In this document: piece by piece, positions 1 through 64,000 of the stretch
Numbering within the stretch: the stretch's first letter is position 1
Layout: every line of letters starts with the position of its first letter
NCBI RefSeq assembly: GCF_036588685.1
Contig: NC_086385.1
Coordinates: forward strand, 47,577,216 to 47,641,215
Length of the DNA: 64,000 nucleotides
Reading direction: 5' to 3'
Source of the DNA: Mytilus trossulus
Lineage: Eukaryota
Program-made: the position numbers and the translations under genes
The notes under the pieces: generated by a model
The model's database searches: none
What the model saw: the letters and a program-made list of their open reading frames with translations, nothing else
What the model was told of the DNA's origin: nothing

Positions 1-1665
1 AAGGGGCTTATATAATCAATTCAATTATTTTTTTTACTACTTTGAGCAAATGATGCTCATCAGTACAAATATATATGCAAATACAATATATCATAAATAA
101 ATACATAAAACATACATAACTGATAAATGAATACATCCGAGAAGAATAATAATCTATATTACGTATTGGTAACTTATAACATGCCGGTTCTACGTTTAAA
201 TGCATGGAAAAGAAATTTACAAAGGTTACATATGTCTTTTACATTTTCTGTGCTCAACAACTGCATAAGCTTAATTGACGATGGACGCTTATAATAAGAT
301 GGCTTAATATACTGTCTCCTAATTGCATTATAACAATCACACTGTAAAATGAAATGAAACTCGTCTTCTATTGTATTTAAAGTACATAGAGTGCATTTTC
401 TTTCTGATCTATTAACAACGTGATATCGTCCTCTTTCACCAAATAAGTTATGTGAAGACTCTAAAATTCACGTTTAGTAAGGTAAAATTGTAAACGAACA
501 TTATTTACACAGTATTTATATAAAAAACACTTTGGCGAGCCATCCAGTAATTGATTCAAATATTAATTCTCTTGATCAAATATTCTAGTTTTGACAAAAT
601 ACTAGTGTCATTTACAACTAAACTATTTTGGTTATACCAGAAGTCATTCAGACCCAAATTAAACAATAAATACTTCTGTTGATAAAGCCAACTATTTCTG
701 TTATTACATTTATTCCGTACCTGCTCTTTGTAACAACTTTCAAGAATACAATTATTCGTTGCTAAAAGTTTAAACCAGTATCTTATAACATTATACAATC
801 TATAATATATCAAAGGATATCTACCAAGCCCCATATCTCACTGCCATAGCATAAAATACTACTTATATATGTATCAAACGAATTAAGGTATGTGAAAACA
901 TTCAAATCTAAGGATGACACTTTCGATTTCAAGGCAAATACACAGCTTTCCTGCCTTGCTCAGCTAATTGTTTTTGAGTTTTCAAACATTTTCCGATATA
1001 ATTCAACAGAATACCTAAATAACAAAATTCATCAACAATATCACTAACACTACCATCAAAATACCAATAATTTTCTTCAACTCTCACATTACCACCATTT
1101 CTAAATACCATAAGTTTTGTTTTAGCATTGTTCACAGTTAAACCCCATTTTTGAGTTTACAATAAAAGTGTGTCAAACATATTTTGTAAACCTTTAACAG
1201 AATCAGAAAATAGTATCATATCATCGGCATGCATAAGCAAAAATAGAGACAATTCCTGTACTTCATACGGTACATTACCGTTATTTAAAAATTCCATTTC
1301 AAAATCGTTCACGTACAATGAAAAAAGGATTGGAGAGATTACTTCCCCTTGCATTAAGCCAACTGCACTCGTGAACTGCTCTGAATAAAAACCATCAATT
1401 CGTACACATGATTTCACATTTGAATACATTGATTTTAGTATTAATAAAAGTTTCCCTGTTATACCAATTTTTGACAATTTCAACCATAAATTCAGTCTAC
1501 ATATTGTATCAAACGCCTGTTTGTAGTCTACAAAACAGCAATACAAACGATTTTTACTAAAGAGTGGTTTTTGAATGACAGTTAATAAACTAAACATCGC
1601 ATCAACTGTACTGCTGCCCGTCCGAAATCCACACTGTGCATCAGTTATAATGTCATAGGTGTCGG
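1..1665 (-). mobile_element. Degenerate non-LTR retrotransposon (RTE-X-like LINE), RT and C-terminal zinc-knuckle region
   Basis: Collinear minus-strand ORF fragments 1157-1597 (FVDYKQAFD, GLMQGEVISPILFSLYVND, HADD in place of YADD), 929-1135 and 556-834. The C-terminal GRY..ERKC..C..IEDEFHFILQC motif lies at about 330-450. Broken by stops and frameshifts. Confidence 0.85.
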
Positions 1666-2766
1666 ATCAAAGTAATAATCTCATATTCATAATATAATCA
1701 TATTGTAATTGCTGCCGTCATGATAAAGCAAAATGGCCGCTATGCCAATTAGTTAATTACCCCAAATTTTGCCATACGGGCGACGGCAGAAATTGGTAAA
1801 ATATTTTCAGTTATTTTTTCTGAAATGTAGCCTGTTGTTGTTACGAATTACTCAGCTACAAGGTTCTTCTTTCCCATTACATCATATTTGAATAGACTAA
1901 CTGTGCACTATAATTGTCTAAGTTTAGAAAATTACTGTCGAAAAACTCGGGAGGATGATCATAATTCAATGGCATTGTTCTTGTTTGATAATCGTGGGAT
2001 AATAGTAATTAAAAAATGGTATTTTGTTTGAAAAACAGCAACGTACATACGATGACTCTAACACAAAATAAAAATAAATGAAGCAACTTACAGTTAATAT
2101 CTAGAACTTAATATATATATATCTCAGGAAAATGCATGACAATACGTTAGGCTAATTTTTTTCTTCCTTTGATAGAAAAAAACAAAGTATATTGTAATTA
2201 TGCAAGTTTTGTTGTAACGATTTTTTCATGAAAAATTTAGAAGCAGAAATATCATTGGGTCATGTAATCAATTCAAAAGAACAGCTGAAGGTATATAAAA
2301 CTAAGCATGTCGATATGTTTCTAGTTTTCGTCGTTTATTACTTCCCATTCATAGTTTTTTCCAATTACCGCGCTGACGTTCAATTTGACCTACTAAAATT
2401 ACTGAGGCTTATTATAATCTTCGCTTTCAGGCCATTGGTCAATCAGTACAATATCAATGATTGTTATAGATGATCAAAATCAAGCCATTACAATCTAGCC
2501 ATATTAAACCTTTGTATTGTCGATAGAATACAGATATGTCAAACATACACGTGTTCATAACCAGCAGGTAATAACTGTTTACCCAGAGCTCTATGTTTGC
2601 CTTTATATTCATATCACACATTTTTACGCAAACCATATTAATGTGAATAGTATAATCCTTTCAGTCCGAAAATTGGTTCCGGCGACCGAGTGGTCTAAGT
2701 ACAACGCAGACCTAGACTGATCGTTTAGTCTAGATCAATATATTTATACATTTTATATATGAGACA

Positions 2767-3327
2767 TTATTTCTTATGCAGCAAAAATACTGCAATCTGA
2801 TTGGTTGACTACCCCGGTGTAAATAACACCCCACCCTGGTTCACCCGGGGATAAATAAAATTTTGCCAAATTTAAAAATAAAATGAAATTTTGCCAAAAA
2901 AATTTAAAAATATAAAGTTTTGCCAAAAAAAAATTAAAATATAAAATTTTGCCAAAATAAAGAAGAAAAAAAATTAAGAAAATAAATAATAAGAAAATGA
3001 TAAAAAAAAAAAAAAAAAATTTTTTTTTTTGTGAACTCAAAAGAACACAAAAAATATTCTGATTTTTTCCAAAAATAAAGTAAAAAAGTATTTGACAATG
3101 TGCAGCAGCATGGACATTGAAAAAATATTACGCTGGAAATTTTTACAATTTTACATCCTGGTTTCGAAATGAGTAAAGGAATTGTTCATAAGACATAAAT
3201 TCGTTATCTTGGTGTAATCAGGGGTGTACGGAATTTTACACCGTTGTTTAAAATTCATACACCCATTCGGTTTTTCAACAACGGTGTAAAATTCTGTACA
3301 CTCCTGATTACACCAGGATAACTAATA
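2767..3327. mobile_element. Non-autonomous element with a long subterminal hairpin (MITE/Crypton-like architecture)
   Basis: 46-bp inverted arms at 3203-3248 and 3277-3322 (3 mismatches), with short internal aaaattttgccaaa repeats. It interrupts the TIR of the 2761-4688 element. Confidence 0.6.
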
Positions 3328-3692
3328 ATATCTGAAAAAGTCTAATTTTTGGCAATAAGAAAAAAAAAAAAAAAATATTTAGACCCGGTATTTTAGTGTA
3401 AACATATTTTATTAATTATATTCAGGTACATACATAGGCATTTACATAATAACACATGTGAAATAATTAATAGGATCCAGAAACAATCTCTTAGCTTATA
3501 TTAATCCGTTTTCTAATAAGAACATTTCATATTGTAATACTCAAGGAGTAAAATGTTATAAGAAATAACAATGTTACACTAGATGGAAAGAAAAACACCA
3601 TATAATAAGGTTGTGACACACAAGAAAGAAGCAAAAAAATATACATCGGAAATTCAATAATAAAGTGTATGTTTCTGAACGGACACAATTAT

Positions 3693-4130
3693 TTAAGATA
3701 TAAGTATTACTTGTTGAACAAGATGTGTGCTATCATATGACAAATCTTTTATAACTGAGTATAAATGTTTGAACTCCAAGAATATTTCAATGTTTTGTTC
3801 GTAGCTGAAGTCCGTTGAACCGTGTAGCAAGATTTCTTCCGACAAAAAATGTATTATATTGATATTATAAAAATCCTGTTCACGCATAATGTGAAAACGA
3901 GGGCAGTGCAACAAGTAGTGCGCTGTCGTTTCTATAGCACCACATAAACAAAGTGGCGAATCCACTATATTTTTTACAAACAGATGATGATTTAGAGAAC
4001 TGCATTGCATACGAATTCTTGAGTGATAAATTTGACCCAATAACTTACCAATGTAAAAATAATTTGGAGGTTTAATCGCCCGAGACTGGACACAATTCCT
4101 GAATGCCCCCACCGAAGTACTGGTATTTTA
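3693..4130 (-). mobile_element. CR1-group LINE 3' fragment
   Basis: ORF 3693-4112 contains HSRIRMQCSSLNHHLF..SPLCLCGAIETTAHYLLHCPRF, typical of the C-terminus of CR1-group ORF2. Confidence 0.75.
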
Positions 4131-4984
4131 ATAACACAAATCGAAGAACACACACTGAGGATCTAGGAACTGTTGTCTATAATTCAAGCAATTGTTAAAT
4201 GTGGTAACAATGGCAATTTTAAAAATGGTATAAAAAAATCCAGTTCTTTCCTGTTACCAAAGTGCAAAACACCTTTTTTTTTCATTCAATATACTGTATA
4301 TTATTTTGAAATTTATTTAATATGGTGATGATAACTTATATCAAATGAAATAGTTGGCACATGGTTACGCTGTTACTTTCAATCAGGTAACATGACATAA
4401 CGTAACAAAAAGGAATTGCGCAGTACTTTTTGTTCATTTATCTAAATTTTTTGGGGTTGACCATCTGAATTATAATATTTTATTAGAAGAAATATTAAAA
4501 ATAATGTTTAATTGGTTGCTGTTGGTGCATTATATACTCTAGTTAATACTGTAACTTAAAATTTTCCCAAAAGATGCCTGAATAAAAAAAATAATAGAAA
4601 ACATTGTAAAGATGTTGTAAAAATAAAATTCTTTAATAACTTGGTTAAATGTGGGTCATGTAAATTAGACTTTTTCAGATATTGTCTCCTGCTGTTCACA
4701 CGGAGGTTGCGCGTTCGAATCCTGATCTATGAAAGGTTTGATAATTAGATACTGATCAAGTGTATTCATCAAATAAGATACAATGTTTGCAAGTTTGAAA
4801 TACAGAATTTTCTACCCCCTCCTCCCTCCCCCTTCTGAAATATTAAGAAAGAAATAACACATTTTTAGGGTAAAAAGGCAATTGTAGCAAAAGTAAACCT
4901 CGTTCTTTAAACTTAACCGTAATCTATTAAAAATAAATCAATTTGCATTAAAATAAATAAGTAAAATACAACTGTTATATTAAT

Positions 4985-5420
4985 TTCGATCTCTTATTCA
5001 TTCTACATGTTACTGACTTCCTGGCTAATTTTATTTTTACAACATCTTTACAATGTTTTCTTAACAAAACACAAAAATTAGGAACCGTATAAAAATATTG
5101 ACTTAGAACGTGTTCATCTGTAAGGATTATGGCCATATTCTAGCCTAAACCTGTTTTTACAAGACACAGTTCAAACGGTATAGTGACATGGTTTCACTTA
5201 AGCTTGGCAACAGAAACTACTGTTTTAAGTGGTGGTGTAAATATTAACACGTGTTCTCACCTTATACAAATGACGCAGCTTTTTTCATTAAATCATAATT
5301 TGTGTGAATATCAGAATGTGTTTTTCCAATATCAGATACTAGTAGTTGGCCGTTCTATTTATTGACACTATAATAGGATTTTTCCTGGTTTTATCGACTC
5401 TACCAACTACCTAGACAATG
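4985..5420. repeat. Locally amplified non-coding element, copy 1 (other copies at about 10845-11290, 21895-22050, 30850-31100, 33490-33750)
   Basis: Shared blocks cagttcaca(c)ggtacagtga, ttttaag(t/c)gg and cacgtgtt(c)tcacctgataca. Copies 1 and 2 align over about 430 bp. Confidence 0.7.
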
Positions 5421-6974
5421 ACCGAATCAAAAAGTAAAATAACAAAAATACAGCACTCCGAGGAAAATTCAAGAAGGAAAGTCCCTTATCAAAAACCAAA
5501 TCTAAAACTCAAACACATCAAATATCTCAAACGAATGGTAAACAATACACCGTATTGCTATTCCCGACAAACTATAGAATATACCCATCTTGAACTATTG
5601 ACGTCACACAACAATCTATTTTCCATTGTGGCGTCAGATATTTTGTATTATGACGACAACATATACGTGTTGTCCATTAATTGTGGACAAATAGCGATAA
5701 GGTGTATTGTAGTATTCTTGACTTAGTACAAATACTTTCTTATTCAGAAAATGGTGAATTAATTTTGGTTTTATAGCTAGCTAAACCTCTCACGTGTATG
5801 ACAGTCTCCTAAAATCTATTATATTGACAACGATATGTGAACAAAACAAACCGATATACTAGGTAAATATCTTAAAATTTGGATACAGCAGTCAACACTG
5901 TGTTATAATCTTAATCAAAAGATAGAAAAATGTTTCTGTAACAAGATCATATGTGTATATATGATCAATGCTATATAATTGAATATGAATTATTTTTCTT
6001 TAATGCAGTCATGAAATGTATATAATAAATATATATAAAACATTAAGCTTCCTCTGCCCGCAGTTTTAATGATAAATTTCACATGTCTCATATGTTTTCT
6101 AGGGTTTGATATTCAAATAACTTTTTGGTCTTTAAGAAGTGACATAAATTCGTCTTCCGATATATTTTTTTTTAACATATCGAATCTTGATTTATTATTT
6201 ATTCTACTCTCGAAGAGGAAATATTCAACATTTTCAAAAACATTGCATAGTTTGCAAACTTAAGTTTATCTTCTTTGTGGATTATTATATATCTACCTTA
6301 ATTCAATCCATGAACCCTTTTCAAATCATATTGCAGCATAACTAATCATTGTAAACAATTCACTTGTATCTACTAGTAGAACAAATGGTTTTATTTTTAA
6401 TTAAAATTTAACTATATAGTACATGCTTTTCTATACAGTAATAAATCGTTGTGATCCTTTATCTTGTCGATACTACCCCCCAACTTTCATGAAATATTTG
6501 CCACTGGAAGTTTAAGCTAACAGTAATCAATCAGTCCTGTTGATACATATATTTTGGCATGATCAATGTCATGTTTTTTCAGATTGTTTCTATCCCATTA
6601 ATAGACTTACAGAGGAATGATAAATTATTGTAGTAACTGTGGTCTATGCTTGATTATTGTTGAATCACTGTTCATTAGTTACTCTTTCAGTGGTTGTCTT
6701 TTTTTTATATGTTACATAATTGTTTTTCGTACATTTTTTGTACATAAACTATGCTGTTAGTTTTCTCGTTTGAATTTTTATGCATTGTCATTTCAGGGCC
6801 TTTTATAGGTTTTTTTTATTACGCAATATTTAACATTATTAGTACAAACGTGTTCTAGTATGATTAAAAAATAGCACCAACATCTTAATATCCCTAGATA
6901 GACTTTATGATTGTTACTTTAGAAAAAAAAAACAGGAGCCGAAAATAAATCAACTTTGTCAAAAGAATTTTGCT

Positions 6975-8440
6975 TTAATCGATGTCCCTATTCAAAGAGG
7001 TTTCTGAAATATTGCAGTCATGAAGAAAAAATCGAAAAAGGCACTTAATTCCTTGTTTCGTTTTGTCTTTGTTTTAGACGCATATCATTGGTTTTATTTG
7101 TACGCTGCGTTTAAAAATGTAAGTTCATCATCCGAATAAAGATAAAGATAACAATACTGTATTTTGGGTTTGGCACTTACGTAGTCAAAGGATATCACTA
7201 TTTCTTGTTTCACATTACAAGGTTGTTAAAGAGACATTGACTGGTAAAGTGATGTTTACAGACTTGACTCAAATTTTTTTTTTATTTATAACATGCTAGA
7301 ACGTCTGTCAAAATTATAAAAATTCTAAAAATAAACAATTTTCAAGGCATGGTCTCGATAATATGTACCCCCGTTTTGTGTGTGTCTTAGTCTAGACGCC
7401 ATCTAATTAACCGTCGAGTTGGTAGAAATACAAATTTGTTTTGTGGTATGGTTGAATAGCAAGCACCAACAAATTACCTAGCCCCTAGCCCACTTGACGA
7501 TTATAAATTATGATGTTTTTTTTTGTCGAATTGGATAAAAAGACCAAACATATATTAAGAAACGAAATGAGATTTTCTCTTTTATTTTTTTATGATTATT
7601 CATGTTAAACAATTATTTAGCATACATACATTCTATTACTAGTTTGTTAGATTTGTCTGAATTGAAATAGTTTAACTTTTACAACGTAATTTTGTCTGCC
7701 CTGTTCATATATGGTGTAACAGCCTATTGATCACAACAAAGAAAAGTCACGATATTAATATATATTTCAGGCTTTTATATGCCCTCAATTTTGAAATTCA
7801 TTCATACATAATTGTATTATTCTAAATTATCAGTACATTGGGTGATCTACAAGGATAACTGTTTTGACCTTTTATCTGATACCTTAACTATTAAAATTTG
7901 TATGCTACATAGTTTAAAGATTTATCCTTATGCGTAGGATCTATTTTGTTTTTAATAAATAAATACTACTTTCTAGTATGTTTTTTTCGTAATACAGGCC
8001 GTACTGTTACTTTGAGATTTAGAACAGCTTTAAAAGCGATGTTCCTTTCCTTTTGGTCTATGTGGGTTTTTTTTTGTGCTGTGCATGAATTGATTTTTTG
8101 ATTTTGTTTCATGGGTGTTCACCCCATATCCTTTGTTTTTGTATTTAAAATAAAAAAAAAAAAGAAAACTGAAATTAAATTAAATTAACCTTGCTAGGAG
8201 AATTGACGCCAACCGATGTCCCCGTATGGAGGGATTTTCGAAATGCTGAAGCCCCAAAGAAAAAAAAATCGAAAAAGCTCTTAATAACGTTGTTTTTAAT
8301 TATTTTTGCGTTAGACCAATTATTTTTGTCAACACATATAAAAAAAAAATCTATTTGTACGCAAAATCTGTAAGTTCAGTATCCGAATTAAGATACAGAT
8401 TTTAATACTCTGTTTCGTGTCTGGCACTTGCTTAGACGTT
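6975..8440. repeat. Diverged local duplication (about 6975-7190 vs about 8210-8440)
   Basis: Collinear blocks cgatgtccc, aaaaaatcgaaaaag, tatttgtacgc, tgtaagttca..atccgaat.aagata and tggcactt occur in both segments. Confidence 0.6.
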
Positions 8441-8649
8441 TAACGACACAATTAAATACATTTGTATCTTGTTGTATAATAGAGGTGGTTAAACTTGAAT
8501 AATTTCATTACCCGAAAAATGCATTATTTCTCAGTCAGCAGATTAAGTACTACATTTGAAGTAGACTGAGCTTGCTGACGTGTTTCGGTCAATGTTTCTT
8601 ATTTATTTTCGTCTGTGGTATACGTTTTGATATTTGTTAAAAATACACA

Positions 8650-9537
8650 AAGAAGGTTCGGTTAGGGTCGATTTTAGTCTCAAATTTCAGGTTGATCTAA
8701 CGAAAGATTTCAACACTTTTTAAACACTTAAGTGTCTATTTCAGTTAATTCAATTAGTTTGTGTGAAAGATTTTAACTGATTGAGTCATAAAAAACGCTC
8801 CGATTCAAGCTTAAATATGAAAAATCTATCAAAAGTGCCCCAAAAGTCACTTTTTAGATGTTTTATTTTTGTCAAAAATGAAAGTTGCCGCATCCGTGTT
8901 TATCCACAACCTTTATATATGTTATGTATTATACAATTATAGCCTTTGTATGAGGTCGATATGCTTCTCTAGGTCGACATAACATGGTATTGACCTCAAC
9001 CAAAGGCTACAATTGTTATATTATTAATCAACAACTATTGCATGAAGAATGTAAAATTGGGGATTTCTAGAATGTATTTTTAGTAACATGCTGTATGCCC
9101 TGTGCAATATGCTGTTTTTGACCTACGAAAAGCTAAACACAACAGTATTGGCGTGCAATCTGAGTAAATACAAATGTACATGTGATCAAGTTTTAACGAA
9201 TCACAAATCCTTAAAAATATTCGATTAATAATATTATCAAATACAATTTACATTTCAATATTAAGAATAAACACGAATGCGGCCACTTTCATTTAAGACG
9301 GAAATCGTCTAAAATTTAACAAAAATGCTAACATTGTGAAGATTTCAGTAATTAAGCATGACTTAATGATGCTAGTAGCTATAGCCGATACATGTGCCTT
9401 GTATTGTCAAAAACAGCCCATATTTGTGTAGCAAAAGCATTCAACTTTAAATAAACAAATAAAAGTTTACATTTTCACAAATTTGTAAATATGCTATATT
9501 TTGGGGTCAAAAAATGGTCTTACTGAACTTACTTCTA
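8650..9537. mobile_element. Kolobok-like non-autonomous DNA transposon (degenerate TIRs) with a nested hairpin element at about 8931-9235
   Basis: The termini agaaggttcggttagggtcgatttt and aaaaatggtcttactgaacttacttct are imperfect inverted repeats. Internal hairpin acaattatagcctttgtatgaggtcgata / tattgacctcaaccaaaggctacaattgt at 8933-9017. Confidence 0.55.
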
Positions 9538-10148
9538 TTCAAGTATCCAATGATGAAATGGAGAAGGATAAAGCAATAATAAAATTATTTTTAATCTAAC
9601 GAACGGTCATTATAACGAAAATATTATGTATGTTTTTCATAAAAGTACCGTGAAATCCGCGGTTGACATATCGTAACTAATGTTATTTTGAAGTGCCTGG
9701 AATATCACAAGTTTGATTATTTTAATCTATCGATTATATAAACCACCTACTCCAAAAACATCGTTCGATGTGATTACATCTTATGTTAATCATTTAAGTA
9801 ACGTAGCAACATTCACTTTGTAAATTCCCGTTTGTATGTCGTCACGTTAAGCACAGCATGATTTTTATGCGCCAAAATCAATCATTGAGATTTGCATAAT
9901 CAGTTCAGATTATCTCAAATTCATAATTGGGTTTAAACCCACAAGTATTGTTCTCTTTGTAATGCATTAAAATTGGAATAACGGTACTGTTGTTTTAAAG
10001 TTGGTGCCTTTTCTATAGATTAGAGGGTTGGACATATTCGTCGTCAGCAAACCTGTATTTGCGACCATCAAATCAGTAATTGACGGTGTCAACTCTTTAA
10101 TCATAGCACTGCACTCGTGTCTCCGTCGCCAGACTTCTAACCTTGGGG

Positions 10149-10780
10149 TTGTAGCTAATTAGTCTTCATGCTTTTTATCTAATGGGGATCATATATAGAT
10201 ATTTGTGTCAGATAGTTGATCGTTTTTTCTTAATTGTTAACGCTAAGTTGCTGTCTCATTAATGTTTATCCCATATATCTATTGTTCCTTTCTTGATAAA
10301 TGAACTTATCTAGCTTGATGAAATATTATTTACACAGTTTACTAGTGTCCTAATATGATATAAATGTAGTAATATACTTAATATAAGGGTTCGAACGATA
10401 TATATGGGTCAGTATTATCTTTAGAGCGAAGCTTGAACCAATATTTGAAATTAATTGTCCCCATATATTTCGTAAATTAGGGTTACTAGCGCACTATGTA
10501 ACGAAATTATCTTACCGACTTTCTTAAAATGTCAAGCCTGTTTGAGGCTCAGCTCCGTCATTAAATTCAAATGAAATCTTTACATAAATATATGTATGTA
10601 TATATATATTGATTGCATCCGATTTTATTTTTTAATGAATGTCAATAACAATTTATGCTCTCACAGAAAAGTAAAACAGTTGATGGTTGCCGCTTACCGG
10701 AAGAAGACGAACGTGATCAAGTCTTCAATATAAGAAACCTACCGCCGTTGGTCAATATCAAAACTAATGCCAGTAACGAT
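10149..10780. repeat. Segmental duplication, paralogous to about 13074-13686 (continuing at about 14204-14225)
   Basis: High-identity collinear alignment from ttgtagctaattagtcttcatg to aatat. The second copy is interrupted at 13687 by a hairpin MITE. Confidence 0.85.
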
Positions 10781-12479
10781 AACTTTAATTTATTAAAAAT
10801 AAAAACAATTTGATATAACAGCAAGTAAACAAATGTAGTTTTAATTTAGATCTCTTATTATTTCATCATGCTACAGAAACTGACTTCCTGGCAATTTTTC
10901 TTACAACATCCTTACAATGTTTTCTTAACAAAACACAACAATAAGGTCACGTATAAAATTATAAACTTAAAACGTGTCAATCTGTAAGGATTATGGCCCT
11001 ATTCTAGCCTAAACCTGTTTGTACGAGAAACAGTTCACATGGTACAGTGAAATAGTATCACGTAAGCTTGTCGACAGAAACTACTATTTTAAGTGGTGGT
11101 ATATAACATATCAGCACGTGTTCTCAACTGATACAAATGAAACAGCTTGTTCATTAAATCATAACTTGTGTGAATATCAGAATGTGTTTTTTTTATAATA
11201 TCAGATACTAGAAGTTGGCCGTTCTGTTTATTGACACTAATAGTTTTTTTTCTGGTTTCATCGACGCTACCAATCTTCTAGACAACCACCAAATAAAAAA
11301 GTAAAATAAAAAAAATACATAACCCCGAGGAAAATAATAACGGAAAGTCCCAAATCAAATAACAAAATCAAAAGCTCAATCACATAACAATAACTCATAT
11401 TCCTTTATTGTTACATACATTATTTTAATGTAGAATAATGGTGGATTAAACCTGGTTTTATAACTATCTGAAGCTCTCACTTGTAAGCAACATGATGGGT
11501 GTCACAAATGGAGCAGCATCTGCTTATCTTTCAGGTCACCTAAGATCATCTCTAGTTTTTGGTGGGGTTCGTGTTGCTTATTTTTTAGTTTTCTTTGTTG
11601 TGTCATGTGTACTTTTGTTTGTCTTTTCATTTTTAGCCATGGCGTTGTCAGTATATTTTCGATTTATGAGTTTGATTGTCCCTTTAGTATCTCTCGTCCC
11701 TCTTTTGGAAGACTGTTGCATACATTTTTAGTATAATAACTACGACGTATGAACAAATCAAACAGACATAATAGTACAAAATGTTCAAACATAGAAGGTA
11801 CAGGAGTCAATACTATGGTATAATCTTAATCAAAACTCAGGAAGTTTGTAACAAATGATGTTGCAACAATATTGAAAATTATAGTAAACATTTTTTTACA
11901 AGTAGTATAATTGATTTTATTTTTATTCTGAACACAACTGTATATGATTTTATATATAGCAATACAACCGTTGTGATCCTACATCTTGTTGATACTTCGT
12001 CCCGAACTTGCATGAAATATTTGCCACTGAATTTTTAACAAACAACAACCAATTGATCTAAATTTTCAAATAGTTGTGCCAAAAACGTCTAAGGTTATCA
12101 ATGTCTGGGATAAGAAAATCCTTAGTTTTGTAAATAGGAAATTTATAAAAATGACCACATTATTGATATTTATGTCAACACAGCGGTTTTGACTACTGCG
12201 CTGGTGATACCCTCGGGGACAAAACGTCAACCAGCAGTGGCAATACTTTGCCATGCCCCAATCTGAGGTTTTTCAAAATTGAACTCCACTCAAGAAAACT
12301 TTCAAAACCTCCTTAATTTCCCCTTTTTCATGATGCAAATGACTATTCTTTTAGAAAGAAACAAAAAGGAAAAAATCATCTCATCGGGTTTTGACGATAC
12401 ATCTTAGATGTATTGATTTTCGACCAAATAATGAACAGGTTCTTATAAAAAAAGAATGTTTTCATATAGTACCGGTTGT

Positions 12480-13070
12480 AAATTGAGAAACATAAACTTG
12501 TTAAACATACTTATAACACTGAAAAATAGTTGCTGTAGAAAATGCCACTGCGCCATCGTAGTGCTTTTTCAAAATTTAGATGTGGTGTAGCACCATTAAA
12601 AATTGAAACTGGTCGATATGAGAAAAAAAATCTAGACGAAAGAGTGTGTTTTAACTGCAAGATTTTAGAGCATGAAAACATGTACTTTTACATTGTCCGT
12701 TGTATGAAGATCTAAGACATGCTTTTTTTTATTGATATATTGTGTCATAATGATATGTTTTTAAACTTATTTATAGATTTAAAAATACCAATATTTGTAA
12801 TATTGTTGCCAAAACCTGCAATTACAATTTTTTCAAGGAGAAACAGTATTTTACATCATTAACTACTGTATTTGTAGTATTTTATAAATAAATAAGTATT
12901 ATATGTATTTGAATAGTCTCTCATAATTCTTTTAAGAATGACACATACATATATTTAATTGTTTTTACTATCTGTTTAATGTATTATTAATTTTATAATT
13001 GTATCTTGTTTTAATCATATTGTAAGTGGTGAGACTTTAATACGCTATTAAATCTGAATCTGTAATCTGG
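12480..13070 (+). mobile_element. 5'-truncated RTE-X-like LINE 3' end (same family as 58200-61969)
   Basis: Translates as RHRSAFSKFRCGVAPLKIETGRY..ERVCFNC..HVLLHCPLYEDLR. The 3'UTR block tagtctctcataattcttt...ggtgagact and the (aatctg)n tail are shared with 61830-61969. Confidence 0.8.
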
Positions 13071-13686
13071 TTATTGTAGCTAATTAGTCTTCATGTTTTT
13101 TATCTACTTGGGATAAGGCATTTTTGTCAGAAAGTTGATAGTTTTTACTTAAGTATTATCGCTAAGTTGCTGTCTCATTGATATTCATCTTTTGTTCCTT
13201 TCTTAAGCTTGATAAATGAACTTATCTAGCTTTATGAAACATAATTTAAACAGTTTACTAGTGTCCTAATATGATATAAATGTAGTCAGTTGATTTAATA
13301 TAAGGGTTCGAACGATATATATGGGGTCAGTATTTTCTTTAGAGTGAAGCTCGAACCCATATTTGAAATTAACTCTCCCCATATGCATATATTTCGTATT
13401 AGGGTTACAAATGTACTAGCGCATTATGTAACGAAATTATCTTACCGATTTTTTTAAAATGTCAAGGCTTTTTGAAGCTCAGCCCCGTCATTAAATTTAA
13501 ATGAAATGTTTACCTAAATATATGTGTGTATATATATTGATTGCATCCGATTTTTTTTTTATTGAATGTCAATAACAATTGATGCTTTCACAGATAAGTC
13601 AAACAGTTGACGGTTGCCGCTTACTGGAAGAAGACGAACGTGATCAAGTCTGCAATACAAAAAACCTACTGCCGATGGTGAATATT

Positions 13687-14203
13687 ATACATCTATTTCC
13701 CGTGCCTAAGGGAAATATGAAGATTTGTTCACCCAAGAAATAATCATTCTTCACGAGGGCCTCGCCCGAGGGAAATATGACTTTGTGAGGGTGAACAAAT
13801 CTTCATATCTCACGAAGCTAAGGGAAATGAATGTTTTAATCCATTGACTATAATTTCTTTTTTACTTCTGAATATAAAATTTATATAATTGTTTTCTTAT
13901 CCGTTTTGTTTTATAACTAAACACAACACCCAGGAACACATTGATAATCAGTACCGATTAAAAATTAATTATTTATTCATTCATTTCTAATTTTTTTAAA
14001 TTTGAAATAATTTTTAAAACAAACCTTATAAAAATATTTTATTTAATTATTGACCGCGGGCAATGTCGTACAAGGCAATCCCGACGCTCAAAGGGAAATA
14101 TGATACTCAGAGGGGAACCTCAAGTTTTGTTCGACGTCACGTGTGATAGTTATTACCAATCAAATGGTGATTTCGCTATCAAAATCAACATGCAGTGGAA
14201 TAA
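13687..14203. mobile_element. Hairpin-bearing non-autonomous element inserted in a duplicated segment
   Basis: Perfect 20-bp inverted core at 13715-13734 / 13789-13808 inside longer imperfect arms. Absent from the paralogous site at about 10758. Confidence 0.7.
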
Positions 14204-14657
14204 AAAGCTAAAGCCAGTAACGTAGCGTTTAATGTGTTTTCTGCATTTATTTGAATCGTTCATCATCAATTTGTCTTTTTGTAAAAGTGAAATGTTACAG
14301 ATTTTGCCTCAACGTCGTTTTTTTAAGGACGTAACACCTCTACTAGCCGTCTATTAAAATAAACCACGCCTACTAACCACATATAAAAAATACACGGTGT
14401 CCTGGCGATCACTTTTAACCAATGATATACCTAGAAATTTGATATGAGAGCAAATCTTCTGAAATAACTTTACTAAGAGGTTAAACACTTTTTTGTCATC
14501 ACTAAATTTGAGTAGGTAAAAACTGAGGTTGATGGAATTGCACTTTTTTAATATTAGATTACCTAAGCTTGATTTGGCAAATATTTTAGGAATTTTGGTC
14601 CTTAATGCTCTTCAACTTCGTAGTTTGTTTGGCTTTTTTAACTTTTTTTGGATTCGA

Positions 14658-14701
14658 GCGTCACTGATGATTCTTTTGTAGACGAAACACGCGTCTGGCG
14701 T
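14658..14701 (+). ncRNA. Minimal type I hammerhead ribozyme motif (retrozyme-like repeat family 1), mutated
   Basis: gcgtca-CTGATGA-ttct/agac-GAAA-c acgc g-TC-tggcgt. The first stem II pair and the loop palindrome are mutated. Confidence 0.65.
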
Positions 14702-15844
14702 ATATACAAAATTTAGTCCTGGTATCTATGATGAGTTTATTTAATACTTGTTAATTAACGACGCTTAACAGCCATGGCGTTGTCAGTTTATTTTCGATTT
14801 TTGAGTTTAACTGTCCCTCTGGCATCTTTTGTCCCTTTTTGAAAGTAATTTAAATTGTTTATTCATATTTTGTCTGAAATATGGCAGCCTCTCATTGTGT
14901 TATTCTAGCATTTATAAAAAACAAATTTCTTTAAACTAATCATATACACAGGAAGAAGAACTACAATATTCTCTTAAACGTTTTAACAACTTCCCAAATT
15001 CATTCAAATTGTTCTTTAAATGTTCTTTCAATCCAGAAATATATATTTAATCTCTATTTGCCGAAATTGTGCTGAATCCCAATGGCATTTTATTCCCTTT
15101 TTGATTCGTTATAAATGCTTAAACTTGATTCTATTGTGAGTTGATTTCTAAGTTTCATAAACAATACTATTTCCGTGTATTGTGCAACTAAACATGAATA
15201 ACCATAGGGGTAAGATTTCAATAGTTTTAATCAAAGATCGAACGGTTTTTTTGAATGCAGTTTTTTTATTCATAAAAAAATATATCCTGTATTTTATAGA
15301 AATCTCAAGTTTCAAAAATAGTTTATAAAGACAAGATACGTTCATGTAAAAGCAAAAAGAAAAGGAAGATTAACTGTAAATTTGTCAAAAAAAAATCAGT
15401 TTATAAATTTTTTGTTGTAAAAAATTCATAAAAGCGAAATTTGAAATTACACATAGCATTGCTTTTTATATTTTTCTCTCAGTTCGGTATTTTTGTTATC
15501 GTATTTTTCGGTTGAATTTTGCAGAAATAAACTTAAATACACCGACAATGTATTTTTTGATTGCAAGTCTATAATTGAACGGTTTTAAAAAGTATGATTT
15601 CGAAATTGAATTTGAACATTATATATTTCCGGATGATGTATAGAAGTTTTATTATTAAATTATTCCAAAGTTTAAAAAAACTTTACATTACACCTAAACG
15701 AAAGCTAAAAACTAATTTATTAATATATAGATCAATATAAGTCTAGCTAAACGCACTTAATCAGTATTTGTTGATGTAATCTGGCTATTTGTTGTCTTCT
15801 GATAAATTAAGTGTGCTACCGGTAAATCTGGGATAGTCTTTCTT

Positions 15845-16810
15845 AAAAGAGGGACGAAAGACACCAAAGGGACAGTCAAACTCGTAAATCTAAAACAAAC
15901 TGACAACGCCATGGCTAAAAATGAAAAAGGCAAACAGAAAAACAATAGTACACATGACACAACATAGAAAACTAAAGAATAAACAACACGAACCCCACCA
16001 AAAACTAGGGGTGATCTCAGGTGCTCCGGAAGGGTAAGCAGATCCTGCTCCACATGCGGCACCCGTCGTGTTGCTTATGTGATTACAAATCCGGTAAATA
16101 GTCTAATTCGGTAGGTCAAATTCATGAAAGGGAAGGGGATTGTAGTTACGACGTAAGGAACATATCCGATATCATTTGTGAAACGGTTATTCCATAACGG
16201 TCAACCAACTCGTGATGGCGTCCGTAAAATTTACGAAGGGATGATTTCAACTTCACCATTTGGAACTCTTGGTTTAATAGCTTCCTTGTGAGCAGTAACC
16301 CTCTATCAAGAAAATCATGATAGGAAATGCAAGCACGGGAATATCGTATCAATTGGGAGATATATACCCCGTATGCAGGTGCTGCTGGAATGTTGCTACT
16401 TAGAAATGGAAAGTTCACAATTGGAAAGCTGAACTCATCTCTTTTGTCGTAAAGTTTTGTCTTCAACCGACCCTCATTGTCAATTTCTAGATGTAAGTCA
16501 AGATATGAAGCCGACTTAACTGTATCTGTAGTATCCTTTATCTCCAATTCGATGGGATAGATGCGATCCACATAGTCACCAAATTTTGAATTGTTTAGTG
16601 AAAGAACGTCATCTATATAGCGGAAAGTAGAGTTAAAGGATATTGCTAACTTCTTATCTTTCTTCCTAAGAAGTTCCTGCATGAAGTCAGCCTCGTAATA
16701 ATAAAGAAACAAGTCAGCAAGTAGAGGGGCACAGTTTGTTACCATTGGGATGCCGACAGTCTGTTGAAAAACACGTCCTCCGAACGTAACAAATATGTTG
16801 TCAATCAAGA
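15845..16810 (-). mobile_element. 5'-truncated Penelope-like retroelement (RT C-terminal part plus 3' region)
   Basis: ORF 16146-16808 has QTVGIPMxTNCAPLLADLFL, FRYIDDVL, YLDL, KLYDKRD and YGVYISQLIRY, which are PLE-type RT motifs. The 3' segment recurs at about 11490-11705, 28569-28715, 30310-30465, 32555-32700 and 39490-39715. Confidence 0.85.
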
Positions 16811-17415
16811 AATATCACTTCTTTTTTATGTTAAGCTTATCAATTCGAACTAGTATTAATAAGAAAAGTTATCCGTGTTTCTGAAATGTGTTAATTTATG
16901 AAGTTCTTGTCTATAGATATGTGGTTTGAGTTCCAATGAAGCAACTTTCCATCCAAGTCACAATTTGTAACGAGTTAACCATTACTAGAACACTCGTAAA
17001 AAAATGCAATGGGACGTGTCTAAACGTTGTTTTGAGATTTTTCTAAACATATGATATAGAGCCCTTTTACATGCATTTGAAGACGTTAAATATTTCTGGT
17101 TTCATTGTTACTAATTTAACTGCAAAATTGTCATTTTTTGCTCACATTTTTCCAATATTTAATATTTTTGTACTCAGGTAAATGGAACTCTTTTTTTAAT
17201 AACGTGTACACTGCACGGACATCGTGATTAATCCAATATTGTGGATTAAATGTCACTTCTTTTTTATGTTAAGCTTATCAATTCGAACTAGTATTAATAA
17301 GAAAAGTTATCCGTGTTTCCGAAATGTGTTAATTGAAATAAGACTAGAGTGCGAAAACAACCCTTCATTGTTCGCGCCAACGCATCCAAAATTATTGGAT
17401 GATCTTGGTTAAAAT

Positions 17416-17427
17416 TGTATATATATT
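17416..17427 (+). promoter_or_regulatory. Putative TATA element of peptide gene A1
   Basis: tgtatatatatt about 60 bp upstream of ATG 17483, inside a ~160-bp upstream block conserved with A2 (35510-35670, where the site reads gtagataaat). Confidence 0.35.
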
Positions 17428-17482
17428 GTTGTCAAAAGAATTAATAGAATTATTATTTCATTATACCTTGAACTGATCTAAT

Positions 17483-17591
17483 ATGAAGCAATCTGTTTGT
17501 GTTTTATTCTACTTGATTCTGCTTTCTTTATTATTTGTGCAGTGCCAAACCAGACTTATTGATGTGTTATTTGAAATCAACGACAATAGAG
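17483..17591 (+). CDS. Secreted prepropeptide A1, exon 1 (signal peptide + acidic propeptide)
   Basis: MKQSVCVLFYLILLSLLFVQC-QTRLIDVLFEINDNR followed by a phase-1 donor G|GTAATG. Paralogous to 35671-35779. Confidence 0.85.
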
Positions 17592-19683
17592 GTAATGTTA
17601 TTTAACGAAAATGAATTATATGATGTGTAATCTTAAATTCTATATAAAAAAATGCAATGATTTAATTTGAATTTTAAAGAAAATGTTGTGATAATAATCA
17701 TTGTATGTAAGTAATATAGCATATGTGGTGAATTTAGTGAAAAGTTTACAAAAGTTTCAATTTCAAATTATTTTCAATATACATCTCACTCTGAGGCAGT
17801 TTGTTTTTCTCAGTGTTAATTTCATATGACGTTTTACGTCGGCTATTTCTTTTTTTTTTTATTACTTTCGTACATTGCATCAACGTTGTAAGTTTCAAGT
17901 TCACTTATACGGTGTGAGTGCCATCTTGATTTTTTTTTTTTTTTGCACTCTTAATATCTACTGCTGTCTTTTAAGAACGGTACTTATCCTTTGTGGTTAT
18001 ATTGCTCTTCAACTGTTTCGAATTTCATACATCCTTGGCTATGTGCATGGCAGTGTAACATATGGGTTAAGTAAAATTTTATAGAAATTAGGAAAGATGT
18101 GGTATGATTACCCATGAGACACCTATTTACTGGTGTTATAAACGAAGTAGAAGAAATCAATCATTGCCTTCAACAATGAGAAAAACCAATACGGTATAGT
18201 TGTCTGTAAAAAAATCCGAAAGTTTGCGACACCATTCGAATGAGCAAATTAACGCCAAATTAATAACCAAACAATTAACGAAAAATAAGAATGACAGATA
18301 TGCATCAACGATAACCACTGTACAGTCTTCTGACTTGGGACAGGCAAATACAGAATATTGCGGGGTATACATGTTGCTGAGGGCTTATAATAAAAACAGT
18401 TGTGTAACTGCACAACATATATAATAAATTGTGAAAAGAAGTTGCATAGATAAAATTGTTCTTTTCCAAAATCAAAAGTTTTATTACAGAGAAATATACA
18501 AATAAAAAATATTATAGTACATTTCGACAAGTAAATCACAGAATAACAACGAACACCTTAAATTAATTTACGACAGTACATAAGACATTAAAAAGAATTG
18601 TGAACTGTGCGTCTCACGAATGAAATAAACGCCACAAAAAGAGACGTCACAAGTTAGTTCTAAAAAATATATATATAATATCGGGATTAAGTTTTTAATT
18701 GTGTTATCAAATGTATTTTCCAACAATTACAAGAATAATATATAGAATTTGTTAGCAATTGTATAAATATTGTATTTACTAACAAAGTATGTGTTTTTCT
18801 AAATCAAACTGTGTAAAAACAAACAAAGCAAGTGCATAAACTTCTTTAAATCAAAGATCATAAAATGAACTAGGTTATTGAAAAATAGACACGTGCAATG
18901 GATAAAGCTATAAACCCTTCAGTTGTGAACAAGTGTCAGCCACTGAAACATTACACCACACGATAAGCATGGTAATCGGATACAAGTGTATACCACTGTA
19001 AACTGTCCTTAAGTACAGACAACAAAAGAATAGAACTAGTTAATTATTTGAATACAGTTTATATATGTAGCAATACGTCTATTGATTAGAATAGCACAGC
19101 ATTGATTTGCAATTATTTATATCAATTGTGTTGCTTGGATTAATACCTTGTAACTGTTACGTGTAGTAAGCCGTTTAATTTCTGTGTCATTTTGCTCTTG
19201 TGGAGAGTTGTCTCATTGGCAATCATACCACTTCATCTTTTTTTTATATTTGATATATACAGATCTCAGAACCATGGTTCATGACAATATTAAGCCTTAC
19301 AAAAAAGGAAAATCCATGACAAACGCTTTGCTTGATTTCGAATGAGCAGTTAAACATTTAAAATAAGGCAGAAACCAAGGCCCCAACAACCTCATTCAGA
19401 GTTGGCCTTTAAAGGATTCAGCTGTTCGATGTCCTTTTTGGTTATAGCTTCTCAATGTTTTCGGCCCGTATACATCCTTGGCTTACAAATTTTCGGATTT
19501 TATCGTTTTCTATGAAGGTAAAGTCTTATGCATGGAATTTAAAACGTGTTTTTTTTAAATTTTATTTTTAGTTATTTTTATCAATTTTACAGAGAAAGGA
19601 TCAATTCTTGTTTTTATTTGGATCCTCAATACTCATTATTATCATTTTATCATTATTATCATTATCCTAATTTTCATTTATAG

Positions 19684-19808
19684 ATGATACAAGTTATCCT
19701 TCCATCAACAAGAGAAATACTGGTTTTAGATGTCCAACTGGCTTATCTCCCAGAGAATGTTATAATCAGTTAATGACAGTATGGATCAGGCGTCTGATTA
19801 AAACATGA
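19684..19808 (+). CDS. Secreted prepropeptide A1, exon 2 (KR site + 30-aa mature peptide); precursor 77 aa
   Basis: Acceptor ttttcatttatag, phase matches exon 1. Reads (D)DTSYPSINKR-NTGFRCPTGLSPRECYNQLMTVWIRRLIKT*. AATAAA at 19924-19929. Confidence 0.85.
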
Positions 19809-22066
19809 ACTGATATATAGTTTTCTACAAACGTTAAAATATTCTGTCTACTGTTACAGTATATTTGCACCGTGAATTTCACATCTATGCATTCATTACA
19901 GTATTGTTATTTATATGCTATTTAATAAAACCATTACAATTAAGTTATTATTCTTTAAGTTATTCAGTATGATAAGCTTGTATAATGGTTTACATTTTTA
20001 AATTGTTATTTGGATGGAGAGTTGTCTCGTTGGCAATCACACCACATCTTCCTATATCTATTGTATGATCATGTCAGTATAAGATTTTATAAGTGTATTC
20101 AGTTTGTCGAATAAAACTGTCGTGGTATATTATATTGAAGACTAAATTATAAAGGAGTCTTATATGTGAAAAACACAATCAAATGAAACAGAAAATTGAT
20201 ATTTGTTTCACTATATTCAGAATTTGCATATGATTTTTAATCAACAATTTGATCTAATATAACATAGGATAGAATAGAGAAAGTAGCAACGAGATAAAAA
20301 CCCTACCAAAGAGAAAAAACAGTCTATGGCCACTAATGGGTCTTTAATCCAATGAGAAAATATCGCATCCGCAGGCGGACTTCAGTTGCCCCATAAATAA
20401 AATCGTATATCAATATACGTTATGCAAATTTCTTATATTATCCATTCATTACATACTTTGGACACGCGGCATTTGTTAATCTGCACTAATTTTTCATAAG
20501 CTCGCTCCTCCCACCCATAGCAATGGGTGATGATAATAGCAACAGATGTAAATGCCTCCAATTAACACCTGTCTGAGCCCAAGGTTTGCCAATCCGGAAA
20601 TTTAACATTCACTAAGGCCAATGTTTCCAATCATTTCAGTCGTATTGTTGTTGTTATTGAAAAAAACTTAGACAACACAAATATGACAGTGGAACGTATA
20701 TCAGAATATATATTAGAAAGCATAACAAAGAAACTAGGGATGTGACGTTACATACGAAACACTAGAGTTTGACGTTACGTTAAGCGCAATTAAAGTCATT
20801 AAATTCATGATTAGTAAACTATCTTAGCACTATTACTTTTACAATTGTGCTTCTAATAATACAGCGCCCACTTAAATCATACGGTTTTCCGTTTAATAAA
20901 GAAGATACTGCCCTTGGATAACGGTGTTAGAGTGATAATATGTTCCCTCGTATGTGTATCTTCCCTAACAAAGTCAGTATATTTATACTAGTTCAGCGAA
21001 AAAGACGCCGCCGTAAACTCCAAAAAATACAACTTGAATAATTACTTCACCATTCAAACAAATGCTAGAGATTCCTGACTTAGGACAGGCGTAAATATGC
21101 AGCTAGACTAAAATCGTTTCGAGGGATCAAAACTATTCCATTATACCTCTTGCCAACAAGGAGTTAACAAACACACAGCAATACACATAGTAAAACGGAG
21201 CTCGTTTTCAAAACTATTCGAATTGAGTTTGGATATAGCATTATGGTCATCCCGAACTCTTTTTTTTATCATTTTGGCATTATAATGCTTTCAAAAGTGA
21301 GGAGTTGATTTGCATTTGCTGATGTATAGATCCACAATGAGAATATGTATATGTCCAAACGTCATAGAATGAGATTTGTCTTTATCTTTTCGCAGTGATC
21401 TTGTAGGTACATTTTATCACCAATGAGACCTTTCACTACTTATTTCATATTAAACTACAATTTTCAACACATATTTAGTTTGGTAATTGTTTGGTCTGAT
21501 TTAAAGCAACTTTGAGCCAATTGTAATATTTTGTTGTGGGGCATTTTTTTTTCTCATGATAAACCAATAAAAACTTTTTTGTTGAACAACTTTCTATATT
21601 ATTCAACCAAAGTAAATTGAATTAATATTTTATATAATCACACGGAGGTAACACCAAATTAACTAAAGACAAAACCAGGACAAAATACAAAGACTATTAT
21701 ACATTTCTCTGTCTTTAAGCATATTATATACAAAATTCGAACTATAATTGACTTCAAAATATTTTTTTGAAGAAATGTGTTTGTGTATGAAATATTTATC
21801 AAACATATAGATGACGAATACAATTGATCTAGTAAACTGTCGGGACAACCTGAATATAAAAATGTTTACTTTTGTTGTATTCCTTCACTTTTTATACAGG
21901 AATCAGCTCGCATGGACCAGTGACGTAGCAGCATCACTTGTTAACCTTTTTAAGTGGATGATTTATAGATCAGCACGTGTTCACACCTGATACAGGTGAT
22001 ATAAATGTATATAAGTTTTTTTCATTAATAACTCGTGTGTAATGTGAATACTTCATTAACAGTCCT

Positions 22067-22975
22067 TTAAGGTAGATCATAAGTACATACTTTTAAAGAT
22101 ACAATTTTCTTATAATTTGCCAAAATGAGGATTTAAGTATGTTTTTTTTTTTTAAATATAATAAAAAGTATGAGTCACCGTACTATTTGTCATGCTAAGA
22201 GATGTTGAAAATTGCTTAAAGTTAGTTAGATTGTTTATGAAAAAACTAATTTGCGTGCATAAAAAAATTCTATGCGATAGAATTTTGAAATAAATTGTTA
22301 GAAGATACTTATTATTATATGTTTTAAGAAAATAAAAAGAAAAAATGGTGTTACTGAACTCATTTTCTGGCAAGTAAAATAAAAATTGCCCTATTATACC
22401 AGTATAATAATTTTACTTTAAGAGTTGTCTCCCCTTAAATGGCTCATATGAAAAAAATGATTCTTAAACAAACAAAACAGATATTTTTTAAATACTTTGT
22501 ATAATATGATAAATCACCATGTTTTCTTCTTATAAATAGACAGTCTAACCATTGAATTGCAAATATATCTGCAAAGTTGCAGATTTGCGCAAATCACTAG
22601 ACCGGTTTTGTTCTGTGATTGTACAATCCAAGATGGAGGTACACAATTAATCTTCCGTAATGAAGGCTTGTTTTCCCACTTTAGAATATTTCTATTCATT
22701 GACACCATTATTTTTTTTCTGGCTTCATCGACTGATAATCTTTTAAGTGCATGATCTAATTCAAAATCATGAGGTTTGTTTCACAATAAATATTCCTATT
22801 GTTTTTTTTATATTTTGAGAGTCAATACTAAAGTAATCATTAACTTAATTGATTACTTTTAGAAAATGTGTAATGTCGTCGCATAATTGACGATGTAATT
22901 TCATTGCAAGAAGTCGAAACAATCGCTGGTGAGTGATGTCACATTTAAAATTCGAATGTATTTACTACGTTTAAA
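22067..22975. mobile_element. Probable Kolobok-like MITE
   Basis: Begins ttaa-ggtagatcat and ends tatttactacgt-ttaa, a weak inverted repeat with TTAA flanks. Confidence 0.35.
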
Positions 22976-24333
22976 ACTGTGAGTCCATTATTCGAATAAA
23001 CATTACTTATGTTACTTTTACAATGAGAAAATTTATTTTGTGAAAATTATTAAAAAGTTATAAGGTTTTATCAATATTAAAAACTTACGATATACAAAAT
23101 TTACTGACATTAAAGTGTAAATTGTAGCTTGCATCAATTCGTAACTAAATTGAAAGTTAAAATTATTTGAGGTGGTTCGTTTTTAGATCATACGCAGACA
23201 TTGCAAAAAAGATAAAATTGTACTGTTCCTAACAAAACACACTAGTGCAAACAAAGGTGAGTTAAGTCTACAGTTGTAAGTCATGAATCGGTTTAGAGAA
23301 AAAAATCTGGGTTACAAACTAAAACTGAAGGAAACACATCAAATATAATAGGAAAACATCAAAACAACAGAAACACTAAAGTGTAAAAAAAGACAATGGA
23401 CCACACACATAAACGAACTATAAGATATCAATTGCCATTTTGCCGACTTGGTACATGACATTTTTAGGGAAAATTGTTGGTCGAACCTGGTTTTGTGGCA
23501 ATTCTAAATGTTAATGTATAAGAGCTACCCGAATTGATATATGCATAACTGGATATTAGGGCATGCAACACGAACAAACAAAAAAAATAGCTGTAATAAA
23601 TGGTGAACAATCCCAAGCTTTTATTGGTTAACTGGACAAACAATTTCAAATATGAGTAATTGAACATAAATAAAATACTTTATCCCACATTTTGTACTAA
23701 CCTGTATGTTTTTGCATGGTCAATAATAGCCGGAAGTCCTCGGGGTCAATATCGATATTAGCCCTAGAAAACCCATATCATACCCCCAAATTTGACTTGC
23801 GATTACCTATCAATCGAAAACACCATTATCTACTCATGTGATACATATTTTTTGTTTAGCTGATTTTTTACTTTTTGTTTAATATATGTAAAATAATTTT
23901 ATCTACTAGTACATGCAGCATGATTTCTTACTTCTCCAGTTTTAAAATGTGTGATCAATTAGATATAACGTGGCGTTTTCCATATTGCCGTTGGTAAGTT
24001 CACTCATATCAAGCAATTGGGGTAAAACCTTCTGACTTGAGATTGCAGTCTATGGTTGATACCAAGGTCAATATGGAAAACGCCTTGTAATATTCTATAA
24101 CCATCATTTTTCTGTTTGTCACTTATTAACATGATTAAGTATATAGATAGGGTAGCACATTATCGTGTTTCAAATAATAAAGGTTGCTTAATGAAGGGTG
24201 TTAGACGTTACCTAAAGTCATATATTGGCCTCCCAGTAAACAGGAGAGGTACCTCTAGCTTGCTCACGAAATTAATAAAGAAAATATCTAAATTACCGTA
24301 GACTTTGTTTTTTCTTTCTTTTTTTTCTTTCAT

Positions 24334-27300
24334 TAGTAGTGACCAGACCCAATATTTTTTAGATTTAATCGTCAAACATACTATATGGCTATATTAAATA
24401 ATATTGGATTCAGAAAAAAAGTTCTTTTGAAATACCGATGTCGAAAAAAAGAAATGTTGTAACAGTTTTGCATAAAAGAGGTCAAAGATCAAATACTGTT
24501 TAAATAGTTTTCTTCCATACTTTCCAAATTTGAAGAAATATACAATAATTTAGGTTAAATTCTAGATACAGACATTTCTTATTTCAATTATCAATGAATT
24601 ATCTTGAAAATGTTAAAAAAAAAATGAATAAGAGATCGATTTATTCTTGAAATTGGGTTTTTCAAATATGTGTTCTATTACACAAGCTCAACACATATTC
24701 TGTTAAATTTACAGTAGATACCTTGCCGGCTGACATTCAACCTCATCAATAAATGATAAATATAATTTTTACCTACATCCTACTGCCATGGATGCATATT
24801 TTGCATATGATTATTCATGAAATTCATTAAAACTAAAAAGCACTCCATACTTCAAAAATAGTTACAATTCGACATTGCAATCAAAGAGATCCTAACAACA
24901 GAATTATATTTATTGGTTAATTGTCAGGGAACATGATTTGAAATTTCTACATAATTCCGACCCTTTGCAGGATCAAAGCCCCGGACTAATTTTTTGTATT
25001 GAAAAAACACATGACTTTTCACATCCAGATTTTCCTTTCAATGAAGACACAAGATCCTGCAAGAATTCGGCCGAAGTATGCCCTTAAAAATACACGGGGT
25101 CTTATGCATCATTTTTCTCTCGCCAACCGTATTCTTAACGTGACCGGATAGGGGTTCAGCAATGTGTCATGCGGTCCATATTTTTTAGTTTAAAACGAAG
25201 TACGTAAACATACTGTTTCAGTGCCGTCTCGCAGTAAGATAACCTGACTAAACCTACATCTTTACTAGTGGCAAACTTGAATAATTATCATGATGGAGTG
25301 ATTTTAAAGAGATAGTTCTGATCATAAACCTTTGAAATTATCTTTCATGTCAAAACAAGGGCTTCATCATTGTAAATATTACCGAAACTCTAAAAACAAC
25401 TGAAATAGTCGTGTGTGTCCTTCGAAGTCTTGTATACAGTTTGTATACCTACTCCAAACAGAGACAAATTTGCGTCGCATCCGGTAAGTACATATGCAGC
25501 AGGAAATATTTACAAATTGTTGGGGAAAGACAGACACATAGTTATTGAATGGGTGAAAATCTCAGCCCATCATTTACATTGCTAATGTTTCACATCTGCA
25601 ACCACAACTCGATTCTATGTGTCCTATTTTTATAGTAGCGAACAAACAGAACAATTAGAATTGTATAAGAGGTCCGTATGATTGTTCTTCCACTCTTTCA
25701 CATTTTCCCTAACTCCGTGTCAAAGTTTAAGGCATTGGGATAGGCCTTCTCTTGAGTGATGAACAAGTAACGACAGCCATGAACAGTGTTGGTATAAATA
25801 ACTTTGACAATTTCGGAATTAACAAACATTCTGACTATGTAAAGCTCACATCAGGTGGAATCTTATGGGATTTGTCAAAATTTTCCAGTCAGGAATAGTT
25901 TTCCGCTCTATAAGCTGATACACCTTGATTGAAGCTGTAGGCTCTGTGCGGCATTCCATTCCAGCAGACTTTATATGGTTCGTCGTGTCGTAGCGGTCAC
26001 AAACATGTGCTACTATGTGGGCCATAGAAATTCATTTGGACATATTCACCAAATGTTTTACCTTTCTTAACGTCAATACATTGAACCAATACAATACCAT
26101 CTCTGATGTAAGTTGTGAGTGATGGTATAAAGGAAGGTAGGGAAAGTGAACAAGAGACTTAAGATTCAAATTGCTTTAAATCCGACGGGCATGATTTTCT
26201 CATGGTGCCGTCATTTTGAAAAGGGGATAATGGAATAGGTGCGACAATATATCTTCTATGATGACATCATCTCTGCATTTTGCTGAAATCAGTGCACGTC
26301 TAATCATAAGTTAAGGATTTTTGCGACCTGAAAGTATATTCCCTGATTTATATTTAAGGTTTTATTTGACTTTGATATTGGACTATAAAAACTCCTTGTG
26401 ATCTTAAGAAAGAGTACTAGTGATAAAATGTTTAGACATGTTCAAGCCTTCCTCGACAACTTTGAGCAAAGAACCTGGAATATATCTTGAAGCATGCATT
26501 TAAGAAGAAATATTGATAAGACATGGAGGGTGGGATTCCACACCAAAGGGATCAGTCACGGATCATTTTGATGGTTCACAATGGCAATAACATGTTCTCC
26601 ATCTCTTTTCATCGCTGTTGGCTTTGTTTTCTTCTTGTGAATTTGCATAATTTACAGCAATTCCATCCCTTTTCATCTTTACACGACTAATGGATTCTAT
26701 GAAATGTCCAGTAATGGTCCATCTAACAAGCGCAGACTTTTGATTGGTTATGCCTACAGTGCCACCTAATCCCCTTTAAGTTTTTATAACGGTCTATTCT
26801 GTTGCCATGTCATAGTACTGTTAAAATGGTGAGGAATGTCTCTAAAAAGCAAAGTAGCCATCTATAAAAGGTGATCGAATGTTCTCAGAAATTAAAGTGT
26901 ATCGAGTATGTAAACTAGAACCCACCTTCGTGCGGTACGATTGGTTAACAAATATAATGTTACATTTGAGATGGAGATCTCAAGGAAGAGACAAATTTTC
27001 CTCTCTTTCTGCTCTAACATTCCAATTGCGTTTTTGTGTTTATAAGAAGCTGTATATGAGATTTGAATAGCTCCTTCATATGAGAGTTATGCATTTTGTC
27101 TGGCTTGAATTGCTGAAATAGTGCTTCTGAGACAAATGAATTGATATTATTGATTAATAAAGGTACAAATGTATGAAATATCATATAAATGTTGAATATT
27201 TTACATTTTGCCTTAAAAAAATATGAAATTAAATTGGAACGTACTCTATTAAATGCAAAGTATTTGTAGTGTTAAACTTTTTAAAAAAGTCTTTCATAAC

Positions 27301-27635
27301 GAATTAATTTTGCTAAACCTTCTTTGAAATCGTTAAAATAACTTGAATAAGGTGTAACAACAATGTGAATAATAACAGAAATGATCAGAAATCATATCAC
27401 AGAGGTTATTTTTCAATGTTCACGTCAAAACTTTCCTTAATCGATTGTTTGTTCAAGTAAACTAACGTTCTTCAAAGCCCATTTTACGAACATTGCACCG
27501 TACGATTTTTTGACGACAAGTCAAAATTTTAAGTTTAACCTTGGAACTACCAATACTGTGAGTTATAGCCGTATAGTCTGAAAGACAATTAAACTCCTTA
27601 AATAAGCGTCTTTTCCTGACTTGGTCACCGTACTA
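24334..27635 (-). mobile_element. Decayed Academ-like DNA transposon
   Basis: Minus-strand relics DMATE*TVIK..GLGGTVGITNQKSALVRW (about 26720-26812), CDRYD..IKS (about 25970-26000) and FPAAYVLTGCDANLSLFGVG (about 25445-25505). Imperfect TIRs tagta(c)gtgacca...ctata(c/t)ggctata at 24334-24391 and 27565-27635. Confidence 0.7.
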
Positions 27636-28250
27636 TATCATTTTATTAAAAACTATTGTATTTGTTCATGTAAATGATTGCTACTGATATAACTAAATAT
27701 TTAACAATAGCAAAGAAGTTTAAAACTGTCGAATGTTTTTCACATCTCTCTAACCAGTGTATCGTTCTGTTCTCTTTGTATATTATTACTTTTACTTTAG
27801 TTTTTAGTTTTCATCGGTAAAGTATTATGTTAGTCAAAATTATTATGACGTAAACTTACGTACTTCAAAGCCCCTTTTACGAAAATCGCACCGTACGATT
27901 TTTTGATGACAAGTCAAAATGTTAAGTTTAATCTTTGAACTACCAATACTGTGAGTTATAGCCGTATAGTCTGAAAGACAATTAAACTCCTTAAATAAGC
28001 GACTTTTCCTGACTCGGTCACCGTACTATATCATTTTATTAAAAATCATTGATTTTTGTTCATGTAACTGTTTACCACTGATATCACGAATACGTTTTTA
28101 ACAATAACAAAGAAGTTTAAAACTGTCGAATGTTCTTCACATCTCTCTAACCAGTATATCGTTCTGTTCTCTTTGTATATTCGTATTGTTACTTTTACTT
28201 TAGTTTCCATTTTTCATGGATAAAGTATTGTGTAAGTCAAAATTACATTG
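27466..28250. repeat. Tandem duplication, unit about 395 bp, spanning the right end of the Academ-like element
   Basis: 27466-27850 aligns with 27860-28250 (cttcaaagccc..ttttacga...gtcaaaatta). Confidence 0.9.
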
Positions 28251-29002
28251 ACGTCGTCACAGCATTTATTTAAAGTAGCCTTTCAATACCGTCATAATCA
28301 TGATAATTTTTTGAACTAAAATGGTGAAAATACTTTTTGATATTTCGTTTTTTATCAATTTTGTTGTATGCATTTCAGGATTATATATACGTCACTGTTG
28401 AGTCCTGTGGTGTTGTGAATGGAAGATGTTCGTTGTTATTCTGTGTTACTATTCATTTATATTATTTATCTATGCATTGCTCATTGCTGAGTGTTCTTAT
28501 GTTATGTTGGACTGTATTTCTGTCACGTACTGTTGTCATTTAAGCGAAACAAATTAACATTGTCATATTAAAAGAGGGATGAAAGATACCAAAGGGACAG
28601 TCAAACTCATAAATGTAAAACAGACTGACAACGCCATGACTAAAAATGAAAAAGACAAAAAGACAAACAATAGCACACATGACACAACATAGAGAACTAA
28701 AGAATTAACAACACGAGCCCAATTAAAGGGATGTTTCGCTAGCCATTTTACCAGGTTCAACCCACTATTTGTTCTCAAAATGTCCTGTACATAGTCAGGT
28801 ATATTGCAATTGTTATCGAATAGACTGTTTCTATGTATATTTGTGTTTGTTTTTGATGCACTTCAGTGTTTCTGTTGTTCCATTGTTTTCCTTTTATAGC
28901 TGATTGGTTTCTTTCGTTTTTAGTTTGTATTGATTTGTTTTCCATCCATATATTTGTGATTGTTGAATATAGTTATCAAAAGTACCAGGATTACAATGTT
29001 AT

Positions 29003-29046
29003 ACGCCAGACGCGCGTTTCGTCTTCATAAGACTCATCAGTGACGC
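29003..29046 (-). ncRNA. Intact minimal type I hammerhead ribozyme motif (retrozyme-like family 1)
   Basis: Minus strand: gcgtca-CTGATGA-gtctt atg aagac-GAAA-c GCGC g-TC-tggcgt. 6-bp stem I, 5-bp stem II, palindromic GCGC loop on a minimal stem III, GUC cleavage triplet. Confidence 0.8.
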
Positions 29047-29139
29047 TCATATCAAAAAAGTTAAAAAGCCAAATAAATACAAAGTTGAAGAGCATTGATC
29101 TTTACTGTTTAGTCGACTTGTGGTTATATCGATTTTATG

Positions 29140-32100
29140 TAGCTTTTTCTTTGTTTGTTTTGTTATTTTACTTTTTTGGTGGGAACACATCCGGTTATTG
29201 TGTTATTGTGATATTGAAAGTAAATCTTTTTATTCTGGTCAATTTTTTGGCTAATGTGTGTTTTGTTCCCATTTGCGTCAAAATAGAATACTAGTATACT
29301 GTAACGTCATTTAAAAAAATGAATTTCCTCCTTCTTTATCTGGACTATGGACCGGCAGTTTGCACTGGAGTAGTTAAGTTATTTTCATTCATTGTATAGA
29401 AAATTTTAAAACATAAAACTATGTACTGCCGGACAATATAGATATACTATGAAAGGCTGAAATGTTCATTACAAACACGAACTGTCTGCGGCTGAGTTAT
29501 CCTTCTGCATATTTCTCATGCTTTTGAACGCAAAAATCTTTTTTCCTGACACATGTCTTTTTTAGACTGCTGCTGCTGCATGGGTAATTGGCAATGTTAT
29601 GTATGGTGTAGCTTGAAGATTCACTATATTTTTTGAAAATATAAACATTGAATACAATTGTTCCATTATTGGTTCGTTTTGCGGTAGAAGGTTACAAAGC
29701 ACTGTCATCAAATATATTTTAACTTTTAAAATGTATGATAAATATTTGTACAAGTAAATTTGTGCAAATGAGTGCTACATATTGAGATAAAATATATTTG
29801 ACGAAAATGATAACATTGATTAACAGTTATTTGCGCAAAAATTGGCAGCTGAAGACGTTTTTTAACAATTTTACCCAATATGTCTTTGTTTTGTTCACAG
29901 ATATTTTTCAATATAATTAAACTTTATGTGACTGTCAAACAAATGAGAGGTTTCTCTATATATTAAACCAGGTTTCATTCCATAAGCAAATACCTACATC
30001 TTGTCAGATTTATGACAAGTTATTATCCATTCGTTTGGGCTTTCAAAATCTGAGCCACCTATATCGATATTTTGACTAATTAATTTAGCATTAGTTACAC
30101 CTAGGGTTTATTCGGGGGATAGGTTAAGACAATGAAACAAAAACTGCGTGAAACTTTGAGGAATATAGTCAAGGATGAGAAATTGACGTTCGATTGGCTT
30201 TGCGATAGAGATTCTACAGCTAAAGCTAAACGTTGAAACCAAATCACTGCATCTTCGAGATTATTAAGTAACAGTTTAAAGCAATTTTTGGCAACACAAT
30301 CCCTGTCTATCCTATGTGGTTCGTGTTGCTTATTCTGTAGTGATCTATGTTGTGTCTAGTGTACTATTGGTTGTCTGTTTGACTTTGCATTAGCTTTGGC
30401 ATTGTCAGTTTGTTTTCGAACTATGAGTTGCACTATCCTCCTGGTATCTTTCGCCTCTCTTTTATAACCTGAAGCAAACAATAGCAAAATACTTTTTTTT
30501 GTTTCTATTATCACTATGAACTCAATGACTGTTCTAGTTCACGCCATGAGTTTCGTCCCCTAAAAATAATGACTAGCTTTGATTGACAAAAATTGTATGT
30601 TTCATTTATATTGAGCATTTATTCAGAAAGTCTTCAGGAAATTGCGGATATTTTTAGCATTCAGAACTTTTGGAAAGAGCAAAAGAGAAGAACAATGAAA
30701 CAATTCAGAGTGGCCCTATGAGCTCTTAAAACTTGCTGTTATTTTTAAAACACAGTAGTAAGAACCAATATAAGAAAAATAAGACGGATTGCTGTTAATC
30801 TGTTAATTTTCTTTTTCAAATTATGAATGGGAGGATCATGGTAATTTTACAGCCTTAACCGATCTTAACAGGAATCAGTTTACACGGTACAGTGAAATTG
30901 AATAACGATGCATAAATTGTTAACCTTTTAAGCGGATTTTGTATATTTTAACAGGTATTGTCACCTGATACACATGTGAGCTATTTCATCAAGTGAAACG
31001 TGAATACTAAATTGTCTTTTATTTAGTTGGTGTTTTCCTGATATAAGATATTTGACTTCTGTATGTATCTACACCATTCGGTTTTTTTCTGGTTTCCCCT
31101 TCACTATAAATCTTTGAGGTTCATGACCGAAAAAGTCAGAAGATTTGGTAAACTGTAAACAACAGTGTTATTTGGCATAAAACAAAAATTTAATGTAACT
31201 AATTCTTATTTTGTAGTTTGAGTTGCAAAATTGATTTTTTGTTTCGTAAATTAAAGCATAACTAGATATTGAAAACTTTATAATCTCTTAATTATTGTAG
31301 CTAGTTTTTTTGTTTGTTTTCTTGTTTTACTTTTTTCGATTCGAACACATCCAGTTATTGTGTTATTGTGCTATATTGAAAGTAAATCTTTTTATTCTGG
31401 TCAATTTTTTTGGCTAATGTGTGTTTTGTTCCCATTTGCGTCAAAATAGAATACTAGTATATGGTTACGTCATTTAAACAAAATGAATTTCTTCCTTCTT
31501 TATCTGGGCTATGGACCGGCAGTATACACTTGAGGAGTTTAAGTTATTTTAAGTCATTTAATAGCAAACTTTAAAACATAAAACTATGTACAGCTGGACA
31601 ATATACATGATATAGATATTATATTAAAGGTTGAAATTTGGTACTCATTACAAACACGCACTCTCTGTGGCTGAGTTCTCCTTCTGCATATTTCTCATGC
31701 TTTTGAAGGCAAAATTTCTTTTTCTAAAAAAAAATGTCTTTTATTTTCACTGCTGCTGCATGAGTAGTTGGCAATTTAATGTATTTTGTAGCTTGAAGAT
31801 TCTCTTTATTTTTCCAAAAGCATAAACAAAGAATACTTCTGTTCCATTATTGGTTCGTCTTGCAGAACATGGGAATAAAACACTGTCATTAAATATATAA
31901 ATAAGTAAAATGTTGCAAATGAGTGCTACATGTTGGTGCAATTAATACATTTGATATAATATATTTGACGCAAATGATACCCCTTTAAAACAGTTATTGG
32001 CGCAAAAATTACCTATGCCGTCTATATGCCTTTTTGTTTATCTTTGTTGACATATTTGTGTGTTTTTACTGTGATTAAAAGTTGACTGCTGTACATGTCT

Positions 32101-33936
32101 TTTGACAATTTTACCAATTATGTCTTTGTTTTGTTCACGCATATTTTTCAATATAATTAATAAACTGTATGTGACTGTCAAACACGTAAGAGGTTTCGCC
32201 AGATATAAAACCAGGTTTGATCCAATAAGAAAATGCCTACACCTAGTCCGATTTATGACAAGTTATTATCCATTCGTTTAAGCTTTGATAATCTGAGCCA
32301 CCTATAACGAATTAATTTAGCATTAGTTCAATCTAGGGTTTAGTCGTGGGATAGTTAAGGACAATGAAACAAAAGTTGTGTGGAACTTCGAGGACTATAG
32401 TAAAGAAAGTGATATTGACTCTGAAATGAGTTTCGAACGGCTTTGTTATAAAGTTTCTACAGCTAAAATTAAACTTCGAAACCAAATCATTGCATCTTTG
32501 AGATTATTTAGTAACGGTTTTAAGCAATTTTTGGCAACAAAATTCATATTTATCCCGTGGGGATCGTGTTGCTTATTCTTTGGATTTCTATGTTGTGTCT
32601 AGTGTACTATTGGTAGTCTGTTTGTCTTTGTTTTAGCCTTGGCATAGTCAATTTATTTTCTATGAGTTTGACTATCCCTCCGTTATCTTTCGGCCCTTTT
32701 TTTTATCACCTGAGGCAGATTATAGCAGAATATGTTTTTCATCCGATTAATCACTATGAACCCAATGAAAGTTTTGATTTCGCGTCATAACTTTCGTCCC
32801 CTAAAAATAATTACTCTTTTTTTTTTTTTACAACAAATAAATATTCTTTATTCATCAAATTGCTTGTTACAACTTTACTTCATTGTCCAAGCTTCAATAA
32901 AGTATCCCTGTGAAATACTTTCTGAGTATCCAGGAAAATACACAGAATATAAATAAAGATAAACATTATTTGTTTTCCATCAATTATATCAATCTTTTTA
33001 ACTTTATGAAAAATACATTATGAGATATTGTTTTGTTCTCATTCATAAACCTTCGTAGTTCCTTTATAAACATAGCATACACATCTAAAAATTTCAGTTT
33101 TTGTTCTGACACATAGTACGACTTGTAAATACAAAAACCTAAAATTGTCAAGAAATAATTTAAACCGTTATATCCTTGATCTGATATTTTGTATCCCAAA
33201 AAATAATTACTCACTCTTATTGTCAAAAATAGTATATTTCATTTATATTGAGCATTCATTCAGAAAGTCTTCAGGAAATTGCGGATATTTTTAGCATTCA
33301 ATACTTTTGGAAAGATAAAAAAAAGAAGAACAATGAAACAATTCAGAGTGGCCCTATGAGCCCTTCAACAATTGTTGTTAATTTTAACAGACAGTAGTTA
33401 GAACCAATATTAGAAAAATAAGACGGATTGCTGTTAGTCTGTTTATTTTCTCTTTCAAATTATGAATTGAAGAATCATGATAATTCTACAGCCTAAACCG
33501 ATTTAAACAGGAATCAGTTCACACGGTACAGTGACATTGCATACCGATACATTAATTATTAACATTTTAAGCGGAGTTTGTATATTCTAACACGTGTTTC
33601 CACCTGATACACATCTGAGCTATTTCATCAAGTGAAGTGTGAATACTAAATTGTCTTTTATTTAGATGGGGTTTTCCGGAAGTAAGATATTTGACTTCTG
33701 TATGTATCTACACCATTGTTTTTTTTCTGGTTTTCCCTACACAATAAATCTTTGAGGTTCATGACCGAAAAAGTCAGAAGATTTGGTAAACTGTAAACAA
33801 CAGTGTTTTTTGGTATAAAACAAAAATTTAATGTAACTTATTCTTATTTTGTAGTTTGAGTTGCAAAATTAATTTTTGTTTCGTAAATTAAAGCATAACT
33901 AGATATTAAAATCTTTATAATCTCTTAATTATTGTG
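29140..33936. repeat. Tandem segmental duplication (unit 1 about 29140-31297, unit 2 about 31298-33936)
   Basis: Collinear similarity from gaacacatcc(g/a)gttattgtg to ctcttaattattgt. Unit 2 carries an extra LINE insertion. Confidence 0.9.
32817..33198 (-). mobile_element. 5'-truncated L1/Tx1-like LINE 3' end with poly(A) and a 14-bp TSD
   Basis: TSD aaaaataattactc at 32803-32816 and 33199-33212. Poly(T) on the + strand at 32817-32829, with AATAAA on the minus strand. Absent from the duplicate unit at about 30570. Encodes GYK..NYFLTILGFCIYKSY. Confidence 0.8.
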
Positions 33937-35670
33937 AGAGGAGTGGTGCATATAATTGTTTTTATTACGCATGAAAAGTCATATTTTGCACGATAATTAG
34001 AAAACTACACATTAATAGAAATTTGAGATAAAGTATAAAAGATAGCTCTTATACATGCTATACGCTAACAGATAAGAAAAGGAAAAACATGTGTTCACCA
34101 GGCTGTTTTTTTATGCTTCATAATAACATAATTATGTGAATTCAAAACACATTCTAGGATGAAAATTACTTTATCTGAGCTATCGTCCCTTTTAGCTAAG
34201 TAATCTTCCCTTATGTATAAAAAATAAATAAATGAATCAACCTTAAATAACTATAATTGTTGTTTGGAATAATACAGTCGTAAATATGACGAAACAAAAA
34301 ATGTTCTTCAATAACATGCGCTCATCCATGCATAGCCTCTGTTTTAAGATAAGTTAGATGAATTTAATTGAATGAGGTATTGTAAATATTTTTCAAAGAA
34401 AAGGGTATTCATATAATATGTAATTGTGATGGCAATTATGTATTTAAAACGTTCTTGTTAAATCTTATCTTGTACATGGTGAATTGAAGCAATGATAATG
34501 TCGGACGGAAATGCACCACCTTTATCAATATTTTCATAAATTACCAAATTTTGGTTTTACCTAACTGTTATAAAATTAAGGGTAAAGCCCGTTGAAATGA
34601 AGTGGGAGTTGCTTTATCTTAAAGTTTTTAAACATACAGCCAAATGCCTACGCCAAATCATTGAATATATGACATATTTTGGTAAATGTTTGAGGTGATT
34701 TATGATCACGACATTGCTGTTAATTTATAACTTAAATATCAATTACGTTTATGGAAACTAAATAAGACACATGCCTAGCAAACCAATTGAGAAATTTTCC
34801 CACTGTAAGAAAAGTATGAAGGACATCATAGTCCACAAAGTTTGAAACAAATATCAAAAATTAGAAACACACAACTTTTTTAAAAAAATCTGGAATTTCC
34901 CTATCGTTAGCGTTCTGCGTATTTACACAATCCTGGATTTTAGCATTCCTGAAGAAGGTAATTCCATAAAAATTCTACAGGACACTATTAACTTGAATGC
35001 AGTGTAATTATATTCTCGCAACAAGAACTTTCATTCGTGGAATGTTTTGACTGTAGCTTGAAATAGAATGACGAAATATGTACTTTTAACTGTAAGACGC
35101 CTTTCATGTAGACGCACCTAATTGCACTTCCTTAGGAGGTTATGCGAGTATCTGGCGTTTGATTTTCTTCCTGTGTTTAACAACAGATTAACAAATTAAA
35201 ACACCAGTTAACTACTCATACAAATAGGAAATAGTCCTGTTGTTGCTTATATAATCTATTGGTTGTTATATTTTATGTGTTGATGGAGGTACTCGTTTAA
35301 ACATAACTTAGAATTGTCTTGACCTAACGGGGTTTTGAGTAAGGGCTATGTATAGAAATTACTATTTTTCTATTTTTGATTTACCTGCGATATTGCTTCG
35401 GTTTTTTTTTTTGTTTGACACCAATAACGTGTTTAATCAACTATTTTACTTCCTTTTTTATTTTGGAGTTATCGATCTGGATAAATATGAATAGTATAAT
35501 GTAACCGTGTAAGTGTTAATTGAAATCAGACGAGAGTGCGATTAAAAAAAAACTCTGGTCGTGCTAACGCCTCCAAAATGATTGGACGAACGTGGTCAAA
35601 ATTGTAGATAAATTACTATTTAAACTAACAAAAGAATTATACATTTTATCAAACCTCGAACTGATCTGAT

Positions 35671-35779
35671 ATGAAGCAATCTGTTTGTGTAATATTCTAC
35701 TTGATTGTGCTTTCTTTAACATATGTACATTGCCAAAGTAGATTTTTTGATGTTTTAGTTGAAATAGACGATACTAAAG
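35671..35779 (+). CDS. Secreted prepropeptide A2, exon 1
   Basis: MKQSVCVIFYLIVLSLTYVHC-QSRFFDVLVEIDDTK followed by a phase-1 donor G|GTAAGG. Same length as A1 exon 1; similarity to A1 fades just after the donor. Confidence 0.88.
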
Positions 35780-36792
35780 GTAAGGTTATTTCTATGAACA
35801 CTATGTTTCTCTTTACTTTAAACAACAGAGCCACCATTGGTAAAGGTGTAAAGAAGAACATTTAAGAAATTGTATCGTCACATATTTAGTGTGAACATTT
35901 TCTTATCTATCTTATAAATACAAATTTGTAAATATGTTTATGTTATTACTTCAGCAAGGAATCTTTTTGAAAGAAAAACAAATTGAGTTTAACTATTATA
36001 GAACATTATGAAGAACGTCAAGTGAGTAAAATATATGTTGACAAAACGCATCTGTCTATTAAGTTGATCTGCAAAAAGTTTTCACTAAAATTGACGTCTT
36101 CGGACATGGTTACCCTTTAAACATAGTTAATCAAATTAATAAATAGACGAAAAGATGGCGTATAGACTGAAAATACTAACACAAATTTGAATAAATTCAA
36201 AATTATAATATCAAAATTGGAGAGTGAGCTTGCTTATTTAAACAACTTGCAAACACCTCTAAAATATATATTTCTTGCATTCAACATGTTAAGACTCAAC
36301 AGAGAAATTGTCAGCATGAAGAGCATAGTTTCTGATGTATTAAATGATACAATTACATGTGTTCATTGTTCATAAAGATTTTGATCATACTTTTTTTTAA
36401 CAAATTATCGAATCAAGAACGGAAAATCAGATCGAGCGTAATATATTTATCTTTACTTTTTTACTATTATTTTAAATGTTATATTTTAAGCTAGGATATT
36501 GACTTGATCACTATAATCATGCATAATAATTTCAATTGAATTATTGTGTAATTATCCTACAGAGTATATCGGAGTAACGTATTTATTTTCACAATATTCA
36601 AAACTGGATTGGCATATTCTAAAAATACAAACTGGGATACCGACATAAATTAGGCCGTTAGTTTTCTCGTTTGCATTGTTTTACATTGACATTTCGGAGC
36701 CTTTTATATCTGATTAGGTTGAAATATTTTTGAAATGCAAGCTAAGAAATCGACTTAATTACTATAACCATGTATATCAATTTCAATTATAG

Positions 36793-36917
36793 GTGATACA
36801 AGTTATATTTCCATTGACAAGAGAAATGCTGGTTTTAGATGTCCAGTAGGATTATCTCCCAGAGAATGTTATAATCAATTAATGACAGTATGGATCAGGC
36901 GTCTGATAAAAACGTGA
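36793..36917 (+). CDS. Secreted prepropeptide A2, exon 2; precursor 77 aa
   Basis: Acceptor tttcaattatag. Reads (G)DTSYISIDKR-NAGFRCPVGLSPRECYNQLMTVWIRRLIKT*. ATTAAA at 37031. 3'UTR conserved with A1. Confidence 0.88.
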
Positions 36918-39086
36918 CCTGAACTGGAATTTTCATTATAAACGTTAAAATGTCCTGTATACTGTTACAGAATACATGAACCGTGAATTTCGCATCTATG
37001 CATTCATTACAGTATTGTTATTAATATGCCATTAAAAAAACCATTACAGTTTAGTTATTGTTTTTAAGTTATTGAGTATCGTAACCTTGTAAGATTATTT
37101 CAGTATAAGGTTTTATAAGTTTATTCCATTTGAATGATATGATCTGCAATGTATTGAGATAATAGAAATTGACTGCTTGATTGACATTTTCCATAAATAA
37201 CAAAAGACACAAGGACAACAAAAACACTTTCATGATATATTATATTGTAGACTGACTAAAAAGTCAAAACACAAAAATACTGAACTCCGAGGAAAACTCA
37301 AAAAGGAAAGTCCAAAATCAAAAGGCAAAATCAAAAGTCCAAACGCATCAAACGAATGGATAACAACTGTTCATAGAATAGCATAGAAGTATAATCTTTT
37401 AAGAACCAGTCAAATGACATAGATAATTGGTGTTTGTTTCACTTTATGTATAAGTTGTATAGTTTTAATTAACGCTTTGATCTAATAGAACATAGATTGG
37501 AAAAGGAGAATTTGTCAAAAAGACAACATCCCCACCAAACAGCAACCTGACATGCAATTAGTTACAAACATTAAATAGTCTGTATAGTTTTTCAGTCTTT
37601 TGGCATCTATGGATTTAGTACATTGTCGATCTGATAATTATTTAGTTTATTGAAATATTGATATGCTCGTATGACCTTTATTTTCGTGTTTTAGAATATA
37701 AGGACATTTAATTTGTACAACGTGTATGTGTTTGGAATACATCAAAGGACATTGCACAATTAGAATATTTTGTATCCCGATATGATCTAAACATGTCTCT
37801 CTAATTTTCATTTTGTTTTCCAAATTTATCTATCGGTATGGGAATAATAATCCCTTCTCTACAAAAAAGTCGCCAAATGATTGGACATAATTCAATTTTG
37901 ACATAACATTTGCTTGGGTTTCTTCTGAATTTTCTATTGTAAAACACTTGGTGCAATATTCATATTACGACTTATGCCTCTGGATCAGTGTGTCAGGATA
38001 ATAAAAATCTGTATCATTATATCATATATATATAGTGATATTAAAAGTGGAGAGTAGTAATCTGTAGATTATTATATGTGTTTTTTACATAACAGATTTA
38101 TATCAAGTTTATGTCCTTCTTTTCCTTCTTCAAATTATCATTTATTGATCATATTAAAGAATTGGCTTATCTTCCAACAAAATTGCACGAATAGAATTTG
38201 ACGTACTTTCAGAGCCACTTAAATAATCCTGGTACCTTTGGTAACTATTTGGTCCTTTACAAATACAGTAAGATTTTATATATTGAATTATTTTCTATTT
38301 ATTTAAATTTTACACGACCTTAGATTACGGGTTAAATTTCAACATACGTCCATATTTCGCACTAAAGTTTGACACCAGTGATGTGGAAAAAAAATCACAT
38401 TAGTCATGATATAATATTGTTATGTATAATACACAATATTACAAATATTAAGAATAAAATAGAATAACATAATTACTGAAAATCTTAAATTCCCGTTTAA
38501 GATGATAAAATCAAAGACTCAAACACATCACATGACTGAAAAACAGCTGCTATAATCCTGACTTGGTAAAGGCATTTCCTCATGTAGAAAATGGGAGAAT
38601 AACTTGGTTTTATTGCTAGCTAAATATCTCACTTGTTTAATGGGATCCGGTTTATTGATAACAATATGTGAGCAATTTTGGTAGATTTGTGATCCTCAAA
38701 CTCTTTGCCTTCTTTTTGTGTTTTAACTTTTTAGGTGCTCGAATTAAACTGAAATTTTAGTTGACGAAACATGTGTCTTTCGAACTTAACTTCAATCTTG
38801 GTTTCTATGATGAATTTATTTATCCTTCTTGTCTAGGACTTCTATATAAGGTATGGCATTTTCTCAATGCAAAGAAAAACAAAATCACAAACATTAAGTT
38901 GAACGGAATAATTTTAACGGCAATTGCAACATATCCGAGGTCATAATAAAAAAAAATCTGTTATAGCTTTCAGCAAAATTATAGCAACGTTACTGAACAT
39001 TTTAAGCGATTTCGTTAAATTAACAAAAGATTCATTTAGTTAAATGCATTCCCTTTCAGCAGCCACGCTTATTTTAACGTTATAAA

Positions 39087-39715
39087 TGTGAACTTTCAAT
39101 TTCTATGTGTCGATATTCCAACAGCGCCTGTCTATATAATATATATCTACCCATTGACATTTCGGGCCTCTGTTTCTAATCATGTTGTCCCTGATAGAAG
39201 TTTGCTGCCCACAAGGAAGCTATTAAACAAAGACTTCCATGTGAAGAAGTTGAAAACATCCTTTCGTTCATTTAAATAAACTAATCATAGATACCAGGGT
39301 TAAATTTTGTAATTACGCATAACGCGGGTTTCATTTACAAAAGACTCACCGGTGACGCTCGAATCGAATTTAAACGACACCATCCCAAGTTTCACAATTG
39401 AAAATAAATACTATCCAATTGTCAAAACTACAATACTATCACCTTTACCCCGACTGTGACTGATCGATTAAGAATAATCCGGGTAATTACAAATATTATC
39501 AATACGGTGGTTGCCATATGTGGGCCAGGATCTGCTTACCCTTCCAGAACACCTGCGATAATCCCTAATATTTTATGGTGGTTTTGCTGCTTAGTCTTTA
39601 TTTCTTTATGTTTTGCTTTTTGTACGGTTATTTGTTATTTTTATAACCATTGCCGTCGTCAGTTTAATCTAGATTTATGAGTTTGAATGACAAGTCGTCA
39701 TCTTGTGCCACTCTT
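39087..39715 (+). mobile_element. Degenerate Penelope-like element fragment with an embedded retrozyme-like fragment (about 39270-39365)
   Basis: NFQFLCVDIPTAPVY..TRKLLNKDF..KLKTSFR matches the 16146-16808 RT tail. The PLE 3' region continues at 39380-39715. A degenerate minus-strand hammerhead lies at about 39314-39358. Confidence 0.65.
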
Positions 39716-40400
39716 AGTCATCAAATAACCCTTAATTTCATGTGTAATTTTTAAAAGTATACTTTTCTGTAATGTTAATATCTGGTTTGAGACTAGTCAC
39801 ATAAATTTGTTCAACAAACTATAAATTTGCTAGTGAGAGAACATCATTGGTATAGCGGAACGTAAAATTTAAGAATAATGCTATTGTCATTTGTAAAGAG
39901 AGAAGATCATGTGTGACATATTGTCATTATTGTAATCTATTCTATTTTCTCTATTGTGACCTTTAAAACTGATTACTAGATTTATAATTGCATGAGCAAC
40001 ATGAACATGCAACCGATATTCAAATATCACAAATGACAAAAACACAGACTGGTAGTCAAAACTACAACGATATCGACCAGGTGGGAGTAAGAATCATGAT
40101 TTCTGCATGCGCAAAAAGTTTTTTAATTTTAAGAAATTAATGTCAACCCACCGATAATATAAATTGATTCTCCTATTATATCGTCTTCCTTCAATTAAAG
40201 TAAGGGAAATAGAACCTCACGAACAGTAATTTAATCAAAGGATTTGACAAAAACCAATATCACTTTGTCGATGTGGGGTGTAAAATTAGAAAAGACGTGT
40301 ATATACTATTAAAACTACGATTAACGTAATTTCATTCTTATTCTAGATCAAGTTGGTTCAAACACCAATTGGTTATTTACTTGTTATCTGTCTACCGAAC

Positions 40401-40618
40401 ATGAAGGTTCTTTTATGTGCTCTCTTCTTTATTTTGTGCCATGGGCTTCAAGCGAAACATGAAGGTTTCCTCATTTAATGGTAAAGAAAGGATGGGGATT
40501 TCAAGCATCAATACCTTGTCTTTATCATGGAAAATTGTACTTTATTCCCGTCAAATTTACACGTTTCTGCTTCAGACATCCTAACTGTGAATGTAATGTG
40601 AACAGACTCGGTATATGA
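40401..40618 (+). pseudogene. Secreted peptide family B, copy B1 (4-Cys type), 1-nt frameshift
   Basis: As written: MKVLLCALFFILCHGLQAKHEGFLI*. Restoring one base in the T run at 40466-40468 gives a 72-aa precursor ending ...PHLMVKK-GWGFQASIPCLYHGKLYFIPVKFTRFCFRHPNCECNVNRLGI*, collinear with B2. Confidence 0.8.
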
Positions 40619-43185
40619 ATTCTTCTATTAAGTAAGAATTAGGTTAGCATATAATGAACATCAACAGGACAAAAATAAATGACATTTGATTCGAAGGATC
40701 CATGTTATGAACATAATTCTGTGAGAATTTGCCTCTATGTGAACATTAATTGAATAAAACAATAACGGTTTCTACCTCACTGTAGTGGCAGTGTTTTCTT
40801 GGTTTTGTTTTAGCGGAAATGAGGTTGTCTGTGTATCGTTCTACTAGACGGAGGCAGCTGTTTTAACATAAATACGTTCCCGTCGATGTTTTTGTTTTTT
40901 TACAAAATATGATAAGTCAATTTACAGACTTCCGTTGAAACAATTTATTTTGCTACAGTATGTTATTGCATCTTTACTTTTTTGTTCTATCTGTTAAATA
41001 TTGTTTTCTTAATTCAATATTTTTCTGATGTAGTATTTTGTTTATTTTATTTTCAAAATAAAATTATTTATAAGTTAAATGGCAGTTAGATTTAAACCTT
41101 TGTATATATCCGTTTTTAAATTAAAATTTTGTAACAATAATTAAACAGTACAGTTTTGAATCTAAACTGTGTAATAATAATTAAACAGTACAATATGTGA
41201 AAGCTCTGACTTATAGAAACATACAGCATGTCATATACAGCATGTACTACCTAATATTTGTTTACTTACGATAAAAGCATTGAATGTTTGGTTTCAGATG
41301 ACATTGGTCACACACAAGGATAGCCATTAATGTTTGTATATGTGTGTATCTCACCTTAACCCATATATGATGAAGGGTTTCTCGAAATATTCATACCCAT
41401 GCAGTTAAAACATGAAAAATGGTCAAAAATGGTGGACCTTACTTTTGTTCAGCACTGCTAATTATATTCAATATGCAAACCTCAAAATTGTATTGAGTTT
41501 AGAAATAGATGCATCTATAATGGTTTACTTTTTCAAATTGTTTTTTGGTTGGAGAGTTGTGTCATTGTCACTTACACCACATTTTCCTATATCTATCTAA
41601 ACTTAATTTGCCATAACAAAGAGGCGAAATAGACCAGAAGGACATTCAAACTCATAAGTAGAAAAAAAAATGTCAAAAAAGACAAACAGGCAAATAATAA
41701 TACACAAAACAATACATTTACAGAAAACTAAATGCTAAACAACAACCCCACCATAAACTTGGTGTGATCTCAGGTCTTCTGGAATAGTTATTATAATATT
41801 ACCAATTTCGGAAATTGTGCGATTCTTAAAATATGACACACAAAAAGGACTGACGAGGTTTGTGACTTAAACTTAAACTTAGGTATTGTAATTATAATAT
41901 ATTTTCCCTCTTTTTTCGAGGTCGATCAATCGTATGAATATACTTCAATATCTTTTTTTTACGTAAGATTTTTTTTAAAGACCTTGTGAAGAGGTTAAAC
42001 ACTTAGTCTAAGATCAGATTGCAGTCAACAACATTTTAATTTATTTTTATATTATTTGGACAGTTTGTGGCACACTTCAGACGTCAAACTGGTGTGTATG
42101 GTATGGAAGACATATTACCCCAATTATATCAGATGCATTTGCTAAAAGGACACTTTGTTCTAATAATGAAAGTGTCTGCTATTATTTTCATACCGATGTC
42201 CGAACAATTTGACAAAATAGTTAAAGCACATAATACGGTAAAAAATATATTGCCCAGAAATACAAAATACACACAAAAATGTAAATTCAGTCGTATCAAG
42301 AAAAAGAACAGCTAGAAAAATACGAATTTATTTTTTAAGCTGTTCTTATTTCTTCATATGACTGATTTTTGTTTTTGTTTTTTTGTTTGTTAATAAATTC
42401 AATTTGAAAATCATTTTTCTATGAGTAGAACAAATAATCAACAAAATCGACACCCATGCAAAACAACAACAATAAACAGTCAAACATTACTTTTGGACAC
42501 ATATTGCTAAAAAAAACTGCGTCTCAAAACTCTTGGTCGATAAATCTACTTAATGGTTGACTGCTTATAAGAGTTGTAAAAAATGACTTTTAAAACATAT
42601 GAAATATCAAAAGAGTTGTCTTCCTAAATCTTTGATTACTACTTTCGGAGGGAAATTCTGATCTAGATAATTAAATAACTTGTTTAGTTTTATCTGTTAA
42701 ACTTATGAGGACAGAATTTCCTTTCGGGTTATGCAAAATCGAACAATCCAAAGGTAAAATTACCAAAAAATTGAACACCGAGGAAATTCAAAAAGGAAAG
42801 TCCATAATCAAATGGCAGTATCAAAAGCTGTAATATTCCTGACTTGGTACAGTTAGCTAACGAGTTTTAAAAAAGCTATCTGTTAACCAGTTCAAGCAGA
42901 GTATTTATTTCAGTTTGTATCTACAATAAACTGTCTAACCGGAAATTCTAACATACGACCTAAATATAGATTTTTTTAAAATAAATTATCTTTATTCCGT
43001 TCAAAGTCAAAATAATTTTAAACTTTGCCCACTAAATTAAAATTACAAAGTGAAAGATAACAAATAAAGAGTTGAGAACAAAGATGATATTTTTTTCGGT
43101 GTTGTAACGACACTTTAAAGCACCGCATCTAAATTTAGCCCTAGTATCTATGATGAGTTTATTTAGACTATTTCACGGCAATCAG

Positions 43186-43340
43186 TTTTGAAGCAGGAGT
43201 GCACGGAGAAAACCACCGACCTTCGATAGGAAAACTGACAATCCTAGTCAATTAAGCGGGGTTCGAACTAACAACCTCTGTGTTGACTGGCTAGTGATTA
43301 CAGTAGGAACTACTTAGACCACTCGACCACCGAGGTCTCT
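43186..43340 (-). mobile_element. tRNA-derived SINE fragment
   Basis: Minus strand has an A-box (tggtcgagtggt), a B-box (gttcgaaccc) and a downstream ggtcggtggttttctccg core typical of mollusc SINEs. Confidence 0.65.
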
Positions 43341-43630
43341 GAGAAAAAAGAAATGATAAAATGCACGTCATATAATTTCCATGCAAACACGAACTTCTTA
43401 AAAACAAATCTTTTACTATTTTTGTTATTATATTTCAATGTCATATTTCTGAAATACTAAAGAAAATAATGGATTAATCCTGGTTTAAAGCTAGTTAATT
43501 CGTTTGCAACTAAGAAAGCGAAGAAACAAAAACGAAATAAAGATATAAGTCGAGTCATATCAATACAATAGTCTATAAAACTCTGAAAGTTATTAAACAC
43601 TGCTTTACAACTGATGGGCAAACTTGACAA

Positions 43631-44515
43631 TAGTTATCAAAGGTACCAGGATTATAATTTAGTACGCCAGACGCGCGTTTCGTCTACATAAAACTCATCC
43701 GTGACGCTAATATCGAATAATTTATAAAGCCAAACAAGAACAAAGTTGAAGAGCATTTAAAATCCAAAAGGTTGTGCCAAATACGTCGTAGGTAAATAAA
43801 GGCAACAGTAGTATACCGCTGTTCAAAACTCATAAATCCGGGGACAAAAAACAAAATCGGGGTAACAAACTAAAACCGAGGGAAACGCATTAAATATAAG
43901 AGGAGAACAACGACACAACACCGAAACGCAACACACAGAAACGGACCAAGCATCAGACAAAACACCACGAGAATAACAAATATAACATCAAAACCAAATA
44001 CATGAATTTGTGATAGACAAGTACCGTGCCACGTCTTATCTCAATATCTCAAAAATAAGAGAAAACACAAACTACTCAACGTTAAAATGCAACACACACA
44101 GAAACGAACAAAAATATAACAATGGCCATCTGCCTGACTTGGTACAGGACACTTTTAAAGGGGAATAAAAGTGGTGGGTTGAACCTGGTTTTGTAGCATG
44201 CCAAACCTTGCACTTTAATGGCAAAGTTAAATATAACATTGAAATGACAACATAATGTTACAAGACTACAATACAAATAAATAGGAGAACATAATAGACA
44301 AAGAAAAACATGATCAATAGATAACAAAAAGCATCAGGTTTAAAATAATGTTAATGTTCAATTTTAATGTAATCTTTGCCTGGGATAAGAAAATCCTTAC
44401 TTTTTCGAAAAAATTCAAAGTTTTATAAACACAAAATTTATAAAAATGACCACATTATTGATATTTATGTCAACATCGAAGTGTTGACTACTGGGCTGGT
44501 GATGCCCTCGTGAAA
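43631..44515 (-). mobile_element. Retrozyme-like family 1 unit interrupted by another dispersed repeat (about 43795-44345)
   Basis: Hammerhead at 43664-43707 with the core mutated to CGGATGA. Flanking segments match 12070-12240, 14560-14740, 28970-29098 and 63490-63665. Confidence 0.6.
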
Positions 44516-44728
44516 GGAAATAAACAGCGGTTCATCCAACCTTTTGAGCTAAAAGAAATTGACATCACCATGTCCATCAGGTAAAAAGACAAGGGGTTTG
44601 CTTATTTAGATTGTTAATTAGATTTGTACTTAAATGAGTAACAAGTGATTGAAGCTCTTGGAGGCAATTGTCAGCAATGCTCTTTAACTTCGTACTTAAT
44701 TTGGCCTTTTTAACTTTCTTGGCTTCGA

Positions 44729-44772
44729 GCGTCACTGATGAGGGTTTTGTTGACGAAACGCGCGTCTGGCGT
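44729..44772 (+). ncRNA. Minimal type I hammerhead motif with disrupted stem II
   Basis: gcgtca-CTGATGA-gggttttgttgac-GAAA-cGCGCg-TC-tggcgt. Confidence 0.6.
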
Positions 44773-45272
44773 ATATACAAAACTTAGTCCTGGTATCTAT
44801 GATGAGTTTATCACAGATCTCAAAAATTGCTTCACAAAACACAAATACAGGTAAAAACAAGGGTTATTTAATGATTTGACCGTCAAGTGTCAGCGATATC
44901 AATCAGATAAAGATCATTATTTTAGCGAGCAAAATAATTGTTTTTGTTATAGCTGAACCCACTAAAACCTGATATATACTATCATAGCAGCGAATATGTT
45001 ATGTTAATATACCCTTTCATCGTTATCTACCTTCAATTTTAAACGAAGGAAATAAAACATCACGAAAATTTCTATAATCCAATAAATCTGGAAACAAACA
45101 TCACGCTTTGTCTATGTGGGAGCTGCAATTATAACACGACATGTATATATGGTTACAACTACCATCATAATATTATAAATTTATGATGCTCCCAAAAGAT
45201 TTGTTTACAAAAACAGATAAATAAAAGGTATAATCAAAAACTGATTATATACTTTATGCCTTTCTAGCGAAC

Positions 45273-45506
45273 ATGAAGATTCTTATATGCGTTCTCTTCA
45301 TCGTTATGTTAAATGGACTCAATGCAGAAAATGAAATAACTCCTCGCTTAATGGTTAAGAGGACATGGGGGTTTAGAATATCATTCGCATGCCATTATAA
45401 AGGACGGTGGTTCTACATACCTGTTGGACTTGCTAGATTGCTATTACGTAAGAATTTTGTGAAGCACATTACAAATAAAGACAGGACACAAATTATTGAC
45501 ATTTGA
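45273..45506 (+). CDS. Secreted cationic prepropeptide family B, copy B2 (77 aa)
   Basis: MKILICVLFIVMLNGLNA-ENEITPRLMVKR-TWGFRISFACHYKGRWFYIPVGLARLLLRKNFVKHITNKDRTQIIDI. Signal-like N-terminus, dibasic site, mature part about +7. Same length as B4 and B5. Confidence 0.78.
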   Translation: MKILICVLFIVMLNGLNAENEITPRLMVKRTWGFRISFACHYKGRWFYIPVGLARLLLRKNFVKHITNKDRTQIIDI

Positions 45507-46659
45507 TTTTGAGGATCCATGTTATGAACAGACTTTTTGTGATAGTCTGTGTGAACATTTATCAAATAAATGAAAACTGATTCTACATTAACGTGATGAA
45601 AGGATACTGTTTTGGATGAAACGAGGACTTTGTGTTTGCTGTAATACTAGTTGGAGCAAGCTTTTTCAACCGGAATGAGTTCTCTGAGAAGTTCCTTATT
45701 CACAAAATATGATTGAGGTCAATTTACAGATTTACGTTGACACAATTCGCTATTCTACAGTATGTGCCCACTTTGCATTTATTCATGTTTTTTTTATATA
45801 TATCATTGTGTTTTTCTTTTTATTTTTACTATAAAAGTATTTATGGATTAAATGACAGTTACATTCGAACCTTAATTGATATACTTTCATCTTTTCATAT
45901 TTTTAAATTACCATTTTTGAACAGTACAAAGTGTACAAGTTCTGATTTATAACAAAAGACATTATGTTATATACAACGTTACTATTGTTCACACTCACTG
46001 TTGAATATGCAACAGTAGTATAACACCAATCCATGTATCAAACCTAACCAGGGGAACCACATCCACGATAAGAGGAAAACAGAAACAATGAACTGCTGCA
46101 AAAACAAACACATATAAACATAGACTATTTGATAACACTTACTACCATTATCTTGACTTCGTGCAGGATATTTTAAACTAAAATAATGAGTTGAACCTGA
46201 TGTCTTAGCTAGTCGGACCTCCCGCTTACTAGTATATGGCAATGTTGTCAATAATGTTAATATGACAACATAAGGTGACAGAAGTACCGTACAAATAAAC
46301 GAAAGAACACATAGGACAGACCAATACATAAATTGATATAATAATAGTACATAACAACATGGTAATAACAAAACAGCAACGGGTACCTTCCATTGAAATA
46401 CGAAAGTACACCAGTAGACAACAATAGAACTATGAACTGTGCGTCACAAGGTTATATCAATGCCACAAAACGTGACTTCACAGGTAAATTTCTAGAAATA
46501 GAAAATTAAATTATGATTAAGTTTGCAATTGTGTTATTTTATGACTTTGCTGACCAATACACGAATATTAATATTTAAACCATTATCGTGATGTCAGCTA
46601 ATTCATTTGCCATTGATTCTTTTTCTGGAATCAACACTTCCTGAACGTATCGTTAATAA

Positions 46660-48365
46660 ACCTACCAAATTGTATTCAATTGTTTCTTTTGTGTGCCTTT
46701 TTCAGTAAGTTTGAGTTAGCTAAATTACTGATTTCTGTTCACTAATGAAATTGATTAAAAATTACCTTCATTTTTATCTTATTTTCGTATGCCATAACTG
46801 GAAATCGAACCCCTCCGTCAAATCTGTTATATGTGACTGACATCAACACATCTATTTTTTTCTCTTTCTAAAATTTTATTCAAATATGTACAATCACAAT
46901 TCACCAGACAGTACCTGGTGTCACAAACAGTCAGTTACAATAAACAAGTTTAATTTAAAATTATTACAATATCTCTTCATGGTTATCTGGAATTTGATAA
47001 CGTGAGAGATGTATTTTCCTAACAATGGTTTAAAGTAGTCTACTTAATTGAGGTTCAACGATACGAAGTTTCTTCTTTTATGTATACCAAATCCTGATAT
47101 ACTCATATTAAAATTAGCGAAATAAAAATTAAAATCGTTACTTCTCTTAAAAAAACATAACCATCGCTTGGTTAAACTCAGGTGTTTTACAAAGGTGTCA
47201 TCAGCATTACATTTAAAGGTTATTAAAAAATTCCTCAAAAAATCATTGTGACAGATTGGCACAATTAAAAAACATATGTTCTAAATTTTCTCAAGATTGT
47301 GCACAAACTGGACAAGTGTCATTATCAGACACGTTACATTTTAAAATTTAAAATTTTGTAAACAAAGTTCTATTAAGTACTTGCAAATTGATTGTCCTGC
47401 ATTCGAAACGCAAGATATGTAAATTTGAAAAAAATATAACACTTTGAATATTTTAATTCTGCATACTTTCAGATATAATAAGATTCTGAAAACAGGCGAT
47501 TTTCCAACAAGTTTTATTTGGAAATTATAAAATGTTCGAGTACTTTGTGGCATAGGAACTTCTTTATCTTCAACGGAAAAAAAGCAATCTGAAGTTATTT
47601 CAAAATTCTTAGAAACTGGATTAACATTTTTATTGATAAAATGTACCCATTCAAAAGGCAAACTGACAAGCACATTTTTATAAAATTTTCAGAAATCATC
47701 ATATTTCAAATCAGCATCTTTCTCAGATGAAATTTCATGGATTGCAATACATTTAAAAAAAACAGGAATTACTTCATAGGTTAAATGTTTTACTTTCGAC
47801 ACTAGGGTTAAAAAATATGGGTGGTATCTCTTCAATATTATTTAGCTAAGCTTCAAGGGCAACATTTTGTTCCATGCAAGAAACATTTCACTCACAAAAA
47901 GGGAAGCTTTGTATAAGAGGACTGTTTCAATTCCCAAAGTAAATTTTTCGTATTTTCTCTTTTTGAAAAGAAGTATATACAAATGTTTTTCCACATAACA
48001 AAAGAATCAGAACTCAACAGTCATCTAAGAAGTTTTAACCTTAAGGCAAACATTTTTAGCATTATGTCCTGAAAATGCAAACCACCTTTAGATTTTTCTG
48101 AAACTAATTATTTCATATGCATGATTTAAGCAACTGAAGCACCACTGTAGATTTTAAAAATATCTCAAACAATGAAAATATACTTCCATTTTGCTAAGGA
48201 ACAAGTTGTGTCATCTGCATGCTCAAGTATAGAATAAATATTTCTGCAAGGTATTTTTATACCAGTAATTTTTATATTTTATAGAATTGCTTGTCCTTAT
48301 GTTTCTGAAACAATAATGTATATTATCGAACTCAAAGGATATCCTTGTTATATTCCGTTATTAAA
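46660..48365 (-). mobile_element. Degenerate L1/Tx1-clade LINE (RT and C-terminal region)
   Basis: Minus-strand relics QGYPLSSIIYIIVSET..NIKITGIKIP..HADDTT (about 48205-48350) and CPVC..ENLEHMFFNC (about 47260-47320). Many stops and frameshifts. Confidence 0.7.
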
Positions 48366-48551
48366 GCTATACATCCATGGAACCTCACGGCTACCAATGT
48401 GTTGTATTAATATCTCTATTGTATTAATACATCGGTACAACGGACACACCTTTATATATACATACTAGACAATTGTTTAGGAAAAGTTGGTAGTCGCCAA
48501 ATTAACGTGGTTAAGATGATTCAAACTAAATGTAGACAATTGTTGGTTTAA

Positions 48552-49120
48552 AGTCATAAGAAACCTCAAATCAAAAAAAATAATGCATATGTTTTTATAA
48601 CTCAATGGATAGTTTTCATTATAAAACTTATGTACATATACTTTTTTCTGAAGAAAATTCTTTAATTTATTCATATTTAGAAGAAGTTTACCATATTTTA
48701 ATTGCTTGCTTCCAGCAACCAATTCCCCGACATATTTTCCGTATGCAAAGTGACCTCAGTGTAACCCATCTCGTAAAACTCCGGTGATCACAATACGCAT
48801 GGATGTCCTTAAAATAAACTATTATCTGAATGCACATGTTAAACACGTGCTCTCTTTCCATGCTTTTTGTGTATTTTTTGTCGATTGTTGACAAACAGGT
48901 GACCATCGTTTAACTTCGGCTTCAAAACACGAACTTTAATTACCTGCCATATTTTCACAACAACACTGACAGATTGAAAAAAAAATTTGACGATTATACG
49001 GAATTTACACGAAAAAAATGATAAATTCGTGCACAGAAGACTAAGTTTATGATGTGTGTATGCATTGGTTCAAGAATTGGAAGAACATAATTTTTCACCG
49101 GTCACTCGTTTCTTATGACT
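48552..49120. mobile_element. Kolobok-type non-autonomous DNA transposon
   Basis: Perfect 13-bp TIR agtcataagaaac / gtttcttatgact, flanked by TTAA on both sides (48548-48551, 49121-49124). AG...CT termini. Confidence 0.8.
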
Positions 49121-49227
49121 TTAAGTTTGAATACCTGTATTCTTTTTGATACATCTTTTCTTTAGTTTTTCATTTTTCTAATGTTGTTATGTTTTTGCGG
49201 ATAAATTTGTAAAAATAGCTGGTTATC

Positions 49228-49312
49228 AATTTACAGATCGGCGTTGATACAACTTTTTATCCTACAGTATGTAATTGTCCGCTTTACTTTTTTGTTCTTT
49301 ATCTAATATTGT
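49228..49312 (+). repeat. Orphan copy of the family-B 3' flank
   Basis: caatttacagatcggcgttgatacaac..ctacagtatgtaattg..ctttacttttttgttct matches 40918-40995 and the equivalent flanks of B2, B4 and B5. Confidence 0.65.
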
Positions 49313-50686
49313 GTAACCACGTTTGGTATAGTATTTTTTTTCTTAATTCTATTTTCAAAGTAAAAGTATCAATAAGATAAATGCACGTGTTTTGTTCTTT
49401 AAATGAAAAATACATAACTTCTAGTGTAAGTCTTTTGTTTAGGAGTATGTTATCAAACTTGCAATTCCATGAAATTAAACTGAGCAATTTAAGTAAAAAT
49501 TTGATGAAACATAATGACCAGTACAAGTATAACATGCTCTGTCTTAACTAAATTTGCAATTTTTACATTGTCAATATGAAGTTACAAACACAGCCTCAAT
49601 TTCCTAGAATATCAAAAATTCATCAGTACATTCATAAAGGCACGAAGGAAGCAAATGGAGGACAAAATATACCAAGAGAACAATCAAAAACCATTAGTCG
49701 AATAGTATCATGGTAAAAAAGCACAAACAATAGTCTATAAAACAATATCTAAAAACTAAGCAAAGCGAACACTGACAAATCGGAGTTGATAATAAATGCT
49801 CCTGAAAGTAATAAGGCACTAACTGTGTTGATAATGCGAAGCAAACAAATATTTGCAGTCGCATTAAGTGACATATATGTGCCTGTTCCAAATCATGAAC
49901 CTTTATAAGTTAAGTGGTTGTTTATTTGTTACATATTAGTTGTTCAATCCTTTTTTTATATCAATAAGATGGTTAGTTTTCTCGTTTGAATTGTTTTATA
50001 TTGTCATTTCGGGGCCTTTTATAGCTGACGATACTATATGGGCTTTGCTCATTGTTGACAGCCGTACGGTGATCTAGTATCGTTTTTAATGTCTGTGTCA
50101 TTGTGGTCTCTTGTGGAGAGTTGTCTCATACCATGTTTGCATGTCTACGACAAAGGGAACGTATCCTTGGTCTTTATTGGTATAAATATTTCATGATTGA
50201 CATCAAAATCATGACGACGTCCGTGATACATTCTTAGTGATAACTTTTATCATTAGGACCCCTTGTTTAGATACATTTCCCTTAAGTAAGGGACAGTCAA
50301 CTGGCAGAGATATCGACTAGTTGGTGTAAAGATCATGATTATTTCTGCGAACATAATACGTGTTTTTTTAGAACTCTACTCACAAATTACGGAAATTAAA
50401 AAATATCATAGCATATATGTTAATTAAAATCATATAGTGTTTCGTCATATTCTATCTTCAATTTTAAACGAAGGAAATAGAACCTCACAAACAGTTATAC
50501 ATACCAAAAATCTGAAAAACAATCACAGTTTGTTTGAATGAGAGATGCAATCAAAAACAGACAGGAGTACAATGTTACAAATTTATTCCTTAATCAAGTT
50601 GGTTCTAAAAATATTTGGTTGCAGACAAAGATACATATAAGTTAAAATCATTGATTTGTTAAGTTATTGTTGCCTTTCTAACAAAC

Positions 50687-50913
50687 ATGAAGTTTCATTT
50701 AGCTGTTCTCGTCATTATATTGTGTCATGGGCTCCATGCAAAAAGAAAACTATTCCTCATCTAATGGAAAAGAAAGCATGGGGATTCAGAGCACAATTAG
50801 CTTGTAATTATAATTGAAAATGGTACTCTATTCATGTACATGATGTAGGACTTACCAAATTATGTTACAGACATCCCAAATGTTATTGTTCTGTGAAAAG
50901 ATTTCGAAGATAA
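50687..50913 (+). pseudogene. Secreted peptide family B, copy B3 (4-Cys type), frameshift plus nonsense codon
   Basis: MKFHLAVLVIILCHGLHA.., a 1-nt deletion near 50740-50750, then PHLMEKK-AWGFRAQLACNYN*KWYSIHVHDVGLTKLCYRHPKCYCSVKRFRR*. TGA at 50815-50817 where B1, B2 and B5 have GGA. Confidence 0.8.
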
Positions 50914-52821
50914 ATGATATGTTCAGCAAAAATTCTGTTTCAAATATTATGTACATAAAAAAAAAGGGATTTTTTTTTTGACAATCAGATTTAGACCAAT
51001 TCAATTACTGGTGCACATTTGATTCTATGTGAACATTCATCAAATAAATATCAACGATTCCCACATGGACTGTATGACAGTGTATGTTGGTTTTTTTTTT
51101 TTAAATTAAAGGATATCAACGTAAATAGAAAAACGAAGGAAACAATACATATTCTATAGGCAACATTACTTTTTTTAAACCCAAATAACGCATAGCCGCT
51201 CATGTCTTCGATTTAAAAGTAAAATTTGGTAAATTATCTGGTAAACGAAACCAAGTTATAGACGGAAGAAATACCGAACCCTGAGATGTTTATTTCTGTA
51301 CTTTGAACACTATAATACCGTGCAACTAAAATCCAGTTCTTTATTTTCTGATACAATTCAACAGAACTAATTTTACTTGTTGGACAAATTTATTGTTCAT
51401 AAGTGGTTAACAGTCAGATATGAATCATGGAAGGACTTCCAAGTAAGAACAACGTTTCATGAAAAGAAGTTGTAATAAATATTATATACGCCCTGAACTG
51501 TATGAATTGTTACTAGATCAGTCATTTTTAATTATAACGTTTAATTATAATGGACTGAATAAGCATCGCTGCTTGACAGATAACTGTATGACTCGAACTA
51601 TATACTCTTCCTGCTCGTTTGAATATAAAGTATCTAAATACATTGTTCTACAAATAAGAGAGCCACGGTATACAAATCTGATTATAACATCGTCGAAACT
51701 GGTAACATCTTCAATACTGAAGTGTTTAAGTTCTGAACTGTTTTCAATAGTTTTACTGCACATTTGTCAACTGCAAAAAAAAAGTTGTACTAAATTAACC
51801 TATCATTAAAGAAGAAATGCATTTGTAACATTAAGTCATTTATAAATAATTATTGTACGGGATACAATCGAATTTGAACCGAGAAGTCATCGCTCTTTAC
51901 TAGAAAGGTGAAAGATACCAAATGGATAACTCAAAATCATAAGTTGAAAACAAAATGACAACGCCATGGCTTTGTTTGTCAGGTACCGGTGTATTCTATA
52001 CATTATGTTTGAACTACGACATTCTGTAATAGACCCTTTACGAGTTATCGTCTATTCAAATGTGATGTTTTTTGTCGGAAATTAGTATTATAGTATAAAA
52101 CCTTGTAAGACTAATGACCCCCCTCCCCATCCAATGACCTCCTAAATGATACTGCAACTGTCACAATTCACATTTAAAGTGTGTCATTGCTACACTAGAA
52201 AGGAATACATAAGTCATGTTTATGATTTTTTTTCAATGCCGTTATTCTACCCCGATTGATAAAAGAAAAATAGCAAGGAAAATAAAAAAACGGAAAGTCC
52301 TGTATCAATAGTCAAATCTAAATGCTCAAGCAAATGAAATGATTAGAAAACAACAATTGTCATATTCCTGACTTTGTACAGATTTTTCCTTTTGTAGGTA
52401 ATAATCGGCTAAATAAAGGCAACAGTAGTTTACAACTGTTTAATAGTCATTAATCGATTTAACTGAAAAAAAATGAGTCACAAACCAAAACCGAGGGAAA
52501 CACATCAACTGTAAGAGTAAAACAATGGAACAACAGAAACACTAAACTGTTACAAAACATGCGCTAACATACATATAGATACGGACTATTTGATAACAAC
52601 TGCCATATTCCTGGCAAAGGACATATCAAGACAAAATGTTGGTTTTACCTGGTGTTATGGCGACCAAAAGTCCGCTGATATGGCCATATTAAAGATACAG
52701 CAATAAGACAAACTAATAGTACAGTTCAGTGTTTTCCTCGGTTATTGAGGTTTTTGGTTTGTGACCCGGATTTGTTTTCGCTTCATCGGAAACACTGATA
52801 CTGAACGTTTGAAAATCCACC

Positions 52822-53140
52822 AATTTCTACATAAGAAAATCATTTCCACATAAGAAAATCATTTTCTACATAAGAAAATCATTTTCTACATAAGAAAATC
52901 ATTTTCTACATAAGAAAATCATTTTCTACATAAGAAAATCACTTTCTACATAAGGAAATCATTTTCTACATAAGAAAATCATTTTCCACATAAGAAAATC
53001 ATTTTCAACATAAGAAAATCATTTTCTACATAAGAAAATCATTTTCTACATCAAAAACTCATTTTCTACATAAGAAAATCATTTTCTACATAAGAAAATC
53101 ATTTTCTACATAAGAAAATCATTTTCTACATAAGAAAATG
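52822..53140. repeat. 20-bp minisatellite (attttctacataagaaaatc), about 16 units, internally palindromic
   Basis: Directly visible tandem array. Each unit contains ATTTTCT-acata-AGAAAAT. The array runs into the dispersed repeat tgtaccaagtcagg... Confidence 0.95.
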
Positions 53141-54772
53141 TCTGTACCAAGTCAGGAAAATGGCAGTTATCATCCATTAATTTGATGTGTTTGAGCTTTT
53201 GATTATGCCATTTGATTGGGAACTTTCTGTTATAAATATATCTCACTGTTCTTGATATTTTAGTTATTTTACTGTCTTTGGAAAATTAATAATTTCGGCA
53301 TTAATCAACGGATAATTTTAGAAAAAAATGTGAAAAGTTAATTCAGTGCCGACGCACTGAATACCAAGTTACCAATACCAGCAAAAATGCATTCAATATA
53401 GGAAACTGACACTAGTTCTTTAATTTTACTTTTTATTCAATGACATGTTAACGCGATATGTTTACTTAATATAACATTTCATTATGTTCAACATCCGATA
53501 TCAATCTTATTGGAAGTACTGAAAATCATGATAATTAGTGGATTATATTACCAAATCAGTTACTTTTTTGTAAATGATATGATATTAACAACCATTTTTA
53601 TGTACATAGTGTACCAATGTATTCCAATAAATAAAGTTGTAAAAAAACGTTTATCAAAATTAAGAATAAAAATGGGGATTGTGTCAAAGAGACAACAACC
53701 CGACCATGGAGCGGAAAACAGACTTTGACATCTAATAGCAAAAACGTTATGTTCATTCAGAATATCAAATGAAGAATTACAAAGGTGAAGGACTAAATCG
53801 CAATGATCTGCAGTCAAATAATGAAATGTTAATGGTATTAAGTATGTCATAGATAAAATTGCATTTAAAAACAAAGAAATCAAAACATAATAATCTTGTT
53901 TTTTTGTGGATTGCACTTATTTTCTATGAAGTGAAAAAATACAGATATCATATATTTAGTCGACTTTTGACTAATTAACTGGTGCCAAACTTTTGTTGTA
54001 TGATATGGACGTCACAATTCTAACAGACAAAAACCACTTTGTTCGGTTAATGATTTCATTTGCTACTTTTTTACATCGATGTCCAGAAAGTTTATTGAAA
54101 TAGTAGAATCATGTTATACAGTTTCAATTAATCTGAAAACTTAAACACTGAAATGACCATACTCGTAAATGAACAGAATTAGTTGTTTTCGTATGACGTC
54201 CTTGAGCTTTTTGATTTGCCATTTGATAAGGGACTTGCCTTTTTTTTTTCTTTTTTTTTTTTAATATTTTCCCTGACGTTCTGTAGATTTTAATTTATCT
54301 TACTGTGAAGGAAATTATTATAATAGGTAGCAGCTCTTGGCAACGTATCAGCTACGAGACATAAACTTAATATTCATAAAAATAAGAACAACGTGACAGG
54401 AGATACACAGCAGTTCATCTAACCTTTTGAATAAAAAAAATATATCATTATGTCAGTAAGGGAGGTAATTTAGTAATTTACCAGTTTAGATGGCTCATTC
54501 GGTTTGTACTTTATCCATCATCACGTGGACAATGCTATCGAAAAAGAGGCAAAAGCAGTTTATCGATATTAAAATATGATAAATGCAGGTAAAATACGTG
54601 TTTCTGTTAAAGCTGAACCCCCTAAAACCGGATATTTATTCTCAATGTTTAAATAAAAAACGAGTCCTTAACCAATATCTTTATACTTCAATACTATTTC
54701 TAAGACACAATTATCTTTTAACAGCATAAAGATTCTCAGTAACATCTTAGCATATATGTTTATTTGGTATAA

Positions 54773-55353
54773 AATATTGAAAACAACACGTTATTAATTT
54801 CTTGTGTCCGAAGCGCTTTTCAAGATTTACCTTCATCAGGAACGCTCAAAGCCCAACATTTGAAAACCGAAGATGTATAAGTACCGAAACCGTTGAAGAG
54901 CTGTATGTCAAAAATACCTAAAATAAATAGCCAAATTCATCTAAAGCCAACTTTGCCTGAGGGAGTTGAAACCTTAGTTTCTTAATAATTTATAAATTTA
55001 TAAACGGACAATTTTAGTAAAGTTTGTTTTATCATGTCAGTACCGAAATACTGACTACTGAGCTGATGATACCCACGGGGACTGATAGTCCACCAGCAGA
55101 GGTATCGACCCAGTGATGTAAAATATTGAAAACAACACGTTATTAATTTCTTGCGTCCGAAGCGCTTTTCTGGATTTACCTTCATCAGGAACGCTCAAAG
55201 CCAAACATTTGAAAACCGAAGATGTAGAAGTACCGAAACCGTTAAAGAGCTGTATGTCAAAAATACCTAAAATAAATAGCCAAATTCATCTAAAGCCAAC
55301 TTTGCCTGAGGGAGTTGAAACCTTAGTTTCTTAATAATTTATAAATTAATAAA
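54773..55353 (-). mobile_element. Retrozyme (349-bp unit, about 1.7 copies, two type I hammerheads) inserted upstream of B4
   Basis: Direct repeat with a 349-bp period. Minus-strand hammerheads at 54804-54845 and 55153-55194 (gcgttc-CTGATGA-agg taaat cca-GAAA-a GCGC t-TC-ggacgc). Flanked by ggtataa (54766-54772, 55354-55360). The empty site is seen upstream of B5 (about 62580). Confidence 0.8.
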
Positions 55354-55627
55354 GGTATAACATGTATAACCTTGCATCGTGATCTACCTTCAATTTTAAA
55401 CCAAGGAACTAGAACATCACGAACAGTTCTATAATTCAATAAATCTGTAAAACAACATCACGCTTTGTCTAAATGGGACCTGGAAGAACACGACATGTAT
55501 ATAATGTTACAACTACAGTAAATATAATCTAAAATTATGCTGGTCCCAAAAGAGTGTTCTTACAGAATTAGATAAATAAAAGGTACAATCAAGGACTGAT
55601 TATATACTTGATGCCTTTCTAGCGAAC

Positions 55628-55861
55628 ATGAAGATTCTTATATGCGTTCTCGTCATCGTTTTGTTATATGGACACAATGCAGGAAATGAAATAATTCCTC
55701 ATATAATGGCAAAGAGATCATGGGGATTTCGTTTATCATTCGCACGCCATTATAAAGAACGGTGGTTTAACATCCCGGTACGACTTGCTAGATTGCTTTT
55801 ACGTAAGAATGTTTTAAAGCATATTATAAACAAAGACAGAACACAAATTATTGACAGTTGA
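55628..55861 (+). CDS. Secreted cationic prepropeptide family B, copy B4 (77 aa, Cys-free mature region)
   Basis: MKILICVLVIVLLYGHNA-GNEIIPHIMAKR-SWGFRLSFARHYKERWFNIPVRLARLLLRKNVLKHIINKDRTQIIDS. Mature part about +8. Confidence 0.75.
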   Translation: MKILICVLVIVLLYGHNAGNEIIPHIMAKRSWGFRLSFARHYKERWFNIPVRLARLLLRKNVLKHIINKDRTQIIDS

Positions 55862-56684
55862 TTCGGAGGTTCCATGTCATGAAAAGATTTTTTGTGATAA
55901 TTTGCCTCGATGTGAACATTTATCAAATAAACGAAAATGGATTCTACATTAACGTGATGATAGGATATTGTTACGGATTAAACGATGACTTTGTGTTTGT
56001 TGTAATCCTAGTTGGAGCAAGCTATTTTTACAGGAATACGTTCGCCGTGATGTTCTTTTTTGACAATATGTGATTGAGGTCAATAAACAGATTTACGTTG
56101 ACACAATTCGTTGTTTTACAGTATGTGCCTACTTTACATTTTTTTATATTGTATTGTGTTTTTCCTTTTATTCTTACTATAAAATTATTTATGAATTAAA
56201 TGACAGTTACATGTGAACCTTAATATACTTTAATCTGGTTTTTTTTTAAATTAGAATATAACCATATTTTAACAGTACCAATTGTAAAAGTTCTGATTTA
56301 TAACAAAAGACATATACATTATGTTATATACAACGTTATTATTGCTCACACTCCGGTTAAATATGCAACAGTAGTATAAAACAAAATCAGGTCGTAAACT
56401 TACATCAAGGGAAACACATCCACTATAAGAGGAAAACAGAAACACTTATCTGCTGGAACAAACAATCACCTATAAACATACTAGACTATTTGATAACAAC
56501 TATCATATTCCTGACTTCTTACAGGACATTTTAAAAAAAAAATGATGAGTTGAACCTGATGTTATATCTAGTCGGACCTCCGGCTAACAAGTAAACGGCA
56601 ATCTTGTAAATACCGTCAAAATGACAACTTAACGTGACAGAAGTACCGTACCAATAAACGAAAGAACACAGAGGACAGACAAAT

Positions 56685-57062
56685 AGAATAACCATACATT
56701 GTCTCGAAATATCAATGTCATTTGTACAAGGCTTAGCAACAGGTAGAAAGCGATGCTGTGCCGAGTCGAGGACAAATAACAATGATATTTCGAGACAATG
56801 AATGGTTATTCTGTAGATACTTCAACTCTTATAACTGTTCAAAAGGAAGAATTTAGGGTAAAAAGCACCATCTCTTAAATTTGAGCGGAAGGCGTAAAAT
56901 TTCAACGAACCTGTATGTTTTATTGATATCATAAATAAAACTCTACGGAAACACATTGTCAACGTCATAAACAAGGTGATATACGGTCAGTGACTGTATA
57001 TCACATATGAATATACGGTCAATGCAATTTGACTGCTTAAATAGCACAGCTGCAGTATATAA
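56685..57062. mobile_element. Hairpin-bearing non-autonomous element
   Basis: 41-bp inverted arms at 56685-56725 and 56772-56812 (3 mismatches). Homology to the B2 downstream flank (about 46320) breaks off here. Confidence 0.6.
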
Positions 57063-58199
57063 ATAATAAATATGATAGTAAGCCCCAGACCACAATTAAT
57101 ATCAGTTCTTTATAATGTTTTGTCGCATTAAACAAAAATGCCAATTCTCTTTGTCTTATTTAGTGTGTGTGTAATAATGTACAGTACAAGTCCACAAATA
57201 TATGCCATTTTCAGAAAAAAATGCATGTTTACATCATACAAATTTGGCCAATACTCATCCATACCCCTATAGGCAAGTATAGAGATGTTCCGAAAAGTGT
57301 TAATATTACCTTTTTGCACCTGGACGAATCACTTTTTCCTTATCAAAATCAGTTAGAAAATAAAACATCCAAAAGTTCATTTCAGCTCTTTTCTTTCATT
57401 TCTACACCAGACAAACTAAGAAATTATGAAAAAGGGAAAGCAAAAAAATAAAGACAAAATACACTTTAATAAAAGGGAACTATATTCGTGAACAACGAAA
57501 AGCTGGGTCATTAATTGAGACCTTTGGTCAGTACATTACAACATGTTAACCACAGACTAGCAAAGGATACCTTCCATCAAAATACGACAGTATGTAACGG
57601 TTTATTTCCTCCTTTGTGATATATTATCCTGGGGATAATTTGTCACGGTAATTTTCACGGTCACCGACATGGTATTTCACAGGTCGATTTTTTCCAGAGG
57701 AGTGAAACTCTATCTGTCTAATGCGGATAGTATGTACCAGTATAGATTTTCCGTTCCATATTTTACAGAGCCTTGTGAAATAGAGTCCCGTTGTCTTCTA
57801 TATTACTTAGGTTATTCGCAATCAATATAAACCTACCCAAAATTATAAATGTTTCACAAAGGTAAAATAAATTTGAATAATGTATCAATCAAAGGGAGGT
57901 GATTATGAGCAAATTATATTTTCAAGATATTATTATTATATTCCTGAATCTATTTCATAGAGATTTGTTTCCGTGAATCTTATTTTTTACATTCATTTAT
58001 ATAAAAATATGACTTTAAACATGAAAATTAAGACAGAACATAGTTCACAGGTAAATACTTTCCAGGTGTTGAAATTGTTTTTGTTCCTATATATTGTTTC
58101 TTTTTTTCATTTTAAATTGTCACTTGCTTCAATGCAGTATTTTTTAGTATTTATAATAAATTCAAAAATGTAATCATACTCAGATTCTTCCATTAATGT

Positions 58200-61100
58200 T
58201 TACTGTTAACAGTAGTAACGCTAGTTATCCAGCGGGTTTTTAGAACATAAACGGGTGGAGTAAATATGTAAATAGTGATAAAAATAGTTTGCTTGCAGCA
58301 TGTATTGCGGAACGTAATTTTCATATATTAGGGCTAGATCAAACTCATCTGATTGGACAAGCCGGTATCGTCATAAATGGCTACACATGGATAGGAAAAA
58401 AACGTAAACAATTACACGTGCGTGCTAGAGCTGGCTCAGGAGGCGTTGGTTTAATGGTGCGAAATGATGTTTTATCAGATTATAATAATACTAAAAGAAA
58501 CGATTTAGTTGATGGAATTATATTGATACGCTTTTCCGAGAGAATTAACGCAGAGTCTTGCTTTTATATTTGTGTGGTTTACCTACCGACGGTCAATTCT
58601 GCACGGTAAGTAAACTTTCATGAATTTCTAGATTCGCTTACGTCGGATATGTATACAATACCAAATGGTAGTCCTTTTTACTTATGTGGGAACTGGAACA
58701 GTCGGGTTGCAGATATACCTGATTGAATTACGGGAATTGATAATTTACCTAAGCGACAGGTTGTAGATTTTACACACAACACGTATGGAGATATTTTGTG
58801 TGATTTCTTAGTAATATTAACTGTTGCATCTTAAATGGAAGGAACTCTTTACATAATGATTTTACATATGTTTCAACTAGAGGGGCATCAGTCGTTGATT
58901 ACTGCATTGTACCGTATGAGAAATAAACTTAAGTGGACAATTTTGAAGTTATTAAAGCTCAACAAGTAATTGGTAGTGTATTTAAAATAGGGGAGTATGA
59001 ACCTAAACAGATACCTGACCATTCATTATCATGCTTGACTTTTAGTACACAAATTTGTTTGAAAGAAAAAGTAGCATCAAATTATATATTATTAATTTGA
59101 CACTCGCAAAATACCAAATGAGTGGATGGCAGATGTCAAAATAGTTGGAAAATTAAATCATTTTTTACAGAACTAAGAATCATCAGGAGTTAACCAGAAA
59201 GAATTGGACAATAAATATAATGATTTGGTCACAATAATTCATGGCGAAATGAACTCTAAACTTACTAAACGAAAGGTGTTTCACTTGAATGGTCTTAATA
59301 ATAAACGTAGGAAATTAAAGAGAAAAAAACATGATGGAACGATAATCTCACTGCGCTCTGGAATGAAGTATGCGAAGCCGATTGTCAATTGAATAGAAGC
59401 CATAACCAGGATAAAAAGAACTTGCGTCATATTTTTGTAAGCAAACGTTAACGTTTTGATAAAAATTGTCAACGGACAAAAAGACAATATTGGTACCGAA
59501 GTCAAGATAAACTATTGGATATACAAACTAGGGACCCGAGAGTTTTCGAACAACATTGGCAAGATTAGTGTCGGTAGTGAAAGACAAAAGACCATACCCA
59601 TGGAAGTTGTACTAGAAGATGGTTCAATTTGCTCTGACACTTACATTATTTAAAAAAAATGAAAGACTCATGAAATCTTTTGAATTGTGATGATGTGACG
59701 AATGTAAATAATAATATATCAAATAATATTTTAGATGTTGATCTACATGTAGATTATGAAATTAGTATTTAAATTTGAAGTGTTAAAAGTATTAACACAA
59801 GCTTAAGAGGGCAAAGCGTCAGGGATCGATTTGATAACTGTAGAATTGTTTAAAAATAATTTGTTATTACATGTTTTGCATAAATTATTTAATATATGTT
59901 TTAAATTTGGTAAAATTCCATCTGTATGGTGTAAAGGGATAATTACTCCTCTCCCAATGTGTTCTACATCGGATCCAAGGAATACTTTGTCTTATCGGGA
60001 AATAACTTTGGCACCGTGTGTCTATAAATTATATTGCAGTATTTTAAACAATAGATTGGTAAATGGTTAGATTATAGGGATATTTTACATGATGAACAAA
60101 ATAGGTTTCGTAAAAATCGAAGTACTTTTGATCATTTAAGCACAATTACGTCCATTATTGAGACAAGGAAATTGAAAAAAATGTCAACTTTAGCTGTCTT
60201 TGTAGATTTTAAGAATGCGTATGATGCAGTTAACAGGAGATTATTGTTTAAAGATTAAATGATCTTTAATGATCTTGGAATCAGTTCAAATGGTTGAATA
60301 CTATTAAAACGATTTACTCTCAAGTTGAATGTGCAATTAAATTGAACGGAAACCTAACTGAGTGGTTCAGTGTTAACTCAGACTTAAAGCAAGTGTGTGT
60401 TTTATCACCTATATTATTTAACATTTTTATTAATAGTTTAGTCACAGACATAAAATGTAGTCATCGGTATTGATATCAATGGTGAGAAAATGGTATTTTA
60501 TTATATGCAGATGATATTATATTAATTGCTGAAAATGAAAATGATATACAATTAATTCCAGATGTTCTAAAAAGATGGTGTTAAGATAAATTATTGAATG
60601 TTAATTTTGAAAAGACAAAGATTGTGCATTTTAGAAATCCTTCTGTACAACCAACAAATGCAATATTTTTACTTGGTGAAAATCAATTGTGTATTGTATC
60701 AAAATATCAATATCTTGGCTTATTAATGACTGTGTTTGTTGATTATAATGATATGGCAAAATCGGTAGCCAGGTCAGCAGGGAGAGTATTAAGTTTACTG
60801 ATTGTAAAGAGTAAAGCACATGGTGGTTTCTACTTTGATACATATTCCAAACTTTTTAATAGCTTAGTCTGATCAGTCATAAGTTATGGTGCAACCATTT
60901 GGGCACCAGAGATTTTTCTTGTATTAATGCTGTCCAGCACAGAGTTATCCGGTTTTTTATTGGTCTTGGTAAATATACACCTAGTAATGCCATAAATTGG
61001 GATATGGGTTGGAAACCTCCATGTGTGAAGCAGTGGAGTTGTGGTTTTAGACATTGTACTAGAAGTAATCTTATGTCAACATATTGGGTGAATTATAAAG

Positions 61101-61969
61101 TATTTCAATGGGCATCTAGAAATGCCATTAATAAAAAGAAAAACTAGAGTTATTGAATTATGACAAAATTTAGAGAATGGAATGTAGATTTATACACTAA
61201 TTTAGATAATGTATTGCATAAAAATGATATTGCACTGTTAGAAGATTTGTTATTTGAAAATAATTAGATAAATTGGCCTGATAGAATATTGTCATAAAAT
61301 GTTGGAAAAAAATTACATTCTTATAAATTGCTTAAATATATTTTTGAAACAGAGATTTATTTTAGGAAGAACATTTCAATACGATACAGAAGTGCATTTA
61401 CTAAATTTGGGTGTGGTGTTGTCCCCTTGCGAATAGAAACAAGTCGCTGTAAATGTAAGAGTTTGCTTTGTATGCAACGATCAAATTGAAGATGAGAAAC
61501 ATGTTATTTTAGACTGTCCTCTGTATGCAGATTTACGTGAAAATTTATTTTATGAAGTTAAAAGAAGTATTGGTGATTTTAATATTTTATCTGATGATGA
61601 TTAGTTTATATATCTTTTTAGAACTACTGATTGTTTTGATATGGTTGCCAAGACCTGCTTTAAGATTTAAAGTAGAGGAAATTGTTTTTTATATGCTTGA
61701 TTGTTGGTTATGTTTTTATAAACTTGAAATATTTTATAGACATAATCACTGTTGTTGTATGGTTTTACATGACACAAATGTTTTTATAGACATGATAAGA
61801 ATATAGTTATAATTTATATTCATTTATATAGTCTCTCATAATTCTTTATAGAATGGCACTTGTATTTTAATTCATAAAATTACTGTTTTATTTAATGTAT
61901 ATATTATGATGATTGTATTATATGTATTACAATTGGTGAGACTCTAATAAAATATTGAATCTGAATCTG
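58200..61969 (+). mobile_element. Degenerate RTE-X-like LINE with near-complete ORF2 (APE endonuclease + RT)
   Basis: QTHL..GYTWIG..GSGGVG..VVYLP (APE, 58289-58609), YREITLAPCVYKLY (59831-60070), YADD at 60504-60515, KTKIVHFR..YQYLG, a C-terminal EDEKHVILDCPLY and an (aatctg)n tail. Many disablements. Confidence 0.88.
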
Positions 61970-62844
61970 CATATGACAGAATGAGTTGTTATCAATTCGT
62001 TTGACCTGTTCGAGATTTTTGATTCGCCATTTGATAAGGGTCTTGCCGTTTTGATTTTTCTAAGATTTCAGGTTTTTTTTTATGAAGTTCTGCAGATTTT
62101 AATTTATTTTACTGTGAAGGAAATTATTATAAAAGGTATCAACTCTGGGGTATCGTATCAGCTTCGAGATATAAACCCCATATTCATAAAATAAGAACGA
62201 TGTAAGAGGAGATACACAGGAGTGTATCCAACATATTGAGTAAAAACCGTCATAACCATAAAGAAAAAGGCATGAGGTTTACTTATTAAGGTTGATAATT
62301 GGGTTTCTACTTCCATGAACAATTTGCGATCTATGCTATCAAAAAAGAGGCAATAGCAGTATATCGATATTCAAATATATTAAATTCACTCACTAAATAC
62401 AAACTAAGGTTAAAAAAAACCAAGGGAAATCTCATGAACTGATTGTCAACTCTTAGCGTTATCGACCTACTGGGGGTGTAAAAATCATGATTTATTCAGG
62501 CAAAATACGTGTTTAGTTATGGCTCAACCCACTTAAACCGGACATTGATTCTCAATAACATCTTACCATATATGTTTATTTGGTATAACCTTGCATCGTG
62601 ATCTACCTTCAATTTTAAACCAAGGAATTAGAACATCACGAACAGTCCTATAATCCAATAAATCTGAAAACAACAACACGCTTTGTCTAAATGGGAACTA
62701 GAAGAACACGATATGTATATAATGTTACAGCTACAATAAATATACTCTAAAAGAGTGTTAGTTCCTAAAGAGTTGGATTTAAGAAATAGATAAAAGGAAA
62801 TTTTAATGAATGGCCGATCATTTACTTGTTTACTTTCATGCAAC

Positions 62845-63078
62845 ATGAAGATTCTTTTTGTTGTTATCTTCATTGTTTTGTTACATGGACTCAGTGCAGA
62901 AAATGAAACAATTTCTCATAAAATGGCAAAGAAAACATGGGGATTTAGAATATCATTCGCATGCCATTATAATGGACGGTGGTTCTTCATTCCTGTACGA
63001 CTTGCAAGATTGCTATTATGTAAGAATTTTGTGAAGCATATTATAAACAAAGGCAGGACACACATTATTGACATTTGA
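62845..63078 (+). CDS. Secreted cationic prepropeptide family B, copy B5 (77 aa)
   Basis: The start ATG in caacATG at 62845 is homologous to the other copies. MKILFVVIFIVLLHGLSA-ENETISHKMAKK-TWGFRISFACHYNGRWFFIPVRLARLLLCKNFVKHIINKGRTHIIDI. Confidence 0.78.
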   Translation: MKILFVVIFIVLLHGLSAENETISHKMAKKTWGFRISFACHYNGRWFFIPVRLARLLLCKNFVKHIINKGRTHIIDI

Positions 63079-64000
63079 TTCGGAGGATCCATGTTATGAA
63101 AAAAATCTTTGGGAAAATGTGTCTCTATGTGAACATTTATCAATTAAACACAAATGGATTCTACATTAACGTGAAGACAGGATATTTTTTAGAATGAAAC
63201 GAGGACTTTGAGTTTGTTGTTATACTAGTTGGAGCAAGCTATTCCAACGGGAATTAGTTTTCTGCTATTGTTTTTTGTTCACAGAATATGATTGAAGTCA
63301 ATTTACAGATTTACGTTGACACAATTCCCTATGCTACAGTATGTGTCCACTTTACATTTGTTTTCCATATATCATTGTGTTTTTCCTTTTATTTTTAAAA
63401 TAAATATATAGATGCATTAAACGTCAGTTACATTTCAACCATTCTTTACATTCATCTATCAATATTGTTCACGCTGCGGAAAGTAATGGGCACTTCGGTG
63501 TTGACATGAATATCAATTATATGGTCATTTTTTATGAATTTCCTATTACAAAACAATGCATTTTTCGAAAAAATAAGGATGTTCTTATCGCCGGAATAGA
63601 TTACCTTAGCTTTATCATGTTTATTTCGTGTCCTGAATGCCTTTAAATTTGTACTTGTTTGGCTTTAACGGTCGCATTAAAGACAAATCCTTCCATTGTT
63701 CTTTCGGAAATATAATCGCAACAGTACTATGTCATCAGTGGTTTATGACGTCGAGGTTTTCGCAAACTGAAACGTGTTCCGGAGTTAATCGTCTTTGAGC
63801 CGATTGAGAAAGTGAAAAAATAATGAACTTGATATAAGGCAAGACTAGGGAGATGTGCTATAAACTTTATATTAAGCGCGTAAAGTTGCTTGAGGCAATG
63901 GATGGTTGACGGTCTGAAACGAACATTCTTTATTCCGCATAAGTTGTGTTTTAATGTTTATAAATGACACTCGGATTTTATGTGTAAATAGAAAAGTGTT

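What the first reader, a model, noticed from the sequence alone, without database searches (positions are those of the whole stretch)
17483..63078. Cluster of two unassigned secreted-peptide families sharing a dibasic-x-x-G-F-R mature N-terminus
Seen in sequence: seven co-oriented prepropeptide loci in about 46 kb, each signal peptide + short propeptide + KR/KK. The predicted mature N-termini are KR-NTGFR and KR-NAGFR (family A), and KR-TWGFR, KR-SWGFR, KK-TWGFR, KK-AWGFR and KK-GWGFQ (family B). The families otherwise differ in exon structure and Cys pattern. Established knowledge: mussels carry tandem, presence/absence-variable clusters of convertase-processed defence peptides (defensins starting GFGCP, mytilins, myticins, myticalins, CRP-I), but neither Cys spacing here matches those as I know them. 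Inference: a previously undescribed locus of defence or signalling peptides, possibly sharing an ancestor or a processing/recognition motif.
Basis: partly seen in the sequence, partly recalled or inferred. Interest (0 to 1): 0.88.

Follow-up and report, generated by a model that had tools for sequence, protein, structure and literature searches.

The report
Two unrelated orphan mussel peptide families
This mussel DNA holds side-by-side genes of two unrelated, unnamed families of small predicted secreted peptides: one is conserved as far as a limpet and is likely a hormone, the other is a fast-turnover, positively charged, cysteine-bridged peptide that is likely defensive, and the short start motif they share is likely a coincidence.

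Summary
The seven KR/KK-x-x-GF[RQ] sites are real, but only five loci are intact: B1 and B3 are broken. The shared GFR start is not a family trait: 6 of 18 B loci and 2 of 9 A loci carry it, and the families show no homology. Family A (two exons; ring C-P-x7-C, then an amphipathic helix Y-x2-L-M-x2-W-x-R) has 9 loci here, a spliced contig in a probable RNA run, relatives in two Mytilus species and the limpet Patella, and a precursor with three dibasic-flanked copies. It is likely an undescribed molluscan neuropeptide or hormone. Family B (one coding exon, C-x16-C-x5-C-x-C, cationic) has 20 loci on five contigs and continues about 60 kb past the window. Three window copies (B2, B4, B5) share a deletion that removed three cysteines and the stop codon and recruited 3' UTR; their mature region is still under weak purifying selection. 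B is likely a defence peptide. Neither family matched Pfam, PDB or the mussel antimicrobial-peptide and neuropeptide descriptions I read. No function was tested.

The parts
17483..17591 (+). A1 exon 1: predicted signal peptide (about 21 aa) and start of propeptide; phase-1 GT donor
19684..19808 (+). A1 exon 2 coding part: rest of propeptide, KR at 19710, predicted 30-aa mature peptide (ring C-P-x7-C plus helix), stop; AATAAA at 19924
35671..35779 (+). A2 exon 1: predicted signal peptide and propeptide start; transcribed sequence reaches at least 35562
36793..36917 (+). A2 exon 2 coding part: KR at 36819, mature peptide differing from A1 at 2 of 30 residues; the splice from exon 1 is seen in a contig of run X1
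40401..40618 (+). B1: broken copy (frame shift between signal peptide and propeptide, near 40464); its mature part keeps the four-Cys array C-x16-C-x5-C-x-C
45273..45506 (+). B2: intact 77-aa ORF of the deletion clade; predicted 47-aa mature peptide, 1 Cys, charge +7; TATA-like site at about -129
50687..50913 (+). B3: broken copy (frame shift near 50748, in-frame TGA at 50815, 9-nt insertion); four-Cys type, sister of the intact copy downstream of the window (L002)
55628..55861 (+). B4: intact 77-aa ORF of the deletion clade; predicted mature peptide with no Cys, charge +8
62845..63078 (+). B5: intact 77-aa ORF of the deletion clade; predicted mature peptide with Cys1 and one new Cys in the recruited tail, charge +7

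Best explanation
The window is part of a roughly 105-kb array in a Mytilus-type mussel where two unrelated gene families lie interleaved: family A likely encodes a convertase-released peptide hormone or neuropeptide, and family B likely encodes a convertase-released cationic, two-disulfide defence peptide whose copies are gained, broken and remodelled by tandem duplication. Family A, shown: two-exon gene; a spliced contig in a probable RNA run; conserved core C-P-x3-[SND]-x2-[DE]-C-[YF]-x2-L-M-x2-W-x-R in mussels and a limpet; one precursor with three dibasic-flanked copies. Family A, inferred: signal peptide and acidic propeptide are removed at KR; the two cysteines close a 10-residue ring; an S-x-x-E cap starts an 18-residue helix whose face Y11/L14/M15/W18/L22 binds a receptor. 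A secretin-type (family B1) GPCR is my best guess because ring plus amphipathic helix is the calcitonin layout. Family B, shown: 20 loci, C-x16-C-x5-C-x-C, net charge +3 to +10, broken copies, and one clade (B2, B4, B5) that lost Cys2-Cys4 and gained a 21-codon tail from 3' UTR. Family B, inferred: Cys1-Cys3 and Cys2-Cys4 bonds hold a hairpin-helix-strand fold that acts on microbial surfaces; the deletion clade is a near-linear cationic offshoot. The xxGFR start is local to recent copies and arose twice.
For: No A-B homology; motif in 6 of 18 B and 2 of 9 A loci. A: contig of run X1 joins 35562-35777 to 36791-36957, which fits the predicted intron. Profile search gave 21 hits, 15 with the motif, among them Mytilus galloprovincialis XP_076092933.1, M. 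coruscus CAC5410959.1 and Patella caerulea KAK6190903.1, all unnamed. A profile from 8 loci of this genome alone scores the Patella protein at 35.0 bits and two repeats of P0010 at 33.2 and 30.0, against at most 5.8 and 3.4 for 500 shuffles each. P2, C10 and W18 are invariant in 21 of 21 core rows, and conserved residues lie on one helix face; helix predicted at residues 23-40. Core charge runs from -2 to +6, unlike a membrane-lytic peptide. A1/A2 mature region: 5 synonymous, 3 replacement changes, p 0.02-0.04. B: spacing 16-5-1 in 11 of 18 loci, pI 8.7-11.6; 3 of 11 copies on this contig broken; a two-Cys member keeps exactly Cys1 and Cys3; model strand-strand-helix-strand, pLDDT 71; deletion clade support 96/95 (98); its mature region 13 synonymous and 16 replacement changes, omega 0.33-0.46, p 0.004-0.03. 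Established mussel pattern of clustered cationic Cys-rich secreted peptides (PMC10138031, PMC4558851).
Against: No activity, tissue or peptide data for either family. B mature regions have dN below dS in 8 of 8 pairs, so the positive selection reported for CRP-I (PMC4558851 abstract) is not seen on average. The recruited tail alone is not significantly constrained (p 0.07-0.21) and the pre-pro region of the deletion clade has omega 1.0-1.4; B4 has lost its last Cys, so these three may be decaying. The A transcript evidence is one contig at depth 3.75, 88-95% identical, from a run only guessed to be RNA. A lacks the C-terminal Pro-amide of calcitonins and any amidation signal; 3 of 9 A loci (contig C5) have no dibasic site in exon 2. 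Nine A copies with a recent cationic tandem set is more than a classical hormone needs. The organism of P0010 is unknown and its middle repeat scores only 3.1 bits. The receptor class is a guess from shape.
Confidence: 0.55

Rival explanations
1. Both families are defence peptides: A is a disulfide-capped amphipathic helical antimicrobial or immune-modulating peptide that sits with B in an immune gene cluster.
For: A1 mature peptide has charge +4 and an amphipathic helix; three A copies lie within or beside the B array, with a C1q-domain exon about 40 kb upstream; some mussel defence peptides act like cytokines (PMC10138031 introduction).
Against: The A core is conserved from mussel to limpet with invariant P, C and W, charge is not conserved (-2 to +6), and one precursor carries three dibasic-flanked copies. 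Six of nine A loci lie on other contigs, and the two on C2 lie megabases from the B loci there.
Confidence: 0.2
2. Family B is not antimicrobial but a receptor- or channel-directed peptide (pheromone, paracrine signal, toxin-like modulator) or a component of a secretion such as byssus, mucus or periostracum.
For: dN below dS in 8 of 8 pairs; strict Cys spacing across five contigs; language-model neighbours are spider toxin clusters, though only at 0.76-0.80, a level the tool calls a lead only; three Gly/Tyr-rich secreted ORFs lie 3-34 kb upstream of the window; Cys-rich foot proteins mfp-16 to -19 exist (bioRxiv 837146). CRP-I, the nearest analogue, is called functionally uncharacterised.
Against: All mature B peptides are cationic and rich in aromatic residues; copy turnover with pseudogenes fits the mussel defence pattern; a profile of 10 B sequences returned 1 unnamed protein and no named foot protein or toxin.
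Confidence: 0.25
3. One reading: A and B share an ancestor, or xxGFR is a common processing or recognition motif.
For: Seven neighbouring copies carry it; both families use KR/KK; the signal peptides of A1 and B2 both contain CVLF.
Against: 6 of 18 and 2 of 9 loci; hhalign probability 0.2%; different exon structure, Cys array and predicted fold; the motif is absent from the inverted A copy inside the same array.
Confidence: 0.07
4. All five B copies in the window are pseudogenes in decay, and only the A genes and the downstream four-Cys B copies are functional.
For: B1 and B3 are broken; B2, B4 and B5 lost three of four Cys; pre-pro omega 1.0-1.4 and tail not significant.
Against: All three ORFs stay open at 77 codons with no indel while their 3' UTRs differ by 16-20% with 2-4 gaps per 300 nt; mature-region omega 0.33-0.46, p 0.004-0.03; TATA-like and poly(A) signals kept.
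Confidence: 0.3

Closest known systems
Molluscan calcitonin-type peptides (Mytilus CALCI/CALCII; scallop calcitonin/DH31)
   Same: About 30 residues, released after a basic site, N-terminal two-Cys ring; one scallop peptide printed in PMC5996578 also has C-x8-C.
   Different: Family A has no C-terminal amidated proline, which PMC7200681 lists as conserved; it has an invariant Pro after Cys1 and a Y-x2-L-M-x2-W-x-R helix; no Pfam calcitonin hit.
iPTH / PXXXamide, ligand of cluster-B-type (PTH-like) family B1 receptors
   Same: Signal peptide, KR, single helical mature peptide; candidate receptor class for A.
   Different: iPTH has a conserved N-terminal SD and a strictly conserved amidation signal (PMC7224569); A has neither and has a disulfide ring.
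Mytilus CRP-I
   Same: Signal peptide, propeptide, dibasic site, cationic Cys-rich mature peptide, tandem clusters with pseudogenes, and members that lost most or all Cys (PMC4558851).
   Different: CRP-I has six Cys (C-C-CC-C-C) and four exons with the coding region split; B has four Cys (16-5-1) in one coding exon and no average excess of replacement changes.
Mussel CS-alpha-beta peptides (defensins, mytilins, myticins, pseudomytilins, myticofensins)
   Same: Small cationic secreted Cys-rich peptides; a C-terminal C-x-C and a Y-x-G-K/R turn occur in B and in mytilins.
   Different: Defensins, mytilins and myticins have eight Cys, helix before the hairpin, and in mytilins the mature peptide directly after the signal peptide with an anionic C-terminal extension; B has four Cys, predicted hairpin before helix, an N-terminal propeptide and no extension. 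The myticofensin paper itself is not in the library; PMC10138031 describes it as CS-alpha-beta.
Myticalins
   Same: Linear cationic peptides of pI above 11 resemble B4 and B5 in bulk properties.
   Different: Myticalins have the dibasic site after the mature peptide, an anionic C-terminal propeptide and often an amide; the B deletion clade has the site before it and derives from the four-Cys family.

Membership tests
Calcitonin-type peptide (family A) | N-terminal two-Cys ring | tested here: met
   C-x8-C in 20 of 21 core rows; the bond itself is inferred
Calcitonin-type peptide (family A) | C-terminal amidated proline | tested here: not met
   No P-G-basic end in the 20 A sequences listed; feature per PMC7200681
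Calcitonin-type peptide (family A) | Profile match to calcitonin family | tested here: not met
   No Pfam hit above cut-off; no calcitonin chain at E up to 10 in PDB sequences
iPTH/PXXXamide (family A) | N-terminal SD and C-terminal amidation signal | tested here: not met
Neuropeptide/peptide-hormone precursor in general (family A) | Signal peptide and convertase site before a conserved short peptide | tested here: met
   A1, A2, A3 exon 1 and KR; 6 of 9 loci have a dibasic site in exon 2 (95); judged by eye, no SignalP/ProP
Neuropeptide/peptide-hormone precursor in general (family A) | Repeated copies flanked by basic sites in some precursors | tested here: met
   P0010, three copies, two scoring 30-33 bits and one 3.1; organism unknown
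Neuropeptide/peptide-hormone precursor in general (family A) | Neuronal or endocrine expression and receptor activation | not testable with these tools
   One low-depth spliced contig, tissue not given
CRP-I (family B) | Six-Cys array C-C-CC-C-C | tested here: not met
   B array 16-5-1 against PMC10138031
CRP-I (family B) | Coding region split over three exons | tested here: not met
   B ORFs are uninterrupted; CRP-I structure
CS-alpha-beta defensin/mytilin/myticin/myticofensin (family B) | Six to eight Cys with C-x3-C on a helix bonded to C-x-C | tested here: not met
   Four Cys and no C-x3-C in the 18 loci; arrays
CS-alpha-beta defensin/mytilin/myticin/myticofensin (family B) | Fold match to a solved CS-alpha-beta peptide | tested here: inconclusive
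   Model pLDDT 71 included the signal peptide; best Foldseek E 1.3, best VIA Z 2.9
Myticalin (B deletion clade) | Mature peptide followed by KR and an anionic C-terminal propeptide | tested here: not met
Antimicrobial peptide in general (family B) | Cationic, amphipathic secreted peptide | tested here: met
   Charge +3 to +10, pI 8.7-11.6 in 18 of 18
Antimicrobial peptide in general (family B) | Kills or inhibits microbes | not testable with these tools
   Needs an assay
Foot proteins mfp-16 to -19 (family B) | Sequence homology and cuticle-gland expression | tested here: inconclusive
   No named foot protein among hits; the describing paper is not held, so sequences were not compared

The most novel reading that the evidence does not exclude
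Family A is an undescribed peptide-hormone family shared by bivalves and gastropods, with a disulfide ring and an amphipathic helix, and is the missing ligand of some of the expanded orphan cluster A or cluster B secretin-type GPCRs of molluscs; beside it, family B is a new four-cysteine fold class of mussel defence peptide caught giving rise to a cysteine-free cationic peptide by deletion and recruitment of 3' UTR.
Probability: 0.25. Interest if true: 0.8.

Novelty: new variant of a known kind. Interest (0 to 1): 0.55.

Why it matters
Molluscan neuropeptide catalogues are thought fairly complete, yet many molluscan secretin-type receptors were reported as expanded and without known ligands (PMC7200681, 2020; one insect cluster-B type has since been paired with iPTH). 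A 30-residue peptide conserved from mussel to limpet is a cheap, direct candidate for deorphanisation screens. Family B adds a cysteine array not among the mussel defence families I read about, mostly missed by gene annotation (1 database hit for 10 query sequences), and its deletion clade is a clean, testable example of a disulfide peptide turning into a linear cationic one.

Tried and rejected
Shared xxGFR motif as homology or signal: rejected. Pfam: no family above cut-off in 8 and 13 proteins. PDB sequence searches: only chance rows. Fold searches: B model best E 1.3 and Z 2.9, A model one row at E 5.3; these show neither a known nor a new fold. Language-model atlas: B gave spider-toxin clusters at 0.76-0.80 and P0010 gave assorted neuropeptide precursors at 0.75-0.80, both leads only. 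Word-based protein search with one intact B precursor found nothing; alignments found 1 (B) and 2 (A) unnamed proteins; only near-length proteins were searched, and the exhaustive profile search was run for A only, so B's range outside mussels is open. Sequencing runs: no RNA holder listed on record; the one run found (guessed RNA) has no cover over B1, B2 or B3, which is no evidence on expression; A1, B4 and B5 lay outside the stretch laid. Six of 21 profile hits (P0013, P0017, P0018, P0021, P0023, P0025) dropped as repeat artefacts, best domain at most 12.3 bits. Genome hits L078, L079, L085 dropped (no ORF with the pattern); a weak remnant at C13:47706370 (E 0.026) not counted. P0010 found no match in this genome with that query. 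Ten literature searches turned up no description of either family. Short-motif searches in the supplements of PMC8398477, PMC6425005 (two files cut when stored) and PMC8557429 showed no family-A peptide in the passages returned; exact motifs miss diverged or line-wrapped sequences, figures are not held, and subscription papers (myticofensin, mfp-16 to -19 originals) were not seen. Earlier scan notes: nothing.
Full report
Observation. Self-BLAST shows these are copies of two genes, with no match between the two sets. A1 (17483-17591, 19684-19808) and A2 (35671-35779, 36793-36917) have GT/AG phase-1 introns. Of five B copies, B2, B4 and B5 are open 77-codon frames; B1 and B3 have a frame shift after the signal peptide and B3 also an in-frame stop. 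The genome is 1.30 Gb; one A locus is nearly identical to a Mytilus galloprovincialis protein, so the animal is a Mytilus-type mussel (inference).

Extent. Searches of the own genome and 200 kb of fetched flanks give 20 B loci (11 on this contig, 3 on C4, 3 on C2, 2 on C10, 1 on C6) and 9 A loci (3 here, 3 on C5, 2 on C2, 1 on C11); these are lower bounds. The array runs about 60 kb past the window and holds an inverted third A copy. A generic scan of 204 kb for signal peptide plus dibasic site returned six ORFs, all family B.

The shared motif. In the 18 B loci tabulated (two left out: one broken, one found later), xxGF[RQ] follows the basic site in 6; W at position 2 is commoner (15 of 18). 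In A it occurs in 2 of 9 loci. Profile-profile comparison gives probability 0.2%; 1 of 16 local DNA comparisons reached p 0.01, uncorrected. The motif marks recent neighbours, not either family.

Family A. A 389-nt contig of run X1 lies in two adjacent pieces, 35562-35777 and 36791-36957, the predicted splice given the two-letter overlap; depth 3.75, 10 and 20 differences, run only guessed to be RNA. A profile of 9 sequences against 1.84 billion proteins gave 21 hits; 15 carry the motif and 6 are repeat artefacts. Three carry species names, all uncharacterised: M. galloprovincialis XP_076092933.1, M. coruscus CAC5410959.1 and the limpet Patella caerulea KAK6190903.1. A profile built from 8 loci of this genome alone scores the limpet protein at 35.0 bits against 5.8 for the best of 500 shuffles. 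P0010, organism unknown, has three copies, each after a dibasic site; two score 33.2 and 30.0 bits, the middle one 3.1. Over 21 core rows (one copy with a 3-residue insertion left out; some rows are near-duplicates) P2, C10 and W18 are invariant, Y/F11 is 21 of 21, D/E9 20, R20 19; Y11, L14, M15, W18 and L22 fall on one helix face. AlphaFold2 predicts one helix, residues 23-40 of the exon-2 frame, pLDDT 70. Core charge varies from -2 to +6. A1 and A2 mature regions differ by 5 synonymous and 3 replacement changes, p 0.02-0.04. Deep conservation of a hydrophobic face, free flanks, free charge and a multi-copy precursor are what established neuropeptide families look like (my knowledge), so I read A as a secreted signalling peptide (about 65%). 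Ring plus helix recalls calcitonin, and one scallop calcitonin has the same C-x8-C (PMC5996578, passages), but the amidated proline is missing (PMC7200681, passages) and so are the iPTH marks (PMC7224569, passages). A secretin-type receptor is a guess (about 25-30%); that paper reports expanded cluster A and B receptors in molluscs.

Family B. The normal mature peptide is 36-45 residues with C-x16-C-x5-C-x-C in 11 of 18 loci; the rest are the three deletion copies, one with a 3-residue insertion, one with two extra Cys, one without Cys4 and one broken. Charge is +3 to +10. A member on C6 (26.2 bits against 11.9 for the best of 1000 shuffles) keeps only Cys1 and Cys3, which suggests Cys1-Cys3 and Cys2-Cys4 bonds (inference from one copy). 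The model is hairpin, helix, strand, pLDDT 71, with no fold match. B2, B4 and B5 form one clade (96/95) sharing a 55-59 nt deletion that removes Cys2-Cys4 and the stop, so the frame reads 21 codons into sequence that is 3' UTR with stops in B1. Their mature region has 13 synonymous and 16 replacement changes (omega 0.33-0.46, p 0.004-0.03 for kappa 1-4; UTR kappa 1.7), no indel, while UTRs differ by 16-20%. Against this, the tail alone is not significant and the pre-pro region is neutral. Among intact copies dN is below dS in the mature region in 8 of 8 pairs, so there is no average sign of the positive selection reported for CRP-I. A defence role (about 55%) rests on charge, size, turnover and the mussel precedent, not on a test. 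Upstream neighbours are three Gly/Tyr-rich secreted ORFs and a C1q exon, which leaves a structural-secretion role open.

Comparison with print. Read: PMC10138031 (passages, introduction), PMC4558851 (passages), PMC5577615 (abstract, section 2.1; 45, 118), PMC7168163 (passages), PMC11767717 (passages), PMC11925980 (one reference line), PMC8398477 (passages, sections 2.6-2.7, motif search in its supplement; 56, 73-75), PMC6425005 (passages, motif search in supplements, two files cut; 78, 80), PMC8557429 (motif search in supplement only), PMC5996578, PMC7200681, PMC7224569 and bioRxiv 837146 (passages; 77, 111, 117, 107). B fails the defining arrays of CRP-I, CS-alpha-beta peptides and myticalins; A fails calcitonin and iPTH. 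Ten searches found no description of either family; figures, subscription papers and cut supplements may hold one, so I put the chance that A is unnamed in print at about 70% and B at about 75%.

Verdict. Real genes, wrong link. The array is an ordinary mussel birth-and-death cluster that happens to hold two families without names. The better lead is A, an old and likely signalling peptide; the second is the B deletion clade. Interest 0.55; new variant of a known kind.

Noticed in passing
L032:6570-7058(-), L034:6048-6617(-), L035:6330-6821(-) (3-34 kb upstream of the window): Three tandem ORFs for secreted Gly/Tyr-rich low-complexity proteins starting DDYYGG after a signal peptide; no informative Pfam hit; look like structural or adhesive secretion proteins.
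   Followed up: partly
L033:7205-7651(+): C1q-domain exon (Pfam E 4e-24) between the Gly/Tyr-rich genes.
   Followed up: no
L006:1603-1733: The B copy closest to the deletion clade carries a 65-nt tandem duplication overlapping the stretch that the clade deleted; both ends lie near a short TGCTA repeat, so this spot may be prone to slippage.
   Followed up: partly
L017 (G000:C13:47670068-47671211, minus strand): Third A gene, inverted, inside the B array, with intact exon 1 and donor; its mature start lacks GFR.
   Followed up: yes
L018-L020 (G000:C5:62645068-62664838): Three tandem A genes with a longer C-terminal tail and no dibasic site in exon 2; two have KRK in exon 1; a galactosyltransferase ORF lies next to them.
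   Followed up: partly
window 1157-1666(-), 16146-16814(-), 58244-61147(+): Fragments of non-LTR retroelements (RVT_1 hit at 1157-1663); one such fragment ends about 600 nt upstream of A1.
   Followed up: no
window 27457-28254, 29138-33935, 52821-53139: Local duplications without long ORFs: a 400-nt tandem pair, three roughly 740-nt duplicated blocks, and a 60-nt tandem repeat.
   Followed up: partly
L007:1438-1659: B copy with two extra Cys, each next to Cys1 and Cys2, which could form a third disulfide.
   Followed up: no

What the first reader, a model, noticed from the sequence alone, without database searches (positions are those of the whole stretch)
17483..19808. Family A: 2-exon precursor of a 30-aa single-disulfide peptide conserved like a hormone
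A1 is missed by the ORF track because it is split by a phase-1 intron (2092 bp; 1013 bp in A2). A1 vs A2 differ at 5/21 signal residues and 10/26 propeptide residues but only 2/30 mature residues, with four synonymous changes in the mature part (ggc/gga, cag/caa, att/ata, aca/acg). The introns are largely unalignable. This points to purifying selection on the mature peptide: a C-x8-C loop (CPxGLSPREC) followed by a probable amphipathic cationic helix YNQLMTVWIRRLIKT, net about +4. That pattern is more typical of a receptor ligand (neuropeptide, hormone or pheromone) than of a hypervariable AMP (inference). The internal RR could be a second cleavage site.
Basis: partly seen in the sequence, partly recalled or inferred. 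Interest (0 to 1): 0.82.

Follow-up and report, generated by a model that had tools for sequence, protein, structure and literature searches.

The report
New mussel secreted loop-helix peptide family
The flagged stretch is a real, transcribed and spliced two-exon mussel gene for a small secreted precursor whose final 30 residues (a disulfide loop plus a helix) are strongly conserved. It is one of nine such genes in an undescribed family, and what the peptide does is still unknown.

Summary
A1 (17483-17591 + 19684-19808, phase-1 GT..AG intron of 2092 bp) and A2 (35671-35779 + 36793-36917, intron 1013 bp) each encode a signal peptide, a propeptide ending in KR, and a 30-aa C-x8-C peptide.

Contigs from three RNA-like public runs join 17591 to 19684 with no mismatch, so A1 is spliced as predicted. 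An A2-like spliced transcript is present too.

The genome holds nine family members on four chromosomes. All nine have a phase-1 acceptor. The six members whose first exon was found all have a coding part of exactly 109 nt.

The A1/A2 comparison alone is only suggestive (p=0.07). Copies on different chromosomes settle it: in the 21-codon core, synonymous sites are saturated (pS 0.81-0.87) while pN is 0.08-0.14, and the propeptide is almost unrecognisable.

The family motif is C-P-x7-C-Y-x2-L-M-x2-W-[IM]-R. There is no Pfam, PDB or literature match. The only named relatives are "uncharacterized" Mytilus proteins. One unlabelled relative carries three modules between KR sites.

The second R of RR is not conserved, so RR is unlikely to be a cleavage site. 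The helix is predicted but is not significantly amphipathic.

A specific signalling ligand is the best reading, but it is an inference. An antimicrobial role is not excluded.

The parts
17467..17482 (+). A1 5'UTR, shortest extent seen. RNA-like contigs start at 17467, 17470 and 17478, with no upstream ATG and no sign of a further 5' exon.
   Evidence: table 8 (records 9, 10, 25)
17483..17545 (+). A1 signal peptide (21 codons, MKQSVCVLFYLILLSLLFVQC). Cleavage after V-Q-C is inferred from the -3/-1 rule.
   Evidence: the [VM][QH]C motif is kept in all six known first exons
17546..17591 (+). A1 propeptide, exon-1 part, plus the first base of the split codon. Exon 1 ends at 17591.
   Evidence: coding exon 1 is exactly 109 nt in six paralogues
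17592..19683 (+). A1 intron, 2092 bp, phase 1, GT..AG. It holds transcribed repeats at about 18046-18393 and 19175-19244.
   Evidence: table 5 (joint 17589>19682, cut +2, GT..AG, in X1 and X4; 17592>19685 in X2)
19684..19715 (+). A1 propeptide, exon-2 part, ending in the K-R convertase site (..SINKR).
19716..19805 (+). A1 predicted mature 30-mer NTGFRCPTGLSPRECYNQLMTVWIRRLIKT (Cys6-Cys15 loop, then helix). The stop codon is 19806-19808.
19731..19793 (+). Conserved family core, 21 codons: C-P-x-G-L-S-x3-C-Y-x2-L-M-x-V-W-I-R-R.
19809..19950 (+). A1 3'UTR, with the AATAAA poly(A) signal at 19924-19929. An RNA-like contig runs to 19914.
   Evidence: (record 8)
35671..35779 (+). A2 exon 1 coding part (signal plus propeptide, 109 nt).
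35780..36792 (+). A2 intron, 1013 bp, phase 1, GT..AG.
36793..36917 (+). A2 exon 2 coding part (..SIDKR|NAGFRCPVGLSPRECYNQLMTVWIRRLIKT*).
   Evidence: An A2-like spliced contig is in run X2 (record 11 and table 5c).

Best explanation
A1 and its neighbour A2 are functional two-exon genes of an undescribed nine-member mussel family of secreted prepropeptides.

Shown:
- The A1 gene is transcribed and spliced at 17591|19684.
- Exon 1 encodes a classical hydrophobic signal sequence and the start of an acidic propeptide.
- Exon 2 encodes the end of the propeptide with a KR site, and a C-terminal module whose sequence has been held nearly constant while the synonymous sites and the propeptide have diverged to saturation.

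Inferred:
- After signal-peptide removal, a furin/PC-type convertase cuts after KR in the secretory pathway.
- This releases a roughly 30-residue peptide in which Cys6 and Cys15 close a 10-residue loop (invariant Pro after Cys1), and a helix runs from inside the loop to the C-terminus (CY..LM.VWIR.L).
- Almost every helix position and the loop anchors are fixed. The precursor regions evolve freely, which is the reverse of known mussel antimicrobial families. The peptide therefore most likely acts by specific binding to a protein partner, as an extracellular signalling ligand (neuropeptide, hormone, cytokine-like or pheromone), rather than by generic membrane attack.

The gene, secretion and selection part is about 0.9 likely. 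The 'specific ligand' part is about 0.45.
For: Splicing: contigs of X1 and X4 skip exactly 2092 bases with GT..AG ends, and the cut shifted by 2 gives 17591|19684. They carry 0 mismatches over 123 and 233 exon bases. X2 shows the same joint, plus two paralogue or allele transcripts joined at the same place. No joined copy exists in the genome: all exon-1 and exon-2 matches lie 1-2 kb apart. AATAAA lies at 19924.

Family: nine loci, on C13 x3, C5 x3, C2 x2 and C11 x1. All nine have a phase-1 acceptor. Six have a 109-nt coding exon 1.

Selection: core dN/dS is 0.15-0.40 within C13 against 0.5-1.2 for signal plus propeptide. Between C13 and C5 copies, core pS is 0.81-0.87 against pN 0.08-0.14, and 9-10 of the 17 codons with the same amino acid differ synonymously. 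Amino-acid change is 4/21 in the core against 14/15 in the propeptide, p=2e-5. C, P, C, Y, L, W and R are invariant in 16 sequences.

Structure: AlphaFold2 gives a helix over residues 22-39 at pLDDT about 77.

Relatives: a profile search of 1.84 billion representatives found nine true relatives. One is M. galloprovincialis XP_076092933.1, 'uncharacterized', 96% identical to the C2 copy. Another is an unlabelled 164-aa protein with three modules, each behind KR or KRR. This is a copy-number pattern common in neuropeptide precursors.

Against: - No tissue, receptor, peptidomic or activity evidence exists. The runs are coded and are only guessed to be RNA.
- The family is multi-copy, tandemly duplicated and apparently restricted to mussels. 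It lies in a region with another small Cys-peptide family (Family B, about 40.4 kb). That pattern is typical of mussel defence effectors and unusual for classical neuropeptides.
- The peptide is cationic (+4) and rich in hydrophobic residues, and it has no amidation signal.
- KR is absent at the homologous site in the three C5 copies (MR or ML; they carry KRK in exon 1), so the 30-mer boundary does not hold across the family.
- The A1/A2 contrast alone is not significant (p=0.07).
- The language-model resemblance of the three-module relative to neuropeptide precursors scores only 0.75-0.80, which is within noise.
Confidence: 0.5

Rival explanations
1. Host-defence effector. After KR cleavage the cationic 30-mer is released from haemocytes or mucosal epithelia. 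Its hydrophobic Trp-containing helix inserts into microbial membranes, or it binds a specific microbial target, and the disulfide loop stabilises it.
For: - Net charge is +4, with a hydrophobic helix containing W, I, L and M.
- The family is tandemly duplicated on four chromosomes and found so far only in Mytilus and unlabelled sequences.
- It neighbours another small secreted Cys-peptide family in the same window.
- The last exon carries the dibasic site, the mature peptide and the 3'UTR, as in MgCRP-I genes. Phase-1 introns are shared with MgCRP-I and myticalins.
Against: - The selection pattern is the reverse of described mussel AMP families: here the mature part is conserved and the pre-pro part is free.
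- Amphipathicity is not above shuffles (p=0.13).
- Contig depth is low, 4-11, in all runs that hold it. Depth is a poor measure of expression.
- Distant members are less cationic.
Confidence: 0.3
2. The functional product is not the 30-mer. Either the whole roughly 56-residue pro-protein stays intact as a small secreted protein, or processing happens elsewhere: at the exon-1 KRK in C5 copies, or by trimming at the basic tail.
For: - C5 copies lack KR at the homologous position and have KRK 25 residues upstream.
- Other members have KK or RR, and basic clusters lie after the helix (RKQQKR, NRKRRI).
- No peptidomic evidence was available.
Against: - K and R at the site are the most conserved propeptide positions (12/16 K and 13/16 R).
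- Sequence upstream of the site is unconstrained (13% identity between the C13 and C5 groups).
- The N-terminal part of the exon-2 peptide has low confidence in the fold.
Confidence: 0.12
3. The transcripts are noise, or the genes are decaying duplicates without function.
For: - Contig depth is low.
- A1 and A2 are absent from public protein sets.
Against: - Reading frames, splice sites and the core motif are intact in nine copies despite saturated synonymous divergence.
- Several paralogues are spliced correctly in RNA-like runs.
Confidence: 0.03

Closest known systems
MgCRP-I cysteine-rich peptides of Mytilus (PMC4558851)
   Same: - Mussel multigene family of short secreted prepropeptides.
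- Signal peptide, short pro-region ending in KR, then a C-terminal Cys-containing mature peptide.
- The last exon carries the dibasic site, the mature peptide and the 3'UTR.
- A phase-1 intron is present.
   Different: [quoted passage not shown]
- Here there are two Cys, two exons and the opposite selection pattern.
- No sequence similarity was found.
Myticalins, linear cationic gill AMPs of Mytilus (PMC5577615)
   Same: - Mytilid-restricted multigene family.
- Dibasic convertase site and a phase-1 intron.
- Cationic product and modest expression.
   Different: - Myticalins have no Cys and are Pro/Arg/Tyr-rich.
- Their order is signal, mature peptide, dibasic site, then an anionic C-terminal extension.
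- They have three exons with a non-coding first exon, and high inter-individual variability.
- Here the mature part is C-terminal, disulfide-looped and conserved.
Elevenin and GGNG/GGNamide neuropeptides of molluscs (scallop sequences in PMC5996578)
   Same: - A single intramolecular C-x8-C loop in a peptide released from a precursor at basic sites.
   Different: - Those peptides end 5 residues after the second Cys (..CLGVAA, ..CLGGNamide).
- They have no Pro after Cys1, no CY..LM..WIR helix, and the genes are single-copy.
- Apart from the two Cys, no conserved residue is shared.
- Motif strings of this family are absent from the scallop and oyster neuropeptidome supplements.
Calcitonin/CGRP/amylin-type hormones (from general knowledge, not tested beyond Pfam)
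   Same: - The overall design is the same: an N-terminal disulfide loop directly followed by a helix that carries receptor-binding residues.
   Different: - The calcitonin loop is C-x5-C (C-x4-C in adrenomedullin), its C-terminus is amidated, and the peptide is longer.
- No Pfam hit was found, and no amidation Gly is present here.

Membership tests
Convertase-processed secreted prepropeptide (general kind) | N-terminal cleavable signal peptide | tested here: inconclusive
   By inspection only: n-region MK, a 15-residue hydrophobic h-region and V-Q-C at -3/-1, kept in six paralogues. No signal-peptide predictor was available.
Convertase-processed secreted prepropeptide (general kind) | Dibasic cleavage site between the pro-region and the conserved peptide | tested here: met
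   The site is KR in A1-A3 and the two C2 copies and KK in the C11 copy, with K in 12/16 and R in 13/16 sequences across the alignment. It is not met at this position in the three C5 copies.
Convertase-processed secreted prepropeptide (general kind) | Gene is transcribed and spliced to give the open reading frame | tested here: met
   The joint 17591|19684 appears in contigs of X1, X4 and X2.
Convertase-processed secreted prepropeptide (general kind) | Mature peptide detectable in tissue or secretion | not testable with these tools
   This needs LC-MS/MS.
MgCRP-I | C-C-CC-C-C array; conserved pre-pro region and hypervariable mature region; four exons | tested here: not met
   The genes here have two Cys and two exons, with the mature part conserved and the pre-pro part variable (compared).
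Myticalins | Cys-free P/R/Y-rich mature peptide before the dibasic site, followed by an anionic C-terminal extension | tested here: not met
   The mature part follows the KR site, contains a disulfide pair, and has no anionic extension (compared).
Elevenin | C-x8-C loop with a short conserved tail (..C-[LR]-G-V-[AS]-A) and aromatic/Pro-rich loop content | tested here: not met
   The loop length matches. The loop sequence (P-x-G-L-S-x-x-E) and the 15-residue helical tail do not match scallop elevenin in PMC5996578.
Calcitonin/CGRP (Pfam Calc_CGRP_IAPP) | C-x5-C loop, C-terminal amide, profile match | tested here: not met
   There was no Pfam hit at E<=10. The loop is x8, and no Gly precedes the stop codon.
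ATPTG10-like (PF20716) | Profile match above the gathering score | tested here: not met
   Only the three-module relative scores, at 17.5 bits against a cut-off of 25. The PDB chain 6tmg_p matches at E 0.25 and lacks the second Cys and the Tyr. This is a chance resemblance.

The most novel reading that the evidence does not exclude
The C-P-x7-C-Y-x2-L-M-x2-W-[IM]-R loop-helix module defines a previously unrecognised peptide-hormone or neuropeptide family. Precursors carry one module in mussels and three modules in at least one other, unidentified organism, and the peptide acts through a still-orphan receptor. A1 and A2 would then be unannotated ligand genes that escaped annotation because the open reading frame is split by one intron.
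Probability: 0.3. Interest if true: 0.72.

Novelty: new variant of a known kind. Interest (0 to 1): 0.5.

Why it matters
Small split-ORF peptide genes are routinely missed by annotation. A1 and A2 are absent from a 5.8-billion-protein collection, although they are expressed.

The family reverses the evolutionary signature of known mussel peptide families: here the mature peptide is frozen and the precursor regions are free. That marks it as a candidate for a specific ligand-receptor system in bivalves, whose endocrine and pheromone signalling is poorly known and matters for aquaculture.

The 30-mer is short enough to synthesise, so the rival functions can be tested directly.

Tried and rejected
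- **Pfam:** nothing at E<=10 on the exon peptides or on relatives, apart from a sub-threshold ATPTG10-like hit.
- **PDB sequence profile search:** only ATPTG10 at E 0.25 and lipoxygenase noise. Rejected, because the second Cys and the Tyr are missing.
- **Foldseek against the PDB with the AlphaFold2 model:** nothing.
- **ESM Atlas:** no usable hit for the A1 peptide. For the three-module relative, the neighbours are neuropeptide precursors at 0.75-0.80, which is only a weak lead.
- **Word-index protein searches:** none for the A2 exon-2 frame and none for the three-module protein beyond itself.
- **Long hits of the profile search:** P0003, P0005, P0006, P0009, P0010 and P0015 are repeats without the motif. 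Rejected.
- **JGI metagenome contig scans:** two scans, both empty.
- **Full-text motif searches:** 0 papers. The oyster and scallop neuropeptidome supplements gave 0 hits.
- **One-sided conservation on the helix:** tested as a sign of a binding face and not found (conservation moment p=0.52).
- **Earlier findings of this scan:** searches by word and by sequence found nothing on the paralogues.
- the spliced 77-residue precursor was never sent to any search or fold tool as one sequence. All searches were done exon by exon, by reference. Only codon counts were pooled across the two exons, inside scripts.

Full report
**1. The observation**

- A1 starts with ATG at 17483. Its 109 coding bases end at 17591, before GTAATG.
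- The intron ends in TTTATAG at 19683, and exon 2 runs from 19684 to the TGA at 19806-19808.
- A2 has the same layout at 35671-35779 and 36793-36917.
- The introns are 2092 and 1013 bp and both are phase 1.
- Each predicted product has a 21-residue signal sequence, a 26-residue acidic propeptide ending in KR, and a 30-residue C-terminal peptide: NTGFRCPTGLSPRECYNQLMTVWIRRLIKT in A1, with T2A and T8V in A2.

blastn aligns only the 5' flank plus exon 1 (75%) and exon 2 plus the 3'UTR (86%). The introns do not align.

**2. Is it a real gene?**

One search of public runs returned four small assemblies that the tool guesses to be RNA. They hold 5-12% of the words of the 2.6-kb stretch, about the share the exons make up. 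When laid on the stretch, their coverage falls on the two exons and on intronic repeats.

- One contig each in X1 (organism A) and X4 (organism B) skips exactly 2092 bases with GT..AG ends. Shifted by the 2 ambiguous bases, the cut is 17591|19684. These contigs have 0 mismatches over 233 and 123 exon bases.
- X2 has the same joint, plus two further contigs joined at the same acceptor whose exon 1 differs from A1.
- One of those two shares three of its five listed differences from A1 with A2, so it is an A2-like allele or orthologue.
- Contigs begin at 17467-17478 and reach 19914. AATAAA lies at 19924-19929.
- X1 also holds an unspliced contig across the acceptor.

A processed DNA copy is an unlikely source of the joint. 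In the whole assembly, exon-1 and exon-2 matches always lie 1-2 kb apart.

Caveats: the runs are contigs, their RNA status is a guess, and depth (4-11) says little about expression level. The tool allowed only one laying call, so the A2 junction was not tested directly.

**3. The family**

Searching the window's own genome with the exon-2 peptide, and then with a profile, gave the same nine loci.

- Three lie on this chromosome: A1, A2 and A3, the last about 29 kb beyond the window end on the opposite strand.
- Three lie in tandem on contig C5, two on C2 and one on C11.
- All nine have a phase-1 acceptor with a good polypyrimidine tract before the peptide exon.
- For six of them, exon 1 was found upstream. 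Its coding part is always exactly 109 nt, ending G|GTAAG or G|GTAAT.
- In the seven closest copies the invariant residues are C16, P17, G19, S21, C25, Y26, L29, M30, V32, W33, I34, R35 and R36.
- Across 16 sequences including outside relatives, C, P, C, Y, L, W and R remain invariant.

The genome is a Mytilus. The C2 copy is 96% identical to M. galloprovincialis XP_076092933.1 and 80% to an M. coruscus protein.

**4. Selection**

A1 versus A2 alone is weak evidence. Core dN/dS is 0.15 against 0.52 for signal plus propeptide, but on very few sites (p=0.07). The 3'UTR is almost as similar as the mature coding part (83.5% against 91%), so gene conversion is a live alternative.

The case is made by older duplicates.

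- **Against A3:** the signal-plus-propeptide region has dN/dS of about 1.2 and the core 0.16-0.40 (p=0.008).
- **Between the C13 and C5 groups:** the 21-codon core keeps 17 amino acids, although 9-10 of those codons differ synonymously. Core pS is 0.81-0.87, which is saturated, and pN is 0.08-0.14.
- **The exon-1 propeptide:** it is 13% identical between the groups. Amino-acid change is 4/21 in the core against 14/15 in the propeptide (p=2e-5).

The post-KR core is therefore under strong purifying selection.

**5. Anatomy of the peptide**

AlphaFold2, run with the 16-sequence alignment, gives a helix over residues 22-39 of the exon-2 peptide at pLDDT about 77. The helix runs from inside the loop, through the second Cys, almost to the end. 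The propeptide part is disordered.

The hydrophobic moment of the helix is 0.46, not above shuffles (p=0.13). Conservation is not confined to one helical face (p=0.52). Most of the helix is fixed.

The second R of 'RR' is Y, F, M, V or H in other members. It is followed by conserved [LM][LIM], so RR is unlikely to be a general processing site. After the helix the tails vary in length and are often basic.

The C5 copies have MR or ML instead of KR and carry KRK in exon 1. Their product, if cut, would be longer.

**6. Relatives elsewhere**

Pfam, the PDB sequences, Foldseek and the ESM Atlas gave nothing usable. The word-index search found no protein like A2 of 27-85 residues in 5.8 billion sequences, so A1 and A2 are not in public protein sets.

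The profile search of 1.84 billion representatives gave 15 hits, of which nine are genuine.

- Some are ORF fragments from unlabelled Logan, ENA or JGI contigs.
- One is the M. galloprovincialis 'uncharacterized protein LOC143064173'.
- One is a 164-residue ENA protein with three modules, each preceded by KR or KRR: LCPKNVDPQDCFQQYMSVWL.., FCPAWMPRVQCFDQYLSLWL.. and ICPPGMRKEECFHSMMSTWI... hhalign gives it 96% probability.

Motif strings occur in no paper of the library, nor in the supplements of two bivalve neuropeptidome papers.

**7. What it most likely does**

Shown: a transcribed, spliced gene; a secretory-type N-terminus; a dibasic site; and a constrained C-terminal loop-helix module.

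Inferred: convertase cleavage after KR, a Cys6-Cys15 disulfide, and extracellular action.

The mussel peptide families described so far behave in the opposite way. [quoted passage not shown] Myticalins are variable Cys-free peptides (PMC5577615). Near-total fixation of the mature sequence, together with a relative that repeats the module between dibasic sites, points to specific recognition of a protein partner, which means a signalling ligand.

Several features point the other way: the lineage-restricted tandem expansions, the cationic and hydrophobic character, the lack of an amidation signal, and the neighbouring Family B peptide genes. All of these would suit a defence effector. I put the ligand reading at about 0.45, the defence effector at about 0.3, and other processing or function at the rest.

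**8. Comparison with known kinds**

Scallop elevenin (RPKIGRRFCAHYPFAPRCLGVAA) and GGNamide also have C-x8-C loops, but with 5-residue tails and no shared residues (PMC5996578). Calcitonin-type hormones share the design of a loop followed by a helix, but not the loop size, the amidation or any profile match.

The family is therefore a new peptide family of a familiar general kind, the convertase-processed secreted prepropeptide. It is not a member of any described family that I could test.

**9. Verdict**

- The hormone-like function is plausible but untested.
- The amphipathic-helix and RR-cleavage details are weakened.
- Interest is moderate. The finding is a concrete, synthesisable candidate ligand family that annotation missed, but no functional data exist yet.

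The spliced precursor was never submitted as a joined sequence. All searches were done exon by exon, by reference.

Noticed in passing
window 19175-19244 (inside the A1 intron); also 20015-20051 and 50085-50129: A short motif of about 45 nt recurs three times in the window. It has very high summed depth (16,000-72,000) in all four RNA-like runs, with many different flanks. It is a highly abundant transcribed interspersed repeat.
   Followed up: partly
window 18046-18393: A second intronic stretch of A1 is covered at depths of about 17-1,600 by contigs of all four runs. It is probably another transcribed repeat and has no second copy in the window.
   Followed up: partly
window 1160-1597 (-): An ORF fragment carries a reverse-transcriptase domain (RVT_1, E 2.4e-13). 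It is a retroelement remnant.
   Followed up: partly
window 40401-40690: A second small secreted Cys-peptide gene family (Family B in other notes of this scan) lies 3.5 kb downstream of A2. The region is therefore a cluster of small secreted-peptide genes.
   Followed up: no
L004-L006 and L012, L013, L015 (G000:C5:62.645-62.665 Mb): Three tandem paralogues lack KR at the usual site (MR or ML) and carry KRK in exon 1. They have a 16-17-residue extra tail after WIRR (..THKLDNNSWETRIL). This is a subfamily with different processing.
   Followed up: partly
P0007 (ENA contig of 1072 nt, organism unknown): A 164-aa protein carries three loop-helix modules between KR or KRR sites, and its composition is GC-richer. 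This is the only sign that the module exists outside mussels and in multi-copy precursors.
   Followed up: partly
P0014, P0016 (M. galloprovincialis LOC143064173); P0021, P0022 (M. coruscus): The pro-region of the C2-type orthologues holds repeated NGVxSAPLxxR units, and the unit is duplicated again in M. coruscus. These could be further small products or simply repeat expansion.
   Followed up: no
exon 1 versus the core, C13 against C5 copies: Synonymous sites of the signal-peptide codons are much less diverged (pS 0.28-0.55) than those of the core (0.81-0.87). This hints at nucleotide-level constraint or conversion acting on the signal exon.
   Followed up: no
window 19524-19693: Run X1 holds an unspliced contig across the A1 acceptor, besides the spliced one. 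It could be pre-mRNA, intron retention or DNA carry-over.
   Followed up: no

What the first reader, a model, noticed from the sequence alone, without database searches (positions are those of the whole stretch)
40568..40690. Family B changed its C-terminus: a 57-nt deletion removed the Cys tail and recruited 3'UTR as coding sequence
B1 and B3 end in C-(F/Y)RHP(N/K)-C-x-C followed by a stop. B2, B4 and B5 lack the block equivalent to 40568-40624 (three Cys codons plus the stop). Their C-terminal codons (cta tta cgt aag aat ... gac agg aca caa att att gac att tga) align with B1's sequence after its stop (ctattaagtaagaat...aacaggacaaaaataaatgacatttga). All three deleted copies keep an open frame of identical length (77 aa), while both 4-Cys copies are disabled. 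Inference: a disulfide-bonded ancestor became a linear cationic amphipathic peptide by exaptation of UTR, and the derived form then amplified.
Basis: partly seen in the sequence, partly recalled or inferred. Interest (0 to 1): 0.8.

Follow-up and report, generated by a model that had tools for sequence, protein, structure and literature searches.

The report
Hybrid mussel peptide genes with UTR-derived tail
Three neighbouring mussel genes for small secreted peptides lost their cysteine-rich end and now read on into former untranslated sequence, most likely because two sister genes were joined out of register; it is a neat but not unprecedented case of gene evolution, and it is not yet known whether the new peptides are made.

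Summary
B2, B4 and B5 lack the 57 nt that B1 has at 40568-40624. This block holds three Cys codons, seven more codons, the stop and 6 nt. Their last 21 codons align with B1's post-stop sequence (50 of 65 nt), and all three keep a 77-codon frame.

The genome holds 20 family loci. Fourteen have the C-x16-C-x5-C-x-C pattern, and B1, B3, B6, B7 and B8 stop at the same codon.

Two points change the story.
- Intact Cys-bearing copies (B6, B7, B8, B10) lie just beyond the window, so the Cys form was not replaced.
- The "deletion" is the switch point of a mosaic. Upstream of it B2/B4/B5 are sister to B7, downstream they are sister to B1 (100/100 support each way; AU p=0.003 and 4e-5; breakpoint at 45437-45449). 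Most likely a B7-type 5' half was joined out of register to a B1-type 3' UTR.

Function is uncertain. Three intact frames are unlikely under neutrality (roughly 1e-3), but the excess of synonymous changes is not significant. No RNA evidence was found, and the tail is not amphipathic.

The family is unnamed, with no Pfam match and no hit in print. Co-option of 3' UTR and hybrid genes in tandem arrays are both known kinds. The scan had noted B1's scaffold before (s1-830489).

The parts
40401..40618 (+). B1: 4-Cys copy, broken in this assembly by one missing base near 40464; stop TGA at 40616-40618
40568..40624 (+). The 57-nt block of B1 that B2/B4/B5 lack: Cys2, Cys3, Cys4, seven more codons, the stop and 6 nt
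40625..40689 (+). B1 3' UTR stretch homologous to the coding tail of B2/B4/B5 (50 of 65 nt identical to B2); not open in frame in B1
45273..45506 (+). B2: intact 77-codon ORF plus TGA; signal peptide, short pro-region ending KR, 47-aa peptide with one Cys
45437..45449 (+). Junction in B2: switch from B7-like to B1-like sequence, at the place of the missing block
   Evidence: 67:31 on the left, 17:74 on the right, Fisher 5e-12; all alignments to B7 end at +166, those to B1 start at +168
45441..45503 (+). B2 tail codons derived from 3' UTR (LLLRKNFVKHITNKDRTQIIDI)
50687..50913 (+). B3: 4-Cys copy, broken by a frameshift, an in-frame TGA and a 9-nt insertion; stop TAA at 50911-50913; sister of intact B6
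55628..55861 (+). B4: intact 77-codon ORF plus TGA, no Cys in the mature part (Cys40 replaced by Arg); tail from 55796
62845..63078 (+). B5: intact 77-codon ORF plus TGA, two Cys (Cys40 and a new Cys59 in the tail); tail from 63013
40300..40305 (+). TATATA about 100 nt upstream of the B1 ATG, inside an upstream block alignable in all five window copies (B3 reads AGTACA at that place); read as a likely TATA box (inference)
40753..40758 (+). AATAAA in the conserved block TATGTGAACATT..AATAAA downstream of the ORFs; read as a likely polyadenylation signal (inference)

Best explanation
Family B is an undescribed mussel family of single-coding-exon genes. Each encodes a small secreted precursor: a signal peptide, a short pro-region ending in a conserved dibasic site, and a peptide of about 42 aa with four Cys (C-x16-C-x5-C-x-C). 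B2, B4 and B5 descend from one hybrid gene. In that gene, the promoter and first 55-56 codons of a B7-lineage gene became joined to the 3' UTR of a B1-lineage gene, 6 nt past its stop codon. The join removed Cys2-4 and the stop, and it happened to stay in frame. Translation therefore runs 21 codons into former UTR, up to a TGA that already lay there. The hybrid then duplicated twice. An out-of-register exchange between tandem paralogues is the simplest route (inferred). The hybrid copies lie between B1 and B7 in the array, as that route predicts. All three copies have kept their frames, so they are probably still genes. What the peptides do is unknown, and whether the new tail matters for it is not shown. 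A secreted defence or signalling peptide is my guess.
For: Polarity:
- 14 of 20 family loci in the genome have the 4-Cys pattern, including copies on chromosomes 2, 4 and 10.
- Of 7 outside relatives that look like family members, 4 show the full C-x5-C-x-C end. P0005 loses it at a change of frame, and P0007 and P0008 keep two Cys. None has the B2-type tail.
- The stop falls at the same codon in B1, B3, B6, B7 and B8.

UTR origin:
- B2's tail matches B1's post-stop sequence at 50 of 65 nt.

Mosaic:
- Alignments of B2, B4 and B5 to B7 run from as far as -833 to exactly +166. Alignments to B1 run from +168 to +650.
- The 5' tree gives (B2,B4,B5,B7) at 100/100 and the 3' tree gives (B1,(B2,B4,B5)) at 100/100.
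- AU tests reject the swapped groupings, p=0.003 and 4e-5.
- Informative sites are 67:31 B7-like on the left and 17:74 B1-like on the right, with the best breakpoint at the gap.
- Path lengths fit one event: H to B7 is about 0.34 in the 5' tree and H to B1 about 0.34 in the 3' tree, while B1 and B7 are far apart on both sides (newicks).

Maintenance:
- There are 0 indels in 231 nt of coding sequence, against 6-10 indel events per pair in about 650 nt of flanks.
- In a neutral simulation all three frames survive with probability 0.011-0.023 for substitutions, times 0.016-0.044 for indels.
- Contigs of two other coded organisms cover the B2 frame without gaps, with two listed changes: one synonymous and one Thr72 to Ile.
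Against: - No RNA run holds the gene. The one 'RNA?' run laid covers only 45533-45760, which runs past the poly(A) signal.
- No B2-type protein exists in the two large protein collections.
- The excess of synonymous changes is not significant: 16 synonymous against 38 non-synonymous, p=0.15; in the tail 4 against 7, p=0.17. There is no third-position excess (17, 15 and 20 variable sites).
- Coding divergence (0.147-0.165) is barely below that of the flanks (0.149-0.238).
- For the tail alone, staying open has a chance probability of about 0.1.
- The stem of the hybrid clade is 0.02 in the 5' tree but 0.15 in the 3' tree. That fits a single event only if rates differ or the copies later homogenised.
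- The AU groupings were named after I had seen the trees.
- The exact join cannot be rebuilt, and I could not establish any microhomology.
Confidence: 0.62

Rival explanations
1. A plain 57-nt in-frame deletion occurred within one gene lineage. The mosaic arose later by gene conversion between paralogues, with tracts that stopped at the indel because homology ends there.
For: The hybrid clade's stem is much shorter in the 5' tree (0.02) than in the 3' tree (0.15), as if the 5' half had been exchanged with the B7 lineage later than the 3' half split from B1. B7 carries a 65-nt tandem duplication of nearly the same block, so this spot can change by local slippage.
Against: This needs at least two events whose edges coincide with the gap to within about 12 nt on both sides. 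B7-like sequence extends at least 700-830 nt upstream in B5, which is long for a conversion tract. B1 ranks among the most distant paralogues of the hybrid copies in the 5' half and by far the closest in the 3' half.
Confidence: 0.2
2. B2, B4 and B5 are dead by-products of array rearrangement. Their frames are open by luck, and no peptide with the new tail is made.
For: No RNA evidence was found. The excess of synonymous changes is not significant and there is no codon-position pattern. Coding divergence is about equal to flank divergence. Three of the eight other copies in this array (B1, B3, B9) are broken, so decay is common here. The end of the tail overlaps a UTR motif (TTGACATTT) shared with most other copies, so its conservation need not be at the protein level.
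Against: Three frames of 77 codons with no stop and no indel, at 15-19% divergence, have a joint probability of roughly 2e-4 to 1e-3 in my rough neutral model. B3, at similar divergence from its sister B6, already has three lesions. NG86 dN/dS is 0.33-0.66 overall and 0.20-0.35 in the mature N-terminal part.
Confidence: 0.3
3. Reverse polarity: the short form is ancestral, and B1 and B3 gained the 57-nt block by insertion.
For: None found.
Against: The block, with its Cys pattern, is present in 14 of 20 loci across five chromosomes, and its full Cys end is present in 4 of the 7 outside relatives. The block-less copies are one young clade.
Confidence: 0.01

Closest known systems
De novo protein C-termini by co-option of 3' UTR after loss of the stop codon (Andreatta et al. 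2015, PMC4494051; I saw the search listing and the start of the abstract only)
   Same: The ancestral stop is removed, translation runs into former 3' UTR up to the next in-frame stop, and the new codons are homologous to UTR in relatives.
   Different: Here the stop was not mutated. It was removed together with a disulfide module, at a junction between two paralogues, so the new tail replaces part of the old protein rather than extending it.
Hybrid genes from out-of-register exchange in tandem arrays (haemoglobin Lepore, red/green opsin hybrids; recalled, not from any call)
   Same: The 5' half comes from one paralogue and the 3' half from another. There is a single switch point, and the hybrid lies between the parent types in the array.
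   Different: The classic cases cross over in register within homologous coding sequence and keep the protein length. Here the join is 57 nt out of register and lands in a UTR.
Myticalins, linear cationic mussel antimicrobial peptides (PMC12294457, passages read; PMC5577615, listing only)
   Same: Both are mussel multigene families of short secreted cationic peptides with few or no Cys.
   Different: Myticalin precursors run signal, mature peptide, dibasic site, anionic extension, and their coding sequence is split over exons 2 and 3. Family B runs signal, pro-region, dibasic site, peptide, in one uninterrupted coding stretch. No sequence similarity was found.
CRP-I cysteine-rich peptide clusters of Mytilus (PMC10138031, passages read; PMC4558851, listing only)
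   Same: Both are tandem clusters in which intact genes are mixed with many pseudogenes, and both have a pre-pro-peptide layout.
   Different: CRP-I has six Cys (C-C-CC-C-C, knottin) and an ORF spanning three exons, after a short 5' UTR exon. Family B has four Cys in another pattern and one coding exon.

Membership tests
Family B (undescribed mussel 4-Cys secreted peptide family) | Signal peptide, short pro-region, conserved dibasic site (K29 invariant), then W-G ... C-x3-G-x-W-x2-(I/V)-P core | tested here: met
   Alignments A1 and A2. B2, B4 and B5 hit the family profile at E 3e-25 to 3e-28.
Family B (undescribed mussel 4-Cys secreted peptide family) | C-terminal C-x5-C-x-C module followed within 2-11 codons by the stop | tested here: not met
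   Absent from B2, B4 and B5. They are derived members that lack this module.
3' UTR co-opted as a new C-terminus | The new codons are homologous to sequence that lies after the stop codon in relatives | tested here: met
   50 of 65 nt identical to B1's post-stop stretch. The stop is at the same codon in five paralogues.
3' UTR co-opted as a new C-terminus | The new coding stretch is kept by selection | tested here: inconclusive
   Tail dN/dS is 0.18-0.64. The event count is 4 synonymous against 7 non-synonymous, p=0.17. The chance of the tail staying open under neutrality is about 0.1.
Hybrid gene from exchange between tandem paralogues | Strongly supported, conflicting trees on the two sides of a single breakpoint | tested here: met
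Hybrid gene from exchange between tandem paralogues | The hybrid lies between the two parent types in the array | tested here: met
   The order on chromosome 13 is B1, B2, B3, B4, B5, B6, B7 (coordinates).
Myticalins | Tripartite precursor with an anionic C-terminal extension; coding sequence split by a phase-1 intron | tested here: not met
   The frame is uninterrupted and the pro-region lies before the peptide, against the description in PMC12294457.
CRP-I | Six Cys in the C-C-CC-C-C array, with an ORF spanning three exons | tested here: not met
   against PMC10138031.
Antimicrobial peptide (function) | Expression in immune or mucosal tissue and killing activity | not testable with these tools
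   No RNA holder was found and there is no assay. The net charge of +6 to +10 is only suggestive.

The most novel reading that the evidence does not exclude
The hybrid genes are expressed and encode a working new peptide class. In one step, a single out-of-register join between two paralogues swapped a disulfide module for a 21-residue tail drawn from UTR. The copies are now settling the leftover unpaired Cys in different ways: it is kept in B2, removed in B4, and re-paired by a new Cys in the tail in B5. The flanks of the Cys block would then be a recurrent rearrangement spot, since B7 duplicated nearly the same block. That would give the family a built-in way to shuffle its C-terminus.
Probability: 0.2. 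Interest if true: 0.6.

Novelty: new member of a known kind. Interest (0 to 1): 0.4.

Why it matters
If the hybrid peptides are made and active, this is an unusually clear case of how a fast-evolving family of secreted peptides gains a new form in one step. A structural module is lost, non-coding sequence becomes protein, and parent types, pseudogenes and derived copies are still side by side in one array. It would also add an unnamed peptide family (20 loci, no Pfam match, no source name beyond 'hypothetical protein') to the mussel repertoire. If the copies are silent, it is simply a tidy example of the rearrangement and decay that are usual in mussel peptide gene clusters.

Tried and rejected
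- **Pfam** on B2, B4 and B5: no family at E up to 10.
- **Word-indexed protein search** with B2: no candidate.
- **Profile search** of 1.84 billion representatives: 8 hits. Seven look like family members, all unnamed or 'hypothetical protein'. One (P0003) is a bacterial repeat protein that I take as spurious.
- **ESM Atlas** with B6: best score 0.80, to spider-toxin clusters. This is below the level the tool calls more than a lead, and I read it only as 'small secreted Cys-rich precursor'.
- **AlphaFold2** of the B2 and B6 precursors: both show a hairpin (37-50), a helix (51-59) and a short strand, at mean pLDDT 65.6 and 70.8. **Foldseek** against PDB found nothing at E up to 0.001.
- **Tandem Repeats Finder** missed the B7 duplication. 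The repeat finder found it.
rejected by the hydrophobic moment.
- **B7's duplicated block as the reciprocal product of the join**: considered and dropped. B7 has a B7-type 5' half, and its two block copies are 93% alike, which is too young.
- **A model in which B3 and B6 are the duplicated spacers of the same exchange**: not supported. Their divergence (0.12-0.18) is about half that expected.
- **Literature**: no paper holds any of three peptide strings from the family. Two keyword searches on mussel Cys-rich and antimicrobial peptide families listed no paper on a 4-Cys family of this layout.
- **Earlier findings by words**: nothing relevant.
Full report
**What is there.** The window is AT-rich animal DNA, about 30% G+C. 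Earlier notes of this scan name the genome as the mussel Mytilus trossulus; I did not check that name. BLAST of the flagged region against the window finds five copies of a gene-sized unit of about 700 nt, all on the + strand and 5-7 kb apart. Each unit has:
- an alignable upstream block with TATATA about 100 nt before the ATG (B3 reads AGTACA at that place);
- one uninterrupted reading frame;
- a strongly conserved downstream block ending in AATAAA (or ATTAAA in B5).

I read these as small single-coding-exon genes. The promoter and poly(A) assignments are inference.

**Check of the observation.** The alignments confirm that B2, B4 and B5 lack exactly 57 nt that B1 has at 40568-40624 and that B3 also has.
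- In B1 the block reads C-FRHPN-C-E-C-NVNRLGI-stop plus 6 nt. In B3 it reads C-YRHPK-C-Y-C-SVKRFRR-stop. The stop therefore follows seven codons after the last Cys.
- B2, B4 and B5 each give a 77-aa frame.
- Their last 66 nt align with B1 40625-40689 at 50 of 65 positions with one gap column. In B1 that stretch is closed by stops in frame.
- B1 has a single lesion, one missing base near 40464. B3 has a missing base, an in-frame TGA and a 9-nt insertion.

**The family is larger than the window shows.** Searching the whole assembly with B2, and then with a family profile, gives 20 loci: 11 in this array on chromosome 13 (B1-B11), and 9 on chromosomes 2, 4, 6 and 10.
- By my reading of the translations, 14 of the 20 have the pattern C-x16-C-x5-C-x-C.
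- B9 (broken) has Tyr at the third Cys. B7 has Ser at the fourth. One locus on chromosome 6 keeps two Cys. Only B2, B4 and B5 lack the whole C-terminal module.
- B6, B7, B8 and B10, just beyond the window's end, are intact.
- B1, B3, B6, B7 and B8 stop at the same aligned codon, as TGA, TAA, TAA, TAG and TGA.
- A profile search of 1.84 billion representative proteins found 7 relatives that look like family members. Four show the full C-x5-C-x-C end, one (P0005) loses it at a change of frame, and two (P0007, P0008) keep two Cys. All are unnamed or 'hypothetical protein', and none has the B2-type tail.

Together this settles the polarity. The Cys form and its stop are ancestral, the sequence after the stop was UTR, and the block-less form is derived. 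It also shows that the Cys form has not been replaced.

**The gap is a recombination junction.**
- Pairwise BLAST of 3.2-kb loci shows that every block-less copy aligns with B7 from far upstream (to -833 in B5) down to exactly +166. It aligns with B1 from +168 (B1 +224) to about +650. It does not align with B7 downstream at all.
- By segment, B1 is among the least similar paralogues in the 5' flank and N-terminal coding part (59-68%), and B7 is the most similar (70-78%). After the gap, B1 is by far the closest (72-75% in the 110 nt past the stop, against 48-50% for B7).
- Maximum-likelihood trees of the two partitions conflict with full support. The 5' tree gives (B2,B4,B5,B7) at 100/100. The 3' tree gives (B1,(B2,B4,B5)) at 100/100.
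- AU tests reject B1 with the hybrids in the 5' part (p=0.003) and B7 with them in the 3' part (p=4e-5). I named these groups after seeing the trees.
- Sites where the three hybrids agree with only one of B1 and B7 run 67:31 for B7 on the left and 17:74 for B1 on the right. The best breakpoint lies between +164 and +176 of B2 (window 45437-45449; Fisher 5e-12, the best of about 180 cut points).
- B1 and B7 are distant from each other on both sides (path about 0.76 and 0.93). The hybrids sit about 0.34 from B7 on the left and about 0.34 from B1 on the right.

Making the hybrid lineage the chimera needs one event. Making B1 or B7 the chimera needs more.

The simplest reading is an out-of-register join of a B7-lineage 5' half to a B1-lineage 3' UTR. 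The hybrids do lie between B1 and B7 in the array.

One result does not fit a single clean event. The stem of the hybrid clade is 0.02 in the 5' tree and 0.15 in the 3' tree. For that reason I keep the rival (a plain deletion followed by conversion tracts bounded by the indel) at 0.2. I could not rebuild the join or show microhomology.

**Is the derived form a working gene?**

In favour:
- The three copies differ by 15-19% overall and by 14.7-16.5% in the coding part, yet have no indel in 231 nt. Their flanks show 6-10 indel events per pair in about 650 nt.
- In a rough neutral simulation, all three frames survive the substitutions with probability 0.011-0.023. They escape frameshifts with probability 0.016-0.044.
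- B3, similarly diverged from its intact sister B6, already has three lesions.
- NG86 dN/dS is 0.33-0.66 overall and 0.20-0.35 in the N-terminal mature part.
- Contigs of two other coded organisms cover the B2 frame without gaps: X2 record 23, and X3 records 29 and 30. A third (X10 record 7) has 16 gaps whose places were not shown.
- The two in-frame differences listed are 45461 G>A (synonymous) and 45487 C>T (Thr72 to Ile). A further 187 differences and 31 indels were not listed.

Against:
- An event-based count gives 16 synonymous against 38 non-synonymous changes, where neutrality expects 23% synonymous (p=0.15). The tail gives 4 against 7 (p=0.17).
- Variable sites are spread 17, 15 and 20 over the three codon positions.
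- Coding divergence hardly differs from flank divergence.
- For the tail alone, staying open has a chance probability of about 0.1.
- The tail's end overlaps a UTR motif shared with other copies.
- No run on record as RNA holds the gene. The one guessed RNA run that I laid covers only 45533-45760, beyond the poly(A) signal.

I put 'still a gene' at about 0.6-0.7, and 'the tail itself is under selection' as not shown.

**What the peptides look like.**
- After the dibasic site the hybrids give 47-aa peptides of net charge +7 or +8, with 1 (B2), 0 (B4) and 2 (B5) Cys. The Cys forms give 40-42 aa, +6 to +10.
- The tail is not an amphipathic helix. Its hydrophobic moment is 0.09-0.22, against a shuffle mean of 0.28.
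- AlphaFold2 gives the same hairpin, helix and strand layout for B2 (pLDDT 65.6) and B6 (70.8), with a low-confidence tail in B2. Both predictions lean on the same shallow alignment.
- Foldseek found no PDB match. The wider structure library was not available.
- Pfam finds nothing. The Atlas hits to spider toxins at 0.80 are below the tool's own bar.
- Function is therefore a guess. A secreted defence or signalling peptide fits the layout, the charge, the tandem array and the many pseudogenes, which resemble the mussel CRP-I clusters described in PMC10138031 (passages).

**Comparison with what is known.**
- Conversion of 3' UTR into new C-termini is a described process (PMC4494051; listing and start of abstract).
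- Hybrid genes from unequal exchange in tandem arrays are textbook knowledge (recalled).
- The family is not a myticalin and not a CRP-I, because the precursor order, exon structure and Cys pattern all differ.
- No paper holds any of three family peptide strings. Two keyword searches listed no paper on a 4-Cys family of this layout. Supplements, which I could not open, might.

**Verdict.** The mechanism is better described as a hybrid of two paralogues than as a simple deletion. The claims of replacement and of an amphipathic linear peptide do not hold, and function is open. It is a clear new example of known evolutionary processes in an unnamed peptide family, of moderate interest.

Noticed in passing
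L004:1667-1790 (B7, chromosome 13, about 22 kb beyond the window's end): B7 carries a tandem duplication of almost the same block that B2/B4/B5 lack: two 59-nt copies, 93% alike, 65 nt apart, starting 2 nt before the Cys2 codon. The first copy keeps the stop, so the protein is unchanged. The flanks of the block may be prone to rearrangement.
   Followed up: partly
G000:C13:47651485-47701168 (loci L004-L007, L009, L033): The array continues beyond the window with B6-B11. B6, B7, B8 and B10 are intact by ORF scan, B11 reads open in translation, and B9 is broken. Nine more family loci lie on chromosomes 2, 4, 6 and 10.
   Followed up: partly
window 40383-40524: A contig of another coded organism (X2, record 17) has 143 letters over these 142 places. 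This stretch includes B1's single frameshift site, so B1 may be intact in that organism.
   Followed up: no
window 55628-55861 and 62845-63078: After the loss of Cys2-4, the leftover Cys40 is kept in B2, replaced by Arg in B4, and joined by a new Cys at residue 59 of the tail in B5. This may be three ways of dealing with an unpaired Cys, or simply drift.
   Followed up: no
window 40460-40466 and about 50744-50750: B1 and B3 each lack one base within a few bases of each other, in the A-rich pro-region, although they belong to different lineages.
   Followed up: no
window 41494-41877, 42646-43413, 43606-44949: Stretches between B1 and B2 take summed contig depths in the thousands to millions in all four runs laid. 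I take them as high-copy repeats, probably transposon remains.
   Followed up: no
L027 (G000:C6:74377597-74377797), P0007, P0008: A branch of the family keeps only two Cys (Cys1 and Cys3) and ends in an acidic, Tyr-rich tail. Change in Cys number is therefore not unique to B2/B4/B5.
   Followed up: no
L004:1501-1719, L006:1501-1713: B7 and B8 end in ...RFGR and ...RLGR. From recalled knowledge, Gly followed by a basic residue is the usual signal for C-terminal amidation, which would give RF-amide or RL-amide ends. Not tested.
   Followed up: no
window 40675-40689 and the same place in other copies: The motif TTGACATTT in the 3' UTR is shared by B1, B2, B5, B6 and B8, with one to three changes in B4, B9 and B10 (B3 and B7 differ more). 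In the hybrids it supplies the last codons and the TGA. It may be an RNA-level element.
   Followed up: no
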